55,305 nt of DNA from Candidatus Amesbacteria bacterium GW2011_GWC1_47_15 (GCA_001001375.1 LCNU01000003.1:1-55305), one strand, 5' to 3'; counted from the first letter of the stretch, positions 1 to 55,305 are shown. Notes: a model not told the origin generated them from the sequence alone. Program-made: numbers and translations.

Positions 1-447
1 AATAAAATCACCAACGCAAATATTCCCATCTGCCATTTTTTCTGAAATCTTGCGGACGATTTTGTTTTTTAATGGAATAGGATACGTGCCTTCCCAACCG
101 TAAAAGGTCAAAAATATATTTTGACTTCTATTAATTAATTTATAAGGGATTATCCAAAAAAATACGTCATGAATATGAATTATGTCAGCCCAATTTAACA
201 ACTCCTCGTTGTTTTTAAACCACCTCCAAATTAAATATTTTTTCTTTCGCTCATTTTGGTAATCTACTGGTATCCGATAAATGGAATGGCGATGAATTTT
301 ATCGTTAGTTTTTAATTTAGTATCAAATTGTTCCGTAATAATAATAACTTGATATTTTTTATCGAAACGCTTAACTAAATTAAGAGTAAATTTTTCTACT
401 CCACCTAAATGAGGGTCGTATAGTCGGGTTAAAATTAATAATTTCAT
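1..447 (-). CDS. Glycosyltransferase family 4 (GT-B), N-terminal part. The C-terminus lies beyond the window edge.
   Basis: Not in the ORF track because it runs off the window. Hand translation of the minus strand from ATG (447-445) stays open to nt 1: MKLLILTRLYDPHLGGVEKFTLNLVKRFDKKYQVIIITEQ... The MKLLIL start and GGVE motif are typical of GT4 N-termini. Confidence 0.6.
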   Translation of the reverse strand, partial: MKLLILTRLYDPHLGGVEKFTLNLVKRFDKKYQVIIITEQFDTKLKTNDKIHRHSIYRIPVDYQNERKKKYLIWRWFKNNEELLNWADIIHIHDVFFWIIPYKLINRSQNIFLTFYGWEGTYPIPLKNKIVRKISEKMADGNICVGDFI

Positions 448-551
448 AAATTCGCTATTGACAGATAAGCAATTAATGTTTCAACATTTAATATATAAAC
501 AAGAAATACAAACTATATCTTCTTAAAGTAATTATACCTTGTATAACTTTA

Positions 552-2882
552 TTGTTTCTAAGTTCGAATTCTGTTTACTCGAGTTATTTATATTGGTCTG
601 AGACATTAAATTTTCCATACCCACTAGCAAGTCATTCAACACATACTGTAGAAAATAAGATTTTCATCGTTGGAGGGGCGGGTAACAGTGGTCAAGTATC
701 AAATGTTATTGAAGGCACTATAGATACTAACACGGGGCAAATCGTTTCTTGGAAGTTTTCCTCTAAACCTCTTCCTATAACCAATTATTGGCACGTTGGT
801 TACACCTTAAATAATAAAATACTCATTGCGGGAGGTACATATTATCCACCAGGGGTTAATTCGCGAAAAAGTGTTTATATTAATGAAATAGATAATAGTG
901 GCGATCTTACTGAATGGAAGAAACTGAATGATTTACCGATAGATGTGGAGGGAATTTCACTAGCCGGATCGGCAATGGTTGGGGATTATATATATTTTAT
1001 TGGAGGTGCAACATGGACTGGGAGTTATATCACAAAAAGAAATGAAAAAGTTCTATTTGCCAATTGGAAAAGTATTAACGATTATATTTCTTGGGATTTC
1101 ACCACTCCGTTACCCCAACCACTGGAAGGTCCAGGAGTAGTTGGTGTCAGAAATTCGATAATCGTAGTTGGGGGACAATCTCCGAATGGACCATCTAATA
1201 AGACCTATATCGGAAATGTGACTTTCGACGGAAAAATACTAGACTGGATGGAGGTAAATTCTTTACCTGCACCGATATATCGTCCAGCAATTACCTCTAT
1301 TGGCGACTATGTCTTTATTGGCGGCGGTGTTAGTAACGGTACAGAATCCAACAAAGTTTATTATGCAAAAGTAACATCAGAAAATGGGTTTGAAGGGTGG
1401 AATCAAATTTCACCTTTACCTGGCTACTATTGTTGTTCGTCTATGATTATTAGTAATAATTATATTTTTAATCTTAATGGTGTTCTTAGTGGAGGTTTTA
1501 CAAATAAGGTCTATATATCGCACTTAAAGGATTTTATTTCGACCTCACCTCCACCTTCTCCCCCGATAATACCCAATCCATTAGTTCTTATTCCAGGTAT
1601 GGGAGGGAGTTGGAATTATGAGGCGATTGTACATGGGAGAGATGAGAAAAACGATAAATGGAAAGGGATGCCGTATTATTTTAAAGAGACGTACGGTGGG
1701 CTACTGCACGCCTTGGAAGATGCAGGTTATGAAAAAGAAAAGAACCTTTATATCTATTATTATGACTGGAGAAAAAATATTACTTATAACGCCTTGGAGT
1801 TGGACTCTTTCATCAAAGATAAGGTCTTAAAAGATAAACTGGAAAATACCAAAGTGGATATGGTTGGACACAGCATGGGTGGATTGATTGCCAGGAAATA
1901 TAATCAGTATTTTAAATCAGAGAACGTAAATAAAGTTATCACTTCCGGAAGCCCACATAAAGGAACAGGGATGGTGTTTAGGCTTTGGGAAGGAGCTGAT
2001 TATTCGGATATGGAAGGACTTATGGGACCGGCGTTAAGAACATACGTTAATATCCACAATAAAAACTATAAAACTAATGTGGAGACGATACAAAAGTCCG
2101 CACCGTCTGTTCTGGATCTATTCCCAATGTGGGATTTCTTAAAAGATAGTGGGGGTAGTTTGAAAAGCGCGGAGAGTATACATTGGAAAAATGAATTTAT
2201 ACCGACCCTTGATCCCCTATATGAGTTATCAAACCCGGGAACAACCACAATTTTCGGTACCGGACATGACACAATCAAGTACATAAAGATCGAAGACAGG
2301 AATGACAAAGACGAAACTTTCGGGAAATGGATCGACGGAAAGCCGGTTTCCCAAGAATATGAAATCGGAGACGGAGCAATATTGGCCGCAAGCGCCCGGA
2401 TTCCCGAGATAAATTTTGTTGAGGAACTAAACTCCAATCACGGAGAATTGATGACAAAAGCGACCGCTCAATACAATCTTCTCAAGTCCTTGGGTATCGA
2501 CTCCAGTAAAATTAAGGTGTATCCCAACAATAATTTTCCGGGTTTTGGAAAAGTTATCGTATTGACCGTAGCTTCTCCAGTGGAATTCTCGCTTGAGGAT
2601 CCGGTAGGGGAAATCTATGAACCAGATGACGGATTTTTGATGCTTCGGAAACCCGGCTCGGGCAACTACAAGGTGCACTTGGAAGGGGTAGAGAGTGGTG
2701 ATTTTACAATTTATTTCGGAAGAATAAACGATGGTGATGAAGCTTGGGAAGAAGTTTCGGGGCATATTTTTGAAGACGGTATAGCAACTTATGAATTTGA
2801 TGTTGATTTTGATTCTCCTAATCTGGGTGCTGACCCATTAAAAAACGCCATTGAACGACTAGAGGATCTTTTACAAGGTTAA
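552..2882 (+). CDS. Kelch-type six-blade beta-propeller fused by a Pro-rich linker to an LCAT/PGAP1-like alpha/beta-hydrolase (lipase/acyltransferase) and a C-terminal beta-sandwich
   Basis: 776-aa ORF with a TTG start. Six repeats of the hydrophobic-GG type are present (IFIVGGAGNSG, ILIAGGTYYPPG, IYFIGGATWTG, IIVVGGQSPNG, VFIGGGVSNG, IFNLNGVLSGG). The linker is STSPPPSPPIIPNP. It is followed by LVLIPGMGGSW and the nucleophile elbow VGHSMGG. No signal peptide is visible. Confidence 0.7.
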   Translation: MFLSSNSVYSSYLYWSETLNFPYPLASHSTHTVENKIFIVGGAGNSGQVSNVIEGTIDTNTGQIVSWKFSSKPLPITNYWHVGYTLNNKILIAGGTYYPPGVNSRKSVYINEIDNSGDLTEWKKLNDLPIDVEGISLAGSAMVGDYIYFIGGATWTGSYITKRNEKVLFANWKSINDYISWDFTTPLPQPLEGPGVVGVRNSIIVVGGQSPNGPSNKTYIGNVTFDGKILDWMEVNSLPAPIYRPAITSIGDYVFIGGGVSNGTESNKVYYAKVTSENGFEGWNQISPLPGYYCCSSMIISNNYIFNLNGVLSGGFTNKVYISHLKDFISTSPPPSPPIIPNPLVLIPGMGGSWNYEAIVHGRDEKNDKWKGMPYYFKETYGGLLHALEDAGYEKEKNLYIYYYDWRKNITYNALELDSFIKDKVLKDKLENTKVDMVGHSMGGLIARKYNQYFKSENVNKVITSGSPHKGTGMVFRLWEGADYSDMEGLMGPALRTYVNIHNKNYKTNVETIQKSAPSVLDLFPMWDFLKDSGGSLKSAESIHWKNEFIPTLDPLYELSNPGTTTIFGTGHDTIKYIKIEDRNDKDETFGKWIDGKPVSQEYEIGDGAILAASARIPEINFVEELNSNHGELMTKATAQYNLLKSLGIDSSKIKVYPNNNFPGFGKVIVLTVASPVEFSLEDPVGEIYEPDDGFLMLRKPGSGNYKVHLEGVESGDFTIYFGRINDGDEAWEEVSGHIFEDGIATYEFDVDFDSPNLGADPLKNAIERLEDLLQG

Positions 2883-3045
2883 AAAGATCGACCAGCTTCT
2901 ACAAGAGATCCAAACAGGGAAATATAAGAAATCATTTAACAAAGATGTGGAAGAGCGAATCACGCAAGACCTGAATACCGTCAGGCAGGATATGGAACAG
3001 GACATGGAGGACAGGTAAAAATTTTTCGTGGTATTCTGAAACAGC

Positions 3046-4314
3046 ATGAGGTTGTTTGCCGGACTGTTTATTCTCGCTTCTTCGATATTTTTGATTCATT
3101 ATTTCTTTTCCGGAGAAGCGGTTTACGGAGACGGGATAGATTACTGGGTACACTTAAGAAGTATTTATTTTGACCATGACTTGGATTTTACCAATGAATA
3201 TAAACACATATTCAGTCCCGAAAATAACAATTCGAATAATGAAATTGTCTCACCATTTGTTCTGAAAACGTCCTTAACAAGCACGGGTAAAGCAGATAAC
3301 CCTCACACTGGGGGGACAGCTTCACTGCTTTGGCCGTTTTTTGGAGCTGCAGACGTTGCAATACTGGCGGGCCTGAACGGGATCAGAAACGGATATTCGG
3401 ATATTTATCAAATATCGGTAGGATTGGGTTCGGTCATACTGGGAATCGCAGGAGTTTTTGTAGGTTCCCTTTTGGCCATAAAAACCGGAGTTAAAAGAAG
3501 TTGGGCCAGGTGGGGCGCGGCCGGAATATTTTTGGGCAGTCCCCTACTCTACTACGGCAGCTATGACGTAATCAACTCCCACACGGCAATATTTCTTGCA
3601 GTCAGTTTATTTTGGTATATACTTTTTTTTAGCAAAAATAAAGCAAACAAAAGATTGGTGTTTTTGGGAGCATTGGCAGGATTGGCTGCTTCAATTCGGA
3701 TGCAGGAAGGTCTGCTACTGATCTTCGGGATATTTTGGTTGATAGGAAACAAGACTGAAAGAAGAGCGGATATATCGTTTTTGATGTCGGGATTTCTTAT
3801 TGTTTTCTGGCCAGTGTTGTACCAATGGAAATATTTATACGGCGTATGGTGGCCTCAGACTTATCTGGCATCCGGACACATATTCCGAGGATGGACAGGA
3901 AGCCTGCTGCACGGCACTAACGGTCTCTTTTCCAGAACACCGGCCTTATTTTTAATCCTGATCAAGCTTCCGCAACTGATAGTCAAAAAGCGTGAAGTGA
4001 GATATTTAACCCTATATTTTCTGGCACAGATGCTGGTAATCACCTGGCAGGGGGGATGGAGAGATGCAGCGTATGGAGCGAGGATGTATATTTCTTCTTT
4101 ACCCCTGTTTACTATTTTACTGGCAGCATTTCTTCAAATACTTACAAAATACATGGGTGGAAAAACAGCGATACTTGTAGTCTTGGTTTTTGCCTTAACA
4201 AATTTATTAAGTATCGGAAGCTTTATATTTAAGGAAAAAGAGGTTAATTCCGGAAACAAACGAGGACTGGAAGAGCATGCTCTGGACAGGCTGGAAAAAT
4301 TACTAGGAAGATAG
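3046..4314 (+). CDS. Polytopic membrane protein, GT-C-fold glycosyltransferase-like
   Basis: 422-aa ORF with about 10 hydrophobic helices. The first loop is acidic (GDGIDYWVHLRSIYFDHDLDFTNEY), as in the loop-1 Asp motif of PMT/ArnT-type enzymes. Family assignment is tentative. Confidence 0.45.
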   Translation: MRLFAGLFILASSIFLIHYFFSGEAVYGDGIDYWVHLRSIYFDHDLDFTNEYKHIFSPENNNSNNEIVSPFVLKTSLTSTGKADNPHTGGTASLLWPFFGAADVAILAGLNGIRNGYSDIYQISVGLGSVILGIAGVFVGSLLAIKTGVKRSWARWGAAGIFLGSPLLYYGSYDVINSHTAIFLAVSLFWYILFFSKNKANKRLVFLGALAGLAASIRMQEGLLLIFGIFWLIGNKTERRADISFLMSGFLIVFWPVLYQWKYLYGVWWPQTYLASGHIFRGWTGSLLHGTNGLFSRTPALFLILIKLPQLIVKKREVRYLTLYFLAQMLVITWQGGWRDAAYGARMYISSLPLFTILLAAFLQILTKYMGGKTAILVVLVFALTNLLSIGSFIFKEKEVNSGNKRGLEEHALDRLEKLLGR

Positions 4315-5070
4315 ACGGGACACAACGATAATATTCTTTTTGATCCCGTTTATTGGTATATGATAGCCGGTGGAATAGTCCCTGATGGCATTATATAAAA
4401 TGTCCTGAGGATAGACGTAGGCTTTTCCCTGGCGGGTACCGGGATCATTAGTAATAAATTCCTTTTTTACCGGATCGTAACCCTTGACCACGAGCATGTG
4501 CCGTTCAGGACCAGGAGCAGTAAAATTCGGATTGTTAAGCAGCCGGCCATTCATTGGGGCTATAATCACTGATCCCGAATAAAGAATATCGATTATCTGA
4601 TCCAAAGATACATCCTCCAAATATTCCACGGATGGGTAGGAGAAATAACCTTTAATTATCCTGTCTACGGTATCCCGGGCTGAAGTGTCGCGGCTTTCGC
4701 CGTATTTTTCCTGCAAATAAGAAGATATGTCCAGTACTTTTTCCAACATCGTTTCCCCAGTCAACCCGAGGCCCTTACCCCATTGGACGGCGATGTAAGA
4801 AGACGCTTCTTCGCAGCCGTCCTGTTGGCGGGAATCTTTCCAGTCGCCGAACGGAGCCTGAGCAGCAAAATCCATTTTGTTGTCCACTTTATTTCTGACT
4901 CCTGTAGGAGTAGGAAGAGGCGTCAGAGACGGGGAAAAACCAATAGTGGGTTCAGGCTCGACAGTCGGGGACGGCAGAAGCAGGCGTGAGACCGGAGTAG
5001 AAAATGAACGGGTAAATCCATAAACGACCAGGAACCCGATAACGAAGGTGATGGAGATTATTTTTAATAT
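4303..5070 (-). CDS. Membrane-anchored peptidase C39-like (C39_2/YvpB-like) cysteine peptidase; start codon unresolved
   Basis: The open frame contains a TM helix (ILKIISITFVIGFLVVYGF), a Pro/Thr linker and a QAPFGDW...DGCEEASSY cysteine-peptidase-like core. The first canonical starts are GTG 4887 and ATG 4875, both downstream of the TM helix. The frame runs into tRNA-Val at 5073. Confidence 0.5.
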   Translation of the reverse strand: MLKIISITFVIGFLVVYGFTRSFSTPVSRLLLPSPTVEPEPTIGFSPSLTPLPTPTGVRNKVDNKMDFAAQAPFGDWKDSRQQDGCEEASSYIAVQWGKGLGLTGETMLEKVLDISSYLQEKYGESRDTSARDTVDRIIKGYFSYPSVEYLEDVSLDQIIDILYSGSVIIAPMNGRLLNNPNFTAPGPERHMLVVKGYDPVKKEFITNDPGTRQGKAYVYPQDILYNAIRDYSTGYHIPINGIKKNIIVVSRLSS

Positions 5071-5072
5071 AG

Positions 5073-5146
<74 letters not shown>

Positions 5147-5157
5147 AAACGGACAGG

Positions 5158-5186
5158 TGGACAAATTTTACCACAGCAATTATCAT
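5158..5186 (+). promoter_or_regulatory. Sigma70-like promoter for lepB (TGGACA-17 nt-TATCAT), 8 nt upstream of the ATG
   Basis: TGGACA at 5158-5163, a 17-nt spacer, and TATCAT at 5181-5186. ATG 5195 follows after 8 nt, and there is no Shine-Dalgarno sequence. Confidence 0.4.
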
Positions 5187-5194
5187 TGGTTGGT

Positions 5195-5764
5195 ATGTTT
5201 AGGCAAAAAATGAGGCGGGGATCTATCGCAATTTTGGACGCTCTGGAGCCGGTAATACTTGCTTTTGCCATTTTTATGATGGTTTATTTATTTCTGTTTC
5301 AACCTCACAAGGTGGATGGCAGGTCAATGTACCCTAATTTTGAAGACAGAGAATACATTCTGACAGATAAAGTGACTTACAGAAGAATCGATCCGCAAAG
5401 GGGGGATGTAATTGTATTCCACGCTCCACCTCCTTATGACAGTGACTTTATAAAAAGAATAATCGGTATGCCGGGTGAGGTAGTCATGATTAAGGCCGGC
5501 GCCGTGCACATAAATGGAGTGGAATTGGAAGAAGAATATTTACCTGTCAATTTCGTCACTAATGAAAAAACTTTTTTAAGGGATAGTGTCCCTTACAGGA
5601 TACCGGAGGGATATTATATTGTACTGGGGGATAACAGAAATTACAGTTCAGACTCAAGAGAATGGGGGCCGATATCGAAAAAGGCAATTGTAGGGAAAGC
5701 CTGGATCAGGTATTGGCCAGCAGACAGAATCGGCATGGTCCCACACCAAAAATACGGTTTCTGA
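5195..5764 (+). CDS. lepB: Signal peptidase I
   Basis: Catalytic Ser box DGRSMYPNF, Lys box FIKRIIGMPGE, and GDNRNYSSDSREWGP. The track ORF starts at 5117 but overlaps the tRNA, so ATG 5195 (MFRQKMRRG + TM helix) was chosen. Confidence 0.85.
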   Translation: MFRQKMRRGSIAILDALEPVILAFAIFMMVYLFLFQPHKVDGRSMYPNFEDREYILTDKVTYRRIDPQRGDVIVFHAPPPYDSDFIKRIIGMPGEVVMIKAGAVHINGVELEEEYLPVNFVTNEKTFLRDSVPYRIPEGYYIVLGDNRNYSSDSREWGPISKKAIVGKAWIRYWPADRIGMVPHQKYGF

Positions 5765-5776
5765 TTTGATAATTAT

Positions 5777-6601
5777 TTATGAAGTTACTGACCGGATTAC
5801 TTTATTCAGACGTTCGTCGGTCTCTTCCAGATTACCCTTAAAAATGGTGGTCAATCGAGTTTCCGCACGGGATCGCGATAATCTGACAATAGTTCCCGGT
5901 TTGCCGCCCAGAGAGTCTTCCAATTGGAGACGCAAGGCTTCGATTTCATCGCTTACTTCATGAGCCGGACGGAAGCCTACAGTTTTGGGTTTTTGACCGG
6001 CTATAACCCGCATTTTCCTGGCAAGTTCTTCCGCACGACGTACAGATCCTGATTCTTTCAGGATTATTTTATACGCCTCGACAATCATTCGGGGCTCATC
6101 AATTGCCGCGAGAGCCCGAGCATGACCTTCCGTAATCAGACCTGTCAACAAACCATCTTTCAATGCGTCCGGTAAAGTTAGTAATCGTAAAGAGTTGCTG
6201 ATATAGGCGGGGCTCTTGCCGATCCTCTGGCATATTTCGCTGTTGGTTAGACCAAATTCGGTGATTAATCTTTCAAAGGCTTTTGCTCTGTCTATTGCAT
6301 TAAGATCGGTCCGCTGGACATTTTCCACAATCGCCATTTCCAGCATTCCCTGGGGAGTAGTCTCTTTTATCAAAACAGGGACGGTTTTTAAACCTGCCAG
6401 TTTGGATGCTCGCCAGCGACGTTCTCCGGCAATAATCTGGTATCCTGCCGGAGTCTTTGCTACCACCAGAGGCTCCAAAATCCCGTGTTCTCTAATGGAA
6501 TCTACCAAATCTACCAATGACTCAGGAGTAATGATACCGCGCGGCTGAAGAGGATTGGCTTGTAAAGAATCAATATCGAGATCGACTATTTGTTGGTTCA
6601 T
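5777..6601 (-). CDS. parB: ParB/Spo0J chromosome-partitioning protein
   Basis: LQPRG and GERRWRA ParB-box motifs plus an HTH (SNSEICQRIGKSPAYISNSLRLL). The start overlaps the rpmA stop (ATGA). Confidence 0.85.
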   Translation of the reverse strand: MNQQIVDLDIDSLQANPLQPRGIITPESLVDLVDSIREHGILEPLVVAKTPAGYQIIAGERRWRASKLAGLKTVPVLIKETTPQGMLEMAIVENVQRTDLNAIDRAKAFERLITEFGLTNSEICQRIGKSPAYISNSLRLLTLPDALKDGLLTGLITEGHARALAAIDEPRMIVEAYKIILKESGSVRRAEELARKMRVIAGQKPKTVGFRPAHEVSDEIEALRLQLEDSLGGKPGTIVRLSRSRAETRLTTIFKGNLEETDERLNKVIRSVTS

Positions 6602-6843
6602 TGAACAGTAACGATCTGACGCCCCTGGCGACGAATGAATTTAAGCACTCCATCTTTTATGGAATAAAGCGTGTAGTCACGACCCATTTTTACTCCGACA
6701 CCCGGCCTGACTTTACTGCCCTTTTGGCGAACGATGATATGACCGGATTTCACTGTTTCCCCGCCAAAAACTTTCACCCCAAGACGTTTCCCCCTACGGT
6801 TTCCTTTTTGTCTGGTCGACCCACCCGCTTTTGTGTGCGCCAT
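6598..6843 (-). CDS. rpmA: 50S ribosomal protein L27
   Basis: MAHTKAGGSTRQKGNRRGKRLGVKVFGGE...IIVRQKGSK is the canonical L27 sequence. There is no N-terminal pro-peptide. Confidence 0.95.
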   Translation of the reverse strand: MAHTKAGGSTRQKGNRRGKRLGVKVFGGETVKSGHIIVRQKGSKVRPGVGVKMGRDYTLYSIKDGVLKFIRRQGRQIVTVQ

Positions 6844-6909
6844 TTCTTATATAAATTAAATAACTTTAGACAATATATATATAATTTTCACGAATGTCAA
6901 GAGAGGTTT

Positions 6910-7251
6910 TTACACAACCTTGCGGGAACGTTTGGCAGGCGTACCATCAATGCTTTCGATCTTAATACGGCTTAATTTTGAACGGAAACCAATAGTTCTC
7001 CTATGCCGGCTTTTGGCTTTATAAGTCGAGACCCTAATCTTTTCACCAGCCGCCTGGGAAAGGTGAACGGCACTGACTATAATTCCGTCTATATAAGGCT
7101 TTCCGATAGTTACATTATCCCCGTCGGAGACCATAAGAACCTGATTCAGTTCGATTTTTGAATCTATGGGTGACTCCAGCTTATCAACAATGAGCTCCTG
7201 ACCCGGAGTTACCAGATATTGGGATGCGCCGATTTTGACTACAGCCTGCAT
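6910..7251 (-). CDS. rplU: 50S ribosomal protein L21
   Basis: MQAVVKIGASQYLVTPGQELIVDKL is an L21-type N-terminus. The gene lies immediately upstream of rpmA, as in most bacteria. Confidence 0.9.
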   Translation of the reverse strand: MQAVVKIGASQYLVTPGQELIVDKLESPIDSKIELNQVLMVSDGDNVTIGKPYIDGIIVSAVHLSQAAGEKIRVSTYKAKSRHRRTIGFRSKLSRIKIESIDGTPAKRSRKVV

Positions 7252-7258
7252 GGGAAGT

Positions 7259-7267
7259 ATTTTAACA
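7259..7267 (-). promoter_or_regulatory. Extended -10 element TGTTAAAAT, 7 nt upstream of the rplU ATG (leaderless-type promoter)
   Basis: The minus strand reads TAGCCA-17 nt-TAAAAT, with TGT directly 5' of the hexamer, then ACTTCCC and ATG (7251). The same 9-mer occurs upstream of ileS. Confidence 0.45.
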
Positions 7268-7299
7268 AATAAACGGGAATTTGGCTATGAAACTATTTA

Positions 7300-8364
7300 T
7301 TAATGAATTTGTATAGAAAGCGGCTGGTGCTGACGGGTGGAAATAGAATTAATTATACCCAAAGTGAAGGCCATGGATACAAGGGAGGAGCCACCGTAGG
7401 AAATAAAAGGGAGAGTAATACCTGTAATCGGAGCAATTCCAAGATTCATACCGATATTTACAAATATCTGAAAAGTCAGCAATGCCATTATTCCCAGACA
7501 GAAGGCAGACGCAGCAGGATCTGAAACGGATTGTGAAATTTCATATATCCGCCTAAGCAATAAAAGGAATAATAATACGACAACCATACTTCCGACAAAA
7601 CCCAACTCTTCACTCAGAGAAGCAAAAATAAAGTCAGTATGATGCTCAGGCAGAAACCTGAGTTGGGATTGAGTTCCCTGCCCCAAACCCCTGCCTGAAA
7701 GTTGACCTGAACCGACGGCAATTGTTGATTGAATAACATGGTATCCTTGCCCCAAGGGATCAGCATTCGGATTGATAAAGCTAGTAATTCTTTGCCGCTG
7801 GTAATCTCTGAGAGCAAAATGATATATAGGAAGTGCCATTATTATCATTACTCCGTAAACAGATACCAGTTTCTTAAAACTTACCTGCGAAGAAAATATT
7901 GTCAGCCACCCTACCCCGACGATTAAAGTCGTACCCAAGTCAGGCTGAATAAATATCGCGATGAGTGGAATTATACCGAGAAGCAACAGCCAGCGAAGCT
8001 TATTGTCCCATTCAGATGCGGCAACGACCGCAAAAAAAAGCATTAATACCGGTTTGACCAGTTCCGATGGCTGAAGTGAAAAAGGACCTAAAAATAACCA
8101 ACGCTGGGATCCTCTGCTGTAAAGACCAAAAAATAATGGACTGATCAAAAAGAGCATAGAGAGAATAAATAAGGGAAAGTATAGGGAAAACAAAATACGA
8201 TAATCGATTTGCGAAAAAAGAATAAAAATAAATACGGCAACAATAGAAAATATTACCTGATCCGACCAAAGCTGGGGTGAAATGCTTTTGAGCAGCAATA
8301 ATCCCAACACCAATAAAAACCCAACAGGCAATACTACTTTGAAATCTAAACTGAATCTGGGCAT
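7300..8364 (-). CDS. SEDS-family peptidoglycan glycosyltransferase (RodA/FtsW paralog)
   Basis: 354-aa polytopic protein with SEDS signatures (QPSELVKP, EHHTDFIFA, GIAPITGITLPFISYGGSS). It is a second copy in addition to the dcw-cluster ftsW. Confidence 0.85.
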   Translation of the reverse strand: MPRFSLDFKVVLPVGFLLVLGLLLLKSISPQLWSDQVIFSIVAVFIFILFSQIDYRILFSLYFPLFILSMLFLISPLFFGLYSRGSQRWLFLGPFSLQPSELVKPVLMLFFAVVAASEWDNKLRWLLLLGIIPLIAIFIQPDLGTTLIVGVGWLTIFSSQVSFKKLVSVYGVMIIMALPIYHFALRDYQRQRITSFINPNADPLGQGYHVIQSTIAVGSGQLSGRGLGQGTQSQLRFLPEHHTDFIFASLSEELGFVGSMVVVLLFLLLLRRIYEISQSVSDPAASAFCLGIMALLTFQIFVNIGMNLGIAPITGITLPFISYGGSSLVSMAFTLGIINSISTRQHQPLSIQIH

Positions 8365-8370
8365 GGAAAT

Positions 8371-11250
8371 TTAGATCAATTCAACAACGATGTTTTCCCC
8401 GGGAAAAAATTCTGTAGCAAGCGTCTGAATTTTTATTTTTTCTATTAATTCCCGACTGTCCGGTAAAGGTGCCCTCAGACGAATCGGCTGGTCGAGTCTG
8501 GCATTGAGCCGCTTCCGTTCTTCCTGAATCCGACGAATAAGTTCACGTGCTTTACCTTCTTCAACGAGTTCGGAATCTAAGTCTAGGTCTAAGCTGACTG
8601 ATAAATCAGCAGCTTTTTGCCAAACCAGAGATTTGACATTAACTTCGTCCAGGAGCAATTGATTTAATTCCGGCACAAGCGGATCCTGTGGGGAAAATAC
8701 GGTTAATGTCCGAAGCGGCTGACGCACTCGGGTTCCTGATTCTTTCCGGACAGAAAGGGCCTTTTCCACAATTTTGCGCACGTATTTCATATCTTCGACC
8801 AATCGGGTATCCTGTTTACTCATTTTAGATCCAGCAGGCCAAGAAGAAAGATGAACACTTTCCTCCCCTGACAGGTTCCTGTAAATTTCCTCTGAAATGA
8901 AAGGGGTGAACGGGGCAAGCAGCCGGCAGAGGGTGGTGAGCAAGGTATAGAGAGTAAAATGACTGGCCTCTTTGTCCTTTGAATCCTGCGCGGAAGGACC
9001 TACTCTTTCACGGGAACGGCGGACATACCATAGAGAAAGATCAGAAACAAGTTCTTCAATTGTGCGTGATGCAGTATAGGCATCATACTTGTCCAACGAC
9101 TGAGTGACCAGTTTCAACGTTTGGTTTAAACGGACAAGAATCCATCTGTCAAGTATTGAGTAATGAGTTGCGGGTAAGGGGTATTGAGGTCTAAAATTGT
9201 CCAGGTTGGCGTAAGTGACAAAGAAGTTGTACACATTCCACAAAGTCAGAATAAAGCGCCTACGCGTTTCATCGGCTTTTTGATATCCAAAAAGCAGGTT
9301 TGATTCAGGATTTTGAGTAGAAAACATCCAGCGCATAACATCGACACCAATCTTATCCGCACCTTCGTTGAATTCGATCGAATTACCCCAAGATTTGTGC
9401 ATAGGCCGACCGTCCTCTGCCAAAAGTGAAGCAAAACCCAGTACCGTCTTGAATGGGTTGGTTTTGGCCAGTACCGTACCCATCGCTAAAAGGGAATAAA
9501 ACCAATTTTTAAACTGGCCGGGGAAAGATTCGGTGATAAAATCTGCCGGAAACCACCCTGACGGCAGGGTGGAAAAAGATACGATTCCGGCGTCCAGCCA
9601 AGGATTTCCCACATCATGTATCCGCGGAACCGGTTCGCCGCAATCTGTGCATTTGATTTTGACCTCATCAATCCAGGGACGGTGAGGTGAATTTCCCTCA
9701 AATAACTCCCATCCGGATACAGCCCGCGATTTGAGTTCGTCTTTACCACCGATAACTTCAAATTTACCGCACGACGGACACTCATAAACAGGCAGTGCCA
9801 ACCCCCAGTATCGGTTTTTTTTGGAGATCAACCAATCGTGCATATTGTCCAGCCAATCCAATTCCCTATCCAATCCGAAATCCGGCAGCCATTTAATCTT
9901 TTTAGCAACGGAGATCATTTGTTTACGAAGTGTCAGTCCTTTCGCGTGAGTCGGATCCGGTTTATCCATGGCTATATACCATTCCTGAGCAACTTTCCAA
10001 ACCAGTTCGGTTTTGCAGCGCCAGCAGGCAGGATACCGGTGAGTAAAGTTGTGGATATGAAATACCCAGTTTTCGCCTTTACTGTCCTTATCGCTCAAGT
10101 AATCCAATATTATTTCCGGATGTTTTTTGGCGTTTTGTCCCGCCAGCCAATCTAATCCGGGTAAATAATCCGCGTTATCGGCAATTACCTCAATCAATGG
10201 CAGACCTATTTTCTGCCCTAATTTAAAATCCTCCACACCAGCTGAAACTGCCGTATGGACCAAACCCGTCCCTTCCTCTACGCTAATCGGCATTATTCGC
10301 GGGTCGGACGCAACAACGGTATGGAAAAGAGGATGTTCTGAAACTTGCTTTACGGCTAGTAAATCGTCAAAAGGCCCCCGATATTTCAACCCTAACAATT
10401 TTTTACCGGGAACAGTTTTTAAAAGAGCCGCATAGCCGCTTTTGAATACCGTTTCTACCAGATCTTTAGCGACCCAGAAATTAAAACCGCTATTGCCTTT
10501 GACAAGAGTGTAGTCGATTTTCGGATCCACCGTTACCGCGATATTGGCAGGCAGAGTCCAGGGTGTGGTAGTCCACACAAGCAAGAATTCATTTTCACGG
10601 CCGATGACCGGAAGTTTCAGATAAATAGACTTATGAGTAACTTCTTTATAATCCTCGGTCAGCATTTCGTGTTGGGAAATCGCTGTTTCACAACGGGGGC
10701 ACCAGGGAACCGAATCCAGGCCTTTGTAGACCCATCCCCGATCATAGCAAACCTTTAGAAATTGCCAAATTGAATAATTATTTTCGTCTGACATTGTGAA
10801 ATATGATTTATCCCAATCCATGAAATATCCCAAACGTTTACTCTGATCTGTCTGGATTGAGGAATATTTATATACCCTTTCCTTGCATTTGTTGACAAAA
10901 TTGGCGACACCATAATCCTCAATATCTTTTTTGGACTTAAAACCCAAATCCTTTTCCACTTCTACCTCTACCCACAATCCCTGACAATCGAAACCATTTT
11001 GATATCTCTGCTTATACCCCAAATAAGTATAATATCTCTGCCAGAGGTCTTTATACGTCCTTCCCCAGGCATGATGAACGCCCATCGGATTGTTAGCAGT
11101 GATCGGTCCATCCAAAAAGGAAAATGTTTTTTGAGATGAGTCGTTTTTATGGAGATATTTTTCAACTATTCCGGAATCGTACCACCACCTGAGAATCTCT
11201 CTTTCCAAAGCCGGAAAATCAACCTGGGGAGATACCGGTTTAAAGACCAT
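8371..11250 (-). CDS. ileS: Isoleucyl-tRNA synthetase, type 2 (eukaryote/archaea-like)
   Basis: 959 aa. HIGH-region NNPMGVHHAWGRTYKD, KMSKS-equivalent GRPMHKSWGNS, and Zn knuckles CPRCETA / CWRCKTE / CPSCG. Confidence 0.95.
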   Translation of the reverse strand: MVFKPVSPQVDFPALEREILRWWYDSGIVEKYLHKNDSSQKTFSFLDGPITANNPMGVHHAWGRTYKDLWQRYYTYLGYKQRYQNGFDCQGLWVEVEVEKDLGFKSKKDIEDYGVANFVNKCKERVYKYSSIQTDQSKRLGYFMDWDKSYFTMSDENNYSIWQFLKVCYDRGWVYKGLDSVPWCPRCETAISQHEMLTEDYKEVTHKSIYLKLPVIGRENEFLLVWTTTPWTLPANIAVTVDPKIDYTLVKGNSGFNFWVAKDLVETVFKSGYAALLKTVPGKKLLGLKYRGPFDDLLAVKQVSEHPLFHTVVASDPRIMPISVEEGTGLVHTAVSAGVEDFKLGQKIGLPLIEVIADNADYLPGLDWLAGQNAKKHPEIILDYLSDKDSKGENWVFHIHNFTHRYPACWRCKTELVWKVAQEWYIAMDKPDPTHAKGLTLRKQMISVAKKIKWLPDFGLDRELDWLDNMHDWLISKKNRYWGLALPVYECPSCGKFEVIGGKDELKSRAVSGWELFEGNSPHRPWIDEVKIKCTDCGEPVPRIHDVGNPWLDAGIVSFSTLPSGWFPADFITESFPGQFKNWFYSLLAMGTVLAKTNPFKTVLGFASLLAEDGRPMHKSWGNSIEFNEGADKIGVDVMRWMFSTQNPESNLLFGYQKADETRRRFILTLWNVYNFFVTYANLDNFRPQYPLPATHYSILDRWILVRLNQTLKLVTQSLDKYDAYTASRTIEELVSDLSLWYVRRSRERVGPSAQDSKDKEASHFTLYTLLTTLCRLLAPFTPFISEEIYRNLSGEESVHLSSWPAGSKMSKQDTRLVEDMKYVRKIVEKALSVRKESGTRVRQPLRTLTVFSPQDPLVPELNQLLLDEVNVKSLVWQKAADLSVSLDLDLDSELVEEGKARELIRRIQEERKRLNARLDQPIRLRAPLPDSRELIEKIKIQTLATEFFPGENIVVELI

Positions 11251-11256
11251 GAAGAG

Positions 11257-11265
11257 ATTTTAACA
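11257..11265 (-). promoter_or_regulatory. Extended -10 element TGTTAAAAT, 6 nt upstream of the ileS ATG (leaderless-type promoter)
   Basis: The minus strand reads TTTGTTAAAATCTCTTC-ATG (ATG at 11250). There is no room for a T-box leader or a Shine-Dalgarno sequence. Confidence 0.45.
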
Positions 11266-11308
11266 AATTAATAAGGATCTATCTGTCTCACTTGAATAGA
11301 GAATCCTT

Positions 11309-11325
11309 AAAGGAGTATCCTTTTT
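11309..11325 (+). repeat. REP-like half-site AAAGGAGTATCCTTTTT upstream of the RAYT gene
   Basis: A 15-nt core, AAGGAGTATCCTTTT, is identical to the 3' arm of the palindrome at 12017-12047. The adjacent 12-mer ATCCTTAAAGGA (11303-11314) recurs inside the gene at 11829-11840. Confidence 0.5.
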
Positions 11326-11331
11326 ATTGAA

Positions 11332-12033
11332 ATGCCGGCAAAGAACGTGCTTAAGCAGTATGTCGATAATGGTTACTATCACCTGTACAATCGGGGAGTA
11401 GAAAAGAGAATAATTTTTTCTGATAAGGAAGATGAAGCGGTGTTTTTATCCTACCTGAAAAATTATCTAATACCTAAAAATACTCTTGAATTGAGTTCGT
11501 TATTAAGTAACAGTAATTCTTTGGCGGTTGAAAAGGCTGAAGCGGTAAGATTGTTAAGGTTAAACAATTTTTCTGCAGAAATCGACTTGTTAGCTTTTTG
11601 TTTAATGCCAAACCATTTCCATTTACTAGTAAAGCAAAACAGTTCCAGATCTATCGAAATGTTTATGCGCTCACTTGGAACAAGATATGTTCAATATTTC
11701 AATCACAAGCATGGAAAAAGGGTGGGGGGACTTTTTCAGGACACATATAAAGCAGCATCAATCGAATCCGAAGAACAACTTTTGCACCTGACTCGGTATA
11801 TACATCTTAACCCTTACATTAAAGCAGTATCCTTAAAGGACTCTCCTCACCCCTCTTCCTATAAAAATTATCTGGGAATAATCAAGCAGAATTGGGTTAA
11901 ACCACAAAAAATATTAGAGCTCTTTTCGAAAACCGGGGTAAATTCTTATGAGCATTTTGTTGAAGGTCATGAATGGGACGCTGATTCTTTGAGTTTTATT
12001 TCGGAAGTTATTTTAGAAAAGGATACTCCTTGA
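11332..12033 (+). mobile_element. rayT: REP-associated tyrosine transposase-like protein (RAYT / IS200-like Y1 HUH transposase)
   Basis: 233 aa. HUH motif LMPNHFHLLV and the catalytic-Tyr region LTRYIHLNP. The gene is AT-rich (19 G+C in nt 11401-11460), sits between core genes and is flanked by shared palindromic repeats. Confidence 0.75.
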
Positions 12034-12047
12034 AGGAGTATCCTTTT
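12017..12047. repeat. Perfect 13-bp-stem REP-like palindrome (AAAAGGATACTCC-TTGAA-GGAGTATCCTTTT) spanning the RAYT stop codon; it may also act as a bidirectional terminator
   Basis: The arms are exact reverse complements. The TGA stop (12031-12033) sits in the loop. The stem is bracketed by A4 and T4 and followed by GCCATTTTTT. Confidence 0.65.
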
Positions 12048-12157
12048 GCCATTTTTTAATACAAACGCTTCTACTCCAGCGGGGTCCCCATTTTTTGCAA
12101 CCCGATTAATTATTTCCAACGCCGTAAGCTTTTATATTATAAGGGATTTTTAATTGA

Positions 12158-13333
12158 TTATTTTCCCTGTCTTAAGAAAGCCGGGATATCCCAATCGTCT
12201 TCCTGGGGTGTATCGTCCGTCTGATCGGCTGGAGGGGCCGGATTGGCCACTGGTGCAGACACCGGTGGATTAGCAGTAGGCTGGTTCCTGGGTTTTTCAC
12301 TGACCAGTCCTGTGGAAATTGGACTGCTGCCCGGCTGGGGCCGCTGTCGGCTCATCATACTGGCCAAACGAGCCCTGGTCTCATCAAAACCGGTGGCAAT
12401 GACGGTAATTCGCATCTGGTCAATGAGTTTTTCGTCTATGGCTGAACCGAAAATGATATTGGCATCCGCATCCGCGGCTTCTGAAATAATCTTGGCCGCT
12501 TCGTCTACTTCCGCCATGGTCATATCCGGTCCGCCAGTGATATTGAAAAGCACGCCTTTGGCACCTTCTATAGACACTTCCAGGAGAGGTGAGGAGATTG
12601 CGGCCCGTGATGCCATTTGTGCACGGTTGTCCCCTACTCCGGTGCCAATACCCATCAAAGCCGAGCCCGCATCTTTCATGATAGATTTCACATCGGCAAA
12701 ATCTACATTGATAAGGCCGGGAACTGTAATAATGTCGGAAATCCCCTGAACACCCTGCGTAAGAACCGAGTCCGCCACTCTGAAAGCTTCCAGCAGCGTC
12801 ATTTTGCGGTCTATGACATCGAGCAGCCGCTGGTTGGGAATGACGATGAGAGTATCAACCTTATCCTTCAGCTTCTCAATACCCTCTTCCGCGTTGACCA
12901 TTCTCCTGGCCCCTTCGAAAGCAAAAGGTTTGGTGACGATCGCAACTGTCAGAGCTCCCAATTCCTTAGAAATTTCAGCAATTATCGGCGCCGCACCCGT
13001 ACCCGTACCTCCACCCATGCCGGAAGTTATAAATACCATATCCGAATCCACAAGAAATTCCTTCACCTTTTCCCGGGATTCTTCTGCCGCCTGGGCGCCG
13101 ATTTCCGGATTGCCGCCCGACCCCAAACCCCGGGTCAGATTATCCCCAATTTGAAGTTTGGTGGTAGCCAGGTTGGTGAGGAGTACCTGGGCATCAGTAT
13201 TTACGACAATAAATTCAACACCCTGAATGGTGCCGCTGTTTATCATGGAGTTTAGCGCATTGCCGCCGCCCCCTCCGACACCTATGACCTTTATCCGGGC
13301 GAGCCTACCCACATCTGGTTTGACTAATGCCAT
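12158..13333 (-). CDS. ftsZ: Cell division GTPase FtsZ
   Basis: Tubulin signature [11 protein letters not shown]-terminal [13 protein letters not shown], and the C-terminal peptide [11 protein letters not shown]. Confidence 0.97.
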
Positions 13334-13405
13334 GTTTGATTGTTTTTCTAATTATACGGGCAGAAGCAATCTTACTCTTTCAATTGTTGATTTTAACAGG
13401 GGGAT

Positions 13406-14668
13406 TCAGGGCAGTAAAGTCTTAACCCACTGAGTGATTTTGCCAAAAACATTTTTCACGGGTAATTTGTCTAATGAAGGGAAAGAAATTCCCTTTGAAG
13501 AGTGACTGATGCTCTGATCTTCAAATCGATTACGTGCATATTTGAGCAATCCTACCGACGCAGCAAACGCAGGATTGTCAATATCATCAATAAGTCCCGA
13601 AATACCGGTAGGTTTACCGATCCGCACCGGCATAGCCAAAGTCCTTTTTGCAGATTCAGTAATACCAACTGTCAGTGCGCCGCCTCCGCATAATACCAAT
13701 CCCGATGGGGTAAGTCCGGCCAAGCCGCTTTTTTTGATTTCTCCGGCTATCATTTGAAACATTTCGTTCAGGCGAGGCCGGATAATGCCTTCTGACAAGG
13801 TTTTATTGGATAGAGTTTTGACATCTTCGGGAAGCCGGAGAGAACTGACATCGATTTCATCTTCTTTTGTCTTGACGGTTCCCAAGTGAATCTTGATTTT
13901 TTCTGCACTTTCCAGGGATACCCGCAAACCGGCTGCCAGATCCTTGGTGACATTTATGGCTCCGACCTGCAACACGGCAGAGTAAGACAAGGCGCCTTCC
14001 ACAAAAATAGCAACACTCATAGTCCCCCCGCCGATGTCTACCAATACTACCCCCAATTCTTTTTCGGTATCGGAAAGGACTGCTTCACTTGCGGATAGCC
14101 CCGAAAATACCAAGCCGGCCACGTCGCATCCGACTTCACTGACACATTTTGTAAGATTCTTGATGACGGGTGAAGAACCAATTACGATATGAGTGTCCAC
14201 TTCCAGGCGAACACCTGTCATTCCCACCGGGTCTTTCACGCCCTCCTGACTGTCTACGGTATACTGCCGCGGCAGCACATGAATTATCTCTGAAGAAGTG
14301 GGAAGTGAGACTGCCCGGGCTGCTTCCAACACCCGCCGAACGTCTTCCGGGTTTATTTCCCCGTGAGGCTGGGAAACAGCGACTACACCATGACTGTTGT
14401 GTGAACCGATATGAGGACCGCCGACCGATACCCAGGCTTGCGGTATGTTATATCCGGCCATTCTCTCAGCAGACTCCACAGCTTCTTCTATGGCAGACAC
14501 GGCCTCTTCGATATTCACTATCTGACCCTTACGAACACCTTTGGATACGGAAGACGAAGCACCTACTACATGGAGTTTCTCCGATTCTTCTTCACGATAC
14601 TGGGCGATCAGCGCAGTGATCTTTGAGCTTCCAATATCTATGGCAGAAATAATTTTACTTTTGGCCAT
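13406..14668 (-). CDS. ftsA: Cell division protein FtsA (actin-like ATPase)
   Basis: N-terminal IISAIDIGSSKITALIA, DIGGGT, and GGGALTVGI motifs. Position is upstream of ftsZ. Confidence 0.93.
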   Translation of the reverse strand: MAKSKIISAIDIGSSKITALIAQYREEESEKLHVVGASSSVSKGVRKGQIVNIEEAVSAIEEAVESAERMAGYNIPQAWVSVGGPHIGSHNSHGVVAVSQPHGEINPEDVRRVLEAARAVSLPTSSEIIHVLPRQYTVDSQEGVKDPVGMTGVRLEVDTHIVIGSSPVIKNLTKCVSEVGCDVAGLVFSGLSASEAVLSDTEKELGVVLVDIGGGTMSVAIFVEGALSYSAVLQVGAINVTKDLAAGLRVSLESAEKIKIHLGTVKTKEDEIDVSSLRLPEDVKTLSNKTLSEGIIRPRLNEMFQMIAGEIKKSGLAGLTPSGLVLCGGGALTVGITESAKRTLAMPVRIGKPTGISGLIDDIDNPAFAASVGLLKYARNRFEDQSISHSSKGISFPSLDKLPVKNVFGKITQWVKTLLP

Positions 14669-14719
14669 GTGGCTTATCCATTATAACCTCCACTACTGAT
14701 TTTGCAAAAACCTGAAATG

Positions 14720-15415
14720 CTAATAAGATACTACGGGGTCAAGAAAGCGTAAATCAATTATTGCCGGTAAGTCGGATTTTATTCTGCCCCGGTCAAATAT
14801 TTTCTGCAGGGCCGGCTGCCATGAATCCACGGGGCGGGCAATATCTATCAGCACTTTTGTACTTGCTCCGACGTGGGCTTCCAATATAGAGCTTTTCAGA
14901 AACCCGACCACACGGGACGGGGAATAAGGACTCAAGATGCTGAGTGCTTTAAGCGCCTGAGTTTCCAGGGGTGATAGCTGTCCCGGGGGGGAAGACAACA
15001 CCAGCAAAGGTAATCCGGAGACAGTGGCCTCACCATATGTCCAACCTTCGTCATCCACGCTGGTAGCTTCCCCCAGAACAGAAGAACTTACGGCGCCGAT
15101 CGGCCTTCTCAGATTCACAGCCAATACCAAGGTGGACGGAAGACGGCGATATACATTCAGGTTTTTGATTTCCGGAAATTTTTTTAGATCATTCCTAATC
15201 TTACTAACCGGCAAGGGTTTGATAAGCGTCCGTCCAACCAACCATGTCAGTTGACCAACGTAATCCGGGGGGCATAAACCAAACTGGGTGTAACATTCCA
15301 CCTCACGTGCGCGAAAAAGCTGTATGCTAAGTATTACTGACAGAAATATGACTGAAATGAATAAAGGTTTTTTACGGGACTTTTTATGAGTGGCATGTGA
15401 TTTGTTTACGTTCAT
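14720..15415 (-). CDS. ftsQ: FtsQ/DivIB-like cell division protein (TM + POTRA)
   Basis: Basic N-terminus, one TM helix (LFISVIFLSVILSIQLF), then a POTRA-like region. Position is between murG and ftsA. Sequence similarity is weak, so the call rests mainly on architecture and synteny. Confidence 0.65.
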   Translation of the reverse strand: MNVNKSHATHKKSRKKPLFISVIFLSVILSIQLFRAREVECYTQFGLCPPDYVGQLTWLVGRTLIKPLPVSKIRNDLKKFPEIKNLNVYRRLPSTLVLAVNLRRPIGAVSSSVLGEATSVDDEGWTYGEATVSGLPLLVLSSPPGQLSPLETQALKALSILSPYSPSRVVGFLKSSILEAHVGASTKVLIDIARPVDSWQPALQKIFDRGRIKSDLPAIIDLRFLDPVVSY

Positions 15416-16515
15416 ACAATTTCTGAAAAAATTAATTTCTCCAGTTTATCCTCTGAGCCTGTTTCCAAAACGATGGGTTCCGGACTCAATGTCAACGCTT
15501 CATCTAATTTCCGACTTAAGCTTTCGGGTGACAGGTCCTTTTGCTCCAAGAGGACTGCCTGGCCGGATGATATAAGTATCCGGGCATTGGCATTTTGCTC
15601 ACTGTGAGAAGACTGCGGGATTGGTATCAAGACAGCAGGGATGCCCAGATATGCCAACTCGTAAATAATATGCGCACCCGCCCGGCTGACGACCAACGAG
15701 ACCTGTGAAAGAATGGTTCTTAAATTTTCGGAAGAAATGTAATCGTAGACAAGATATTTAGACTGCTGCTCTAATGTAAGGTCCTTTCTTATTTTTTGAG
15801 CTGTCTTAAAATCGTTAAAAATTGTGGAAGATCCGGTCTGATGAATGATATTATACCGGTGCAGCAAGTCCGGCAATGATGAAAATATGCAATTATTTAT
15901 GGCATGGGAACCCTGTTTGCCGCCGGTAACTAAAACCGTTTTTATTTTTGATGATTTTATCCCGGAGAGATTTTTTAACCTGTCCGCTTTGGCCGCGGTT
16001 ATTTCCGGCCTAAGCGGAAGACCAGTGAGAAGAGTCTTGCCAGGCGGATAGTAAGCCAAACTGGACGGCCAGGAAACCGCAATTTTTCTGGAAAAAAATC
16101 CGATCAGGCGATTTGCGTAGCCAGAAATTGCCGTTTGCTCATGGGTAATCACTGGTATCCCCAAGATCCAAGCCGCAATCACAACAGGTACAGCCAGGTA
16201 TCCGCCAAACGACACCACTCCCTGCGGGTGGATTTTTAACAAAATCCACAGGGCCTGAAAAAATCCCAGCGGAATACGAATTAATTTTAGAGGGTGATAA
16301 GTACGATAGAATTTTCCTGCCCGCAATTCGATGAATTTTATTCCTTCTGAGGCGACTTCCCGGTATTCTGCGGACAAAGCGGTATCTCCCCACATGGAAT
16401 ATCGATGACCAATCCATATAATATTAAGGCCTTTCTTACGCAGCCTGCGTGCCAACACCAAAGCACTGTTGTGATGCCCCCCGGTAATTACAATAGTCTG
16501 ATTATCTTTGCGCAT
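15412..16515 (-). CDS. murG: Lipid II synthase MurG (UDP-GlcNAc:lipid I GlcNAc transferase)
   Basis: 367-aa GT28-type protein: N-terminal IVITGGHHNSAL, C-terminal VVSRAGAHIIYELAYLGIPAVLIP. It has dcw synteny and an ATGA overlap with ftsQ. Confidence 0.88.
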   Translation of the reverse strand: MRKDNQTIVITGGHHNSALVLARRLRKKGLNIIWIGHRYSMWGDTALSAEYREVASEGIKFIELRAGKFYRTYHPLKLIRIPLGFFQALWILLKIHPQGVVSFGGYLAVPVVIAAWILGIPVITHEQTAISGYANRLIGFFSRKIAVSWPSSLAYYPPGKTLLTGLPLRPEITAAKADRLKNLSGIKSSKIKTVLVTGGKQGSHAINNCIFSSLPDLLHRYNIIHQTGSSTIFNDFKTAQKIRKDLTLEQQSKYLVYDYISSENLRTILSQVSLVVSRAGAHIIYELAYLGIPAVLIPIPQSSHSEQNANARILISSGQAVLLEQKDLSPESLSRKLDEALTLSPEPIVLETGSEDKLEKLIFSEIV

Positions 16516-17587
16516 TTATACTCCTGGAAATATTAAGCAAAATACCACAAGACATGAGATTTATTACTAATGCCGACCCCCCGTAGGAAATAAAATTCAG
16601 GGGTATCCCAGTTAATGGAAAAAGGGCGGTAATAGCCGATATGTTTAGAAATGCCTGCAGCCCTAAACTGCCTGATAATGCCAGCGCCAGATTTGAAGAA
16701 AAGGGATGGACAGCTGCCTGCGATACCTGCAGAGCGGCCAGGGTTAATATCAGAAAAATAATCAGCAGGGCGGCCGAGCCCAACAATCCCAGTTCTTCGC
16801 TGACTACAGCAAAAATCGAATCGGTGGTGGCTTCCGGTAAAAAATCATATTTTTGCTTTGATTGTCCCAATCCCACTCCTCCTACACCTCCGGATCCGAT
16901 AGCCAAAACCGCCTGACGAATATGATAAGAACTGCCCAGCGGATCCGATGACGGATCGATAAATGACTTAAGCCGTGCCACCCGATAAGGGGCGATTAAT
17001 ATCAATAGCGTGATAGCCATTAGTGCCAGTGGCAGCAAGAGGAAAAAATAACTTAATTTTCCACCGCTACCGAAGTAGGTCACCAGGCTCATCCCGGTAA
17101 TCACCAGACTGGTACCCAAATCGGGCTGCAGCATGATTAATAAAACAATAAAACCCAACATCAGACCAAACTGAAGGATCCTATCCTTTCGTTTCAGAAG
17201 ACTGGCTAAATATATACCCAAGCTCAATTTGGCTATTTCAGAAGGTTGAATTGTGGTGAAACCCAAATTTATCCAGCGGCGGGCTCCAAAATAAGTTGAG
17301 CCGATTCCCGGGAGCAGGACGACAAACAATAAAAATACTGTGCCGATAAGAAAAAGGGCCGCAAATTTTTCTAAACTGCGATGCGGATATTTTGAAGAAA
17401 TCCAAAAAGCCCCGATCCCCACCAGGCTCCAAATTCCTTGTAGCTTTAAATAATACCATTTATCACCAAAATCCCGGAAGGCGGTAACCACGGATGCGCT
17501 GCCGATCATTATGAGCCCAATGAGAGTAAGTCCCAAAGGCAAATAAATTAATAGACGGCGAGATTTGTCCAAAGTTAGGTATTTCAT
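16502..17587 (-). CDS. ftsW: SEDS-family FtsW (lipid II polymerase/division)
   Basis: SEDS motifs QPSEIAKL, EATTDSIFAV, and PLTGIPLNFISYGGSA. ATG 17587 was chosen because it forms an ATGA overlap with the mraY stop. The track ORF begins at 17638. Confidence 0.88.
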   Translation of the reverse strand: MKYLTLDKSRRLLIYLPLGLTLIGLIMIGSASVVTAFRDFGDKWYYLKLQGIWSLVGIGAFWISSKYPHRSLEKFAALFLIGTVFLLFVVLLPGIGSTYFGARRWINLGFTTIQPSEIAKLSLGIYLASLLKRKDRILQFGLMLGFIVLLIMLQPDLGTSLVITGMSLVTYFGSGGKLSYFFLLLPLALMAITLLILIAPYRVARLKSFIDPSSDPLGSSYHIRQAVLAIGSGGVGGVGLGQSKQKYDFLPEATTDSIFAVVSEELGLLGSAALLIIFLILTLAALQVSQAAVHPFSSNLALALSGSLGLQAFLNISAITALFPLTGIPLNFISYGGSALVINLMSCGILLNISRSINAQR

Positions 17588-18621
17588 GGAGGAGAAAGCC
17601 ATAAACCGATCAAGGCCAGCATGATAGAAACTATCCAAGCCCTCATAACAACTTTAGGCTCCGGCCATCCACGGCTCTGAAGCCAATAATGCAGAGGGGT
17701 AACCGATAATATCCGGCGGGAAAAAAACCTGACGGATAAAAACTGAACCAAATTCGACAACCCATCAAGAAGGAAAACTCCCCCGATAAAAAAAAGCGCG
17801 AAAGTCTTACCCAAGATCAGGGCGGTGACTGCCAGCGTTGCACCGAAAGAAAGACTACCGGCATTTCCCAGCCAAATCCTGGCCGGATAAACATTAAAAT
17901 AGAGAAAAGCAATTAAGGCACCTATCCAAAGTGCAATAAAAACAGAGAGTGACGTATCCAAACTGGATAAAGAAAGAGCCCAAAAGGCAATAAGACATAC
18001 CAACAGGACACCGCCGGAAAGTCCGTCCAGTCCGTCTGTAATGTCAAATGATCGGGTAAAAGTGAATATTACTGTACCCGCCAACGGCACATACATCCAT
18101 CCCAGACGCAAGATTCCGAAATAGGGAATGTTTATTATAGACATTCGGAGATTGGTATAGAGCATCATTGAAGTTAAAAGCGACAAGACAACCAGAAGCG
18201 GTGTCTTGTACATGGCAATGAATCTCTTAAAGTCTTCCCTGGAGAGGCGGAATATTTTTTGAATATCTTCAAAAAGACCCAGCAAACCAAAAGCAATAAA
18301 AGTAAAAAACAATATATTCAGTTCTTCCTTTAACGGAAAGACCGAAGTGACATATACCCCAAACCTGATCAATATCGGAAACAGAATAGCGAAAAGAACA
18401 GATACCGTCATGATGATCAGAATGCCTCCTCCTATCGGGGTTCCAATTTTCCATTTCTGCTGGTTTATGATCTGGGAGAAATCTTTTGATTCCAATTCGC
18501 TGGATGGGGGTAACGGGGTCTGATATGTAAGCTGTAAGCGGTAAAGAATGTCGATAAAAGGGACGATCACCAGTGATGTGATAATGAATGAAAAAAGTAA
18601 TATGCCCAAATATAAGGACAT
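17584..18621 (-). CDS. mraY: Phospho-N-acetylmuramoyl-pentapeptide transferase MraY
   Basis: 345-aa, 10-TM protein with DITDGLDGL and NAGSLSFGA motifs of the polyprenyl-phosphate N-acetylhexosamine-1-P transferase family. It has dcw synteny. Confidence 0.9.
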   Translation of the reverse strand: MSLYLGILLFSFIITSLVIVPFIDILYRLQLTYQTPLPPSSELESKDFSQIINQQKWKIGTPIGGGILIIMTVSVLFAILFPILIRFGVYVTSVFPLKEELNILFFTFIAFGLLGLFEDIQKIFRLSREDFKRFIAMYKTPLLVVLSLLTSMMLYTNLRMSIINIPYFGILRLGWMYVPLAGTVIFTFTRSFDITDGLDGLSGGVLLVCLIAFWALSLSSLDTSLSVFIALWIGALIAFLYFNVYPARIWLGNAGSLSFGATLAVTALILGKTFALFFIGGVFLLDGLSNLVQFLSVRFFSRRILSVTPLHYWLQSRGWPEPKVVMRAWIVSIMLALIGLWLSPP

Positions 18622-18654
18622 AAATCTTAATGTCTAATAATTAACTATTAATAT

Positions 18655-19026
18655 TCAATTTATAAAAAGGAGAAGAAGTTTGGGAATAAAGATAAAACCC
18701 GCGACTACGACTGAACCGGCGGCGTAGACCAGCATCGCGGCGGCGGCAGTATCCTTGGCGTGCTTGGCTAACAAATGGTGCTGGTCTGTAAGCAGATCGA
18801 CTACGAATTCTATGGATGTATTGAGTAGCTCGAAACCCAGCCCGGCAGCAATGACAAAAGAAATAGCAGCCCATTCCAGCCTGGAAAGATCCAGAGACAA
18901 ACCTAAAACCACAGCCAGCAGTGAAAGAGTAATATGTACCCGGAAATTAGGCTGTGTGGCTAATGCGGTATATATACCCGAAACGGCATGAGTTACGGAA
19001 ATATGGTGTTTGCGAAAAGCAGTCAT
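18655..19026 (-). CDS. dgkA: DgkA-family lipid kinase (diacylglycerol/undecaprenol kinase)
   Basis: 123 aa, 3 TM helices. The ELLNTSIE and AKDTAAAAML motifs are characteristic of prokaryotic DAGK/undecaprenol kinase. Confidence 0.8.
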   Translation of the reverse strand: MTAFRKHHISVTHAVSGIYTALATQPNFRVHITLSLLAVVLGLSLDLSRLEWAAISFVIAAGLGFELLNTSIEFVVDLLTDQHHLLAKHAKDTAAAAMLVYAAGSVVVAGFIFIPKLLLLFIN

Positions 19027-19077
19027 TATTCCGGCAAATACCTAACAGGTTTATTATATAACTTTGACGGTAACGGA

Positions 19078-20763
19078 CTATAACCTGGGTGGGATTCTGT
19101 AATAACGGAATAGTTCCCGGGCAATGTCAAACCATAAAGGAGCGGCAGTAGTACTTCCCCAGGGGGAGGTCTGCGGGTCACGAAGCGTGACCAGCATAGT
19201 AAATTTGGGGGCATCGGCCGGGGCAAAACCTATAAAAGAGGATACAGTCTTATCCTTATCGTAATGGCCCTGAATAGGTACCTGGGCGGTGCCAGTCTTA
19301 CCTGCAATCAGAAATCCCTGCGGTTTGTAATAGCGTACCTCCCCTTTTTCAACTCCATTAATCATCATGGTGGTGACGGCTGCCGCCGCTTGAGGAGATA
19401 TTACCTGGCGGCGACGGACAGGCGGCTGGTTCTTAATTTCCCTACCCTGTGATATCCCCGTGACTACTTTGGGAGGAATAAGTTTACCCAGATTCGCCAG
19501 GGCATTTACCGCCGTCAGCATTTGAATTCTGGTGACCGCTATTCCCTGACCAAAAGCCGCGGTTGCGATATCGATATCTCTCCATTCATCTTCGGGGCGA
19601 AGAGTCGGTGAGTCTTCCTCCTGAAGGTCGATGCCAGTTTTCTCTCCGAAACCGAATTTACTGATAGACTGCAGCATTTTCTTCTTTCCCAACTGCCGGC
19701 TGACAAATACCATGCCTACGTTATCCGAGTGCAGGATGACTTCCGACATGGTGCTGCCGGGATAATATTTGTCATTCCAGCTGCGGACTGTCTGGTCGAA
19801 TATGGTTACCGGACCTGAACAGGTGCCACACACCGTATCCGGTTTGACAACCCCGGCGTCAAGGGCAGACGCCATGATTACTACTTTAAATGTCGATCCG
19901 GGTTCGAATCCTTCTGAAACAATCGGGTTGGTGTAGGTCTCTGAAGGATAATTTGAAAACTTGGCGGGATCATATCCCGGCAGACTAGCCATGGCTAATA
20001 TTTTTCCGGTTTCCGATTCCATGATTGAAACTGTACCCGAAGCGGCCTGATATTTTTCCAGCCCCTCCTGCAATTTGGTGTATGCAATATACAGGACGGT
20101 ACGGTCAATGGAAGTAATCAGGGACTGGCCGTTTTGCGGGGGGATCCTGTTTCTGTCCGCGATAAGAATGGGGTGGCCAAATGCGTCGATTTCCTGAACC
20201 AGTTTACCCGGTTTGCCGGAAAGCAGCCGGTCGTAATAGCCTTCCAACCCAAAGTATCCCTTGGGATAGCCTTGTTCGTCCTTTCCGACAAAGCCTGTCA
20301 GGTAACCGCTGGGGCTGCCTTCCGGATAAAGACGGGACGGATCCAATTCCAGACCTATTCCGGCAAGATTTAATTTCCTGATCTTTTCCGCTGCATCCGC
20401 CGGGACTGAGCGGGAGACAGCCTTCCAGGCGTATTCTCCCGAAATTGCTTCTTCCAAATTCCTGCGGGCACTATCACTAGCAGGGAGAATATCAGCCAGG
20501 TCTGAGACGACAGATTTGTCGGCTGAAAATTCCCTGGGGTTTATAAATAACAGGTAATTTTCCAGATTTGTAACCAATGGGAATCCGTCTGAAGCCCTGA
20601 TTTCCCCCCGGGCAGCCGGTATGACAGTAGATCGGGAATATTGATCGGCAGCCTGACGCTTTATTACGGATGACCTGAAAACCTGAAGATAAAACAGGCG
20701 TGACAAAAGAACTACAGTCCAAAATAAAAAAACCACTTTCAGGAGACTGATTCTGCCTTTCAT
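19078..20763 (-). CDS. ftsI: Class B penicillin-binding protein (FtsI/PBP2-type transpeptidase)
   Basis: N-terminal TM helix and dimerisation domain. Active-site triad motifs STFK (GSTFKVV), SDN (HSDNVG) and KTGT (AGKTGTA). Confidence 0.92.
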   Translation of the reverse strand: MKGRISLLKVVFLFWTVVLLSRLFYLQVFRSSVIKRQAADQYSRSTVIPAARGEIRASDGFPLVTNLENYLLFINPREFSADKSVVSDLADILPASDSARRNLEEAISGEYAWKAVSRSVPADAAEKIRKLNLAGIGLELDPSRLYPEGSPSGYLTGFVGKDEQGYPKGYFGLEGYYDRLLSGKPGKLVQEIDAFGHPILIADRNRIPPQNGQSLITSIDRTVLYIAYTKLQEGLEKYQAASGTVSIMESETGKILAMASLPGYDPAKFSNYPSETYTNPIVSEGFEPGSTFKVVIMASALDAGVVKPDTVCGTCSGPVTIFDQTVRSWNDKYYPGSTMSEVILHSDNVGMVFVSRQLGKKKMLQSISKFGFGEKTGIDLQEEDSPTLRPEDEWRDIDIATAAFGQGIAVTRIQMLTAVNALANLGKLIPPKVVTGISQGREIKNQPPVRRRQVISPQAAAAVTTMMINGVEKGEVRYYKPQGFLIAGKTGTAQVPIQGHYDKDKTVSSFIGFAPADAPKFTMLVTLRDPQTSPWGSTTAAPLWFDIARELFRYYRIPPRL

Positions 20764-21059
20764 GGCTGACCTGTATTTGCGGTCGAGTGAGCCTGTGCTA
20801 CCGGTAATGGCGTGAGGTAGGATGTCTTTGCCGGAACAAAGTTTAAGGCTGCAGCTGATTGGAGTACACTTTGAGTCGAAGACAGAGTGTATATATCCGA
20901 TTTAAGACGGTAATTTTCCATACCGACGGCAGACAGCTCCTGTTCCATAACTGACAGGGTATCCCCATCCGTCGCGCGACGACTTGACAGCCAGAACTGA
21001 GCGGAAAGCAAACTAATATTAAGGATCACCGCCAGGGTGACATATTTTCGGGTATTCAT
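20760..21059 (-). CDS. ftsL: FtsL-like small bitopic division protein
   Basis: 99 aa with one TM helix (VTLAVILNISLLSAQFWL) followed by a short coiled-coil-like segment. It sits between rsmH and ftsI, with ATGA overlaps on both sides. Confidence 0.6.
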   Translation of the reverse strand: MNTRKYVTLAVILNISLLSAQFWLSSRRATDGDTLSVMEQELSAVGMENYRLKSDIYTLSSTQSVLQSAAALNFVPAKTSYLTPLPVAQAHSTANTGQP

Positions 21060-21907
21060 ATTTTTAAAATTGATCTCAACTTGGCACTTTTTGAATAAGG
21101 ATTGGCAAGGGTTTCGGCTTCCTGCGCAGCCACCGGCCGGGGAGTCAAAACGGTCCCCAAACCTGATGTTTCCCAGTCTTTAAATTGCTGTTTCACAATC
21201 CGGTCTTCCAGGGAATGGAAGCTGATAACTACCAGTCTTCCTTCCGGCTCTAAAATTTCCCAAGCCTGCGGCAGGGAGGATGACAGTGCCGATAACTCAT
21301 CGTTTACAGCAATACGCAGTGCCTGAAAGGCCTTTCGTTTCAGTTGCGGTGAAGGGCCGATTATTCTTGCCAATTTCCCGGTGGTTTCCACGGGGCGGGA
21401 TGCGACAATTTTTTCAGCCAATCCCCGGCTGTTGTTTACCTGACCGAATTCGCGAAAAAGCAGCGCCAGAGCTTTTGCGGGCAGAAAATTTACCAAATCG
21501 GCGGCAGAATTGGGCACATCCGGATCCATACGCATATCCAGCGGGCCCTGGAGCTGAAAAGAAAATCCCCGTTGGGGTACGGCAAACTGATGCTGAGAAA
21601 CCCCCAAGTCAAAAATAACCCCGGAGGCAGGAACCCAGATGTGTTCCCGGGCAATATCTGACAGATGAGTAAAACTTGCTTTGACCAGAACCAAGCGACC
21701 GGTACGTACGTATTCTCCGTACGTGCCAAGGCAGGCTGCGATCGCTTCCGGATCCTGATCAATACCTAGCACCAGACCGCCGTTTTTCAGAATTTCGCCG
21801 GTATGGCCCCCGCCGCCGACAGTGGCGTCTATAAAACGCATGCCGGGACGGATATTCAAAAAGTGACAAGCTGTATGTAAAAGTGCGGACTTGTGATAAA
21901 TGCCCAT
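21056..21907 (-). CDS. rsmH: 16S rRNA (cytosine1402-N4)-methyltransferase RsmH (MraW)
   Basis: HKSALL..., DATVGGGGHT, GIDQDPEA, FDLGVSQHQ, SFHSLEDRIVK - the full RsmH motif set. Confidence 0.93.
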   Translation of the reverse strand: MGIYHKSALLHTACHFLNIRPGMRFIDATVGGGGHTGEILKNGGLVLGIDQDPEAIAACLGTYGEYVRTGRLVLVKASFTHLSDIAREHIWVPASGVIFDLGVSQHQFAVPQRGFSFQLQGPLDMRMDPDVPNSAADLVNFLPAKALALLFREFGQVNNSRGLAEKIVASRPVETTGKLARIIGPSPQLKRKAFQALRIAVNDELSALSSSLPQAWEILEPEGRLVVISFHSLEDRIVKQQFKDWETSGLGTVLTPRPVAAQEAETLANPYSKSAKLRSILKI

Positions 21908-21913
21908 GCTTTG

Positions 21914-22345
21914 TTAAATTCCGGACTCAGAAAGCTTTTCAGCGATCTCTTCCGCCCTGGAATTTATTTGGGCAGTGTATTTTTCGAATTTTGATTTATC
22001 CCAAAGTTCAATCCTTTCCACTGCTCCGGCAAAAACGCAGTCGGAATGAATTCCGGCGAATTTCCTCAGATACTCCGGGAGGAGAATCCGGCCCTGGCCG
22101 TCGATTTCCACTTCGGCCGCACCGTAACTGAGAGACCGGGTGAAACCCCGGGCGTCCGTGCTTGTCAAAGGAAGACGGGATAATTTTTGAATGAGCAGTT
22201 CCCATGAAGCTTTGGGGTAGAGAAAAAGACAGCCGTCTAACCCCTGGCTGATTACCGCCCCATCGGACAGCTGGGAACGAAATTTTTTAGGTATTGATAA
22301 TCGACCTTTTTCTTCAAGATGGTGCTCATACTGGCCGATAAACAT
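21914..22345 (-). CDS. mraZ: Transcriptional regulator MraZ
   Basis: The canonical N-terminus MFIGQYEHHLEEKGRLSIPKKFR begins at ATG 22345. The second SpoVT/AbrB half is GQGRILLPEYLRKFAGI. The track ORF extension to 22399 would overlap the promoter and operator. Confidence 0.9.
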   Translation of the reverse strand: MFIGQYEHHLEEKGRLSIPKKFRSQLSDGAVISQGLDGCLFLYPKASWELLIQKLSRLPLTSTDARGFTRSLSYGAAEVEIDGQGRILLPEYLRKFAGIHSDCVFAGAVERIELWDKSKFEKYTAQINSRAEEIAEKLSESGI

Positions 22346-22350
22346 AATTA

Positions 22351-22385
22351 AGTGGTTTACCACTTTATACCACTTTGTACCACTA
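22351..22385 (-). promoter_or_regulatory. Putative MraZ operator: three direct AAGTGGTA-type repeats in exact 10-bp phase plus one inverted half-site
   Basis: The minus strand reads CATAGTGGTACAAAGTGGTATAAAGTGGTAAACCACTTAATT-ATG. On the plus strand, ACCACT occurs at 22359, 22369 and 22379. AGTGGT at 22351-22356 forms the palindrome AGTGGTTTACCACT. Confidence 0.6.
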
Positions 22386-22410
22386 TGCTCCATTTTCACG
22401 GAGGTGTCAA
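22382..22410 (-). promoter_or_regulatory. dcw/mraZ promoter (TTGACA-17 nt-CATAGT)
   Basis: A perfect -35 TTGACA (reverse complement of 22405-22410), a 17-nt spacer, and the -10 CATAGT (22382-22387). The -10 overlaps the distal MraZ-box repeat. Confidence 0.55.
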
Positions 22411-22434
22411 GACCAACAAGACCCGAAAAATCAG

Positions 22435-22463
22435 TTGCATATACTCTTGAATAGGCTTATAAT
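22435..22463 (+). promoter_or_regulatory. Sigma70-like promoter TTGCAT-17 nt-TATAAT, 7 nt upstream of ATG 22471 (leaderless-type)
   Basis: TTGCAT at 22435-22440, spacer at 22441-22457 (17 nt), TATAAT at 22458-22463, then ATTCAAG and ATG. Confidence 0.6.
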
Positions 22464-22470
22464 ATTCAAG

Positions 22471-22887
22471 ATGAATAACCGAGAGCGGGAAAAACTTTTC
22501 AGATCCTGGGTATTGGTTGGGATTTTGGCAATTGCTTTAGTTGCCTGTGCTCAAGCAAAACCGGCAGAGTCGTTACGAATCGAAGTTACTAAATGGCAGG
22601 AATGCTCCGTAATATTGGGAACAACAGACTTTTTAGATAAAACGCATGAAGCAAAAGAACGTTCTTACAGTGATGAACCATTATGCCCTAAGCCGGGTAA
22701 TAATGAGGTGGTATTTGGAGACCCAAGTATGACATACGGTTATGACTATAAAATCCTGGAAGGGCAGTATAAAGGTTTTAAAGATGATTGTTATGTTCAG
22801 GGAGCGAATAAAGAATTATGGTACCTGATTCAGAATGGAAAAACAACGACAGACGGCCGCCATCCTTGTTTTATTTATTATCACTAG
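22471..22887 (+). CDS. Small Cys-rich putative lipoprotein (hypothetical)
   Basis: ATG 22471 gives MNNREREKLFRSWVLVGILAIALVAC, a signal peptide with a lipobox-like LVAC. Four further Cys residues are present. The upstream part of the track ORF (from 22375) overlaps the promoter region. Confidence 0.55.
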   Translation: MNNREREKLFRSWVLVGILAIALVACAQAKPAESLRIEVTKWQECSVILGTTDFLDKTHEAKERSYSDEPLCPKPGNNEVVFGDPSMTYGYDYKILEGQYKGFKDDCYVQGANKELWYLIQNGKTTTDGRHPCFIYYH

Positions 22888-22900
22888 TAATTAGAAGGGG

Positions 22901-23401
22901 TTATTGAGGTGTGAGATCTACGGAGCCGCCGGGGACTACTTCGAAGGGATAGGTCGCGGAGAAGACAGAGCGGTTTTGGGCGTCGCGAAGGGTCAGCTCC
23001 ATAATCGCGTCCGTAATCCCCTCGTGATATGTGAATTTACCGCTGCTTTCGCTTCCCAGCAGTTGTTCCTGGGAATACTCCGTCTTGCCTTCCATTTTGG
23101 CGGAGGCATTAACCCCGGACTGGATCCGGTTGCCTTTGACGGTGGCGGAATAAATCAGGTTATACTCCACCTGATCGGCCTGAATATTGGTGATATTTAC
23201 GGTCACGTAGTGAGCCGCTTTATCAAACTCCAAAGCCGCTTTGGGCTGTTTTTCCGCCGGAAGCTGCTCGGCAGTACCGTAGTCAGGTGTGGGAGTGGGC
23301 TGACCGGAGCCCGGAGACGACCTACTGCGCATTATGAAAAAACCGCTACCCAACAGCAAGAGCACCAGGACGGCAATGGCGGCAATTAAGGCAGGTTTCA
23401 T
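22901..23401 (-). CDS. Hypothetical membrane-anchored extracytoplasmic protein
   Basis: N-terminal TM helix (ALIAAIAVLVLLLLGSGFFI), a Pro/Thr/Gly linker and a beta-rich C-terminal domain. It follows glyQS after a 6-nt gap. The 161-aa plus-strand ORF here is a shadow. Confidence 0.55.
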   Translation of the reverse strand: MKPALIAAIAVLVLLLLGSGFFIMRSRSSPGSGQPTPTPDYGTAEQLPAEKQPKAALEFDKAAHYVTVNITNIQADQVEYNLIYSATVKGNRIQSGVNASAKMEGKTEYSQEQLLGSESSGKFTYHEGITDAIMELTLRDAQNRSVFSATYPFEVVPGGSVDLTPQ

Positions 23402-23407
23402 GCCAGT

Positions 23408-24697
23408 TTATGTTAACTTTTGGGTGAAGTAAGTGTCAAGTTGACTGACATTGATCCGTTCCTGGGAAGCAGTATCCCTGTCCCGGACTGTAACAGTACC
23501 GTCCTCCAGAGTCTGATAGTCCACGGTAATACACCAGGGAGTGCCGATTTCGTCCTGGGAGTAGTAGCGTTTGCCGATGTTACCGCGGTCGTCAAAGACA
23601 GCACTAAGTCTAAGTTTTAGTCTTAGCTCAGAATAAATTTCTTTGGCCTTGGTGACGAGGTCCGGTTTGTTGGCTACCAGGGGAAAAACAGCGACCTTGT
23701 AAGGGGCAAGTTTGGGATGGAGCTTTAAAATCACCCTGCCCCCTTCCTCGGCATATGCATCCAGCAAAAACGCCAGCGCTGCCCTGCCGACACCGACGGA
23801 AGGCTCTATAACATAAGGGAAATATTTATCCCCGGTATCTGGTTCGGTGTAGCTTAAATCTCTTCCGGAATACTTGGAGTGCTGTTTTAAGTCGTAGTCT
23901 CCCCTATTGGCAACGCCTTCCAACTCCCCCCAATCTATAAACGGCCAATGGTACCAGATCTCAGCGGTCCCCCGGGAATAGTGGGCGATATCTTCCTTTG
24001 GCAATTCGACCAGCTTGATGTTTTCCGGCTTTATCCCCAAATCCGTGAACCATTGGAGACGCTCCTTTTGCCAGAATTCATGCCATTTTTTATCCTCACC
24101 GGGTTTGACGAAAAATTCCAGTTCCAGCATTTCGAATTCACGCACCCGGAAGAGAAAATTGCCTGTGGTGATCTCGTTTCTAAAACCCTTCCCTATTTGG
24201 GCAATACCAAAGGGCACACGAACGCGGGTGGATGAGAGAACATTACCGAAATTGATGAAGATACCCTGGGCTGTTTCCGGCCGCAGGTAGACCCGGTCCC
24301 CTTTGTCCTCAACGGGACCGACATCTGTTTTGAACATGGTATTGAAAGTCCGGGGAGGGAGGAACTTGTGGGTATGATCGGAATCTTTTTCGGGAGCCAT
24401 GTCGCTTCGGAAACGCCGGTGGCAGATTTCGCATTCCACCAGTTCATCCACAAAGGATTCCACATGCCCGGAGGCCTCCCAGACCCGGGAATTGTAAAGA
24501 ACAGAGGAATCAAGGAAGACTATATCCCCACGGGCGGAAAGGTGACTGACCCACTCTGATTTGATATTTTCCTTCAGAAGCACTCCTGCCGGGCCGAAGT
24601 CCCAAGTACCATTCAGGCCGCCGTAGATCTCTGAGCCGGGAAAGACATAACCCCTCCGTTTGGCCAGGCTGACAACTTTTTCCATTAAATCCGCCAC
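23408..24697 (-). CDS. glyQS: Glycyl-tRNA synthetase, alpha2-dimer type
   Basis: LAKRRGYVFPGSEIYGGLNGTWDFGPAGV, class II motifs (YLRPETAQGIF, FRNEITTGNFLFRVREFEMLELEFF), and an anticodon-binding C-terminus. It has a GTG start; ATG at codon 5 is an alternative. Confidence 0.93.
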   Translation of the reverse strand: MADLMEKVVSLAKRRGYVFPGSEIYGGLNGTWDFGPAGVLLKENIKSEWVSHLSARGDIVFLDSSVLYNSRVWEASGHVESFVDELVECEICHRRFRSDMAPEKDSDHTHKFLPPRTFNTMFKTDVGPVEDKGDRVYLRPETAQGIFINFGNVLSSTRVRVPFGIAQIGKGFRNEITTGNFLFRVREFEMLELEFFVKPGEDKKWHEFWQKERLQWFTDLGIKPENIKLVELPKEDIAHYSRGTAEIWYHWPFIDWGELEGVANRGDYDLKQHSKYSGRDLSYTEPDTGDKYFPYVIEPSVGVGRAALAFLLDAYAEEGGRVILKLHPKLAPYKVAVFPLVANKPDLVTKAKEIYSELRLKLRLSAVFDDRGNIGKRYYSQDEIGTPWCITVDYQTLEDGTVTVRDRDTASQERINVSQLDTYFTQKLT

Positions 24698-24796
24698 TGA
24701 AGCAATTATACAACCCGGTTATTTCAGTCGGGAAGGGAGTTTAACCGACTTTCAATCATTTTTTTAGTAGTCAATTGTCACGGTCGTGAAATTTGA

Positions 24797-25354
24797 CTAC
24801 TGGCGGGGACTTAATTTTTTTAATAATTTTACGGAGTTTATGGGGCGTTCGGATAACTGTTCGATATAGTCTTTGATATTCATTTCCGGCTTAATCCCGG
24901 GGTCCAGGAATCCCAATTCGATGACGATCCGGGTCAGCCAGCTGTCCACAGTTTCCTGCCAGTCATCCGAAAGTGAAGATATCTGACTTAAGAAACTTTC
25001 CAGCAATTCAAAAATTCCGGGATGCGGCTGTCTGTCCGGGGTGAGCTTGTCTATCGTCTCGCATAGCTGATAAGCAATGACTATCCGGCCTAAAAATTTG
25101 CGCCAGGATGAATAGGCATCCAATACTTCCACCTCCGTCAATATATCCAGATCGGAATGGCCCCGAGCTACACCAGCCTTAACCCGATTGAACAATTCCA
25201 GAGAACCGGCACGCCGGGAATTGGATTGCCTGACACCTTTAGCCTTGAGGGAAATTTTCCCTTTGGACCTGGAAAACAAAGTAATTATCCTGTCAGCCTC
25301 GCCCTGATCCCGGCGTTTAATAATAATTCCTTCAACCTTATAACCGCGCATCAA
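24797..25354 (-). CDS. recO: DNA repair protein RecO (short form)
   Basis: OB-fold N-terminus VEGIIIKRRDQGEADRIITLFSRSKGKISLKAKGVR. At 185 aa it is shorter than a typical RecO. Whether a Zn-finger region is absent was not checked in detail. Confidence 0.75.
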   Translation of the reverse strand: MMRGYKVEGIIIKRRDQGEADRIITLFSRSKGKISLKAKGVRQSNSRRAGSLELFNRVKAGVARGHSDLDILTEVEVLDAYSSWRKFLGRIVIAYQLCETIDKLTPDRQPHPGIFELLESFLSQISSLSDDWQETVDSWLTRIVIELGFLDPGIKPEMNIKDYIEQLSERPINSVKLLKKLSPRQ

Positions 25355-27321
25355 AAGGGAAAATTTAATTCCTTATCGGAAGACAAAATGACTTCAGGAA
25401 GCTTTCGCCCGTTTAAGGTTATCACGTAAGGAAAATCCTTGGAACCCGATTGTTTTTGGATTAATGCTTTATAGGGCGTTTTAACTTTAAACGGCAGTTC
25501 GTATTTAAACGATACCACTTTGGTATTCAGAGGAGTGAGAGTAAAAAAGCCTTCGAAGACCGTCTTGCCCAGATCTTCTCCAACAGTCTGACCGGTTTCA
25601 AAACCTTTTGCTTCCAGAAGTTTGCTACCCGCCGGAACGTAAACCCTCAGCCAGTCTCGAAACACTCCGTTTAGCTTCAGGTTTGTCTTGGAATCTGCAA
25701 AATACTGCTGGGGGTTTTTGTAGGTAAGTGTTAACGTCTTTGTTATATTACCGTCACCGGAAATCTGAGTATCGATATCGGCGTTGTAATTTACCCAGGC
25801 GTTGGTCTTGGCACCGGCAAAATTTGTATCCACCACCATCAGATAGTCCCATCCGTCAGGAATCGGACGGACCCGGCCGGCTAAATTGAAGATTTCCACC
25901 GCATCTTGAATTTTAGAATCTGGGAAGTAAAACTGGATGTGTTTCTGGCCAATGAGCCGCATGGCTGTGTTGAACATTTCCCCCATTTTGCCTTTTGGCT
26001 GAGCCATAACGTTTGACAGAACAGAGTGCATCATAGGCCCGATAAAGGATTTGCGCGCTCCGTAATTTCTTGGTGCAAATACGATCTGTCCGGAGATACT
26101 ATCCCAGACAACCGGGCCTTCGACATCGGCAAACAATTCCAATTCATAAAAGACATTGGGGCAATTGCATCGTTTGTCGTTTTCCGCAGAGTAGTTTCCG
26201 AAACCGGGAACTCCGATCGGCCCGGTAATTTTCAGTAAATCCACCAATACCTGGGTGTCAACCGTAAATATACCATCCACCTCGGGGGATTTTGTCAGCA
26301 GGTAATTGGGGAAAAAAGTTTCCATGGAAACTTTGAAATCCGGTGAGATATTCTGGTCGCGTAGATACCAGTAAGGAACTTTGGGAAGGTATTTTTTGAT
26401 CGGTTCGGGAGCCGGAAGTTTTTTGGGAAACCTTTCGTCCAAAAAGTAAATGTCGTTTGATTCAACTATACCGATCTTACCTTTGCTGACCGAAATAACA
26501 GCATAGGCGGTCATGAAGCCACCCGTGGGCCTGAGCTCCGCGTCGTTTTGGAAAATCACCAGGTATTTACGGACCCCATCTAGACCTAAAATATACGGGG
26601 CAGACTCGAGCAGTGGTTTGGCATCATTAACCAAAGTAGAAGCCTGATCTAATAACAAAATCCCCTGAGTTATCTGATCCCTGACACGCATACCCTTAAA
26701 TTCTTCAGGGTAGCGGTTGGGGTTTATTCCATCGACTTCGCTTCCGGCTTTGGCTAAATGGTCGCCGATAGTTGAAAGCTGAGGTTTGATTTTATCCAGA
26801 GTGTTCACGATAAAATTAATACGATCCTGAGCCGTTTTTTCCCCATTACCGGTCGTGGCTAGGCCTTTCAGTCCAATAATGTCTGCATAGGGGGCTATGG
26901 CTTCTATAGCCACATTTCCTGCAGAAAGGACTTCGCCTGCGGCTGTAAAACCTCTTTCGCCGTCCAGATAATAATTGCGGGCAAGGGGAACAGCTTTGAG
27001 CCATTTCAGCCTGGAATAATCTGCTTTTACCGTTTCCAGATCGGTTTTGACCTGAGCGAGCTGTCCCTGAGTACCTGCCAGGTCCTGAGCTTTGAGGTAT
27101 GGTTCGACCTGCCGGGCAGAAGATTCCAATTTACGCACAGACACCATCAAGCGACGGAGCGGGGAAATCAACGGAAAGTAAAGGATAATGCCGCTTAAAA
27201 GAACAATTAGCAGTAAAACACCTGCCGTTTTGAGAAACAACCGGAAAATTATTTTCGGCTTGGATGACGATGACGTATTCAGCGGCTGGGCTTCCAGCGT
27301 ACGAACCAGTGATTCAGCCAT
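25351..27321 (-). CDS. DUF4012-domain membrane-anchored protein
   Basis: 656 aa with an N-terminal TM helix, a long helical region, then a conserved core (FQNDAELRPTGGFMTAYA). This core is typical of DUF4012 proteins that accompany polysaccharide loci. Confidence 0.65.
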   Translation of the reverse strand: MAESLVRTLEAQPLNTSSSSKPKIIFRLFLKTAGVLLLIVLLSGIILYFPLISPLRRLMVSVRKLESSARQVEPYLKAQDLAGTQGQLAQVKTDLETVKADYSRLKWLKAVPLARNYYLDGERGFTAAGEVLSAGNVAIEAIAPYADIIGLKGLATTGNGEKTAQDRINFIVNTLDKIKPQLSTIGDHLAKAGSEVDGINPNRYPEEFKGMRVRDQITQGILLLDQASTLVNDAKPLLESAPYILGLDGVRKYLVIFQNDAELRPTGGFMTAYAVISVSKGKIGIVESNDIYFLDERFPKKLPAPEPIKKYLPKVPYWYLRDQNISPDFKVSMETFFPNYLLTKSPEVDGIFTVDTQVLVDLLKITGPIGVPGFGNYSAENDKRCNCPNVFYELELFADVEGPVVWDSISGQIVFAPRNYGARKSFIGPMMHSVLSNVMAQPKGKMGEMFNTAMRLIGQKHIQFYFPDSKIQDAVEIFNLAGRVRPIPDGWDYLMVVDTNFAGAKTNAWVNYNADIDTQISGDGNITKTLTLTYKNPQQYFADSKTNLKLNGVFRDWLRVYVPAGSKLLEAKGFETGQTVGEDLGKTVFEGFFTLTPLNTKVVSFKYELPFKVKTPYKALIQKQSGSKDFPYVITLNGRKLPEVILSSDKELNFPF

Positions 27322-27992
27322 TATTTCACCCCGCTTCCCTTACCACTCAACATCACATAGGGGGTCTTAAGCAGGATTTTTAAATCATACCACAGAGACA
27401 TGTTGGCTGCGTAATTGGCGTCCAATTCTATCCGCTTGTCAAAGTTTAAATCGCTCCTGCCTGATACCTGCCACTGGCCGGTAATTCCCGGGCGGACGGA
27501 AAGAGCTTTTTGAATGGAACCGTCGGTGTTGGGAAACCTTTTTTTCTGCTCCGCCAGTTCATCCGGGTAATAAGGCCGGGGGCCGACGAGGCTCATATCA
27601 CCTTTAAGAACATTTATAAACTGGGGTGTTTCATCCAGGGAGTACTTGACTATTACCCTACCTACCGAAGTACGCAGGGGGTCGTTTTCCACTTTATAAC
27701 TGTTTTTTTTAAAATTCTTCAGATATTCCTTATAACGGGGGTCATGAAACTGCAGATAGCGGGCATTGGGGATCATAGACCGGAACTTGAGCAGACGGAA
27801 AACCCGACCGTTTTTGCCTACGCGGTCCGACAATTCAACAAAAATAGGGCCTTTGGGTGTTTCCAGTTTGATGGCGGCGGCAACGATAAGAGCAACAGGC
27901 CAGAAAACAAACAGCAATATCACGGAGCAGATAATATCCATGATACGTTTGATCAGGGGGTACAACATCTGGAAAGAGTTTAAATTTTTCAA
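27321..27992 (-). CDS. Polyprenyl-phosphate glycosyl-1-phosphate transferase (bacterial sugar transferase, small PGT)
   Basis: [21 protein letters not shown] is the hallmark of the WbaP/PglC/EpsL family. It has a single re-entrant N-terminal helix. Confidence 0.88.
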
Positions 27993-29089
27993 AGGTATTT
28001 AGTCAATTGCTGGGCTTTCAGGGTCTGGACAATCAATTTTACCCCCTGGGCGTGTTCTTTGGGGCAGATAAGAAGGGCATCCGGGGTGTCTACTACCACC
28101 ATATCCTTTAATCCAACTGTAGCTACGATTTTTTTATCCAGGAAAAGAAGGTTATTTTCAGAATTTATGCCTATATATTCCCCTTTCCCTTTGGGACCCT
28201 CGATCACGTTACCCGCTCCGTCTTTGGGGAGATGCTGCCAAACAACATTCCAGTCACCAACATCGGACCAACTGAATTTACCGGCAATACAGATAAACCT
28301 GGTGAGATGCTCAGAAACCGCATAATCTATTGAAATCGTTGGGGCCATCTGAAAGGCCAGCCGGATTACTTCATTTTCCTTATCGGTACCAATGGCCTCC
28401 AACACCTTGGGCAACATGGCGTATGTTTTGGGTGCATGTTTCTTTAGCAGTTCAAGATACAGGGCAGCACGGTAAACATATAAATTTGCATTCCAAAAGT
28501 ATTTCCCTGACCGGGTGTATTTTTTGGCCGAAGGAAGAGGAGGCTTTTCCACAAATTTTTCGCCCATAAGCAGTTGATCATTTTCTTTCCACTTTTTATA
28601 TGCTTTAATGTGTCCCATTCCGGTGTGGGGAAACTTGGGCTGAATGCCCACTGTGACGACATGATTGAATTCGTAAGCAGCCTGTGCCGCCTTTTTCATT
28701 TGCGAAATAAATACTTCTATAGGGGATATCAAATGATCTGAAGCCAAGTTGACGATCACAGCTTGCGGATCTTTTTTTAAAATATAAGCTGCGCCAATAG
28801 CATGAGCGAGGGCTGTATCACGACGGATAGGTTCGGCGATTATGTTTTCCTTAGGAACGATTTTCGTTTCCGAGTTTACCAAAGATGCATACTTGGCAGA
28901 TGTGGCTATGAAGATATGCGAAGGAGGGACAATTTTTTTGGCTCTGATAACCGTTAAATCTAAAAGTGACTTACCTCCAAAAAGTTTGACAAACTGTTTG
29001 GGGAATTCTTCACGTGACTGAGGCCAGAGGCGGGTGCCGCCGCCGCCAGCAAGGATCAGGACATATGTATGCTTTTGTACTTCTTCCAT
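27989..29089 (-). CDS. manC: Mannose-1-phosphate guanylyltransferase-like NDP-sugar pyrophosphorylase
   Basis: The LILAGGGGTRLWPQSR signature of ManC/CpsB-type nucleotidyltransferases. 366 aa, with no PMI/cupin extension. Confidence 0.8.
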   Translation of the reverse strand: MEEVQKHTYVLILAGGGGTRLWPQSREEFPKQFVKLFGGKSLLDLTVIRAKKIVPPSHIFIATSAKYASLVNSETKIVPKENIIAEPIRRDTALAHAIGAAYILKKDPQAVIVNLASDHLISPIEVFISQMKKAAQAAYEFNHVVTVGIQPKFPHTGMGHIKAYKKWKENDQLLMGEKFVEKPPLPSAKKYTRSGKYFWNANLYVYRAALYLELLKKHAPKTYAMLPKVLEAIGTDKENEVIRLAFQMAPTISIDYAVSEHLTRFICIAGKFSWSDVGDWNVVWQHLPKDGAGNVIEGPKGKGEYIGINSENNLLFLDKKIVATVGLKDMVVVDTPDALLICPKEHAQGVKLIVQTLKAQQLTKYL

Positions 29090-30183
29090 CGAAGTGTGAA
29101 TAGTTTAACAAATTCGCTTTTAAAACGCTCTTTGGAAAATCGATCGGCATGTGATTGGATAAACGACGAAGAGAATGACTCTTTGGAAAAACCGGCTAGA
29201 GCATGCCGAAGAGATGCAGGAGAATTATCTTCGATAAGAATTCCTGTTTTTCCGTGGATCACAGTCTCGGAGGCGCCACCCTTGTTGAGAGCAATAACCG
29301 GGGTTCCGGCAGCTTGTGCCTCTACAGGGACGATACCGAAATCCTCTTCGTGGAAAAAGATAAGTGCTCTGGAATGCTGATAATGACTTACAAGAACCTC
29401 GCGTGAGACGTTTCCCAAAATGGTTATATGGGGGCGGGCAATACGGCGAAGTTTTTTTTCCAGAGATCCGGTACCAATCACCACCAGCGGCAGATTGATT
29501 TCATTAAATACGTTTATCACGACATCAGGACGTTTGTAAGCTACTAATCTGCTGACGTATAGAAAAAAATCTTTAATTGACGGCGGAGGGGCAGGTGTAG
29601 AAAAAACATCAATATCCACGGGGGGGTAAATCACCTGAGAATCGAGACCGTAATATCGTTTCACCCTATTTTGTACAGTTTTGGAGATAGAAATATATTC
29701 ATCGGGTCTGCGTGATGCTATCAAATCCCAGTACTTCATATATTCAAACACGGGTTGGGAAAACCATCTGTTTACCGGATTTAATAATTTTTTATGAAAA
29801 TCGTAGTGGCTCCACAGGTAACGGGTAGGAGTCAGACAATAACAAAGATGGAAAGTATCAGGCCGGGTGATTATACCTTTGGCATCGGCGCTGGTCACGG
29901 AAATCACGGCGTCAAAATTGTTTAATTCCAGAGTCTCGAAAGCCAGAGGGGTCAGCCAGGGGTAAATCTCGTGATGGCTTTTGGCAAAAGGAAACTTCTG
30001 TAAAAAGGAGGTGATTACCTCCGGAAATACCTGCGCCCAAGCGGCTTTGGCGGGGTGGTAGACAGAGGTAAATAGCGGAGCTTTTGGAAATAATTCATGG
30101 AGAGCCAGAAGCACTTGCTCTGCCCCTCCCCATTTATTTACACGATCGTAAACTAACGCAATTCTTTCCGGTAAATTGCCCAT
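29056..30183 (-). CDS. Glycosyltransferase family 4
   Basis: GT-B fold signatures: WGGAEQV near the N-terminus and the C-terminal EEDFGIVPVEAQAAGTPVIA (E-x7-E region). Confidence 0.85.
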   Translation of the reverse strand: MGNLPERIALVYDRVNKWGGAEQVLLALHELFPKAPLFTSVYHPAKAAWAQVFPEVITSFLQKFPFAKSHHEIYPWLTPLAFETLELNNFDAVISVTSADAKGIITRPDTFHLCYCLTPTRYLWSHYDFHKKLLNPVNRWFSQPVFEYMKYWDLIASRRPDEYISISKTVQNRVKRYYGLDSQVIYPPVDIDVFSTPAPPPSIKDFFLYVSRLVAYKRPDVVINVFNEINLPLVVIGTGSLEKKLRRIARPHITILGNVSREVLVSHYQHSRALIFFHEEDFGIVPVEAQAAGTPVIALNKGGASETVIHGKTGILIEDNSPASLRHALAGFSKESFSSSFIQSHADRFSKERFKSEFVKLFTLRWKKYKSIHMS

Positions 30184-31247
30184 GTTTTTTGACTCATGTC
30201 AGACCAGGAATATTTTTTTACCTGCTTTTTTCCTTTGGCGATTAATTTACTGCGCAGCGCTGAATCTGATATAAGAATTCCAATTTTTTGTGCCAAATCT
30301 GAGGCAGACTTGGGATCAAAGTAAAGCGCGGCATCCTGGTATATTTCCGGAAGTACTGAGGCTCTAGCAGCAATAACCGGAGTTCCTGCGGCCATGGCTT
30401 CCAGCCCCGGAAGACCAAAACCTTCAATAAGAGACGGAAACACCAGGGCAAGAGAATTCTGGTAAAGGTAATGGAGCTGAGAGTCTGAAACAGAGCCGAA
30501 AAATTTAACCCATTTATTCAAATATTTTTCATCAATAAGAGCCTGTATTTTTTGGGTAAACACAGATCGGGCACAGACTAGAATTGCCAGTACCTCCCCG
30601 TTTAATTCCTTAACCGCATCCAGGAGCAATGGAATATTTTTGTGCGGGTACACGTTTCCCACGTGCAGGATGTATGGTCGATAGTCCGGAATATCGACCG
30701 CTGAGGAAGATCCGGACAAAAAAAGAGGAGAAACCCCTTCATAAGTGACACTGATTTTGACAGCGGGTATTTTGAATCTTTTTATTAATTCGTATTTCCA
30801 AAAATTCGCAGGGACTATGATATGCGCTGCTCTGCGGACCGTAAACCAGACGATAAACAGGTACTGTAAATACTTTAACCAATAAACCGCCGGGCTGCGG
30901 GTGGTGGTGGCAGGACCTTTGGAAAGATGCTTGATCAAGTCGTGAATTGTAACAACAATTTTTCCCGGCCAGAGAAAGGGTACCGTGAAATGGGGGACAT
31001 GGAGCAAAGCCGGGCGGATTTTCAGAAGCAGCCATAGCATCTCAAACTGTGAAAGGTAGGTATAGGGGTGATAACGGGCCGTATATTTGGAAAACTGCTT
31101 TAATTCCGGAAGAGCTGCATTTTCAGGTGAAATAATGAGAGTGACAGACGAAGGATCTGGTAAATTAGTGATCAGGTTTTGGACATAGCGGCCGATACCG
31201 GTGTGCCTGATGCCGTACAAACGGGCATCAATACAAATTTTCTTCAT
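30153..31247 (-). CDS. Glycosyltransferase family 4
   Basis: C-terminal PSLIEGFGLPGLEAMAAGTPVIA, the GT4 E-x7-E motif. Confidence 0.85.
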   Translation of the reverse strand: MKKICIDARLYGIRHTGIGRYVQNLITNLPDPSSVTLIISPENAALPELKQFSKYTARYHPYTYLSQFEMLWLLLKIRPALLHVPHFTVPFLWPGKIVVTIHDLIKHLSKGPATTTRSPAVYWLKYLQYLFIVWFTVRRAAHIIVPANFWKYELIKRFKIPAVKISVTYEGVSPLFLSGSSSAVDIPDYRPYILHVGNVYPHKNIPLLLDAVKELNGEVLAILVCARSVFTQKIQALIDEKYLNKWVKFFGSVSDSQLHYLYQNSLALVFPSLIEGFGLPGLEAMAAGTPVIAARASVLPEIYQDAALYFDPKSASDLAQKIGILISDSALRSKLIAKGKKQVKKYSWSDMSQKTWAIYRKELR

Positions 31248-31255
31248 TTATCCAA

Positions 31256-32092
31256 TTATATCGCGGCTTTTAATCTGCGCGCAGCATTGAGAAGATATAT
31301 GCCGGTATAAACGATCCAATTGAAGAAAAAGGGGTACCGGCTGGAATAATGTTTTTTATAAAAAGTTTTCATGGCGTTGGTAGAATTTTTTGCCCATTTA
31401 ACTCTGCCGGACTTTGTAACCCTAGCAGAAGCGCCTTTGTAATGAAGGATTTTTACCTCGGGAATATAGAAAATTTTCCAACCAACCTGTTTCAGGCGGA
31501 AGCAAAAATCGAGATCCTCCCCGTTCCAGAAATAATCTTCGTCCAACCAGCTGATCTGCCTGCCGGCAGTGGTTCGAATGAGAGCAAAAGCTCCTGTAAG
31601 GGCATCAATTTCATGAATAGTATCCGGAATCGGAGAATGGGAGTAGCGGGAGAAACGCCTGAAAAACCCAGTGTAAATATGGAGAAAGCTATTCAAAGGA
31701 TTGGGAAACTCCCGATGGCAGGAGTAATCAAGAGAACCATCCGTTAATTCCACCCGGCAAGTAGCAGCACCGACATCGGAATGAGACTTTATGTAATCCA
31801 TGACCGTTTGAATGGTATGCGGGTAGACAATGGTATCGGGGTTTAATAAAAGTGTGTAGGGAGACTTGACTTGCTTTAAAGCGATATTGTTTCCGGCGGA
31901 AAAAATTATTTTTACATGGGGAAAATGTTTTTTAACGGAAGCTGCCGAAGAGTCTGTAGATGCATTGTCTATGACTACTACTTCCCATTGATCACTTTTT
32001 TCCATAGTTTTATAAACCGAGGAAAGACAATCCAAGAGTAGTTTTTCGACGTTGTAGCTGAGGATAATGATAGTTAAGTCAGGTGTTTTCAT
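31256..32092 (-). CDS. Glycosyltransferase family 2
   Basis: LTIIILSYNVEKLLLDCL...VVVIDNASTDSS...LNPDT (DxD-like), which is GT-A fold. Confidence 0.85.
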   Translation of the reverse strand: MKTPDLTIIILSYNVEKLLLDCLSSVYKTMEKSDQWEVVVIDNASTDSSAASVKKHFPHVKIIFSAGNNIALKQVKSPYTLLLNPDTIVYPHTIQTVMDYIKSHSDVGAATCRVELTDGSLDYSCHREFPNPLNSFLHIYTGFFRRFSRYSHSPIPDTIHEIDALTGAFALIRTTAGRQISWLDEDYFWNGEDLDFCFRLKQVGWKIFYIPEVKILHYKGASARVTKSGRVKWAKNSTNAMKTFYKKHYSSRYPFFFNWIVYTGIYLLNAARRLKAAI

Positions 32093-33291
32093 CTTTGGGA
32101 CCTACCGACAGCCTGATAGACAGAGTCGAGTTTGGCAGAAATGGATTTCCAATCATACCTTGATGCGACAAATTCCTTGCCATTCTTGGCCAAAAGTGCC
32201 TGGGTCTTTTTGTCCTGTAAAAGCCGGATAATCGTATCAGCCATTTCAGGTGCGGTGTCTGCTATGAGTGCGTGTCTGCCGGGAATTATCCCGAATCCTT
32301 CAAGGGCTATGCTAGTGGCGACTGCCGGAGTGCCGGTAGCCATAGCCTCCAGGATTTTATATCGGGTCCCTTTTCCGCTGAATACCGGGGCCACCAATAT
32401 GTGGGCCTGGGAATAGGCATCGCGTATGTCGGGGATATTGCCTGTGACTTTAATAGTAGGGTCGGATCTTTCATAGCCGAAGACTTTTTCCGTGGGACTA
32501 TTGCCTACGATCCAGAGCCTGGCCCCGGGAACACTTTTCTTGATCAACGGCCATACCTGACCTACCAAAAAGTCAACTGCCTCAACATTAGGAAGCCATT
32601 TAAAAGTTCCGATAAACAGCAATGTGGGGTGGGGTGGGAGGCGCTTTTTGACCTGATCAAACCATTGAGTATCTACCCCATTGGCCACAACGTCGATCGG
32701 GCGGGCATCGGGACAAATAGACTTAATAAATTCCTTGTCATCTTCACTCATCGTAATGAGGCGGTTGCAGGTGCGCCAATAATGTTTTTCCCACCATTTG
32801 ATCTTGAAGATGTCTACCCAGAAAAAGGGTTTGAGAGGTAAAAAGCGGTTTTTGGAGGCGTAATTTAAATAACCTAAATATTCTATGGTCTGTTCCACCA
32901 GGATCACGGGAATACTGGTTTTGGGGATATTAGGCATCATGTAGAAAGTCTCAGCATGAATTAAATCATATTTGTCCGCGGCGATCTCTTCCCTGACGGC
33001 TTCCAATGTCTCATTCACCAAATTGCGGGTAACGACAAAGGGATAGAGGGTAAAACCAGCCCTGAGGATATTTTTGGGATGCCAGGGGGAAAAGGTTCGT
33101 TTGAAAACGCGGATCTTTGTACAAAATTTCTCCAGTTGGGGTAAATACTGCCGTTCTGAATCGTCCTTTATCAGGGCGAAGAGTGTTATCTGGTGGCGGG
33201 CGCTAAGTTTTTTGAGAAGGTTATAGGAACGAATCTGACCTCCCGAATGCAAGGGGTAAGGCAGATACGGGGTGAGCATTAAAATTTTCAT
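32089..33291 (-). CDS. Glycosyltransferase family 4
   Basis: MKILMLTPYLPYPLHSGGQIR N-terminus and GTRYKILEAMATGTPAVAT C-terminal motif. Confidence 0.85.
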   Translation of the reverse strand: MKILMLTPYLPYPLHSGGQIRSYNLLKKLSARHQITLFALIKDDSERQYLPQLEKFCTKIRVFKRTFSPWHPKNILRAGFTLYPFVVTRNLVNETLEAVREEIAADKYDLIHAETFYMMPNIPKTSIPVILVEQTIEYLGYLNYASKNRFLPLKPFFWVDIFKIKWWEKHYWRTCNRLITMSEDDKEFIKSICPDARPIDVVANGVDTQWFDQVKKRLPPHPTLLFIGTFKWLPNVEAVDFLVGQVWPLIKKSVPGARLWIVGNSPTEKVFGYERSDPTIKVTGNIPDIRDAYSQAHILVAPVFSGKGTRYKILEAMATGTPAVATSIALEGFGIIPGRHALIADTAPEMADTIIRLLQDKKTQALLAKNGKEFVASRYDWKSISAKLDSVYQAVGRSQR

Positions 33292-34763
33292 AGGAGGCCC
33301 GGGGTGGGAGTGGGAGTAATCAGGTGCCGCGGACGTTCTTCCAGCCGGACAATGACGTACTCCGGTTTTTCTTCCACTACAGTATAAATATCCATGATAT
33401 CCCGGGTGGCAACGTCGTAATTGACGGAAACATAGTAATCAATACCAAAGCGATCGATCAGATCTTTGACGGGTAACGGAACATTGGTAAAACCGCGACG
33501 GTTGGTATGGTAGAGAAATGCCGTGTCCCCGTTGTAATTGGCAATAACAGTAGCATCTCCGGGTATCAGGCGATCTACTGCACGGCCTGCCTGTATTATT
33601 TCCCAATGATTAATCTGATAGTTGCCCCGCAGTGTATACCAGGAAAAAGACAACATGAACAGAACGGAGATCAAAGCCAGAGTTCTTTTCCCCAGCGTCC
33701 CCAAAAGTGACGGTTCGGCTTTCCAAAGGGCAGTTACCCCGAGCGCAAGCATGACGGAGACGGCAGGCAGGATGGGTATCTGGTAATAATCGTGCCTGAC
33801 ATTTCCGGAAGCAAAAGTGAAGAGATATAAAACTGCTCCGGCCAGCCAGGATAAGAGATAGCTGCCTGATGACAAGGCGGCAATTATGCCTGCAGACAAA
33901 GGCAGAATTCCCCAGTTGCCCAGAATCATGTTTCCCAAACGCTCCCCGAATATCCAGCGGAAAAAAGCGCCTTTAAACCGGATATGGTCTCCGTTTAACA
34001 GCCAAATACTGCCCGGGATACCTTCCGGATGACGGTGTTCCCAGGTACGCCAGACGAGAAAAGGAACAAGATACAGAGAATAGAGAATAATTAATGGTTT
34101 TTGCCGGTAAAAGCGAAAACCGTACTTTTTCCAGAATAACCAGGCGGCAGGTACGCCTAAGAAAAATATGGCAACTGGTTTGACCATCACAGCCAGAGCG
34201 CCAAAGAATGCAGACAGTAAAAAGAATTTGAAAATAGATCCAACCGACCAGAGATCCAGAAAGTAGAGTGATACCAGATAGAGGGTGACCATAAACGGAT
34301 CCGGTAGAATTACACGGGTAAAGTAAATATTGAATGGCAGTAAGAGATAGAAAAATGAGGCAAGCATGGCAGTTTTTTCAGAAGCATGACGGGAAACTAT
34401 CAAGTAGATAAAAACAGCAGAGGCTAAAGCAGACAGCACAGAAGTCATGCGGCCCCAAAATTCCAGAGAGTTGAAGGGGAAGACTTCACGCAGGGTGTAA
34501 TGAACAAGATTAAACAAAGGAAATTCCACCATACGATAACCTTCGGGATTAAAAAGCCCCCTGCCTGAGACGTCCGAGAAATCATCGTAACGGGGGTACA
34601 GCAAGTTGACGCCGTAACGGACAAAATTACGGGTGACCGCGGCTGTATCTGCCTGCCGCCAAGAATGCCAGTCAGCTATGGGATTGTCAATTTTATACAT
34701 CCGGACAGCAAAACCCACAGCAAGAATTACCACCAGTATAAAAATCCGGATTCTAGGAATCAT
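33288..34763 (-). CDS. GT-C membrane glycosyltransferase (PMT_2/ArnT-like)
   Basis: 491 aa, polytopic. Loop-1 motif DWHSWRQADTAAVTRNF is as in ArnT/PMT-like enzymes. A C-terminal soluble domain is present. Confidence 0.7.
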   Translation of the reverse strand: MIPRIRIFILVVILAVGFAVRMYKIDNPIADWHSWRQADTAAVTRNFVRYGVNLLYPRYDDFSDVSGRGLFNPEGYRMVEFPLFNLVHYTLREVFPFNSLEFWGRMTSVLSALASAVFIYLIVSRHASEKTAMLASFFYLLLPFNIYFTRVILPDPFMVTLYLVSLYFLDLWSVGSIFKFFLLSAFFGALAVMVKPVAIFFLGVPAAWLFWKKYGFRFYRQKPLIILYSLYLVPFLVWRTWEHRHPEGIPGSIWLLNGDHIRFKGAFFRWIFGERLGNMILGNWGILPLSAGIIAALSSGSYLLSWLAGAVLYLFTFASGNVRHDYYQIPILPAVSVMLALGVTALWKAEPSLLGTLGKRTLALISVLFMLSFSWYTLRGNYQINHWEIIQAGRAVDRLIPGDATVIANYNGDTAFLYHTNRRGFTNVPLPVKDLIDRFGIDYYVSVNYDVATRDIMDIYTVVEEKPEYVIVRLEERPRHLITPTPTPGLL

Positions 34764-35233
34764 TTCATGAAAACACTCAAATACTTCTTAATCTTATCAA
34801 ACGAACCGTACAAAACCGCATTTATCCCTGCTGCGGAAGCAGCTGTAATATTTGCCGGCTGGTCATCGATAAATAATATTTCGTTGGGCCTCAGAGCTAT
34901 AATTCGTGAAAGATAGATGTAGGATGCTGACTTGTCTTTGGGTAAATTATCCTTTTGGGCGGAAAACACCTGGGTAAAATACTGATCCAGTATAACTTTA
35001 AGTACCGGGTTTTCATGGATGCTACCAGAAGTAAAAACGTACAACGGATAACGGGGTTTGAGAGCCCCGATGATATCCAGCAATTCATGATTTAGTTTGA
35101 AAAATTCCCAAAAATCGTAATTTTCCCGGGATCCGGATAGTGAACGGTAAAGATCGTTTAAAACTGAGGAATAATTATCATCTTTTGGGAAAAGAAGCGT
35201 GTAAGAGAGGTCGAAAATAAATGCCTGGGTCAT
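34760..35233 (-). CDS. HAD-superfamily hydrolase/phosphatase
   Basis: Starts at ATG 35233, with an ATGA overlap onto the upstream stop. It has motif I FIFDLSYTL and motif IV LFIDDQPANI. The track ORF extension to 35383 overlaps the upstream gene. Confidence 0.7.
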   Translation of the reverse strand: MTQAFIFDLSYTLLFPKDDNYSSVLNDLYRSLSGSRENYDFWEFFKLNHELLDIIGALKPRYPLYVFTSGSIHENPVLKVILDQYFTQVFSAQKDNLPKDKSASYIYLSRIIALRPNEILFIDDQPANITAASAAGINAVLYGSFDKIKKYLSVFMK

Positions 35234-36531
35234 TGTCGGATCAGAGCTTTGGTCTTTTCGGTGAGGCCGAGACAAAGCCAGGTGAATACCGCTATTTTGG
35301 AAGCGGCAAAAACGTCGATAAACACTGCGTTGATCAAAAGGCTGAAGAGAGAGCAAGTCACGGAAATCACAAACGCATGACACAAATCCTGGCGGTAAGA
35401 AATAATTAAGGGCAAAGAAGTCTTGAAATAACGGGCGATGATGAGCAAAAATGCCGCCAGACCCAGGATTCCCGACTCGGCCAGACTCCTTAAATAATCA
35501 TTGTCTACGGCCAGTCCGACGGAAGAAAAACCGGTCCCTAAGACAGGGTTTTTGGAGACCGCCCGCAGAGCTCTCGGCCATTCAACCCGAAGCCTGATAT
35601 TAAACGAGCGATCTTCGGGAACCAGGGGCGGTTTGAGCGCATCAGGTGTATCGTTGACATCTTTGGAACCGGTTTCCTGAGCTGATACGGTAGAAACCAA
35701 ACTGATCTTTAAGTGATTGGTGATCAGACTACGGTAACGGCCCAACAGTTGGGGCGAGACGACTACCCCGATGATTGCAGCAGCAGCCAGAGGCAGAAGC
35801 CATAATGGACGGCGAATAATCAGAAGCAATGCTGCCGCGCTGAGGAAAAAACTGGCGAAAGTAATCCTGGAAGCTGAAAGAAGGAGGGTCCAGTAAACCA
35901 GAGCGGCCAGGACCAAAAGTGGCAATTTGCGGGATGCAAACGGCAAGAGGGCAATGATCAAAAACAATGGAAATACAGAAAAAGCTGCCAGGTCGTAGTG
36001 ACCCGCAAAAGTGGAGTTGATACGGGCACCCTGGCCTAAAGTCAACGCCAAACCTTTGGAAAACTCGCTGTTGGTAGTGGTTACCACCGGAAAACCAAAG
36101 AATTGCTGACCGAGACCATAAACGGCCACCAGCAGGGAGGTCATAAGTACTACCCTGACGAGAAAATTTACCTGTTTTAAACCTTTTAGCCACGCATATC
36201 CCACAAAAAACAAGGACATGTACTCCAACCGACGGAAATAATGCAGGAAGCCTTGAGTGAGTGCGGACGACCTAGTAAGGAAAATGCCGGAAAAGGACGC
36301 AATCAGTCCGACAGTCAAATACAGAAGAAGCGCCCGGGAGAGCGGGGTGAATTCAAACAATCCGCGGTTTTTGATCAGTCCCCAGGTAAAAATTCCCGCT
36401 ACGAAAGCCAGCAATACATCCTCCAGACGAATAGCTACAAATGTACCGGAGACCGACACCAGGGGAAACTTGGGATAGAGCGGAATAAAAATCAAAACCA
36501 AGGCTAATAAATAGGTTTTTATATCAGACAT
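35230..36531 (-). CDS. O-antigen ligase/Wzy_C-family polytopic membrane protein (polymerase or ligase)
   Basis: 433 aa with at least 10 TM helices. The periplasmic loop followed by NPVLGTGFSSVGLAVDNDYLRSLAESGILG is a typical Wzy_C/WaaL family signature. Confidence 0.75.
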   Translation of the reverse strand: MSDIKTYLLALVLIFIPLYPKFPLVSVSGTFVAIRLEDVLLAFVAGIFTWGLIKNRGLFEFTPLSRALLLYLTVGLIASFSGIFLTRSSALTQGFLHYFRRLEYMSLFFVGYAWLKGLKQVNFLVRVVLMTSLLVAVYGLGQQFFGFPVVTTTNSEFSKGLALTLGQGARINSTFAGHYDLAAFSVFPLFLIIALLPFASRKLPLLVLAALVYWTLLLSASRITFASFFLSAAALLLIIRRPLWLLPLAAAAIIGVVVSPQLLGRYRSLITNHLKISLVSTVSAQETGSKDVNDTPDALKPPLVPEDRSFNIRLRVEWPRALRAVSKNPVLGTGFSSVGLAVDNDYLRSLAESGILGLAAFLLIIARYFKTSLPLIISYRQDLCHAFVISVTCSLFSLLINAVFIDVFAASKIAVFTWLCLGLTEKTKALIRQ

Positions 36532-37030
36532 GAGTGAATTCCTTAAATAATACGGCTGTAATAATTGAAGTCATGGCTAATACGGTCAGGCGGGTAACAG
36601 GATGCGAGGGTAGGAGTCGGACGGTAATTTTGGCCTCATAATGTTTGCCGGCAACATTTATTGCCTGGGTGGGAAGCGTGGGATAAAAGCCGTTGATATA
36701 AACCGATTCCCGCCAGGGGTGAACCAGCTCTTCCAGCCAAGAGGTAAGAGCCTGATCGCGGATAACAGTCTGCGACTCCTCGGGTGGATTATTGAGGCGG
36801 AGCTGGACCCAGGGCAGAAACCGCAAGGCAAAGGTCGAACTATAGTATTCCATAATTTCCTGCCGGGATAGGTCGGTAAAATAGGCACGGCGATAAATAC
36901 TCTCCGTATCCGCCGGCTCCGTGGATACCAATGACCCGGGAGGCGGTGGTGGAAAACCAGGATCAGGCAGCAGCAAGTACCAGGAAATAATCAGACAGAG
37001 CAGCAAAGTCGCGACTTTCAAAAACTTCAT
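36524..37030 (-). CDS. Hypothetical bitopic protein (TM - ~120-aa extracytoplasmic domain - TM)
   Basis: N-terminal helix VATLLLCLIISWYLLL followed by a PPPPP stretch, and C-terminal helix LTVLAMTSIITAVLF. No family was recognised. Confidence 0.5.
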   Translation of the reverse strand: MKFLKVATLLLCLIISWYLLLPDPGFPPPPPGSLVSTEPADTESIYRRAYFTDLSRQEIMEYYSSTFALRFLPWVQLRLNNPPEESQTVIRDQALTSWLEELVHPWRESVYINGFYPTLPTQAINVAGKHYEAKITVRLLPSHPVTRLTVLAMTSIITAVLFKEFTHV

Positions 37031-37031
37031 T

Positions 37032-37673
37032 TTATTGGAAGAGTCGGGCGCGGCCTAACCTATATTTGAGGTTTTTATTATGTCTTTGCCCGATAATCGT
37101 TGCAGGAACTCCCCCGACTATTGAATAATCCGGCACGTCTTTGGTGACGACTGCCCCGGCTGCGACCACAGCCCCCCGGCCGATTTTTACATCCGGTAAA
37201 ATTATTGCTCTGGGACCGATAAAAACATAATCCCCTATTTCCACAGGTGCGTTTACTGCTTCGAAATCAGGTGAGGAAAGGTTGTGTTCGGAGTTATATA
37301 TCATGACTTCCGATGCGATATCCGTATGATCCCCGATTATCAGCCTGTCACGGCCGTCTAAAAAACAACTGAAACCGATAACGGAATCTTTGCCTATAGT
37401 AATACCTTTCGGAGAAAAAAAGCGCGTACCCATGTGAATAGTGCTACCCGATCCGATCCTCATACCAGCCGCGGAGAAAATTATTTTACGCAGGAAATAA
37501 AGGGGCAGGTGTTCACTGATAAAATGCAGGATCATCAATTCGAAATCATAATACCAGTTGGCTGCCCGATTACCGGCTTTAGCTAACGCACCTGAAAAAG
37601 AAAGCTGTCTTCCTTGCTTATCAGTAAACGTTATCCCTCGGGAGGAAATGTGAATATTTTCTCCGTATATCAT
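37032..37673 (-). CDS. Hexapeptide-repeat (LbH) O-acetyltransferase, WcaF/Maa-like
   Basis: Left-handed beta-helix repeats (IGDHTDIASEVMIYN, IGDYVFIGPRAIILPDVKIGRGAVVAAGAVV), then VPDYSIVGGVPA. Confidence 0.82.
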   Translation of the reverse strand: MIYGENIHISSRGITFTDKQGRQLSFSGALAKAGNRAANWYYDFELMILHFISEHLPLYFLRKIIFSAAGMRIGSGSTIHMGTRFFSPKGITIGKDSVIGFSCFLDGRDRLIIGDHTDIASEVMIYNSEHNLSSPDFEAVNAPVEIGDYVFIGPRAIILPDVKIGRGAVVAAGAVVTKDVPDYSIVGGVPATIIGQRHNKNLKYRLGRARLFQ

Positions 37674-38782
37674 GTTTTGGCCGCCTGCTCTAAAACCTGC
37701 AGCGTCGAGCGGGCGGTATGTTGCCAGTCAAATAATTTTACACGCTTTAGACCGGCTTGGATATACTTGTCCCTGGATGACCCCAAGGCTTGGGCGATAC
37801 CTCCGGCTATACTGCCTGGATCAGAAGGGTCGACGTATATACCGGCGTTCCCTGCCACTTCAGGCAGACTGGCGACCCGGGAAACGACTACCGGGGTCCC
37901 GCAGGCCATAGCCTCCAACACTGGGATACCGAAACCTTCATAAAAACTGGGCATAACGAAAGCCCGGGAATGAGTCATCAGCACCGGAACTTCAGTTTCT
38001 TCCACAAACCCGGTAAATACCACCCTGTGCGAAAGCCGAAGTTTCTTTACCAGACGGAAAATATCGTCATACAGCCAGGCTTTTTTACCTGCTACAACAA
38101 GATTTACATTAATCGCAATTTTTTCATCTTTAATCAACTGAGAATATGCATTAATTAATCCAACAACATTCTTATTTGGTTTAAGGCTGCTTAAATAGAG
38201 GATAAAAGGCTCTGATATGATGTATTTTTTCAAAACTGCCGTCTGGCGGACGAGCTTAAACATATTCCTGTCATAACCGGGATAAGTTACCGTTATTTTA
38301 TTTTCCGGATAACCATAAGTGTTAACTATATCCAGTCTGGAAAATTCGGATATTGTGATAATACGTGAAGCTTTTTTTACCGAATATGCCGTCCAGCTCT
38401 TTAATTGATTAAAGTCCCGGGGTGTAAACTGGTCCGGGAATTTCAGAAACCCCAAGTCCATGATTGATATTACTGTTGGGACAGGCGAGAAGCGGGGGGC
38501 GTAATGGGTGGCGCTGAAAAAGACATCCGGTCGGGGATGGTGAGTATAGAGATCGAAGGGCAGTCGGGTCTGAGTCCAGAGCCGGGGAAATGGAAGGATG
38601 CGGTAATCCCATCCGTGACGGGATGCAGGTAAATCCAGCAAGGGAGGGTTTTTCAAATAAATGACGAATTGGTGATTAGTCTTGAGGTTATAGAAAGCGT
38701 GAATTAAATCGAAGGCATATTGGTTTACCCCCACCCGATGGGAAGTAAGGTTGGCCTCGTTGGCGTCGATACCGATAATCAT
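37670..38782 (-). CDS. Glycosyltransferase family 4
   Basis: C-terminal PSFYEGFGIPVLEAMACGTPVVVS motif. Confidence 0.85.
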   Translation of the reverse strand: MIIGIDANEANLTSHRVGVNQYAFDLIHAFYNLKTNHQFVIYLKNPPLLDLPASRHGWDYRILPFPRLWTQTRLPFDLYTHHPRPDVFFSATHYAPRFSPVPTVISIMDLGFLKFPDQFTPRDFNQLKSWTAYSVKKASRIITISEFSRLDIVNTYGYPENKITVTYPGYDRNMFKLVRQTAVLKKYIISEPFILYLSSLKPNKNVVGLINAYSQLIKDEKIAINVNLVVAGKKAWLYDDIFRLVKKLRLSHRVVFTGFVEETEVPVLMTHSRAFVMPSFYEGFGIPVLEAMACGTPVVVSRVASLPEVAGNAGIYVDPSDPGSIAGGIAQALGSSRDKYIQAGLKRVKLFDWQHTARSTLQVLEQAAKT

Positions 38783-39825
38783 AATACTGATTGGTAAACC
38801 TTCAAGGTTTCCCGAGCCGCAGCCGACCAGCTGAATTTAGATAACTGGGTTTTACCGGCGGTGATAAGTTTTTTCCTGGCCTTAATGGCCCCCGCAATAC
38901 CAGAAGCAATGGATTCCTCGTCAAACGGATCGAAATATGAAGCGGCAAGACCGGCAGCTTCCGGTAGAGAAGAGGTGCGGGAACAAGCTACCGGGATTTC
39001 GTGTCTGAAAGCTACGAGAACAGGCAGGCCGAAACCTTCGTAGAGAGAAGGATATACAAATGCACAAGCCTGCGACATATAGTCCACGAGTTCTTGATCG
39101 GACACATAACCTGTATATTCCACTCCCCGGTATTCCTTTTGCCTGATATCCGGTTTTTCTCCTATAATTATCAGTTTTTCGGTAAGCCGGTATTTGGAAT
39201 TGAAATTGAGATATGCCGAAATAAGCCGATCTATATTCTTTCGCGGCTGACGGGCCCCTATGGCCAGGATATAGGGGACATCATGCAGAGAAGAGGGTGA
39301 AGGTGGAATATCAAAGCGGGAGGGCAGGGCTTCGGGAACGATACTTATCTTAGAAACAGGAAATTTAAAAAGTTTTTGGAAATCAGAAGCCGTGTTTTGA
39401 GAAACGCATATAACATGTTGGCATTCCTTGACCACCCACTTCATTCGGGAGGAATGAACGGCAACAATCGATGTGGATGTTTCGGCCGGATAAAGAAACG
39501 GGGACAAGTCGTGAACCGTGGTAACTTTGGCTGATGAGTCCGGGCCTTGGGCCCAATCTGACGAATGGTAAATATCGATACTACCGGGGGCGAAATTTTC
39601 AAAATTCACAACGTGAAGCCGGTTCCATAAATAATGCAGGGCTGTAGGGGGTATGGGGTATAAAACCAAGTCGGGTATCAACCTTTTTAGTTCCTGTCCC
39701 CGCCGCAGGGAAAAACCTACCGGTACAATTTCCGCCAGAGGCTGAAGATGCCTAACTAACTCTACCGTATAATCGGAAACCCCGGTTCCATAGACTGCCT
39801 GGGAAACATCAATACCTACTTTCAT
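38779..39825 (-). CDS. Glycosyltransferase family 4
   Basis: ATG 39825 gives the MKVGIDVSQAVYGTGVSDY start. The C-terminal motif is PSLYEGFGLPVLVAFRHEIPVACS. The track ORF N-terminal extension (to 39978) overlaps the upstream gene. Confidence 0.82.
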   Translation of the reverse strand: MKVGIDVSQAVYGTGVSDYTVELVRHLQPLAEIVPVGFSLRRGQELKRLIPDLVLYPIPPTALHYLWNRLHVVNFENFAPGSIDIYHSSDWAQGPDSSAKVTTVHDLSPFLYPAETSTSIVAVHSSRMKWVVKECQHVICVSQNTASDFQKLFKFPVSKISIVPEALPSRFDIPPSPSSLHDVPYILAIGARQPRKNIDRLISAYLNFNSKYRLTEKLIIIGEKPDIRQKEYRGVEYTGYVSDQELVDYMSQACAFVYPSLYEGFGLPVLVAFRHEIPVACSRTSSLPEAAGLAASYFDPFDEESIASGIAGAIKARKKLITAGKTQLSKFSWSAAARETLKVYQSVL

Positions 39826-41134
39826 AGACCTCCACATCACCGATTTTGTCCATAAGGCGATAGTCCCTGCGGATAAATTGTAACAGGGGACGGGCGTATT
39901 CAGTAACCGGAACCTTGTCAACCACTGCCGAGGTGTCAAAAAATATGTAGCGGGGCGGATCCAGAGCCAAGTCCGCAAGCATCCGGTCTCCCGTCAGATG
40001 TAAATACCACGGGAGCTGATAGACAAAAAAACTACCGGAAGGAAGGGTGCCGGAAAGAACATATAAATGGGGCTGTACTCCCAGCAGGAAAGTTTTGTCC
40101 CCCGCCGGCACACGCCGGGAAATACTTTGCGCCAGACGTAAGGACGCGGAATCAAAAAAGCGGTATTGGAAAAAGTGCGACTGGCGGAAGTAATACCGCC
40201 CGAAAACAGCGATCAAAAAAGCAGATAACGCGTAAAAGACGATCCGTTTATACCTGTACAGATCTGCAGCCAGAACTCCGGTGATGAGAGACAGAAAGGG
40301 AACAGCGGCCTGGAAATGCATCCTGTCCACCCGCGTAAAACCGCTTAAAACTAACAGGCCGGCCCAGACAACGGGAAACAAAACAGAAGTCCGTTTATTC
40401 TGATAAATCAAGGATGACACGACGACCAGTGCAGGTGAGATCAGATACAATACGGCGCGAAAAGAAGGAGGAGAGAATGCCAGAGTCGGATAATATAGCC
40501 AGTTAAATTCAATGGTCCAGAACCAGAATTCATCAAAAACACCCCGGGAATAGACCCAGTAAAAAAGGGCGGCAACAGGCAGGAATACGCCGGCCGCGAA
40601 GCGAAAAGCGGTTTTTAACCTGCCCGGGGAACAGACAGCCGCCCAGGGAATAAGGAATAAAGGCAGTATCAAAGCCGATTGCTTGAAGAGGACAGCGGCT
40701 CCCAGGAGCAGGCCGGACACAAAGTATTTCCGGCCCAACCAATAATAAAAAGCGATAACAGCAAAAAAACCTACGAAAGAATCGTACCAGAGATGGTTTC
40801 CTGCGAAATATATCTGCCACAGGGCAAATGCAAAGACGGAAAAATATCGTCCTTTCAACCTCAATTTACCTGCAGATTTGAAAATAAAAACGGATTGGAC
40901 AAGGATCAGCAGCAAGGCCAGTTTTTTAAAATCCAGAGGATCGGTGAAACCCAGGGAATAAAAGTTGGTACCCGTCAGCGTGAGGGCGGGAAAATGCTGA
41001 TCGATGATCTGGCGGTAAGGAATCAGACCCCGGTTCACGAGATAGGGGTAGATGTGGAATTCGGGATAGGAAAAAAATTCCAGCGGCCAATAGAGGAACA
41101 GATGAAACAAGACGGCGAACAAAAAAAGCATCAT
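39809..41134 (-). CDS. GT-C-fold polytopic membrane glycosyltransferase-like protein
   Basis: 441 aa with about 12 TM helices and a short C-terminal soluble domain. It sits between GT4 genes and another GT-C gene. The sub-family is not resolved. Confidence 0.55.
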   Translation of the reverse strand: MMLFLFAVLFHLFLYWPLEFFSYPEFHIYPYLVNRGLIPYRQIIDQHFPALTLTGTNFYSLGFTDPLDFKKLALLLILVQSVFIFKSAGKLRLKGRYFSVFAFALWQIYFAGNHLWYDSFVGFFAVIAFYYWLGRKYFVSGLLLGAAVLFKQSALILPLFLIPWAAVCSPGRLKTAFRFAAGVFLPVAALFYWVYSRGVFDEFWFWTIEFNWLYYPTLAFSPPSFRAVLYLISPALVVVSSLIYQNKRTSVLFPVVWAGLLVLSGFTRVDRMHFQAAVPFLSLITGVLAADLYRYKRIVFYALSAFLIAVFGRYYFRQSHFFQYRFFDSASLRLAQSISRRVPAGDKTFLLGVQPHLYVLSGTLPSGSFFVYQLPWYLHLTGDRMLADLALDPPRYIFFDTSAVVDKVPVTEYARPLLQFIRRDYRLMDKIGDVEVYESRY

Positions 41135-42537
41135 ATCTTTTGGTAGCGATAAATAAATCCTACCCCAGGGTAATCATATATCCCTGTCTGGATGAAATGA
41201 TTGGCACGCAGGGCTTTTTCCACATTCAGGCCGGGATCCGTCAGACCGGTGAGATATTCCATTAGATATAATTCGGGTAAATTTGCCACCGAGTCAAGCC
41301 GTGCCGCGACGGAAGAGTATTCGGCCGGATAAGAAGAAACTACCGGATATACGGAAAGTCCGGGAGCATACCAGTCTATGGGAGCAAACACGGAGGAGGA
41401 TTTGATAAGTACGGGTCCCGGCCGGGTTTGTAAAAATGCCATAGCCTGTCGCCACTGTTCTCTTTGGAGACGGGGGCGAGTGAAATAGGCGATATCCCCA
41501 ACCAGGAAGATATAAAAAATCAAGGCTGTGAATAGACGCGGATAGCGCAGGCAAGCCTGGACCATGAGTAAAACAAAGGCCGGGAGAATATAAATGACCC
41601 GGAAAGGCTGATTCTGGGGCAGCAGCAACGATGTCAAGAGGAGTGAAAATACAGGGACAATAGCCCAGATAAAGAGAAAGCGTTTGTGCATGGACGCCAG
41701 ACCCAGAGAGGCGAAGGTAACAAAAAAGACAAAGGTAATATATATTCCATATAAATACCGCGAGATAAAACTTATTCTTCCAGCTATTATCTTGAAAATA
41801 ATAACCGGGAAAGCTTTAAGAGGGGAAATACTTAAGACATTTCGCCACCCCGGAAGGTAATGGTCTATGTTAAGTCCTGATCCCAGCTGACGGAAAAACT
41901 GTGGAAGCCACGGCAGGAAGATCACAATAATAAGTAAATGGCTGACAGCTAAATTTTTGGCATGTTTCCGGGCATAGAAAAGGACATATACTGTCTGGGC
42001 GAAAATTAAAAAAATACCCGAGTAATGGGTATAAAGCATGAGGGCGTTTACCAATCCCAACGTTAAATATTTTTTACGATATAACAAATAGATCGAGAGA
42101 GTGCCCAGAAAAGAAAGTAAAGAGTACATACGGAATTCCTGGGAATAATAAATATGGAAGGGGGAAACCGCGAGCATCAAGCTGGCTAAATGTTTAATAT
42201 CCAATGTCCAATGTTTAATGTTTATATATTTGTCGGGGAATAAATCTTTTGCGAAAACGTAAATCAGATACATATCTGCTAATCCAAAGGTAAGCGGGAG
42301 CAGGCGCAGCCAGATCTCGGACCGGCCAAAAGACAACCAGGCATGCGCCAGAAAATAAAACATAGGCGGATGAAAATCGGCTCCCCTGCCAAACCAGATC
42401 TGAGAAACCGGCAGGGAGGACATTTGGGCCTGACTGGCTTCATCCAGCCAAAAACTCTGATCAATATTTATCAGCCTGAGTACAAGACCGAGAACCAGTA
42501 TAAATGTCAGGATGTATGGGGATTTTGTTTTTGCCAT
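41131..42537 (-). CDS. GT-C membrane glycosyltransferase (PMT_2/GT39-like)
   Basis: ATG 42537 gives MAKTKSPYILTFILVLGLVLRLINIDQSFWLDEA. The FWLDE loop-1 acidic motif is typical of PMT_2-family enzymes. The protein is polytopic. Confidence 0.7.
   Translation of the reverse strand: MAKTKSPYILTFILVLGLVLRLINIDQSFWLDEASQAQMSSLPVSQIWFGRGADFHPPMFYFLAHAWLSFGRSEIWLRLLPLTFGLADMYLIYVFAKDLFPDKYINIKHWTLDIKHLASLMLAVSPFHIYYSQEFRMYSLLSFLGTLSIYLLYRKKYLTLGLVNALMLYTHYSGIFLIFAQTVYVLFYARKHAKNLAVSHLLIIVIFLPWLPQFFRQLGSGLNIDHYLPGWRNVLSISPLKAFPVIIFKIIAGRISFISRYLYGIYITFVFFVTFASLGLASMHKRFLFIWAIVPVFSLLLTSLLLPQNQPFRVIYILPAFVLLMVQACLRYPRLFTALIFYIFLVGDIAYFTRPRLQREQWRQAMAFLQTRPGPVLIKSSSVFAPIDWYAPGLSVYPVVSSYPAEYSSVAARLDSVANLPELYLMEYLTGLTDPGLNVEKALRANHFIQTGIYDYPGVGFIYRYQKI
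42187..42228. repeat. Imperfect heptanucleotide tandem repeat (6 units) inside the GT-C gene
   Basis: taaatgt|ttaatat|ccaatgt|ccaatgt|ttaatgt|ttatata. This is a local AT-rich patch encoding YINIKHWTLDIKHLA. The unit length is not a multiple of 3. Confidence 0.5.
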
Positions 42538-43274
42538 GATTTGACGGCCAGACAGGCGCCGTATACAGCCATGAGATAACTTAAGAACAGGCCGTGCCAG
42601 CCATCCAGAAAACCGGCGAACAGGAAATAATGGCGGAAAAATTTCCATTTTGGCTGGAGGATCAATCTAAGCCAGTGGGGACGAATCAAAGATGAAAAAC
42701 GGCTTTGGCTGCCCGAAGAAATATCCAAGGTCGTATATTGATTTGTTTTGTGTAAAAATTCTTCCACGGTGCGGTAATGGAAATGATATTTGGGAGCTGA
42801 TAGACTTCCCACCGGTCCGTCCACCGAGACCCGCTCATGTACCGCGTTTTCCCAATGGCTTCTGGTTTTGTCGAACAGCCAGACGTGCTTATCCGATGCG
42901 GGAGACCAATTAGTATGATAAATGGATTTACCAAAAATATAGTTGATCCGGGGAAAGGCGAAAGCGGCAAAACGAGTCCCGGGAACGGCGGACTTGATTT
43001 CCTTTATCAATTCTTCGGAGGCTGTTTCATCTGCATCCAGGGATAATACCCATTTGAATTTCGTGAGCGATACCGCATAATTTTTCTGTGAGGCGAAATC
43101 ATCAAATTGCCTATGAAAAACCCGGGCTCCCGATTTTTCAGCGACGGCGGAGGTAGTGTCCGAAGAAGAAGAATCAACTACAACCACAATGTCTGTTGTC
43201 AGAGGCGAAACGCTTTCTATACAGCTGCCTATAACATCTGCGGCGTTTTTAGCAATAATGGCTACGGAGAACAT
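42507..43274 (-). CDS. Glycosyltransferase family 2
   Basis: [21 protein letters not shown]...VVVVDSSSSDTT...LSLDADE, a GT-A fold with DxD. Confidence 0.82.
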   Translation of the reverse strand: MFSVAIIAKNAADVIGSCIESVSPLTTDIVVVVDSSSSDTTSAVAEKSGARVFHRQFDDFASQKNYAVSLTKFKWVLSLDADETASEELIKEIKSAVPGTRFAAFAFPRINYIFGKSIYHTNWSPASDKHVWLFDKTRSHWENAVHERVSVDGPVGSLSAPKYHFHYRTVEEFLHKTNQYTTLDISSGSQSRFSSLIRPHWLRLILQPKWKFFRHYFLFAGFLDGWHGLFLSYLMAVYGACLAVKSWQKQNPHTS

Positions 43275-44194
43275 AATTTTTCAAACAGTTGATGATACTC
43301 CAAAGCAATTTTACTCCAGGGATACTTTTCGGCTTGAATCCGGGGTTTATTTTCCCAATCTGTTTTCAAGGCTACATTTAATGCAGATGCGTAAGCGGCT
43401 GAATCAGATGGGTCTGCATACAGTCCGGCCACACCAACAATTTCCCGGCGTATAGGATCGTCTGTGGAAACTACAGGCAGACCGGAGGCCATAGCCTCGA
43501 GCAAAACAATGCCGAATGATTCCCAGGGAACCGTAGGGAAGGTAAATATGTCCGCGCCGAGGTAAACACCCGGCATTTGAGTATGGGGATATGCGGAAGT
43601 TTTGAACCTTCCTGGGAGAAGACGGTTTCCAAGCTCAACCAAGTGTTTTTCCTCCTCTCCCCTGCCCACCAGCCAGAGAGAAGCTGTTTTCAGCCGAGAT
43701 ACGGCTTTGATGGCCAGGTCCAATCTTTTTTGGGTCGTAAAAGCCGAAACGCAAAGAATCACGGGCCCGGGTAAATCCGGGTTGATTTTTTTTACCGAGG
43801 AATTAAATTTTTCCAAATCGACGCCGTTGGGGATTTTTTCCACCCGCACGAAAGGATTTATTTTTTTTGCCCATTTCCGCTGGTATTCGGAGAGAGCGAT
43901 AAACACCGAGGGAAATGTATAGAGATTTATACGGTCGTCCAGACCGGGGCCGGAATGGCCGGAGATGACAAATTTTGTACCACTTAAGAAACTCAATTTT
44001 CGGGCGAATATATTATCCAACCGACCGTTTACTCCCACTAAAATTTGCGCGTCTGCAGGTACCGAATCAAAAATATTTTTTCTAATTAAGACCGTATTAC
44101 CTAACTGCATCAATTGCGAGGACAGATTTTCCACGTATGTCTCCGCCCCGCGGCTGACTTCTCCCTGAAATCTGCTCAAAAATACGATTTTCAT
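43262..44194 (-). CDS. Glycosyltransferase family 4 (first gene of the 19-gene run)
   Basis: ATG 44194 gives [24 protein letters not shown]. The C-terminal motif is [21 protein letters not shown]. The track ORF extension to 44365 overlaps the divergent GT2 gene. Confidence 0.8.
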
Positions 44195-44196
44195 AT

Positions 44197-44202
44197 TATA
44201 AT
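44197..44202 (+). promoter_or_regulatory. -10 box TATAAT, 7 nt upstream of GTG 44210 (leaderless-type)
   Basis: TATAAT at 44197-44202, then TCCCATA, then GTG. It lies in the 15-nt divergent spacer between the GT4 and GT2 genes. Confidence 0.35.
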
Positions 44203-44209
44203 TCCCATA

Positions 44210-44914
44210 GTGAAGAAGCTTTCGGTCATAATTCCAGTATACAACGAGGAAAAAACGGTGGGGGAAATTATTAGGAGAGTGCAAAGGGCAAAAGTAAACG
44301 GGCTGAACAAAGAAATTATAGTAATAAACGACGGTTCGACGGATAATACAAAACAAGTACTTCAAAAATTTAAAGATAAAGACACCAGGATTTTAAACAA
44401 ACCGAAAAACGAAGGAAAGGGGGCTGCATTGAGAGACGGAATACGCAGCGCCACCGGAGATATTTTACTCATCCAGGACGCGGATCTGGAGTATGACCCG
44501 AGGGAATATCCCCTACTGATCGACCCGATAAGGGAAGGAAACGCGGATGTGGTATACGGCTCACGATTTATCAGCTTCAGACCGCACAGGGTGCAATTTT
44601 TCTGGCACATGATGGGCAACAAACTGCTGACTTTACTGACCAACGCAGTAACAAACATGAACTTCACGGATATGGAAACCTGCTACAAGGCATTTACGCG
44701 CGATATAGCCAACCGGCTGAAAATTGAAGAAAACAGGTTTGGTTTTGAACCGGAATTTACGATCAAAGTATCCCGGATGAATGCCCGGGTGTTTGAGGTC
44801 GGCATCAGTTACCTGGGCAGGAGTTATGAGGAAGGCAAGAAGATCAACTGGAAAGACGGGGTCTGGGCGTTATGGTGTATTGCCAAGTACGGGTTTTTGG
44901 GCGACGGCAAATAG
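44210..44914 (+). CDS. Polyprenyl-phosphate sugar synthase-like GT2 (DPM1/DPG-synthase-like)
   Basis: [44 protein letters not shown], and YGSRF, matching the DPM/DPG-synthase-like subgroup. The GTG 44210 start was preferred. The track ORF start at 44114 would overlap the opposite-strand gene by 80 nt. Confidence 0.75.
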
Positions 44915-45580
44915 ACTCTGACCGAACGGTACTGATAGGTGGTTTTCCAGATAAAGGAACGGTGTCAGCAGAGCATCGTAAATCTTTTGGGTCAGCGGAT
45001 AATAGTTTTCAAACGGCGGCAGCCGGTTGGCAAGCCACCAGGCAAAAAAACCAAGAAAGTTGTAATACCGTAATTCTTTTATTTCAAATCCTGCGGACTT
45101 CAGCAAAAACGAAAGCACACGGGGAGTATAACGGCGGCAGTGGCCCAGGCGGGAATCTATAGGACCGGAAATCTCCGGACGCGCCGGGACAAATAACAAC
45201 AGTTTCCCACCCGGACGCAGTACCCTGAAAAAGTGTGAAATCGCTTTTTTATCATCCGGTATATGCTCCAATACGTTTGCTGAAAATATTGTGTCCGGCG
45301 TGAGTTTTGCCAGCAATTCTGGGGGGGGTTTTTGGATATCCCAGGCCACCACCCGGTGAGGAAAGTGCTTTGACAAAAAGGAAACATAATCCCGGTTAAT
45401 ATCTGATAAAGTAAGGCTTTTTTTTTGAGGAACCAAACGTGAGAGATGACCCAAACCACTGCCTATTTCGAGAATATTTTCGCCGAAATTCGAAATAAAA
45501 CGGTCCATTATCCACTGATGGTAGCGGTGCATGACAGCGACATTTTCCAGTACTGCATGGCCGGAATAATAATTACTCAT
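44870..45580 (-). CDS. Class I SAM-dependent methyltransferase
   Basis: Motif [13 protein letters not shown], with later [12 protein letters not shown]. Confidence 0.8.
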
Positions 45581-46337
45581 GGGAAGGTTTCAGGGCAGAA
45601 ACAAATACCTGAGGACCCCAGAATTCGAAAGGGAATATGTTTGACCGACCTAAAAATAAAAACAGTTTTTTCCTGAGGTTTTCCGGTTTGGCTTCCAACT
45701 GCCAAAGGGAAGATATATTCGTAATCTGAAGGCCTTGCTGTTTGAGATAAATCAACAGGGAAAAAACGTAAGGCTCAACAGTAGTATCGTCATCGATACG
45801 GTTGTAAGACTGCCTGGGTCGGACGTGATGCCAGTCAAGCTTTTCCGAAGGTTTGAATGCCCGGGAAAAATCATCAATTATGCCTTTGAGAATTTTTTTA
45901 GCAGGTGTTTCATCCGATACAGGAGATCGGCGATTAGGAGCGCCGTAATTGGGACAAAGAATTATTATCTCACCGCCCGGTCTGCAAACACGAAGCATTT
46001 CCGCGATGACTTTTTCGGGATAGACAGTATGTTCCAAAGTGAAGGCAGTATATGCCAGATCAAAATAGTTTTTGGGGAAAGGCAGGTCCTCCCCCCGGGA
46101 TACAACAAAACGATGTCGGGGGTATTGTTTTTTGGCCAGATCTATGGCCTTGGGATTGATGTCCACTCCCCATCCGGACTGCCTGGGCAGCAGCAGAGTC
46201 GTCAGGCGGGAACCTTCACCGCAGCCTACATCCAAGACTTTCTTTGATTCCCGAACCCGATCGGCCAGATATTTTAAGCCCGGGTGAGTGCCGATGCTTT
46301 TTCCCGCACGGCGGGCTATCGTATAGTATTCGCTCAT
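45573..46337 (-). CDS. Class I SAM-dependent methyltransferase
   Basis: Motif I VLDVGCGEGS, with later CRPGGEIIILCPN. Confidence 0.8.
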   Translation of the reverse strand: MSEYYTIARRAGKSIGTHPGLKYLADRVRESKKVLDVGCGEGSRLTTLLLPRQSGWGVDINPKAIDLAKKQYPRHRFVVSRGEDLPFPKNYFDLAYTAFTLEHTVYPEKVIAEMLRVCRPGGEIIILCPNYGAPNRRSPVSDETPAKKILKGIIDDFSRAFKPSEKLDWHHVRPRQSYNRIDDDTTVEPYVFSLLIYLKQQGLQITNISSLWQLEAKPENLRKKLFLFLGRSNIFPFEFWGPQVFVSALKPSHE

Positions 46338-47161
46338 GCGGATAACCGCCTTTTAAAAAGTTTTAACGGGGTCTGCCAGGAAGCATTCATAAGATAGATG
46401 ACGGATCGTCTTTGCCAGGGAGATGCCACCAAAGACGGGCGGGGAAGAAAAAATACCTCCGGGAATATAAAGTCATCAGGAAACGGAATGCCTAATTCGA
46501 ACTTATATTTGACCGCCCTTTTGATCACCGACAAATCCCGGGCTGCATTTTCTGAACGTCGCAAGTGAGTAGCGTGCAGATATCTTCCCGGCAGCAACTG
46601 CCCTAAGAAAGGTGTACGCTCTTGTATTAAAACCCCATTGCCGTCAAAAAGCCCGCGTTGCATATGCGGACGGTCGTAATGCAGACCGGAGATCCGGCTG
46701 CGGTTGACCGCCCTGATTGTCACATGACCGCTGAATGGTCCTATCCTGTATTTTCCGGCCGACTCAGGCTGGTGGTGAAATATATCGCCTATTAAATTGA
46801 AATATTTATGCACCAGGAAATCCAAGCTATTTCCCTGCCGGCGAATTAAATCGGTCATCTGCCGGACAGCTGACCAAGGCCAGATTTCGTCTCCGTCCAG
46901 GTTTATTACCCAGTCGCCTACTGTTTTTTCCAGCATCTGCTGACTGACAGTTGTAAATTCATCAGCGGTAACTTTACCCAGGCGGCGAAACTTAATCTTG
47001 GGAGAGTCTATAGACTCTACGATTTCCGGTGTGCGGTCTGTGGAGCCTGTATCCCAAACGAGCATTTCGTCCACATAATCCAGCATGGACATGAGGGCAT
47101 ACCAAACAAAACGCTGCTCGTTTCTGATTATCGTATGGGTGACAATTTTAGGCACGGACAC
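46334..47161 (-). CDS. Glycosyltransferase family 2-like
   Basis: THTIIRNEQRFVWYALMSMLDYVDEMLVWDTGSTDRT ... NLDGDEIW, a GT-A fold with DxD. Confidence 0.7.
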   Translation of the reverse strand: MSVPKIVTHTIIRNEQRFVWYALMSMLDYVDEMLVWDTGSTDRTPEIVESIDSPKIKFRRLGKVTADEFTTVSQQMLEKTVGDWVINLDGDEIWPWSAVRQMTDLIRRQGNSLDFLVHKYFNLIGDIFHHQPESAGKYRIGPFSGHVTIRAVNRSRISGLHYDRPHMQRGLFDGNGVLIQERTPFLGQLLPGRYLHATHLRRSENAARDLSVIKRAVKYKFELGIPFPDDFIFPEVFFLPRPSLVASPWQRRSVIYLMNASWQTPLKLFKRRLSA

Positions 47162-48428
47162 GGGAGGAGAGATACAAATAATAACTGATGCTGACTATGG
47201 CCATGGCAATGTGAACAAAAAGTACGACCAGAGCCGAGCCGGTGATACCCAACGGCGGTATCAACATCAAACTCAATATAACCGTCAATATAATTGCTCC
47301 GGCACCCTGCCAGAAGAAATATTGAGGTTTGCCGAAAAAATACTGGATGCAATCCCTTAAGGGAGAGAGGCCGAAAAACAATGCCAGACCAGCCAACAGG
47401 ATCAAAAACGGTGTCCAGGCACCGCTGTAAGTCTTTCCGGCAAACTGCAGTACCAACCAGGCAACAGGGATAATCAGCAATGAGGCCGATATGGCCATAA
47501 CATTGCTCATAAGCAGTACTTTCTTCAAATAACGACCGGCATCCGAAGAACTGGTGAAAGAAGAAAACCTGGGAACGGTAACCGCCCCAAATGCGGTAGT
47601 GAGCTGAGGAAGGATGACGATCATCTGAGTGGCAAGCGCATAAACTCCGACGGAATTCAAGTCCAGAAAGCGGGCGGTCAGGAGAGTATCGATCCGGGCG
47701 CCGATCGCGGAGACAATGACGGTGGCGGTAATCCATTTATTAAAACTAAAAAACTGCCTGATTAATCCAGGGGTTACATCAACCGTCGATATTCGGGGAC
47801 GAAGAAACCACCAACCGATCAGAAAACCCAAAAGCGGCAGGGTGAAATGTACCACTATTGATGAATAACCGGTAAGCCGGGAAAGGGCGAGTAATATGAT
47901 TATCAATAACAAACGCAGGGCGTTGGTACCAACGAACAACCCCCCCCAAAGATAAAATTTCTGCCGGGCTTGAGCGAGAGAATATACAAACGAAAAAAGC
48001 ATTGATGCCAAGATGCCGATACCGGCCAGGCGCATAAAAGGTACCAGCTGCGGCTGGCGGAAAATAAACTCCGAAAAAAACGGAGCAAATATCATAAATA
48101 AAATCACGGCCGTTGTGCCCATGAGAAGCTTTACCAAAAAGGCCAGAGTAAGAATACCGTCTATCTGTCGGGGAACATTTCGGAATACCCCCGAAAACTT
48201 GACCAGTCCCTGACTGGTTCCCAAGTCAAAAACCGATGACAGCATGGTAACAAGAGCGGCTATTGCGGAAAAAGCACCGTATTCCCCTGCGCCGATAAAA
48301 CGAGCGAGAAGCAGATAAAATACAGCCCCCAACCCGCCATTGATCACTGTGGAGACGGAGGTGACCAGTGATTGGCGCAGGGTAGCAGTGGCAAACAGAT
48401 GCTTAAACGGCAACGGCATGAGCGGCAA
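47148..48428 (-). CDS. Wzx-like oligosaccharide flippase (MOP superfamily, Polysacc_synt)
   Basis: 426 aa with about 12 TM helices and a typical N-terminus: LVTSVSTVINGGLGAVFYLLLARFIGAGEYGAF. Confidence 0.78.
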   Translation of the reverse strand: MPLMPLPFKHLFATATLRQSLVTSVSTVINGGLGAVFYLLLARFIGAGEYGAFSAIAALVTMLSSVFDLGTSQGLVKFSGVFRNVPRQIDGILTLAFLVKLLMGTTAVILFMIFAPFFSEFIFRQPQLVPFMRLAGIGILASMLFSFVYSLAQARQKFYLWGGLFVGTNALRLLLIIILLALSRLTGYSSIVVHFTLPLLGFLIGWWFLRPRISTVDVTPGLIRQFFSFNKWITATVIVSAIGARIDTLLTARFLDLNSVGVYALATQMIVILPQLTTAFGAVTVPRFSSFTSSSDAGRYLKKVLLMSNVMAISASLLIIPVAWLVLQFAGKTYSGAWTPFLILLAGLALFFGLSPLRDCIQYFFGKPQYFFWQGAGAIILTVILSLMLIPPLGITGSALVVLFVHIAMAIVSISYYLYLSSRVRA

Positions 48429-49674
48429 CCTTCTCTCCCAATTCTACCGCATAGTTGGTTCCCCGGTCCCAGGGATACACTTGCTGAATGTTGGCCAGGT
48501 AAAGATTGGGGATAGGTGTATCAAGGGGAGGGATAAGCCGGGAGTAACGGGGGGTAACTATAGGTTGAGCGAATGGTGCTTTCCATACCCATAAGCTGCG
48601 GATCCAGGAGGATTTGAAATCCGGATTAATTTTTTTAAGATGCGGAGTAAATATTTTTACCAGATCGGACGCCGATTTTTTGAAATATTCATGATCAGTG
48701 GGGAGGTAATTACCGATATAAACCAGGCGGTCTCCCCCGTAATGGGCAGGATTCTGATAGTTGGTATGTTCGACCACTGCCAGGAAGGGCATGTTTTTTT
48801 CATTTATGTTGAGCCAGTAGGTTCCCTTCAAAAACGGTTTTTTTAAAGCCAACACCAGATTGACGGCACCGATGCCTGTCAGCCGACGGAGTTCATTTAT
48901 GTAGTCCCGGGGCAGCTGGGGAGCCAATCGAATCAGCAGCGGTGTAGGCAGCGTACAAATTACTTTGTCAAAACGGTGCTTCTTCCCGGTAGTCTCAAGA
49001 TCTATTTTACTTTTGACATAAACAATCTGATTTATATCGATACCATAATTTATTTTAGCTCCCAGCTTTTGAGCGTAATCAGCAAAAGAACGCGCCAGGT
49101 TTTCATAGCCTCCTTCAGGATAACCCAAATTCATACTGCGCTTATTGATCCGGGTCCAAAACCAGGATGCAGCAATAGAATCCGCAAAGTGGTGAAACTT
49201 ACCCCGGAAAAGAGGTTCCCAGATAACAGACCAGGAATTTTCCCCCATAACAACCCGGATAAATTTATGGGCGGTAGTATATTCTAATGGCTTCCAGAAG
49301 GGATTTATTTTTAGAAACGCCAATCCGGCTCCGGTACGCAGGCGGTCAAACATGGGCAGCGGCCGGAATTTTAATAAACTGATCGGAGAATCCAACTGAT
49401 AGACACCCCCTTTTACAAAGGTGGAGGTAACCGGACGGGTAAAGAAAATGGGGTGGCCTACTTCTTCGGCCAGCCGACGGATATGAATATCCGAAACAAA
49501 AAAATGATGGTAGTGTTTTTCCAAAGGCCATTCCCAGCCCTTATCTTTGAAACCTGTAGCCAGGCCGCCGGGACGGTCCTCTTTTTCGAATACGGTTACT
49601 TTGTGTCCGGCCTGGGACAACCGGATAGCAGCCGCCAGCCCTGTAAACCCGGCACCGATTATTCCTATTTCCAT
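48403..49674 (-). CDS. FAD/NAD(P)-binding oxidoreductase (amine-oxidase / phytoene-desaturase / UDP-galactopyranose-mutase-like fold)
   Basis: N-terminal dinucleotide fold MEIGIIGAGFTGLAAAIRLSQAGHKVTVFEKEDRPGGLA. 423 aa. The exact family is not resolvable by eye. Confidence 0.65.
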   Translation of the reverse strand: MEIGIIGAGFTGLAAAIRLSQAGHKVTVFEKEDRPGGLATGFKDKGWEWPLEKHYHHFFVSDIHIRRLAEEVGHPIFFTRPVTSTFVKGGVYQLDSPISLLKFRPLPMFDRLRTGAGLAFLKINPFWKPLEYTTAHKFIRVVMGENSWSVIWEPLFRGKFHHFADSIAASWFWTRINKRSMNLGYPEGGYENLARSFADYAQKLGAKINYGIDINQIVYVKSKIDLETTGKKHRFDKVICTLPTPLLIRLAPQLPRDYINELRRLTGIGAVNLVLALKKPFLKGTYWLNINEKNMPFLAVVEHTNYQNPAHYGGDRLVYIGNYLPTDHEYFKKSASDLVKIFTPHLKKINPDFKSSWIRSLWVWKAPFAQPIVTPRYSRLIPPLDTPIPNLYLANIQQVYPWDRGTNYAVELGEKVAAHAVAV

Positions 49675-50939
49675 GACCTTTTCACTATATACAAACTAAG
49701 AAAAAGTACAAGAGTATTGGCCAATCCCAGTGCCCCGACCGGACCTGACAAACCGAAAAGAGGAGTGAATACTAAATTTCCCCCGATGACAACCAGAACT
49801 TGTAATAGACCTAAAATACCCACCCACTTCGGCGATTTGAAGTGATAAATTAAAAGGGATAAGGGGATTATGGTATACAGAGCCGGTAAATAAGCGAGGG
49901 TTAATCCACGGAAATAGATAACAGCCTCAGCTGCGCGAATACCAAATAAGGCCGGAACCAGCCAGGGGGCTATCATCGCACCGAATAACATAGCCGCTGC
50001 GAGACAGGTAATTCCCAAAAACGCCTTTTGCAGGTAAACCTTTAGGTTTGTTATGTTTTCCGTTACAGAAAAACGGGAAGCCAATACGGCAGTCAGGGAA
50101 ATAAAAATAACCGGATAGAAATTTGCCAGTCGGGCAGCTACGGAATAGATACCCGTAAGCGAAGGTCCAAGAAACACCAAAACCAGCGGTACATCCAGCC
50201 TGGTAGTGACTGTGGAAGCGATCTTATAAACTCCAAGCCAACCGCTGAAACCTACCAAAGACCGAATATGGTTTGCAGAAGGCACATTCAGCCGACGGAT
50301 TCCCAGCCAATTTAACGAAAGGATAATTCCCAGGACGGGAGCCAGAAAAGTGATAGTTTCAACAGTTAACAGGGAAAATTTCCAGGCAAAAATCCATGGC
50401 AGACATGCCAGGAGAAAACGCAGCAGGGAAAAAGTATTAGAAGCTATCGCAGAATGTAAGAATTGTTTTTTGGCCTGAAGAGAATAATTTAGAATATCCA
50501 ACAACGAAATAGTAATAATAGCCAAACCGGCGACCATGACGGCTCCGATCTGCGGAGTGCGAAATACCGTTCTTGCCAGAAATGGAGAAAAAACCACTAT
50601 TACAAGAGATGCCGCGGCAGAGATAACCAAACGTAAGAATAAACCCGAGTTAAGATACCGCCAGGCTCCGGTCGAATCGGAAGAGTTCAGACAACGCGGA
50701 ATGAAAAATAAAAGACCGCTGCCTATTCCGAGGTCCAGAATCAGGACGGCGGTAAAGACCAGGTTGTTTATAGCGGAAAATATTCCGAAATCGGAGGAGG
50801 TCAGCAAGCGGAAGGTGATCAAGGTAAACAGAAAAGCAAATACAGAATCGGCAATATTGCCGGTAAAAAGGATATAGGTGGACTTGGCAGATCCCGAGCC
50901 AGCCAGCGAGAGAGCACGGTGTAAATACTTCTTCACCAT
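49665..50939 (-). CDS. Wzx-like oligosaccharide flippase (MOP superfamily), second copy
   Basis: 424 aa with about 12 TM helices: FTGNIADSVFAFLFTLITFRLLTSSDFGIFSA. Confidence 0.75.
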   Translation of the reverse strand: MVKKYLHRALSLAGSGSAKSTYILFTGNIADSVFAFLFTLITFRLLTSSDFGIFSAINNLVFTAVLILDLGIGSGLLFFIPRCLNSSDSTGAWRYLNSGLFLRLVISAAASLVIVVFSPFLARTVFRTPQIGAVMVAGLAIITISLLDILNYSLQAKKQFLHSAIASNTFSLLRFLLACLPWIFAWKFSLLTVETITFLAPVLGIILSLNWLGIRRLNVPSANHIRSLVGFSGWLGVYKIASTVTTRLDVPLVLVFLGPSLTGIYSVAARLANFYPVIFISLTAVLASRFSVTENITNLKVYLQKAFLGITCLAAAMLFGAMIAPWLVPALFGIRAAEAVIYFRGLTLAYLPALYTIIPLSLLIYHFKSPKWVGILGLLQVLVVIGGNLVFTPLFGLSGPVGALGLANTLVLFLSLYIVKRSWK

Positions 50940-50973
50940 TCAATTATAAACGGGGTATCGGGCATTTTTTTTT

Positions 50974-50981
50974 GCTACAAT
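50974..50981 (+). promoter_or_regulatory. Extended -10 TGCTACAAT abutting ATG 50982, 6 nt upstream of in-frame GTG 50988
   Basis: TG at 50973-50974 and TACAAT at 50976-50981, preceded by a T9 tract (50965-50973). The region lies in a 42-nt divergent spacer. Confidence 0.35.
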
Positions 50982-51716
50982 ATGGGGGTGAAAAAAAAGA
51001 AAGATATATCGGTTGTTCTACCGGCATACAACGAGGAAGAAAATATCCTCCTTATCATTTCGAAGATACAACCCTACCTGAAAAAAAATTTCGGGAAATA
51101 CGAGATCATCGTTGTGGATGACGGCAGCAGGGACAAGACTGGAAAGATCGTCAAAGATCTCCAAAAGACACGACCCTGGCTAAGACTGGTAACGCATCCA
51201 AAAAACAGAGGCTACGGCGCGGCACTGCGATCCGGATTCACCAGTGCAAAAATGCCGTGGGTATTTTATACCGACTCGGACAACCAGTTTGATATCAACG
51301 ATCTGGACAAGCTGATGCCGCTGACGGAAAAATTCGATATCGTCGCCGGGTACCGGGAACACCGACAGGATCCGTACATGAGGATATTTATTGCCTGGGT
51401 ATATAACCAAATAATATGGCTTTCGCTGGGTTTGAAAATCCGGGATATCGACTGCGCTTTTAAAATTTACAAAAAGCAGGTATTTGACAAGATCAAAATG
51501 ACCAGCGAGACGGGTCTTATCGACGCAGAAGTGTTGGTGAAGGCAAAAAGGGCGGGGTTTACCATCGGGCAAACCGGCGTCCGGCATTTTCCCAGGACTT
51601 TGGGGCAGACGGTATATGAAGTGGGGGGAAGAAATAAATTTTTCGCGTTTGTGAAGCCTCAGGTCGTAATGAGTTTACTTTACGAAATCGGATCACTGCG
51701 TCGGGAGTTGGGATAA
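50982..51716 (+). CDS. Polyprenyl-phosphate sugar synthase-like GT2 (DPM1/DPG-synthase/GtrB-like)
   Basis: ISVVLPAYNEEENI, VVDDGSRDKT, NRGYGAALRSG, and YTDSDNQFD. The true start may be GTG 50988. Confidence 0.78.
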   Translation: MGVKKKKDISVVLPAYNEEENILLIISKIQPYLKKNFGKYEIIVVDDGSRDKTGKIVKDLQKTRPWLRLVTHPKNRGYGAALRSGFTSAKMPWVFYTDSDNQFDINDLDKLMPLTEKFDIVAGYREHRQDPYMRIFIAWVYNQIIWLSLGLKIRDIDCAFKIYKKQVFDKIKMTSETGLIDAEVLVKAKRAGFTIGQTGVRHFPRTLGQTVYEVGGRNKFFAFVKPQVVMSLLYEIGSLRRELG

Positions 51717-52834
51717 AAAAGAGACTTTAAAAAATACACTGATAACAAATAGATAAAAGGCGTCAGGAGGACGAGATAACGGGGGAAAACGGAGGTAAGG
51801 GAGAGGAAGGAGAGGTAGACGAGAGCCCACATCCCAACAAAGACTGCAGGACCGTTAATAATTTTCAATTTTAAATTTGAAATCCTTCGACTTTGCTCAG
51901 GACGAGTTTGAAATGAAAATATAAATGATATCAATGACAAAATTAATGCCGGGAACCAGAGGGGAGTCCACTCCCTTACCCTCAATAATTCCTTTCTCCC
52001 CCACCAAGTAGGCCAACGGCCGGAAAAAATTATGGGAAATATGCCACCCCAGGGAGCACGGGCATTTCCGGCCCACCAATCCGCCATCCAACTTTGCAAA
52101 CGCAAAAAAGCCATTGGGTCGGGATTTCTTACCAACGAAGGTAAATAAGGTATGACAAAACCTACCAGGATAAACGGTAGGGAAATAATATAAGCGATAA
52201 AGCTGCGGAAATTCTGCCGAAAAAAAAGATAAACCAAATAGACGGCTAAAAGCAGCAGTCCGTTAAGCCAGAATTTTACAGCCATCAATAACCCCAGGGA
52301 GAAGCTGGCCGGGATGAAAAAGCGGACGTCTTTCTCCGCCCGCAAAAAGAAATAAACCGAAAGCAGCAGGAAAAAGAGAGCGGGGATATCCAGATAAGCG
52401 TCGGCAAGGAGAAGACGGAACTGGGGATCGAGGGTTTGGAGAATGACAACGATCAAAGCCGGAACCGGTGACTGAAACAGCAGAAAACCCAACAGATACA
52501 ACATAAAAACCGACAGCACACCCAGCGCCAGTTGAATGACTAGGGGGTTTTTAAAATAGAGGATACTAAGACCGAAAAACTGTTTACCCAAAGGGGGGAC
52601 TTCCGCCTGGAGAGTCACCGGGTCCAGACCCGTAACATATTTGTAACCGATAATGGGATACAATTCCGTATCCGCCAGAATCCGCGGTGCCTTGTCCCCG
52701 ATTATTGTCTGGGACCGGGAAAACTCTTGGTCCCAGTAATTAATATTGTAAGTGTGAGTGTAAACAAACCAATGGGAGTTAATAAAATGAAGTCCTATTA
52801 ACAAAAGAATCGCTATTAGCCAAAGATTTTTCAT
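51680..52834 (-). CDS. GT-C-fold polytopic membrane glycosyltransferase-like protein
   Basis: 384 aa and polytopic. Its 3' end overlaps the convergent GT2 gene by 37 nt. It is translationally coupled (ATGA) to the upstream GT-C gene. Confidence 0.55.
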   Translation of the reverse strand: MKNLWLIAILLLIGLHFINSHWFVYTHTYNINYWDQEFSRSQTIIGDKAPRILADTELYPIIGYKYVTGLDPVTLQAEVPPLGKQFFGLSILYFKNPLVIQLALGVLSVFMLYLLGFLLFQSPVPALIVVILQTLDPQFRLLLADAYLDIPALFFLLLSVYFFLRAEKDVRFFIPASFSLGLLMAVKFWLNGLLLLAVYLVYLFFRQNFRSFIAYIISLPFILVGFVIPYLPSLVRNPDPMAFLRLQSWMADWWAGNARAPWGGIFPIIFSGRWPTWWGRKELLRVREWTPLWFPALILSLISFIFSFQTRPEQSRRISNLKLKIINGPAVFVGMWALVYLSFLSLTSVFPRYLVLLTPFIYLLSVYFLKSLFYPNSRRSDPIS

Positions 52835-54060
52835 TTAATTAATTTATATACGGAATAACCGGATTCATTAGTGCTGAGTTTTTGAACTTTATAAGGATAG
52901 AAAGAGTTGAGTTCATAATTAACCGGAGACAGGTTCGCTTCTTCCGGGGCTAAGACATACAGGGCAGAGATACGGTTGTAATTATCGTAGACTTCAGGTT
53001 CCAAATGAAAATAATATTTCAGAAAATATCGCAGCTGGTGGGCGCGGGTATCGAAATCCAGAAGTGAGGCAACATTGAAGTTTTCCGGTCTTTGGTCAGC
53101 AATGACGGAAGCGGCTGATTCCCAATCGGCTAAAGACACACCGGCGGGAAGTTTTGGCTGCAAGTCCAAGTTTAAGAACATGTATAAGAAAATAATCGTG
53201 ACTACGGGTAAAAATCTTTTTTTGGACCAAAGACGGGTAAGAATATTCCCGCCAAGTATGGCCAGCAGAGGCCAGAAGTGGAGAAAGTGATAGTAGGTAA
53301 TATGGCCCTGACCCGGATTTGCCAGGGTATCCATAAAATACTGCCAAACAGACCGGGTATGGTAAAAATAATGCTTAAGATCGAAGAGGATCATCGGCAT
53401 CCCGGCAAAGATCGAGCCCAACAAATAATAAAAAGCGTTTTTGATTTTGGATTTTGAATAATACAACAATATCCCAACCACCAATATCAAAGTGAGCAGA
53501 TAAAAATATTCCAGGCCTAGAATTAAGCCCGACAGGAAGCCAAGATACAGAGAATATTGGGTTGAGCGGGTTTGGTAAAAACGATAAAGACCGAAAAGGA
53601 CTAAAAGACCCAGGAGGGGTAACCAGTTCAGGCTCCAGATGAAAAGAGAGTGGCCTACCATAAAAGAAGAGAAAAGGAATAAGATGGAAGAGAACAGAGC
53701 CGTCCAAAAATTGAAAACTTTTTTTGTCAAATGGTATAGAGTTAATCCCGTCAATAGATTTAATAAAGTAAAGAAAACTGTAATAGGCATGGGGCGGTAT
53801 TTAAACAACAGCATCAATGGAACCAGAGAGTAATTGAAAAAAGGGGCTGTAAACAACTGATGGCCCCGGGAAGTGGTCCTGAAATAAGGTTGGCCCAGAA
53901 GCGAAGGCTTTTCCAGCATTTGTCCGGAAATAAGTAAGGACATGGCCTGTTCAGGACCGAAGATAATTCTGTTCTGGTAATTGAAGAACCTGACACCGAC
54001 AGCAATGGCAAATACAGCGACGATAATTGCAGTTTTTGTCAGAGATGAAGGCCGGGACAC
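52831..54060 (-). CDS. GT-C-fold polytopic membrane glycosyltransferase-like protein (ArnT/PMT_2-like)
   Basis: 409 aa with a GTG start and about 10 TM helices, followed by a C-terminal soluble domain. It is adjacent to a DPM1-like GT2. Confidence 0.6.
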   Translation of the reverse strand: MSRPSSLTKTAIIVAVFAIAVGVRFFNYQNRIIFGPEQAMSLLISGQMLEKPSLLGQPYFRTTSRGHQLFTAPFFNYSLVPLMLLFKYRPMPITVFFTLLNLLTGLTLYHLTKKVFNFWTALFSSILFLFSSFMVGHSLFIWSLNWLPLLGLLVLFGLYRFYQTRSTQYSLYLGFLSGLILGLEYFYLLTLILVVGILLYYSKSKIKNAFYYLLGSIFAGMPMILFDLKHYFYHTRSVWQYFMDTLANPGQGHITYYHFLHFWPLLAILGGNILTRLWSKKRFLPVVTIIFLYMFLNLDLQPKLPAGVSLADWESAASVIADQRPENFNVASLLDFDTRAHQLRYFLKYYFHLEPEVYDNYNRISALYVLAPEEANLSPVNYELNSFYPYKVQKLSTNESGYSVYKLIK

Positions 54061-54091
54061 TGGATGTAGTATATAATCAGAAACTGAATAA

Positions 54092-54934
54092 ATGAACCCG
54101 GGTTTAAGTTATTACAAGACAATAGGTGTTATCGGACATTTGGGTATGGTAGGCGGAACCACCTATCGTTACTTTAAAGATTCCAGTCAAGAAGTTTATG
54201 GTTTTGACCTTAGGGATCAGAAGGACAAAAAGAAAGCGTTCAGCAGCGAGCTGGTTTTCGTGTGCGTTCCTACTCCATATCATTGGGACGGACGGGGATA
54301 CGACGGATCAATAGTAGAAAAGGTATTGAAAATGATCCCTGAAGGCCGAACTGTAGTCGTAAAAAGCACAATATCCATAGGAACGACGGACAAACTTCAA
54401 AAATCCAATCCCAAACTGAAAGTTTTGTTTAACCCGGAATTTTTATCTGAAGCCACCTGCGATATAGATTTTCGTAATCCGGACCGGCAATTTGTGGGGT
54501 ACACAGACAAATCCTATACTGAGGCTACCAAAGTGCTCAATATGCTGCCGGAAAGCCCATACGGAATCATCCTGCCGGCCAAAGAAGCGGAACTATTAAA
54601 ATACATCAACAATATGCACGGGGTGCTGGAGGTGCTGGAATCCAACCATTATTGGGAGGTATGCCAAAAAGAAAAATTGGATTACGAGAGAGTGATCAAG
54701 GCGGCTGTTGCATCGAAATGGGTCGGGTCTGTCATGGGTAGACAATACCGGACAATCTGGCACCGGGGGGCACGGGGGGTAAAAGGCAAGTGTTTCCCAA
54801 AAGATCTGAACGCCTGGATCGATTACTGCAACACCCGGGGAATACCGGTGGAATTACTTTCTGCAGCAAGGAAGATGAACCTACGAATTCTGAAAGAACA
54901 AAAACTAACAGAGTCCAAAGCGGAAAATCTGTAA
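54092..54934 (+). CDS. UDP-glucose/GDP-mannose dehydrogenase-family protein lacking the C-terminal nucleotide-sugar-binding domain
   Basis: N-terminal Rossmann IGVIGHLGMVGG, VFVCVPTP, VVVKSTISIGTT, NPEFLSEA, and the catalytic-Cys box GVKGKCFPKDL. The ORF ends at 280 aa, whereas canonical enzymes are about 390-450 aa. Confidence 0.65.
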   Translation: MNPGLSYYKTIGVIGHLGMVGGTTYRYFKDSSQEVYGFDLRDQKDKKKAFSSELVFVCVPTPYHWDGRGYDGSIVEKVLKMIPEGRTVVVKSTISIGTTDKLQKSNPKLKVLFNPEFLSEATCDIDFRNPDRQFVGYTDKSYTEATKVLNMLPESPYGIILPAKEAELLKYINNMHGVLEVLESNHYWEVCQKEKLDYERVIKAAVASKWVGSVMGRQYRTIWHRGARGVKGKCFPKDLNAWIDYCNTRGIPVELLSAARKMNLRILKEQKLTESKAENL

Positions 54935-54936
54935 AA

Positions 54937-55305
54937 TCAGCGTATGGGAGTAAGGGTAAGTATTTGCGTATCACGTGAATAGGAGTAATGGTAATCGAAC
55001 TTTTTGGAAGAGGACAAAAAGTACGGCAGGGCTTGGTAATCCATTGCATGATTCAGATTAGGTGTAACATCCCAATTGCTTAGCCGGACTTGGCTGACTT
55101 GATTATTAATTACTGATTCCGCGGCGCGGACTATTTTAGCCATGGCTTGTTTTTCAAAATGCACAGAAGGGTGCTTTATGCGGAACAGGATCTTATATAT
55201 CCCTTGAACAGGGTTGAACAATATCAAGAATATAACCAAAGCCCAAAGCCAGCGGCGTCTTTGAAGTAATTCTGCGAAAAACAACAGGATAAATGTAATG
55301 GGGAA
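54937..55305 (-). CDS. Hypothetical membrane-associated protein, probably the C-terminal part of a longer ORF starting beyond the window
   Basis: The track gives a TTG start at 55284, but the frame stays open to nt 55305 (FPITFILLFF...). It has one hydrophobic helix then a soluble tail. Confidence 0.4.
   Translation of the reverse strand, partial: FPITFILLFFAELLQRRRWLWALVIFLILFNPVQGIYKILFRIKHPSVHFEKQAMAKIVRAAESVINNQVSQVRLSNWDVTPNLNHAMDYQALPYFLSSSKKFDYHYSYSRDTQILTLTPIR

What the first reader, a model, noticed from the sequence alone, without database searches (positions are those of the whole stretch)
25351..55305. A 30-kb envelope-glycan supercluster combining a Wzx/Wzy-type pathway with an expansion of GT-C membrane glycosyltransferases
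Seen in sequence:
- Between 25351 and the window end, every gene has either a glycan-assembly signature or no recognisable family.
- The locus holds one initiating phosphoglycosyl transferase (MSLVGPRP), a ManC-like pyrophosphorylase, 6 GT4, 5 GT2 and 5 polytopic GT-C-like proteins (33288, 39809, 41131, 51680, 52831).
- It also holds a Wzy_C/O-antigen-ligase-like protein, 2 MOP flippases, an LbH acetyltransferase, 2 SAM methyltransferases, a HAD phosphatase, an FAD oxidoreductase, a truncated UDP-sugar-dehydrogenase-like protein and DUF4012.
- Further glycosyltransferase genes lie elsewhere: a GT-C-like gene at 3046, a GT4 fragment at 1-447, and possibly the partial ORF at 54937.

Established knowledge:
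- PGT + cytoplasmic GTs + Wzx + Wzy define a Wzy-dependent heteropolysaccharide route.
- DPM1-like GT2 + GT-C define extracytoplasmic glycosylation from polyprenyl-P-monosaccharide donors (Ppm1/Pmt, ArnC/ArnT, GtrB/GtrC, CsbB/YfhO).

Inference:
- Both logics appear merged in one locus, building a highly decorated (acetylated, methylated) surface polymer or glycoprotein glycan.
- Five to seven different GT-C enzymes would imply many distinct extracytoplasmic transfer steps.
- I cannot name a characterised cluster with this composition, and the product is unknown.
Basis: partly seen in the sequence, partly recalled or inferred. Interest (0 to 1): 0.75.

Follow-up and report, generated by a model that had tools for sequence, protein, structure and literature searches.

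The report
Conserved Microgenomates envelope-glycan operon, many GT-Cs
This is a long, tightly packed operon for building a sugar coat on the cell surface of an uncultivated groundwater bacterium (Microgenomates, candidate phyla radiation); its core is kept gene-for-gene across the whole lineage and uses unusually many membrane-embedded (GT-C) sugar-adding enzymes, but its product is unknown.

Summary
Window 25351-55305 encodes:
- one phosphoglycosyl transferase, 6 GT4 and 5 GT2 (two resemble polyprenyl-phosphate-sugar synthases);
- 2 MOP flippases, an O-acetyltransferase and 2 methyltransferases;
- a WaaL-fold Wzy_C protein and DUF4012;
- five polytopic PMT_2-type GT-C proteins.

The five GT-C proteins are not recent duplicates. 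Three of them define separate, remotely related subfamilies, and each keeps acidic residues just after the first transmembrane helix. The 39809 protein has no Pfam hit, yet its AlphaFold model (pLDDT 96.5) matches only solved GT-C enzymes.

A near-identical contig shows the cluster continuing at least 10 kb past the window end. That stretch holds two supported GT-C genes, two weaker polytopic candidates and heptose-pathway-like genes.

A 12-gene core is collinear in 32 of 32 fully covered relatives (Amesbacteria, Daviesbacteria, Woesebacteria). In one Daviesbacteria contig it ends at the same DUF4012-recO-glyS junction. GC content equals that of the housekeeping genes. This is therefore an ancient, vertically inherited pathway, not a variable antigen island.

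Best reading: a two-compartment lipid-linked glycan assembly line. The product, the acceptor and the role of the WaaL-like enzyme are unresolved. New variant of a known kind; interest 0.6.

The parts
25351..27321 (-). DUF4012 membrane-anchored protein; last gene of the operon, next to recO
   Evidence: Pfam PF13196 at 92.8 bits. No match by sequence to any solved structure. Holds the same position (PGT-DUF4012-recO-glyS) in Daviesbacteria locus L082.
27321..27992 (-). Small initiating phosphoglycosyl transferase (223 aa, catalytic domain only)
   Evidence: Bac_transf at 199.9 bits. Matches the C-terminal part of the EPS_sugtrans and WbaP models. Contains the MSLVGPRP motif.
27989..29089 (-). 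ManC-like sugar-1-phosphate guanylyltransferase
   Evidence: NTP_transferase plus ManC_GMP_beta-helix. GMP_PMI at 285 bits, below the cutoff. Absent at this position in L082.
29056..30183 (-). GT4 glycosyltransferase
   Evidence: Glycos_transf_1 at 97.4 bits. Found in 13 of 32 type A loci; the flank length limits this count.
30153..31247 (-). GT4 glycosyltransferase
   Evidence: Glycos_transf_1 at 109.6 bits.
31256..32092 (-). GT2 glycosyltransferase (not Dpm1-like)
   Evidence: Glycos_transf_2 and Glyco_tranf_2_3. NCBIfam gives only generic EPS GT2 matches.
32089..33291 (-). GT4 glycosyltransferase (core block)
   Evidence: Glyco_trans_1_4 at 91.3 bits. Found in 30 of 32 type A loci.
33288..34763 (-). 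GT-C (PMT_2-type) membrane glycosyltransferase, core subfamily 1
   Evidence: PMT_2 at 30.6 bits, above the 26.1 cutoff. In the 30-sequence family alignment A2, D31, W32, H33, R36, Q37 and D39 after TM1 are invariant. Found in 32 of 32 type A loci. hhalign gives 98.3% probability to the 41131 family.
34760..35233 (-). Small HAD-IA phosphatase-like protein
   Evidence: Weak Pfam Hydrolase and HAD_2 hits. TIGR01509 at 33.7 bits. Only 1 relative in the loci.
35230..36531 (-). WaaL-fold Wzy_C protein: glycan polymerase or ligase
   Evidence: Wzy_C at 48.2 bits, above the 31.7 cutoff. AlphaFold model has pLDDT 77.4. Foldseek top hit is the WaaL ligase 7tpg (E 2.3e-6, TM 0.57/0.60), followed by FtsW and RodA. 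Found in 32 of 32 type A loci.
36524..37030 (-). Conserved protein of unknown family with a TM helix at each end, always just upstream of the Wzy_C gene
   Evidence: No Pfam or NCBIfam hit. 43 relatives in the loci share EPADTE, LNYPPEE and IRDQ..S.LEE.VHP motifs. Found in 32 of 32 type A loci.
37032..37673 (-). WcaF-like hexapeptide O-acetyltransferase
   Evidence: Hexapep at 60.7 bits. NF007797 (WcaF family) at 89 bits, below the cutoff. Found in 32 of 32 type A loci.
37670..38782 (-). GT4 glycosyltransferase (core)
   Evidence: Glycos_transf_1 at 118.4 bits. Found in 32 of 32 type A loci.
38779..39837 (-). GT4 glycosyltransferase (core); the 352-aa call is preferred over the 399-aa ORF
   Evidence: Glycos_transf_1 at 63.4 bits. 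Gene call taken from public contigs. Found in 32 of 32 type A loci.
39809..41134 (-). GT-C membrane glycosyltransferase, core subfamily 2 (no Pfam hit for this sequence)
   Evidence: AlphaFold model has pLDDT 96.5 and pTM 0.94. Foldseek finds only GT-C enzymes: STT3, PglB, ArnT (TM 0.63), AftD, DPY19, ALG12, ALG9. 82 of 110 family members hit PMT_2. E25 and W116 are invariant in 110 sequences. The family has 4611 representatives at E<=1e-3.
41131..42537 (-). GT-C (PMT_2-type) membrane glycosyltransferase, core subfamily 3
   Evidence: PMT_2 at 23 bits, below the cutoff, but 30 of 32 family members hit PMT_2 (best 1e-22). D32-E33 and D54, H56, P57, P58 are invariant. Found in 29 of 32 type A loci.
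42507..43274 (-). GT2 glycosyltransferase (core)
   Evidence: Glycos_transf_2 at 49.1 bits. Found in 32 of 32 type A loci.
43262..44194 (-). GT4 glycosyltransferase (310-aa call)
   Evidence: Glyco_trans_1_4 at 86.2 bits. Gene call. Found in 30 of 32 type A loci.
44210..44914 (+). AglJ/ArnC/Dpm1-like GT2: candidate polyprenyl-phosphate-sugar synthase of the core block
   Evidence: Best NCBIfam matches are AglJ at 126 bits, then ArnC, PpgS, PgfS and dolichyl-phosphate hexose transferase, all below their cutoffs. Found in 32 of 32 type A and 7 of 7 type B loci.
44870..45580 (-). SAM-dependent methyltransferase
   Evidence: Methyltransf_23, _12 and _11. Found in 30 of 32 type A loci.
45573..46337 (-). 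SAM-dependent methyltransferase
   Evidence: Methyltransf_11 at 76.6 bits. Found in 12 of 32 type A loci.
46334..47161 (-). GT2 glycosyltransferase
   Evidence: Glycos_transf_2 at 39.9 bits. Found in 27 of 32 type A loci.
47148..48428 (-). MOP (Wzx-type) flippase of the core block
   Evidence: Polysacc_synt at 74.1 bits. TuaB-like at 48 bits. Found in 26 of 32 type A and 7 of 7 type B loci.
48403..49674 (-). FAD-dependent oxidoreductase (PRK07233 family); accessory module
   Evidence: Amino_oxidase at 126.4 bits. NF005560 at 423 bits, above the 252 cutoff. Matches to solved structures cover only the N-terminal Rossmann part. Hits in only 4 loci, including the Amesbacteria loci L007 and L049.
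49665..50939 (-). Second MOP flippase; accessory module
   Evidence: Polysacc_synt at 52.2 bits. 26% identical to the 47148 flippase. Strong orthologs only in L007 and L049.
50982..51716 (+). Second Dpm1/ArnC-like GT2: candidate polyprenyl-phosphate-sugar synthase
   Evidence: Glycos_transf_2 at 99.4 bits. NCBIfam matches ArnC, dolichyl-phosphate hexose transferase, PgfS and PpgS. 27% identical to the 44210 GT2.
51680..52834 (-). Small GT-C (PMT_2-type) membrane glycosyltransferase; accessory module
   Evidence: PMT at 19.1 bits, below the cutoff. Homologs at 46-59% identity carry PF13231. D55 and E78, P80, P81, G83, K84 are invariant. hhalign gives 71% probability to the 41131 family.
52831..54060 (-). 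Probable GT-C membrane glycosyltransferase; accessory module
   Evidence: PMT_2 at 22.6 bits, below the cutoff. hhalign gives 90% probability to the 39809 family. Relative L075 passes the PMT_2 cutoff. The acidic residue after TM1 is conserved.
54092..54934 (+). Short NDP-sugar-dehydrogenase-like protein (280 aa)
   Evidence: UDPG_MGDP_dh_N and the central domain only. NDP-sugDHase model positions 74-296 of 413. The identical protein is indexed in 97 blocks of the contig collection.
54937..55305 (-). C-terminal part of a 437-aa polytopic membrane protein that runs off the window
   Evidence: Full length seen in L079. No Pfam hit. hhalign to the GT-C families is weak (25% probability or less).

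Best explanation
The region is the larger part of a super-operon of more than 40 kb, native to the chromosome and vertically inherited. It assembles a conserved envelope glycoconjugate of Microgenomates (candidate phyla radiation), working on both faces of the membrane.

Proposed sequence of steps. Only the gene content, the fold assignments and the synteny are shown here; every biochemical step below is inferred.
1. The small phosphoglycosyl transferase (27321) loads a sugar-phosphate onto a polyprenyl phosphate at the cytoplasmic face.
2. Six GT4 and three ordinary GT2 enzymes extend this into a long lipid-linked oligosaccharide. It is O-acetylated (37032) and methylated (44870, 45573).
3. 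The Wzx-type MOP flippase (47148) moves it to the outer face.
4. In parallel, the AglJ/Dpm1-like GT2 (44210) makes a polyprenyl-phosphate monosaccharide. In this lineage a second such enzyme (50982) does the same.
5. The PMT_2-type GT-C enzymes use these donors outside the cell to add branches or short chains. They are 33288, 39809 and 41131 in the conserved core, plus 51680 and 52831 in an Amesbacteria-type accessory module. That module also holds a second flippase and an FAD oxidoreductase.
6. The WaaL-fold Wzy_C protein (35230), with its constant small partner (36524), either polymerises the units or ligates the finished glycan to its acceptor. The acceptor could be a surface protein, peptidoglycan or a lipid.
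7. DUF4012 acts as an extracytoplasmic auxiliary factor.
For: Gene content:
- All classes are confirmed by Pfam and NCBIfam.
- 18 consecutive genes overlap or abut by -34 to +8 nt, which indicates one coupled operon.

GT-C identity:
- 33288 passes the PMT_2 cutoff.
- 30 of 32 members of the 41131 family and 82 of 110 members of the 39809 family hit PMT_2.
- The 39809 model (pLDDT 96.5) matches only GT-C enzymes such as ArnT, PglB/STT3, AftD, ALG9 and ALG12.
- Acidic residues just after TM1 are conserved in every family.

Donor synthases:
- 44210 and 50982 match AglJ, ArnC, PpgS, PgfS and dolichyl-phosphate hexose transferase best.
- 44210 co-occurs with the GT-C genes in 32 of 32 type A and 7 of 7 type B loci.
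- In Curtissbacteria-type loci a Dpm1-like GT2 sits directly beside the 39809 homolog.

The Wzy_C protein has a WaaL-like fold.

One conserved pathway rather than a variable island:
- At least 10 of 12 core genes lie in the window's order in 32 of 32 fully covered relatives, at about 30-45% identity.
- One Daviesbacteria contig ends at the same DUF4012-recO-glyS junction.
- Cluster GC is 0.459 against 0.460 for the housekeeping genes.

Precedent: combined Wzx/Wzy and GT-A/flippase/GT-C systems exist in monoderm bacteria, including a Wzx-type flippase (GacK) for a C55-P-sugar (PMC8035078).
Against: - There is no experimental evidence of any kind: no glycan, acceptor or enzyme activity is known for any member.
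- All NCBIfam matches of the two Dpm1-like GT2s are far below the curated cutoffs, so their lipid-phosphate acceptor is inferred from their best resemblance only.
- No GtrA-type flippase is present, so how polyprenyl-phosphate sugars would cross the membrane is open.
- No Wzz/PCP, LCP ligase or STT3-type transferase was detected in the cluster. The final step is therefore unassigned.
- The WaaL-like protein could not be placed as polymerase or ligase. The Foldseek results listed no structure named Wzy, and hhalign to E. coli WaaL gave only 1.9% probability.
- Nine cytoplasmic GTs is many for a single repeat unit, so the genes may serve more than one product.
- Structural support for a GT-C fold was obtained for 39809 only.
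Confidence: 0.6

Rival explanations
1. Specific variant A: a Wzy-dependent repeat-unit polymer. It would be a secondary cell-wall polysaccharide or capsule. 35230 is the polymerase, 36524 is a small co-polymerase-like partner, and the GT-C enzymes only add side-chain sugars. This is the model proposed for the Bacillus anthracis SCWP (Wzx/Wzy plus GtsABC).
For: - PGT, MOP flippase and Wzy_C are all present.
- 36524 has a TM helix at each end around an outside domain and always precedes 35230. From memory, PCP-2b proteins have this topology.
- The precedent is described in PMC8035078.
Against: - No Wzz/PCP Pfam signal, no BY-kinase and no LCP ligase in the cluster.
- Nine cytoplasmic GTs would imply an unusually large repeat unit.
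- The best structural match of 35230 is a ligase (WaaL), not a polymerase, though the Foldseek results listed no structure named Wzy.
Confidence: 0.3
2. Specific variant B: en bloc glycosylation. One long lipid-linked oligosaccharide is built inside, flipped, and extended outside by GT-C enzymes. 35230 then transfers it whole onto S-layer, pilin or other surface proteins, acting as a PglL/WaaL-type O-oligosaccharyltransferase. In logic this is a bacterial counterpart of the eukaryotic ER pathway.
For: - 35230 has a WaaL-like fold.
- Many single-copy GTs and a conserved gene order fit one fixed glycan structure.
- No co-polymerase family was detected.
- CPR genomes have been suggested to make glycoproteins or a glycosylated S-layer (PMC3812714).
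Against: - No acceptor protein is encoded in the cluster.
- Extracytoplasmic extension of a lipid-linked oligosaccharide by GT-C enzymes before transfer has no bacterial precedent that I could cite outside mycobacterial-type lipoglycans.
- No OST motif (WWDYG) is present in any cluster protein.
Confidence: 0.22
3. Several independent pathways are merely co-located. For example, PMT-like GT-C enzymes could mannosylate secreted proteins directly from polyprenyl-phosphate mannose, as actinobacterial Pmt/Ppm1 do, alongside a separate Wzx/Wzy polysaccharide.
For: - The GT-C families belong to the PMT_2 clan, which includes protein O-mannosyltransferases.
- The accessory module (49665-54060) is present only in Amesbacteria-type loci, which shows that the locus is modular.
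Against: - The three core GT-C genes are interleaved with the GT4/GT2 genes and translationally coupled to them.
- Their order relative to those genes is fixed in 32 of 32 loci. This argues for one functional unit.
Confidence: 0.15
4. A strain-specific, horizontally acquired O-antigen or capsule-type island of the usual hypervariable kind.
For: - Its gene classes resemble those of O-antigen or CPS loci.
- Some public assemblies break about 1.7 kb beyond the 52831 gene, which hints at local strain variation at the distal end.
Against: - The core is collinear across Amesbacteria, Daviesbacteria and Woesebacteria at about 30-45% protein identity.
- The chromosomal junction is the same in one Daviesbacteria contig.
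- GC content is identical to that of the housekeeping genes.
- No mobile-element genes lie inside the cluster.
Confidence: 0.03
5. The GT-C candidates are transporters or non-catalytic membrane proteins.
For: Four of the five score below the Pfam gathering threshold, or not at all, as single sequences.
Against: - Family-level PMT_2 hits: 30 of 32 and 82 of 110.
- Foldseek hits for 39809 at E<=0.01 are all GT-C enzymes or complexes containing them; transporters appear only at E>0.1 with TM<0.2.
- Loop-1 acidic residues are invariant or conserved.
Confidence: 0.04

Closest known systems
Multi-component transmembrane glycosylation systems of monoderm bacteria combined with Wzx/Wzy or rhamnan backbones (B. 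anthracis SCWP with GtsABC; S. pyogenes GacI/J/K/L; L. lactis CsdAB/CD/EF) - PMC8035078
   Same: - A cytoplasmic GT-A (GT2) makes a C55-P-sugar, a flippase moves it, and a PMT_2/YfhO-type GT-C adds the sugar outside to a polymer whose backbone was started on a lipid carrier.
- A Wzx-type flippase can serve the C55-P-sugar (GacK).
   Different: - Here at least three GT-C genes sit inside the conserved core and five inside the window. Two supported ones and two weaker candidates lie just beyond it.
- No GtrA-type flippase or LCP ligase was found in the cluster.
- A WaaL-fold protein, DUF4012 and a lineage-specific 168-aa partner are fixed components.
- The whole block is conserved at class level, not species level.
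Mycobacterial lipomannan/lipoarabinomannan and arabinogalactan assembly (PimA/B GT4, Ppm1 GT2, PimE/MptA-C/Emb/Aft GT-C)
   Same: - GT4 steps in the cytoplasm are followed by many different GT-C steps outside, fed by polyprenyl-phosphate sugars.
- AftD, AftA, EmbB and PimE are among the structural matches of 39809.
   Different: - Initiation here is by a phosphoglycosyl transferase on polyprenyl phosphate, not on phosphatidylinositol.
- Only 3 of 110 members of the 39809 family touch Pfam GT87.
- A MOP flippase and a WaaL-like protein are present.
- The organism is a CPR bacterium with a different envelope.
Eukaryotic/archaeal lipid-linked oligosaccharide pathway for N-glycosylation (Alg7, Alg1/2/11, Rft1, Dpm1/Alg5, Alg3/9/12/6/8/10, STT3/AglB)
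   Same: - Same two-compartment logic: a phosphosugar initiator, cytoplasmic GT4-type extension, a MOP-superfamily flippase, Dpm1-like donor synthases, and several GT-C enzymes on the far side.
- ALG9, ALG12 and STT3 are structural matches of 39809.
   Different: - No STT3/AglB/PglB-family oligosaccharyltransferase was found. A single family member has an STT3 hit, at E = 0.006. No WWDYG motif is present.
- The terminal enzyme candidate is WaaL-like.
- The resemblance is one of logic only. Homology of the pathway as a whole was not shown.
S-layer / general protein O-glycosylation clusters (Geobacillus/Paenibacillus slg loci, Tannerella forsythia) and the B. subtilis teichuronic acid operon tuaA-H
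   Same: - PGT, GT4/GT2, Wzx, a Wzy_C-domain transferase or polymerase, and methyl/acetyl decoration.
- Weak NCBIfam matches to TuaB, TuaG and TuaD-type models.
   Different: Those clusters vary between species and, from memory, do not carry several GT-C genes. All NCBIfam scores are far below the cutoffs.

Membership tests
GT-C fold glycosyltransferases, PMT_2 (ArnT/PMT-like) clan | Significant match to the family profile (Pfam PF13231 or PF02366) above the gathering score | tested here: inconclusive
   - Met for 33288 (30.6 bits against 26.1).
- Below the cutoff for 41131 (23), 52831 (22.6), 51680 (19.1) and 3046 (25.9); no hit for 39809.
- At family level, 30 of 32 members (41131 family) and 82 of 110 (39809 family) hit PMT_2.
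- Close homologs of 51680 carry PF13231.
GT-C fold glycosyltransferases, PMT_2 (ArnT/PMT-like) clan | Three-dimensional fold matching solved GT-C enzymes | tested here: met
   Tested for 39809 only. The model has pLDDT 96.5. Every Foldseek match at E<=0.01 is a GT-C enzyme or a complex containing one, and ArnT gives TM 0.63.
GT-C fold glycosyltransferases, PMT_2 (ArnT/PMT-like) clan | Conserved acidic residue(s) in the first extracytoplasmic loop, directly after TM1 | tested here: met
   - 33288 family: D31 and D39 invariant.
- 41131 family: D32-E33 invariant.
- 39809 family: E25 invariant in 110 sequences.
- 51680 family: D55 invariant and D47 nearly invariant.
- 52831: E37 aligns with the D of a D-E pair in relatives.

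The loop's position outside the membrane is inferred from hydropathy and the 39809 model. It was not measured.
GT-C fold glycosyltransferases, PMT_2 (ArnT/PMT-like) clan | Use of a polyprenyl-phosphate-linked sugar donor | not testable with these tools
   Supported only by context. AglJ/Dpm1-like GT2 genes co-occur in 32 of 32 type A and 7 of 7 type B loci.
Wzx/Wzy-dependent polysaccharide pathway | Initiating phosphoglycosyl transferase and MOP-family Wzx flippase | tested here: met
   Bac_transf at 199.9 bits. Polysacc_synt at 74.1 and 52.2 bits.
Wzx/Wzy-dependent polysaccharide pathway | Wzy polymerase | tested here: inconclusive
   35230 has a Wzy_C domain and a WaaL-like fold. These data cannot separate a polymerase from a ligase.
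Wzx/Wzy-dependent polysaccharide pathway | Polysaccharide co-polymerase (Wzz/PCP) and, in monoderms, an LCP ligase | tested here: not met
   No Wzz or LytR_cpsA_psr Pfam hit in any of the 30 proteins of the region. The 36524 protein has two terminal TM helices but no family match. Genes elsewhere in the genome could not be examined.
WaaL / PglL O-antigen-ligase family | Wzy_C domain and WaaL-type fold | tested here: met
   PF04932 at 48.2 bits, above the 31.7 cutoff. Top Foldseek hit is 7tpg WaaL, E 2.3e-6.
WaaL / PglL O-antigen-ligase family | Catalytic Arg/His residues of the large outer loop (E. coli WaaL R215, R288, H338; residue numbers from memory) | tested here: inconclusive
   hhalign of the family profile against E. 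coli K-12 WaaL gives only 1.9% probability. It does locally pair the invariant R222 with R215. The outer loops 154-176 and 272-307 are modelled with low confidence.
Multi-component transmembrane glycosylation system (GT-A + flippase + GT-C) | Polyprenyl-phosphate-sugar synthase of the CsbB/GtrB/ArnC/Dpm1 type | tested here: inconclusive
   44210 and 50982 resemble AglJ, ArnC, PpgS, PgfS and dolichyl-phosphate hexose transferase most closely, but every score is below the curated cutoff. Both lack the C-terminal TM helices of CsbB/GtrB (234 and 244 aa).
Multi-component transmembrane glycosylation system (GT-A + flippase + GT-C) | Dedicated small GtrA-type flippase | tested here: not met
   No GtrA Pfam hit in the region. 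A second MOP flippase (49665) is a possible substitute, as GacK is (PMC8035078).
STT3/PglB/AglB oligosaccharyltransferases | STT3 Pfam domain and WWDYG motif | tested here: not met
   No PF02516 hit for any window protein. No WWD or W[WY]D[YWF]G motif in any cluster protein. PglB and STT3 appear only as fold-level matches of 39809.

The most novel reading that the evidence does not exclude
Microgenomates build one fixed, long lipid-linked oligosaccharide in two compartments. GT4/GT2 enzymes extend it in the cytoplasm, a MOP flippase moves it, and three or more different GT-C enzymes then extend it stepwise outside, fed by Dpm1-like synthases. A WaaL/PglL-type enzyme transfers it whole onto surface proteins (S-layer or pili). 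This would be a bacterial pathway with the same assembly logic as the eukaryotic ER N-glycan pathway, conserved across a whole class of the candidate phyla radiation.
Probability: 0.2. Interest if true: 0.8.

Novelty: new variant of a known kind. Interest (0 to 1): 0.6.

Why it matters
CPR bacteria make up a large share of bacterial diversity. Most are uncultivated and are thought to live attached to other cells, so their surface chemistry is central to their biology and almost unknown.

What this locus offers:
- A concrete, lineage-wide candidate for the main envelope glycoconjugate of Microgenomates.
- Defined gene families that could be expressed heterologously: three GT-C subfamilies with no match by sequence to any solved structure or NCBIfam model, a WaaL-like enzyme with a fixed 168-aa partner, and DUF4012.
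- A conservation level like that of a core cell-envelope pathway, not a serotype locus. That makes it usable as a phylogenetic marker and as a target for glycoproteomics of existing groundwater samples.
- One of the densest groupings of different GT-C enzymes that I can name outside the Mycobacteriales (comparison from memory). It could broaden the known range of extracytoplasmic glycosylation.

Tried and rejected
- **Recent paralog expansion of GT-C genes:** rejected. All-against-all BLASTP gives nothing better than E = 0.027. The relationship shows only at profile level.
- **Sequence searches against solved structures:** profiles of the three core GT-C families and the Wzy family, plus the DUF4012 protein, gave no meaningful hit.
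- **NCBIfam naming:** none of the six GT-C candidates has a match even at E<=0.1.
- **Structure prediction from locus-derived alignments:** The second job therefore used proteins, which gave a shallower and less diverse alignment and a pLDDT of only 77.
- **Placing 35230 as ligase or polymerase:** alignment to E. coli WaaL failed, with 1.9% probability.
- **FAD oxidoreductase 48403:** matches to solved structures cover only the Rossmann N-terminus, so no function could be assigned. I considered a DprE1-like or UGM-like role but have no evidence for either.
- **GDP-heptose pathway reading:** the GmhA-like and HddA-like genes beyond the window score below their cutoffs, and the HAD protein is generic. 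I keep this only as a lead.
- **Literature:** nine searches found no paper describing this cluster. They found only general remarks on the abundance of GTs in CPR genomes and on DUF4012.
- **Repeats and RNA scan of the region:** only conserved GT4/GT2 motif DNA, and tRNA-Val outside the region.
- **Species identity:** the species-representative genome collection holds no identical copy of the 39809 gene; the best match is 46% identical, in a Ca. Amesbacteria MAG. The source species could not be named.

Full report
**Setting**

The window (55.3 kb, about 45% GC) has two halves.
- The first half holds housekeeping genes: IleRS, a division/cell-wall cluster from mraZ to ftsZ, GlyRS and recO.
- From 25351 to the end, almost everything lies on the minus strand.

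The exact 39809 protein is indexed in 68 blocks of the public contig collection. These include ENA assemblies whose contigs are named ANAN16-1 and JGI sample 3300025326; I believe these are Rifle aquifer groundwater datasets, but that is from memory.

The nearest species-representative genomes are Candidatus Amesbacteria MAGs, at 46% identity for the 39809 protein. The source is therefore an unnamed member of the Microgenomates in the candidate phyla radiation.

**Check of the observation**

- DUF4012;
- a 223-aa Bac_transf phosphoglycosyl transferase carrying MSLVGPRP;
- a ManC-like guanylyltransferase;
- six GT4 and five GT2;
- a HAD protein, a Wzy_C protein and a WcaF-like hexapeptide acetyltransferase;
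- two SAM methyltransferases and two MOP flippases;
- an amine-oxidase-type FAD protein (NF005560, 423 bits);
- a 280-aa NDP-sugar-dehydrogenase-like protein.

The fifth GT2 is a + strand gene at 44210-44914. It shows up only in the public gene calls.

Two genes have no family: 36524 and the partial ORF at 54937.

Eighteen consecutive genes overlap or abut by -34 to +8 nt. The cluster GC (0.459) equals that of the housekeeping half (0.460).

**Are the GT-C candidates real?**

The five proteins are not recent duplicates. All-against-all BLASTP finds nothing better than E = 0.027.

I collected relatives from 70 genome loci and built family alignments.
- Profile comparison shows that the 33288, 41131 and 39809 families are homologous to one another. 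hhalign gives 97.0-98.3% probability over 275-346 columns. They are three old subfamilies of one superfamily.
- 33288 passes the PMT_2 gathering score.
- 30 of 32 members of the 41131 family hit PMT_2.
- 82 of 110 members of the 39809 family hit PMT_2.

The 39809 family is large. A full HMMER scan found 4611 cluster representatives at E<=1e-3 and 382 at E<=1e-30. The window protein itself has no Pfam or NCBIfam hit, and the family has no match by sequence to any solved structure.

Its AlphaFold model is very confident (pLDDT 96.5, pTM 0.94). Foldseek against the PDB returns only GT-C enzymes at E<=0.01: STT3/PglB, ArnT (TM 0.63), AftD, DPY19, ALG12, ALG9 and AftA. Unrelated transporters and receptors appear only with TM<0.2.

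For the two accessory proteins:
- 51680 has homologs at 46-59% identity annotated with PF13231.
- 52831 reaches 90% hhalign probability to the 39809 family, and a relative passes the PMT_2 cutoff.

Each family keeps acidic residues directly after the first transmembrane helix:

| Family | Conserved acidic residues |
|---|---|
| 33288 | D31 and D39, invariant |
| 41131 | D32-E33, invariant |
| 39809 | E25, invariant in 110 sequences |
| 51680 | D55 invariant, D47 nearly invariant |
| 52831 | E37, aligned to the D of a D-E pair in relatives |

That test fails to refute.

**The cluster is larger than the window**

A contig with 10 mismatches in 11,214 nt (L079) shows what follows the window end:
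- the full 437-aa polytopic protein, of which 54937-55305 is the tail;
- a 406-aa polytopic protein;
- a GmhA-like SIS isomerase and an HddA-like GHMP kinase (both below their NCBIfam cutoffs);
- a 525-aa PMT_2 protein (96.5% hhalign probability to the 41131 family);
- a 178-aa membrane protein;
- an NDP-sugar 4,6-dehydratase-like enzyme and a methyltransferase;
- a 531-aa protein (96.8% hhalign probability to the 39809 family);
- an FrhB/FdhB-like gene.

The super-operon therefore spans more than 40 kb. It holds seven supported GT-C-type genes, plus two unassigned polytopic proteins and the separate 3046 gene.

**Conservation**

This is the main new result.

I searched the 70 loci with the window's proteins. 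A collinear block appears:

MOP47148 - GT2 - methyltransferase(s) - GT2_44210 - GT4 - GT2 - GTC41131 - GTC39809 - GT4 - GT4 - acetyltransferase - 36524 - Wzy_C - GTC33288 - GT4 - (GT2) - GT4 - GT4 - PGT

- Among 39 loci with full 10-kb flanks, 32 carry a close 39809 ortholog. They are labelled Amesbacteria, Daviesbacteria, Woesebacteria or Microgenomates-group, and many are mislabelled MAGs.
- All 32 have at least 10 of 12 core genes in the window's order.
- Nine of those genes are present in 32 of 32.
- Protein identities to the window are about 30-45% outside Amesbacteria.
- A Daviesbacteria contig ends PGT - DUF4012 - recO - glyS. That is exactly the junction in the window.
- A Curtissbacteria-type variant rearranges the same families. 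It places a Dpm1-like GT2 directly beside the 39809 homolog.
- The distal module (second MOP, FAD oxidoreductase, 51680) has clear orthologs in the Amesbacteria loci, and FAD homologs occur in two further loci.

The locus is thus an ancient, vertically inherited core pathway with lineage-specific add-ons. It is not a hypervariable antigen island.

**The other key components**

- Donor synthases. The GT2s at 44210 and 50982 resemble polyprenyl-phosphate-sugar synthases most closely: AglJ at 126 bits, then ArnC, PpgS, PgfS and dolichyl-phosphate hexose transferase. All scores are below the curated cutoffs. The two are 27% identical to each other.
- The Wzy_C protein. It belongs to a family of at least 2867 protein clusters, mostly unnamed or called 'O-antigen ligase family'. 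Its model (pLDDT 77, weak in two outer loops) matches the WaaL ligase best (E 2.3e-6, TM 0.57/0.60), then FtsW and RodA. I could not decide between polymerase and ligase. The Foldseek results listed no structure named Wzy, and alignment to E. coli WaaL was unreliable.
- The 168-aa 36524 protein. It has a TM helix at each end and strongly conserved outside motifs, and it always precedes the Wzy_C gene.
- Not detected in the cluster: a Wzz/PCP, an LCP ligase, a GtrA flippase, or an STT3-type transferase or its motif.

**Mechanism**

The best-supported reading is a two-compartment assembly line.
1. A phosphoglycosyl transferase starts the glycan on a polyprenyl phosphate.
2. GT4 and GT2 enzymes extend it in the cytoplasm, with acetylation and methylation.
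3. Wzx flips it.
4. PMT_2-type GT-C enzymes elaborate it outside, using polyprenyl-phosphate sugars made by the Dpm1-like GT2s.
5. The WaaL-like enzyme polymerises or ligates it.

Gene content, folds, conserved residues and synteny are shown here. Every enzymatic step, the sugars, and the acceptor are inferred.

Sub-variants that I cannot separate:
- a Wzy-type repeat polymer with GT-C side chains, as proposed for the B. anthracis SCWP (PMC8035078);
- a single long oligosaccharide transferred whole to surface proteins;
- GT-C-built chains on a lipid-derived core, as in mycobacterial lipomannan.

**Comparison with known systems, and novelty**

What differs here:
- the number of distinct GT-C enzymes built into one operon;
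- the fixed WaaL-like + 36524 + DUF4012 trio;
- the absence of the usual accessory proteins;
- class-level conservation at a fixed chromosomal site in an uncultivated lineage.

I found no paper describing the cluster. The only related statements are two:
- CPR genomes are rich in glycosyltransferases that might make polysaccharides, glycoproteins or a glycosylated S-layer (PMC3812714).
- DUF4012 is among families enriched in CPR and also in Gram-positive bacteria (PMC6744442).

I rate it a new variant of a known kind, with interest 0.6. It is solid and extendable, and it could serve as the entry point to CPR surface chemistry. It is built from known enzyme classes, and its product is still unknown.

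Noticed in passing
beyond window end; L079:10846-20843 (L079 position = window position - 44091): The glycan cluster continues at least 10 kb past the window. It holds a 437-aa and a 406-aa polytopic protein, GmhA-like and HddA-like genes (a possible heptose pathway), a 525-aa PMT_2 protein, an NDP-sugar dehydratase-like gene, a methyltransferase, a 531-aa GT-C-like protein and an FrhB/FdhB-like gene.
   Followed up: partly
window 23408-27321 and L082:16245-20775: The junction PGT - DUF4012 - recO - glyS is the same in the window and in a Daviesbacteria contig. The cluster therefore sits at a conserved chromosomal site.
   Followed up: partly
L010, L011, L013, L014 and many others: Many species-representative MAGs titled 'uncultured Gammaproteobacteria' (binchicken and SRP co-assemblies), one 'Alphaproteobacteria' and one 'Binatia' carry homologs of the 39809 gene. 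Most of them, though not the Binatia locus L030, also carry the Microgenomates-type cluster. Their taxonomic titles look wrong, or the bins are contaminated.
   Followed up: no
L077 and L078: The two contigs shown that carry the 52831 gene end about 1.2-1.7 kb beyond it, while other assemblies read through. This may reflect strain-level variation or a repeat at the distal end of the cluster.
   Followed up: no
window 11332-12033 (+): An IS200-like Y1 transposase domain protein (PF01797, 44 bits) sits between IleRS and ftsZ. It is the only mobile-element-type gene seen in the window.
   Followed up: no
window 4303-5271 (-) and 5072-5146 (-): The 322-aa ORF overlaps tRNA-Val (CAC) on the same strand. 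The real protein gene must start downstream of the tRNA, so the long ORF is an over-extension.
   Followed up: no
window 552-2882 (+), within 1-3000: A 776-aa protein combines Kelch-type beta-propeller repeats with a PGAP1/LCAT-like lipase domain. It lies in a stretch of clearly lower GC (0.37 against 0.46). It is flanked by a GT4 fragment (1-447, minus strand) and a further PMT_2-like gene (3046-4314).
   Followed up: no
window 18655-19026 (-): A 123-aa three-helix membrane protein lies inside the mraY-ftsI region. By eye it looks like a DgkA-type diacylglycerol/undecaprenol kinase. If so, a lipid-carrier recycling enzyme sits in the division/cell-wall cluster. This was not tested against any library.
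   Followed up: no
L082:5871-7400: Daviesbacteria loci carry an extra 509-aa weakly PMT_2-like gene (17 bits) between the two core GT4 genes. That gives four GT-C-type genes in their core.
   Followed up: no
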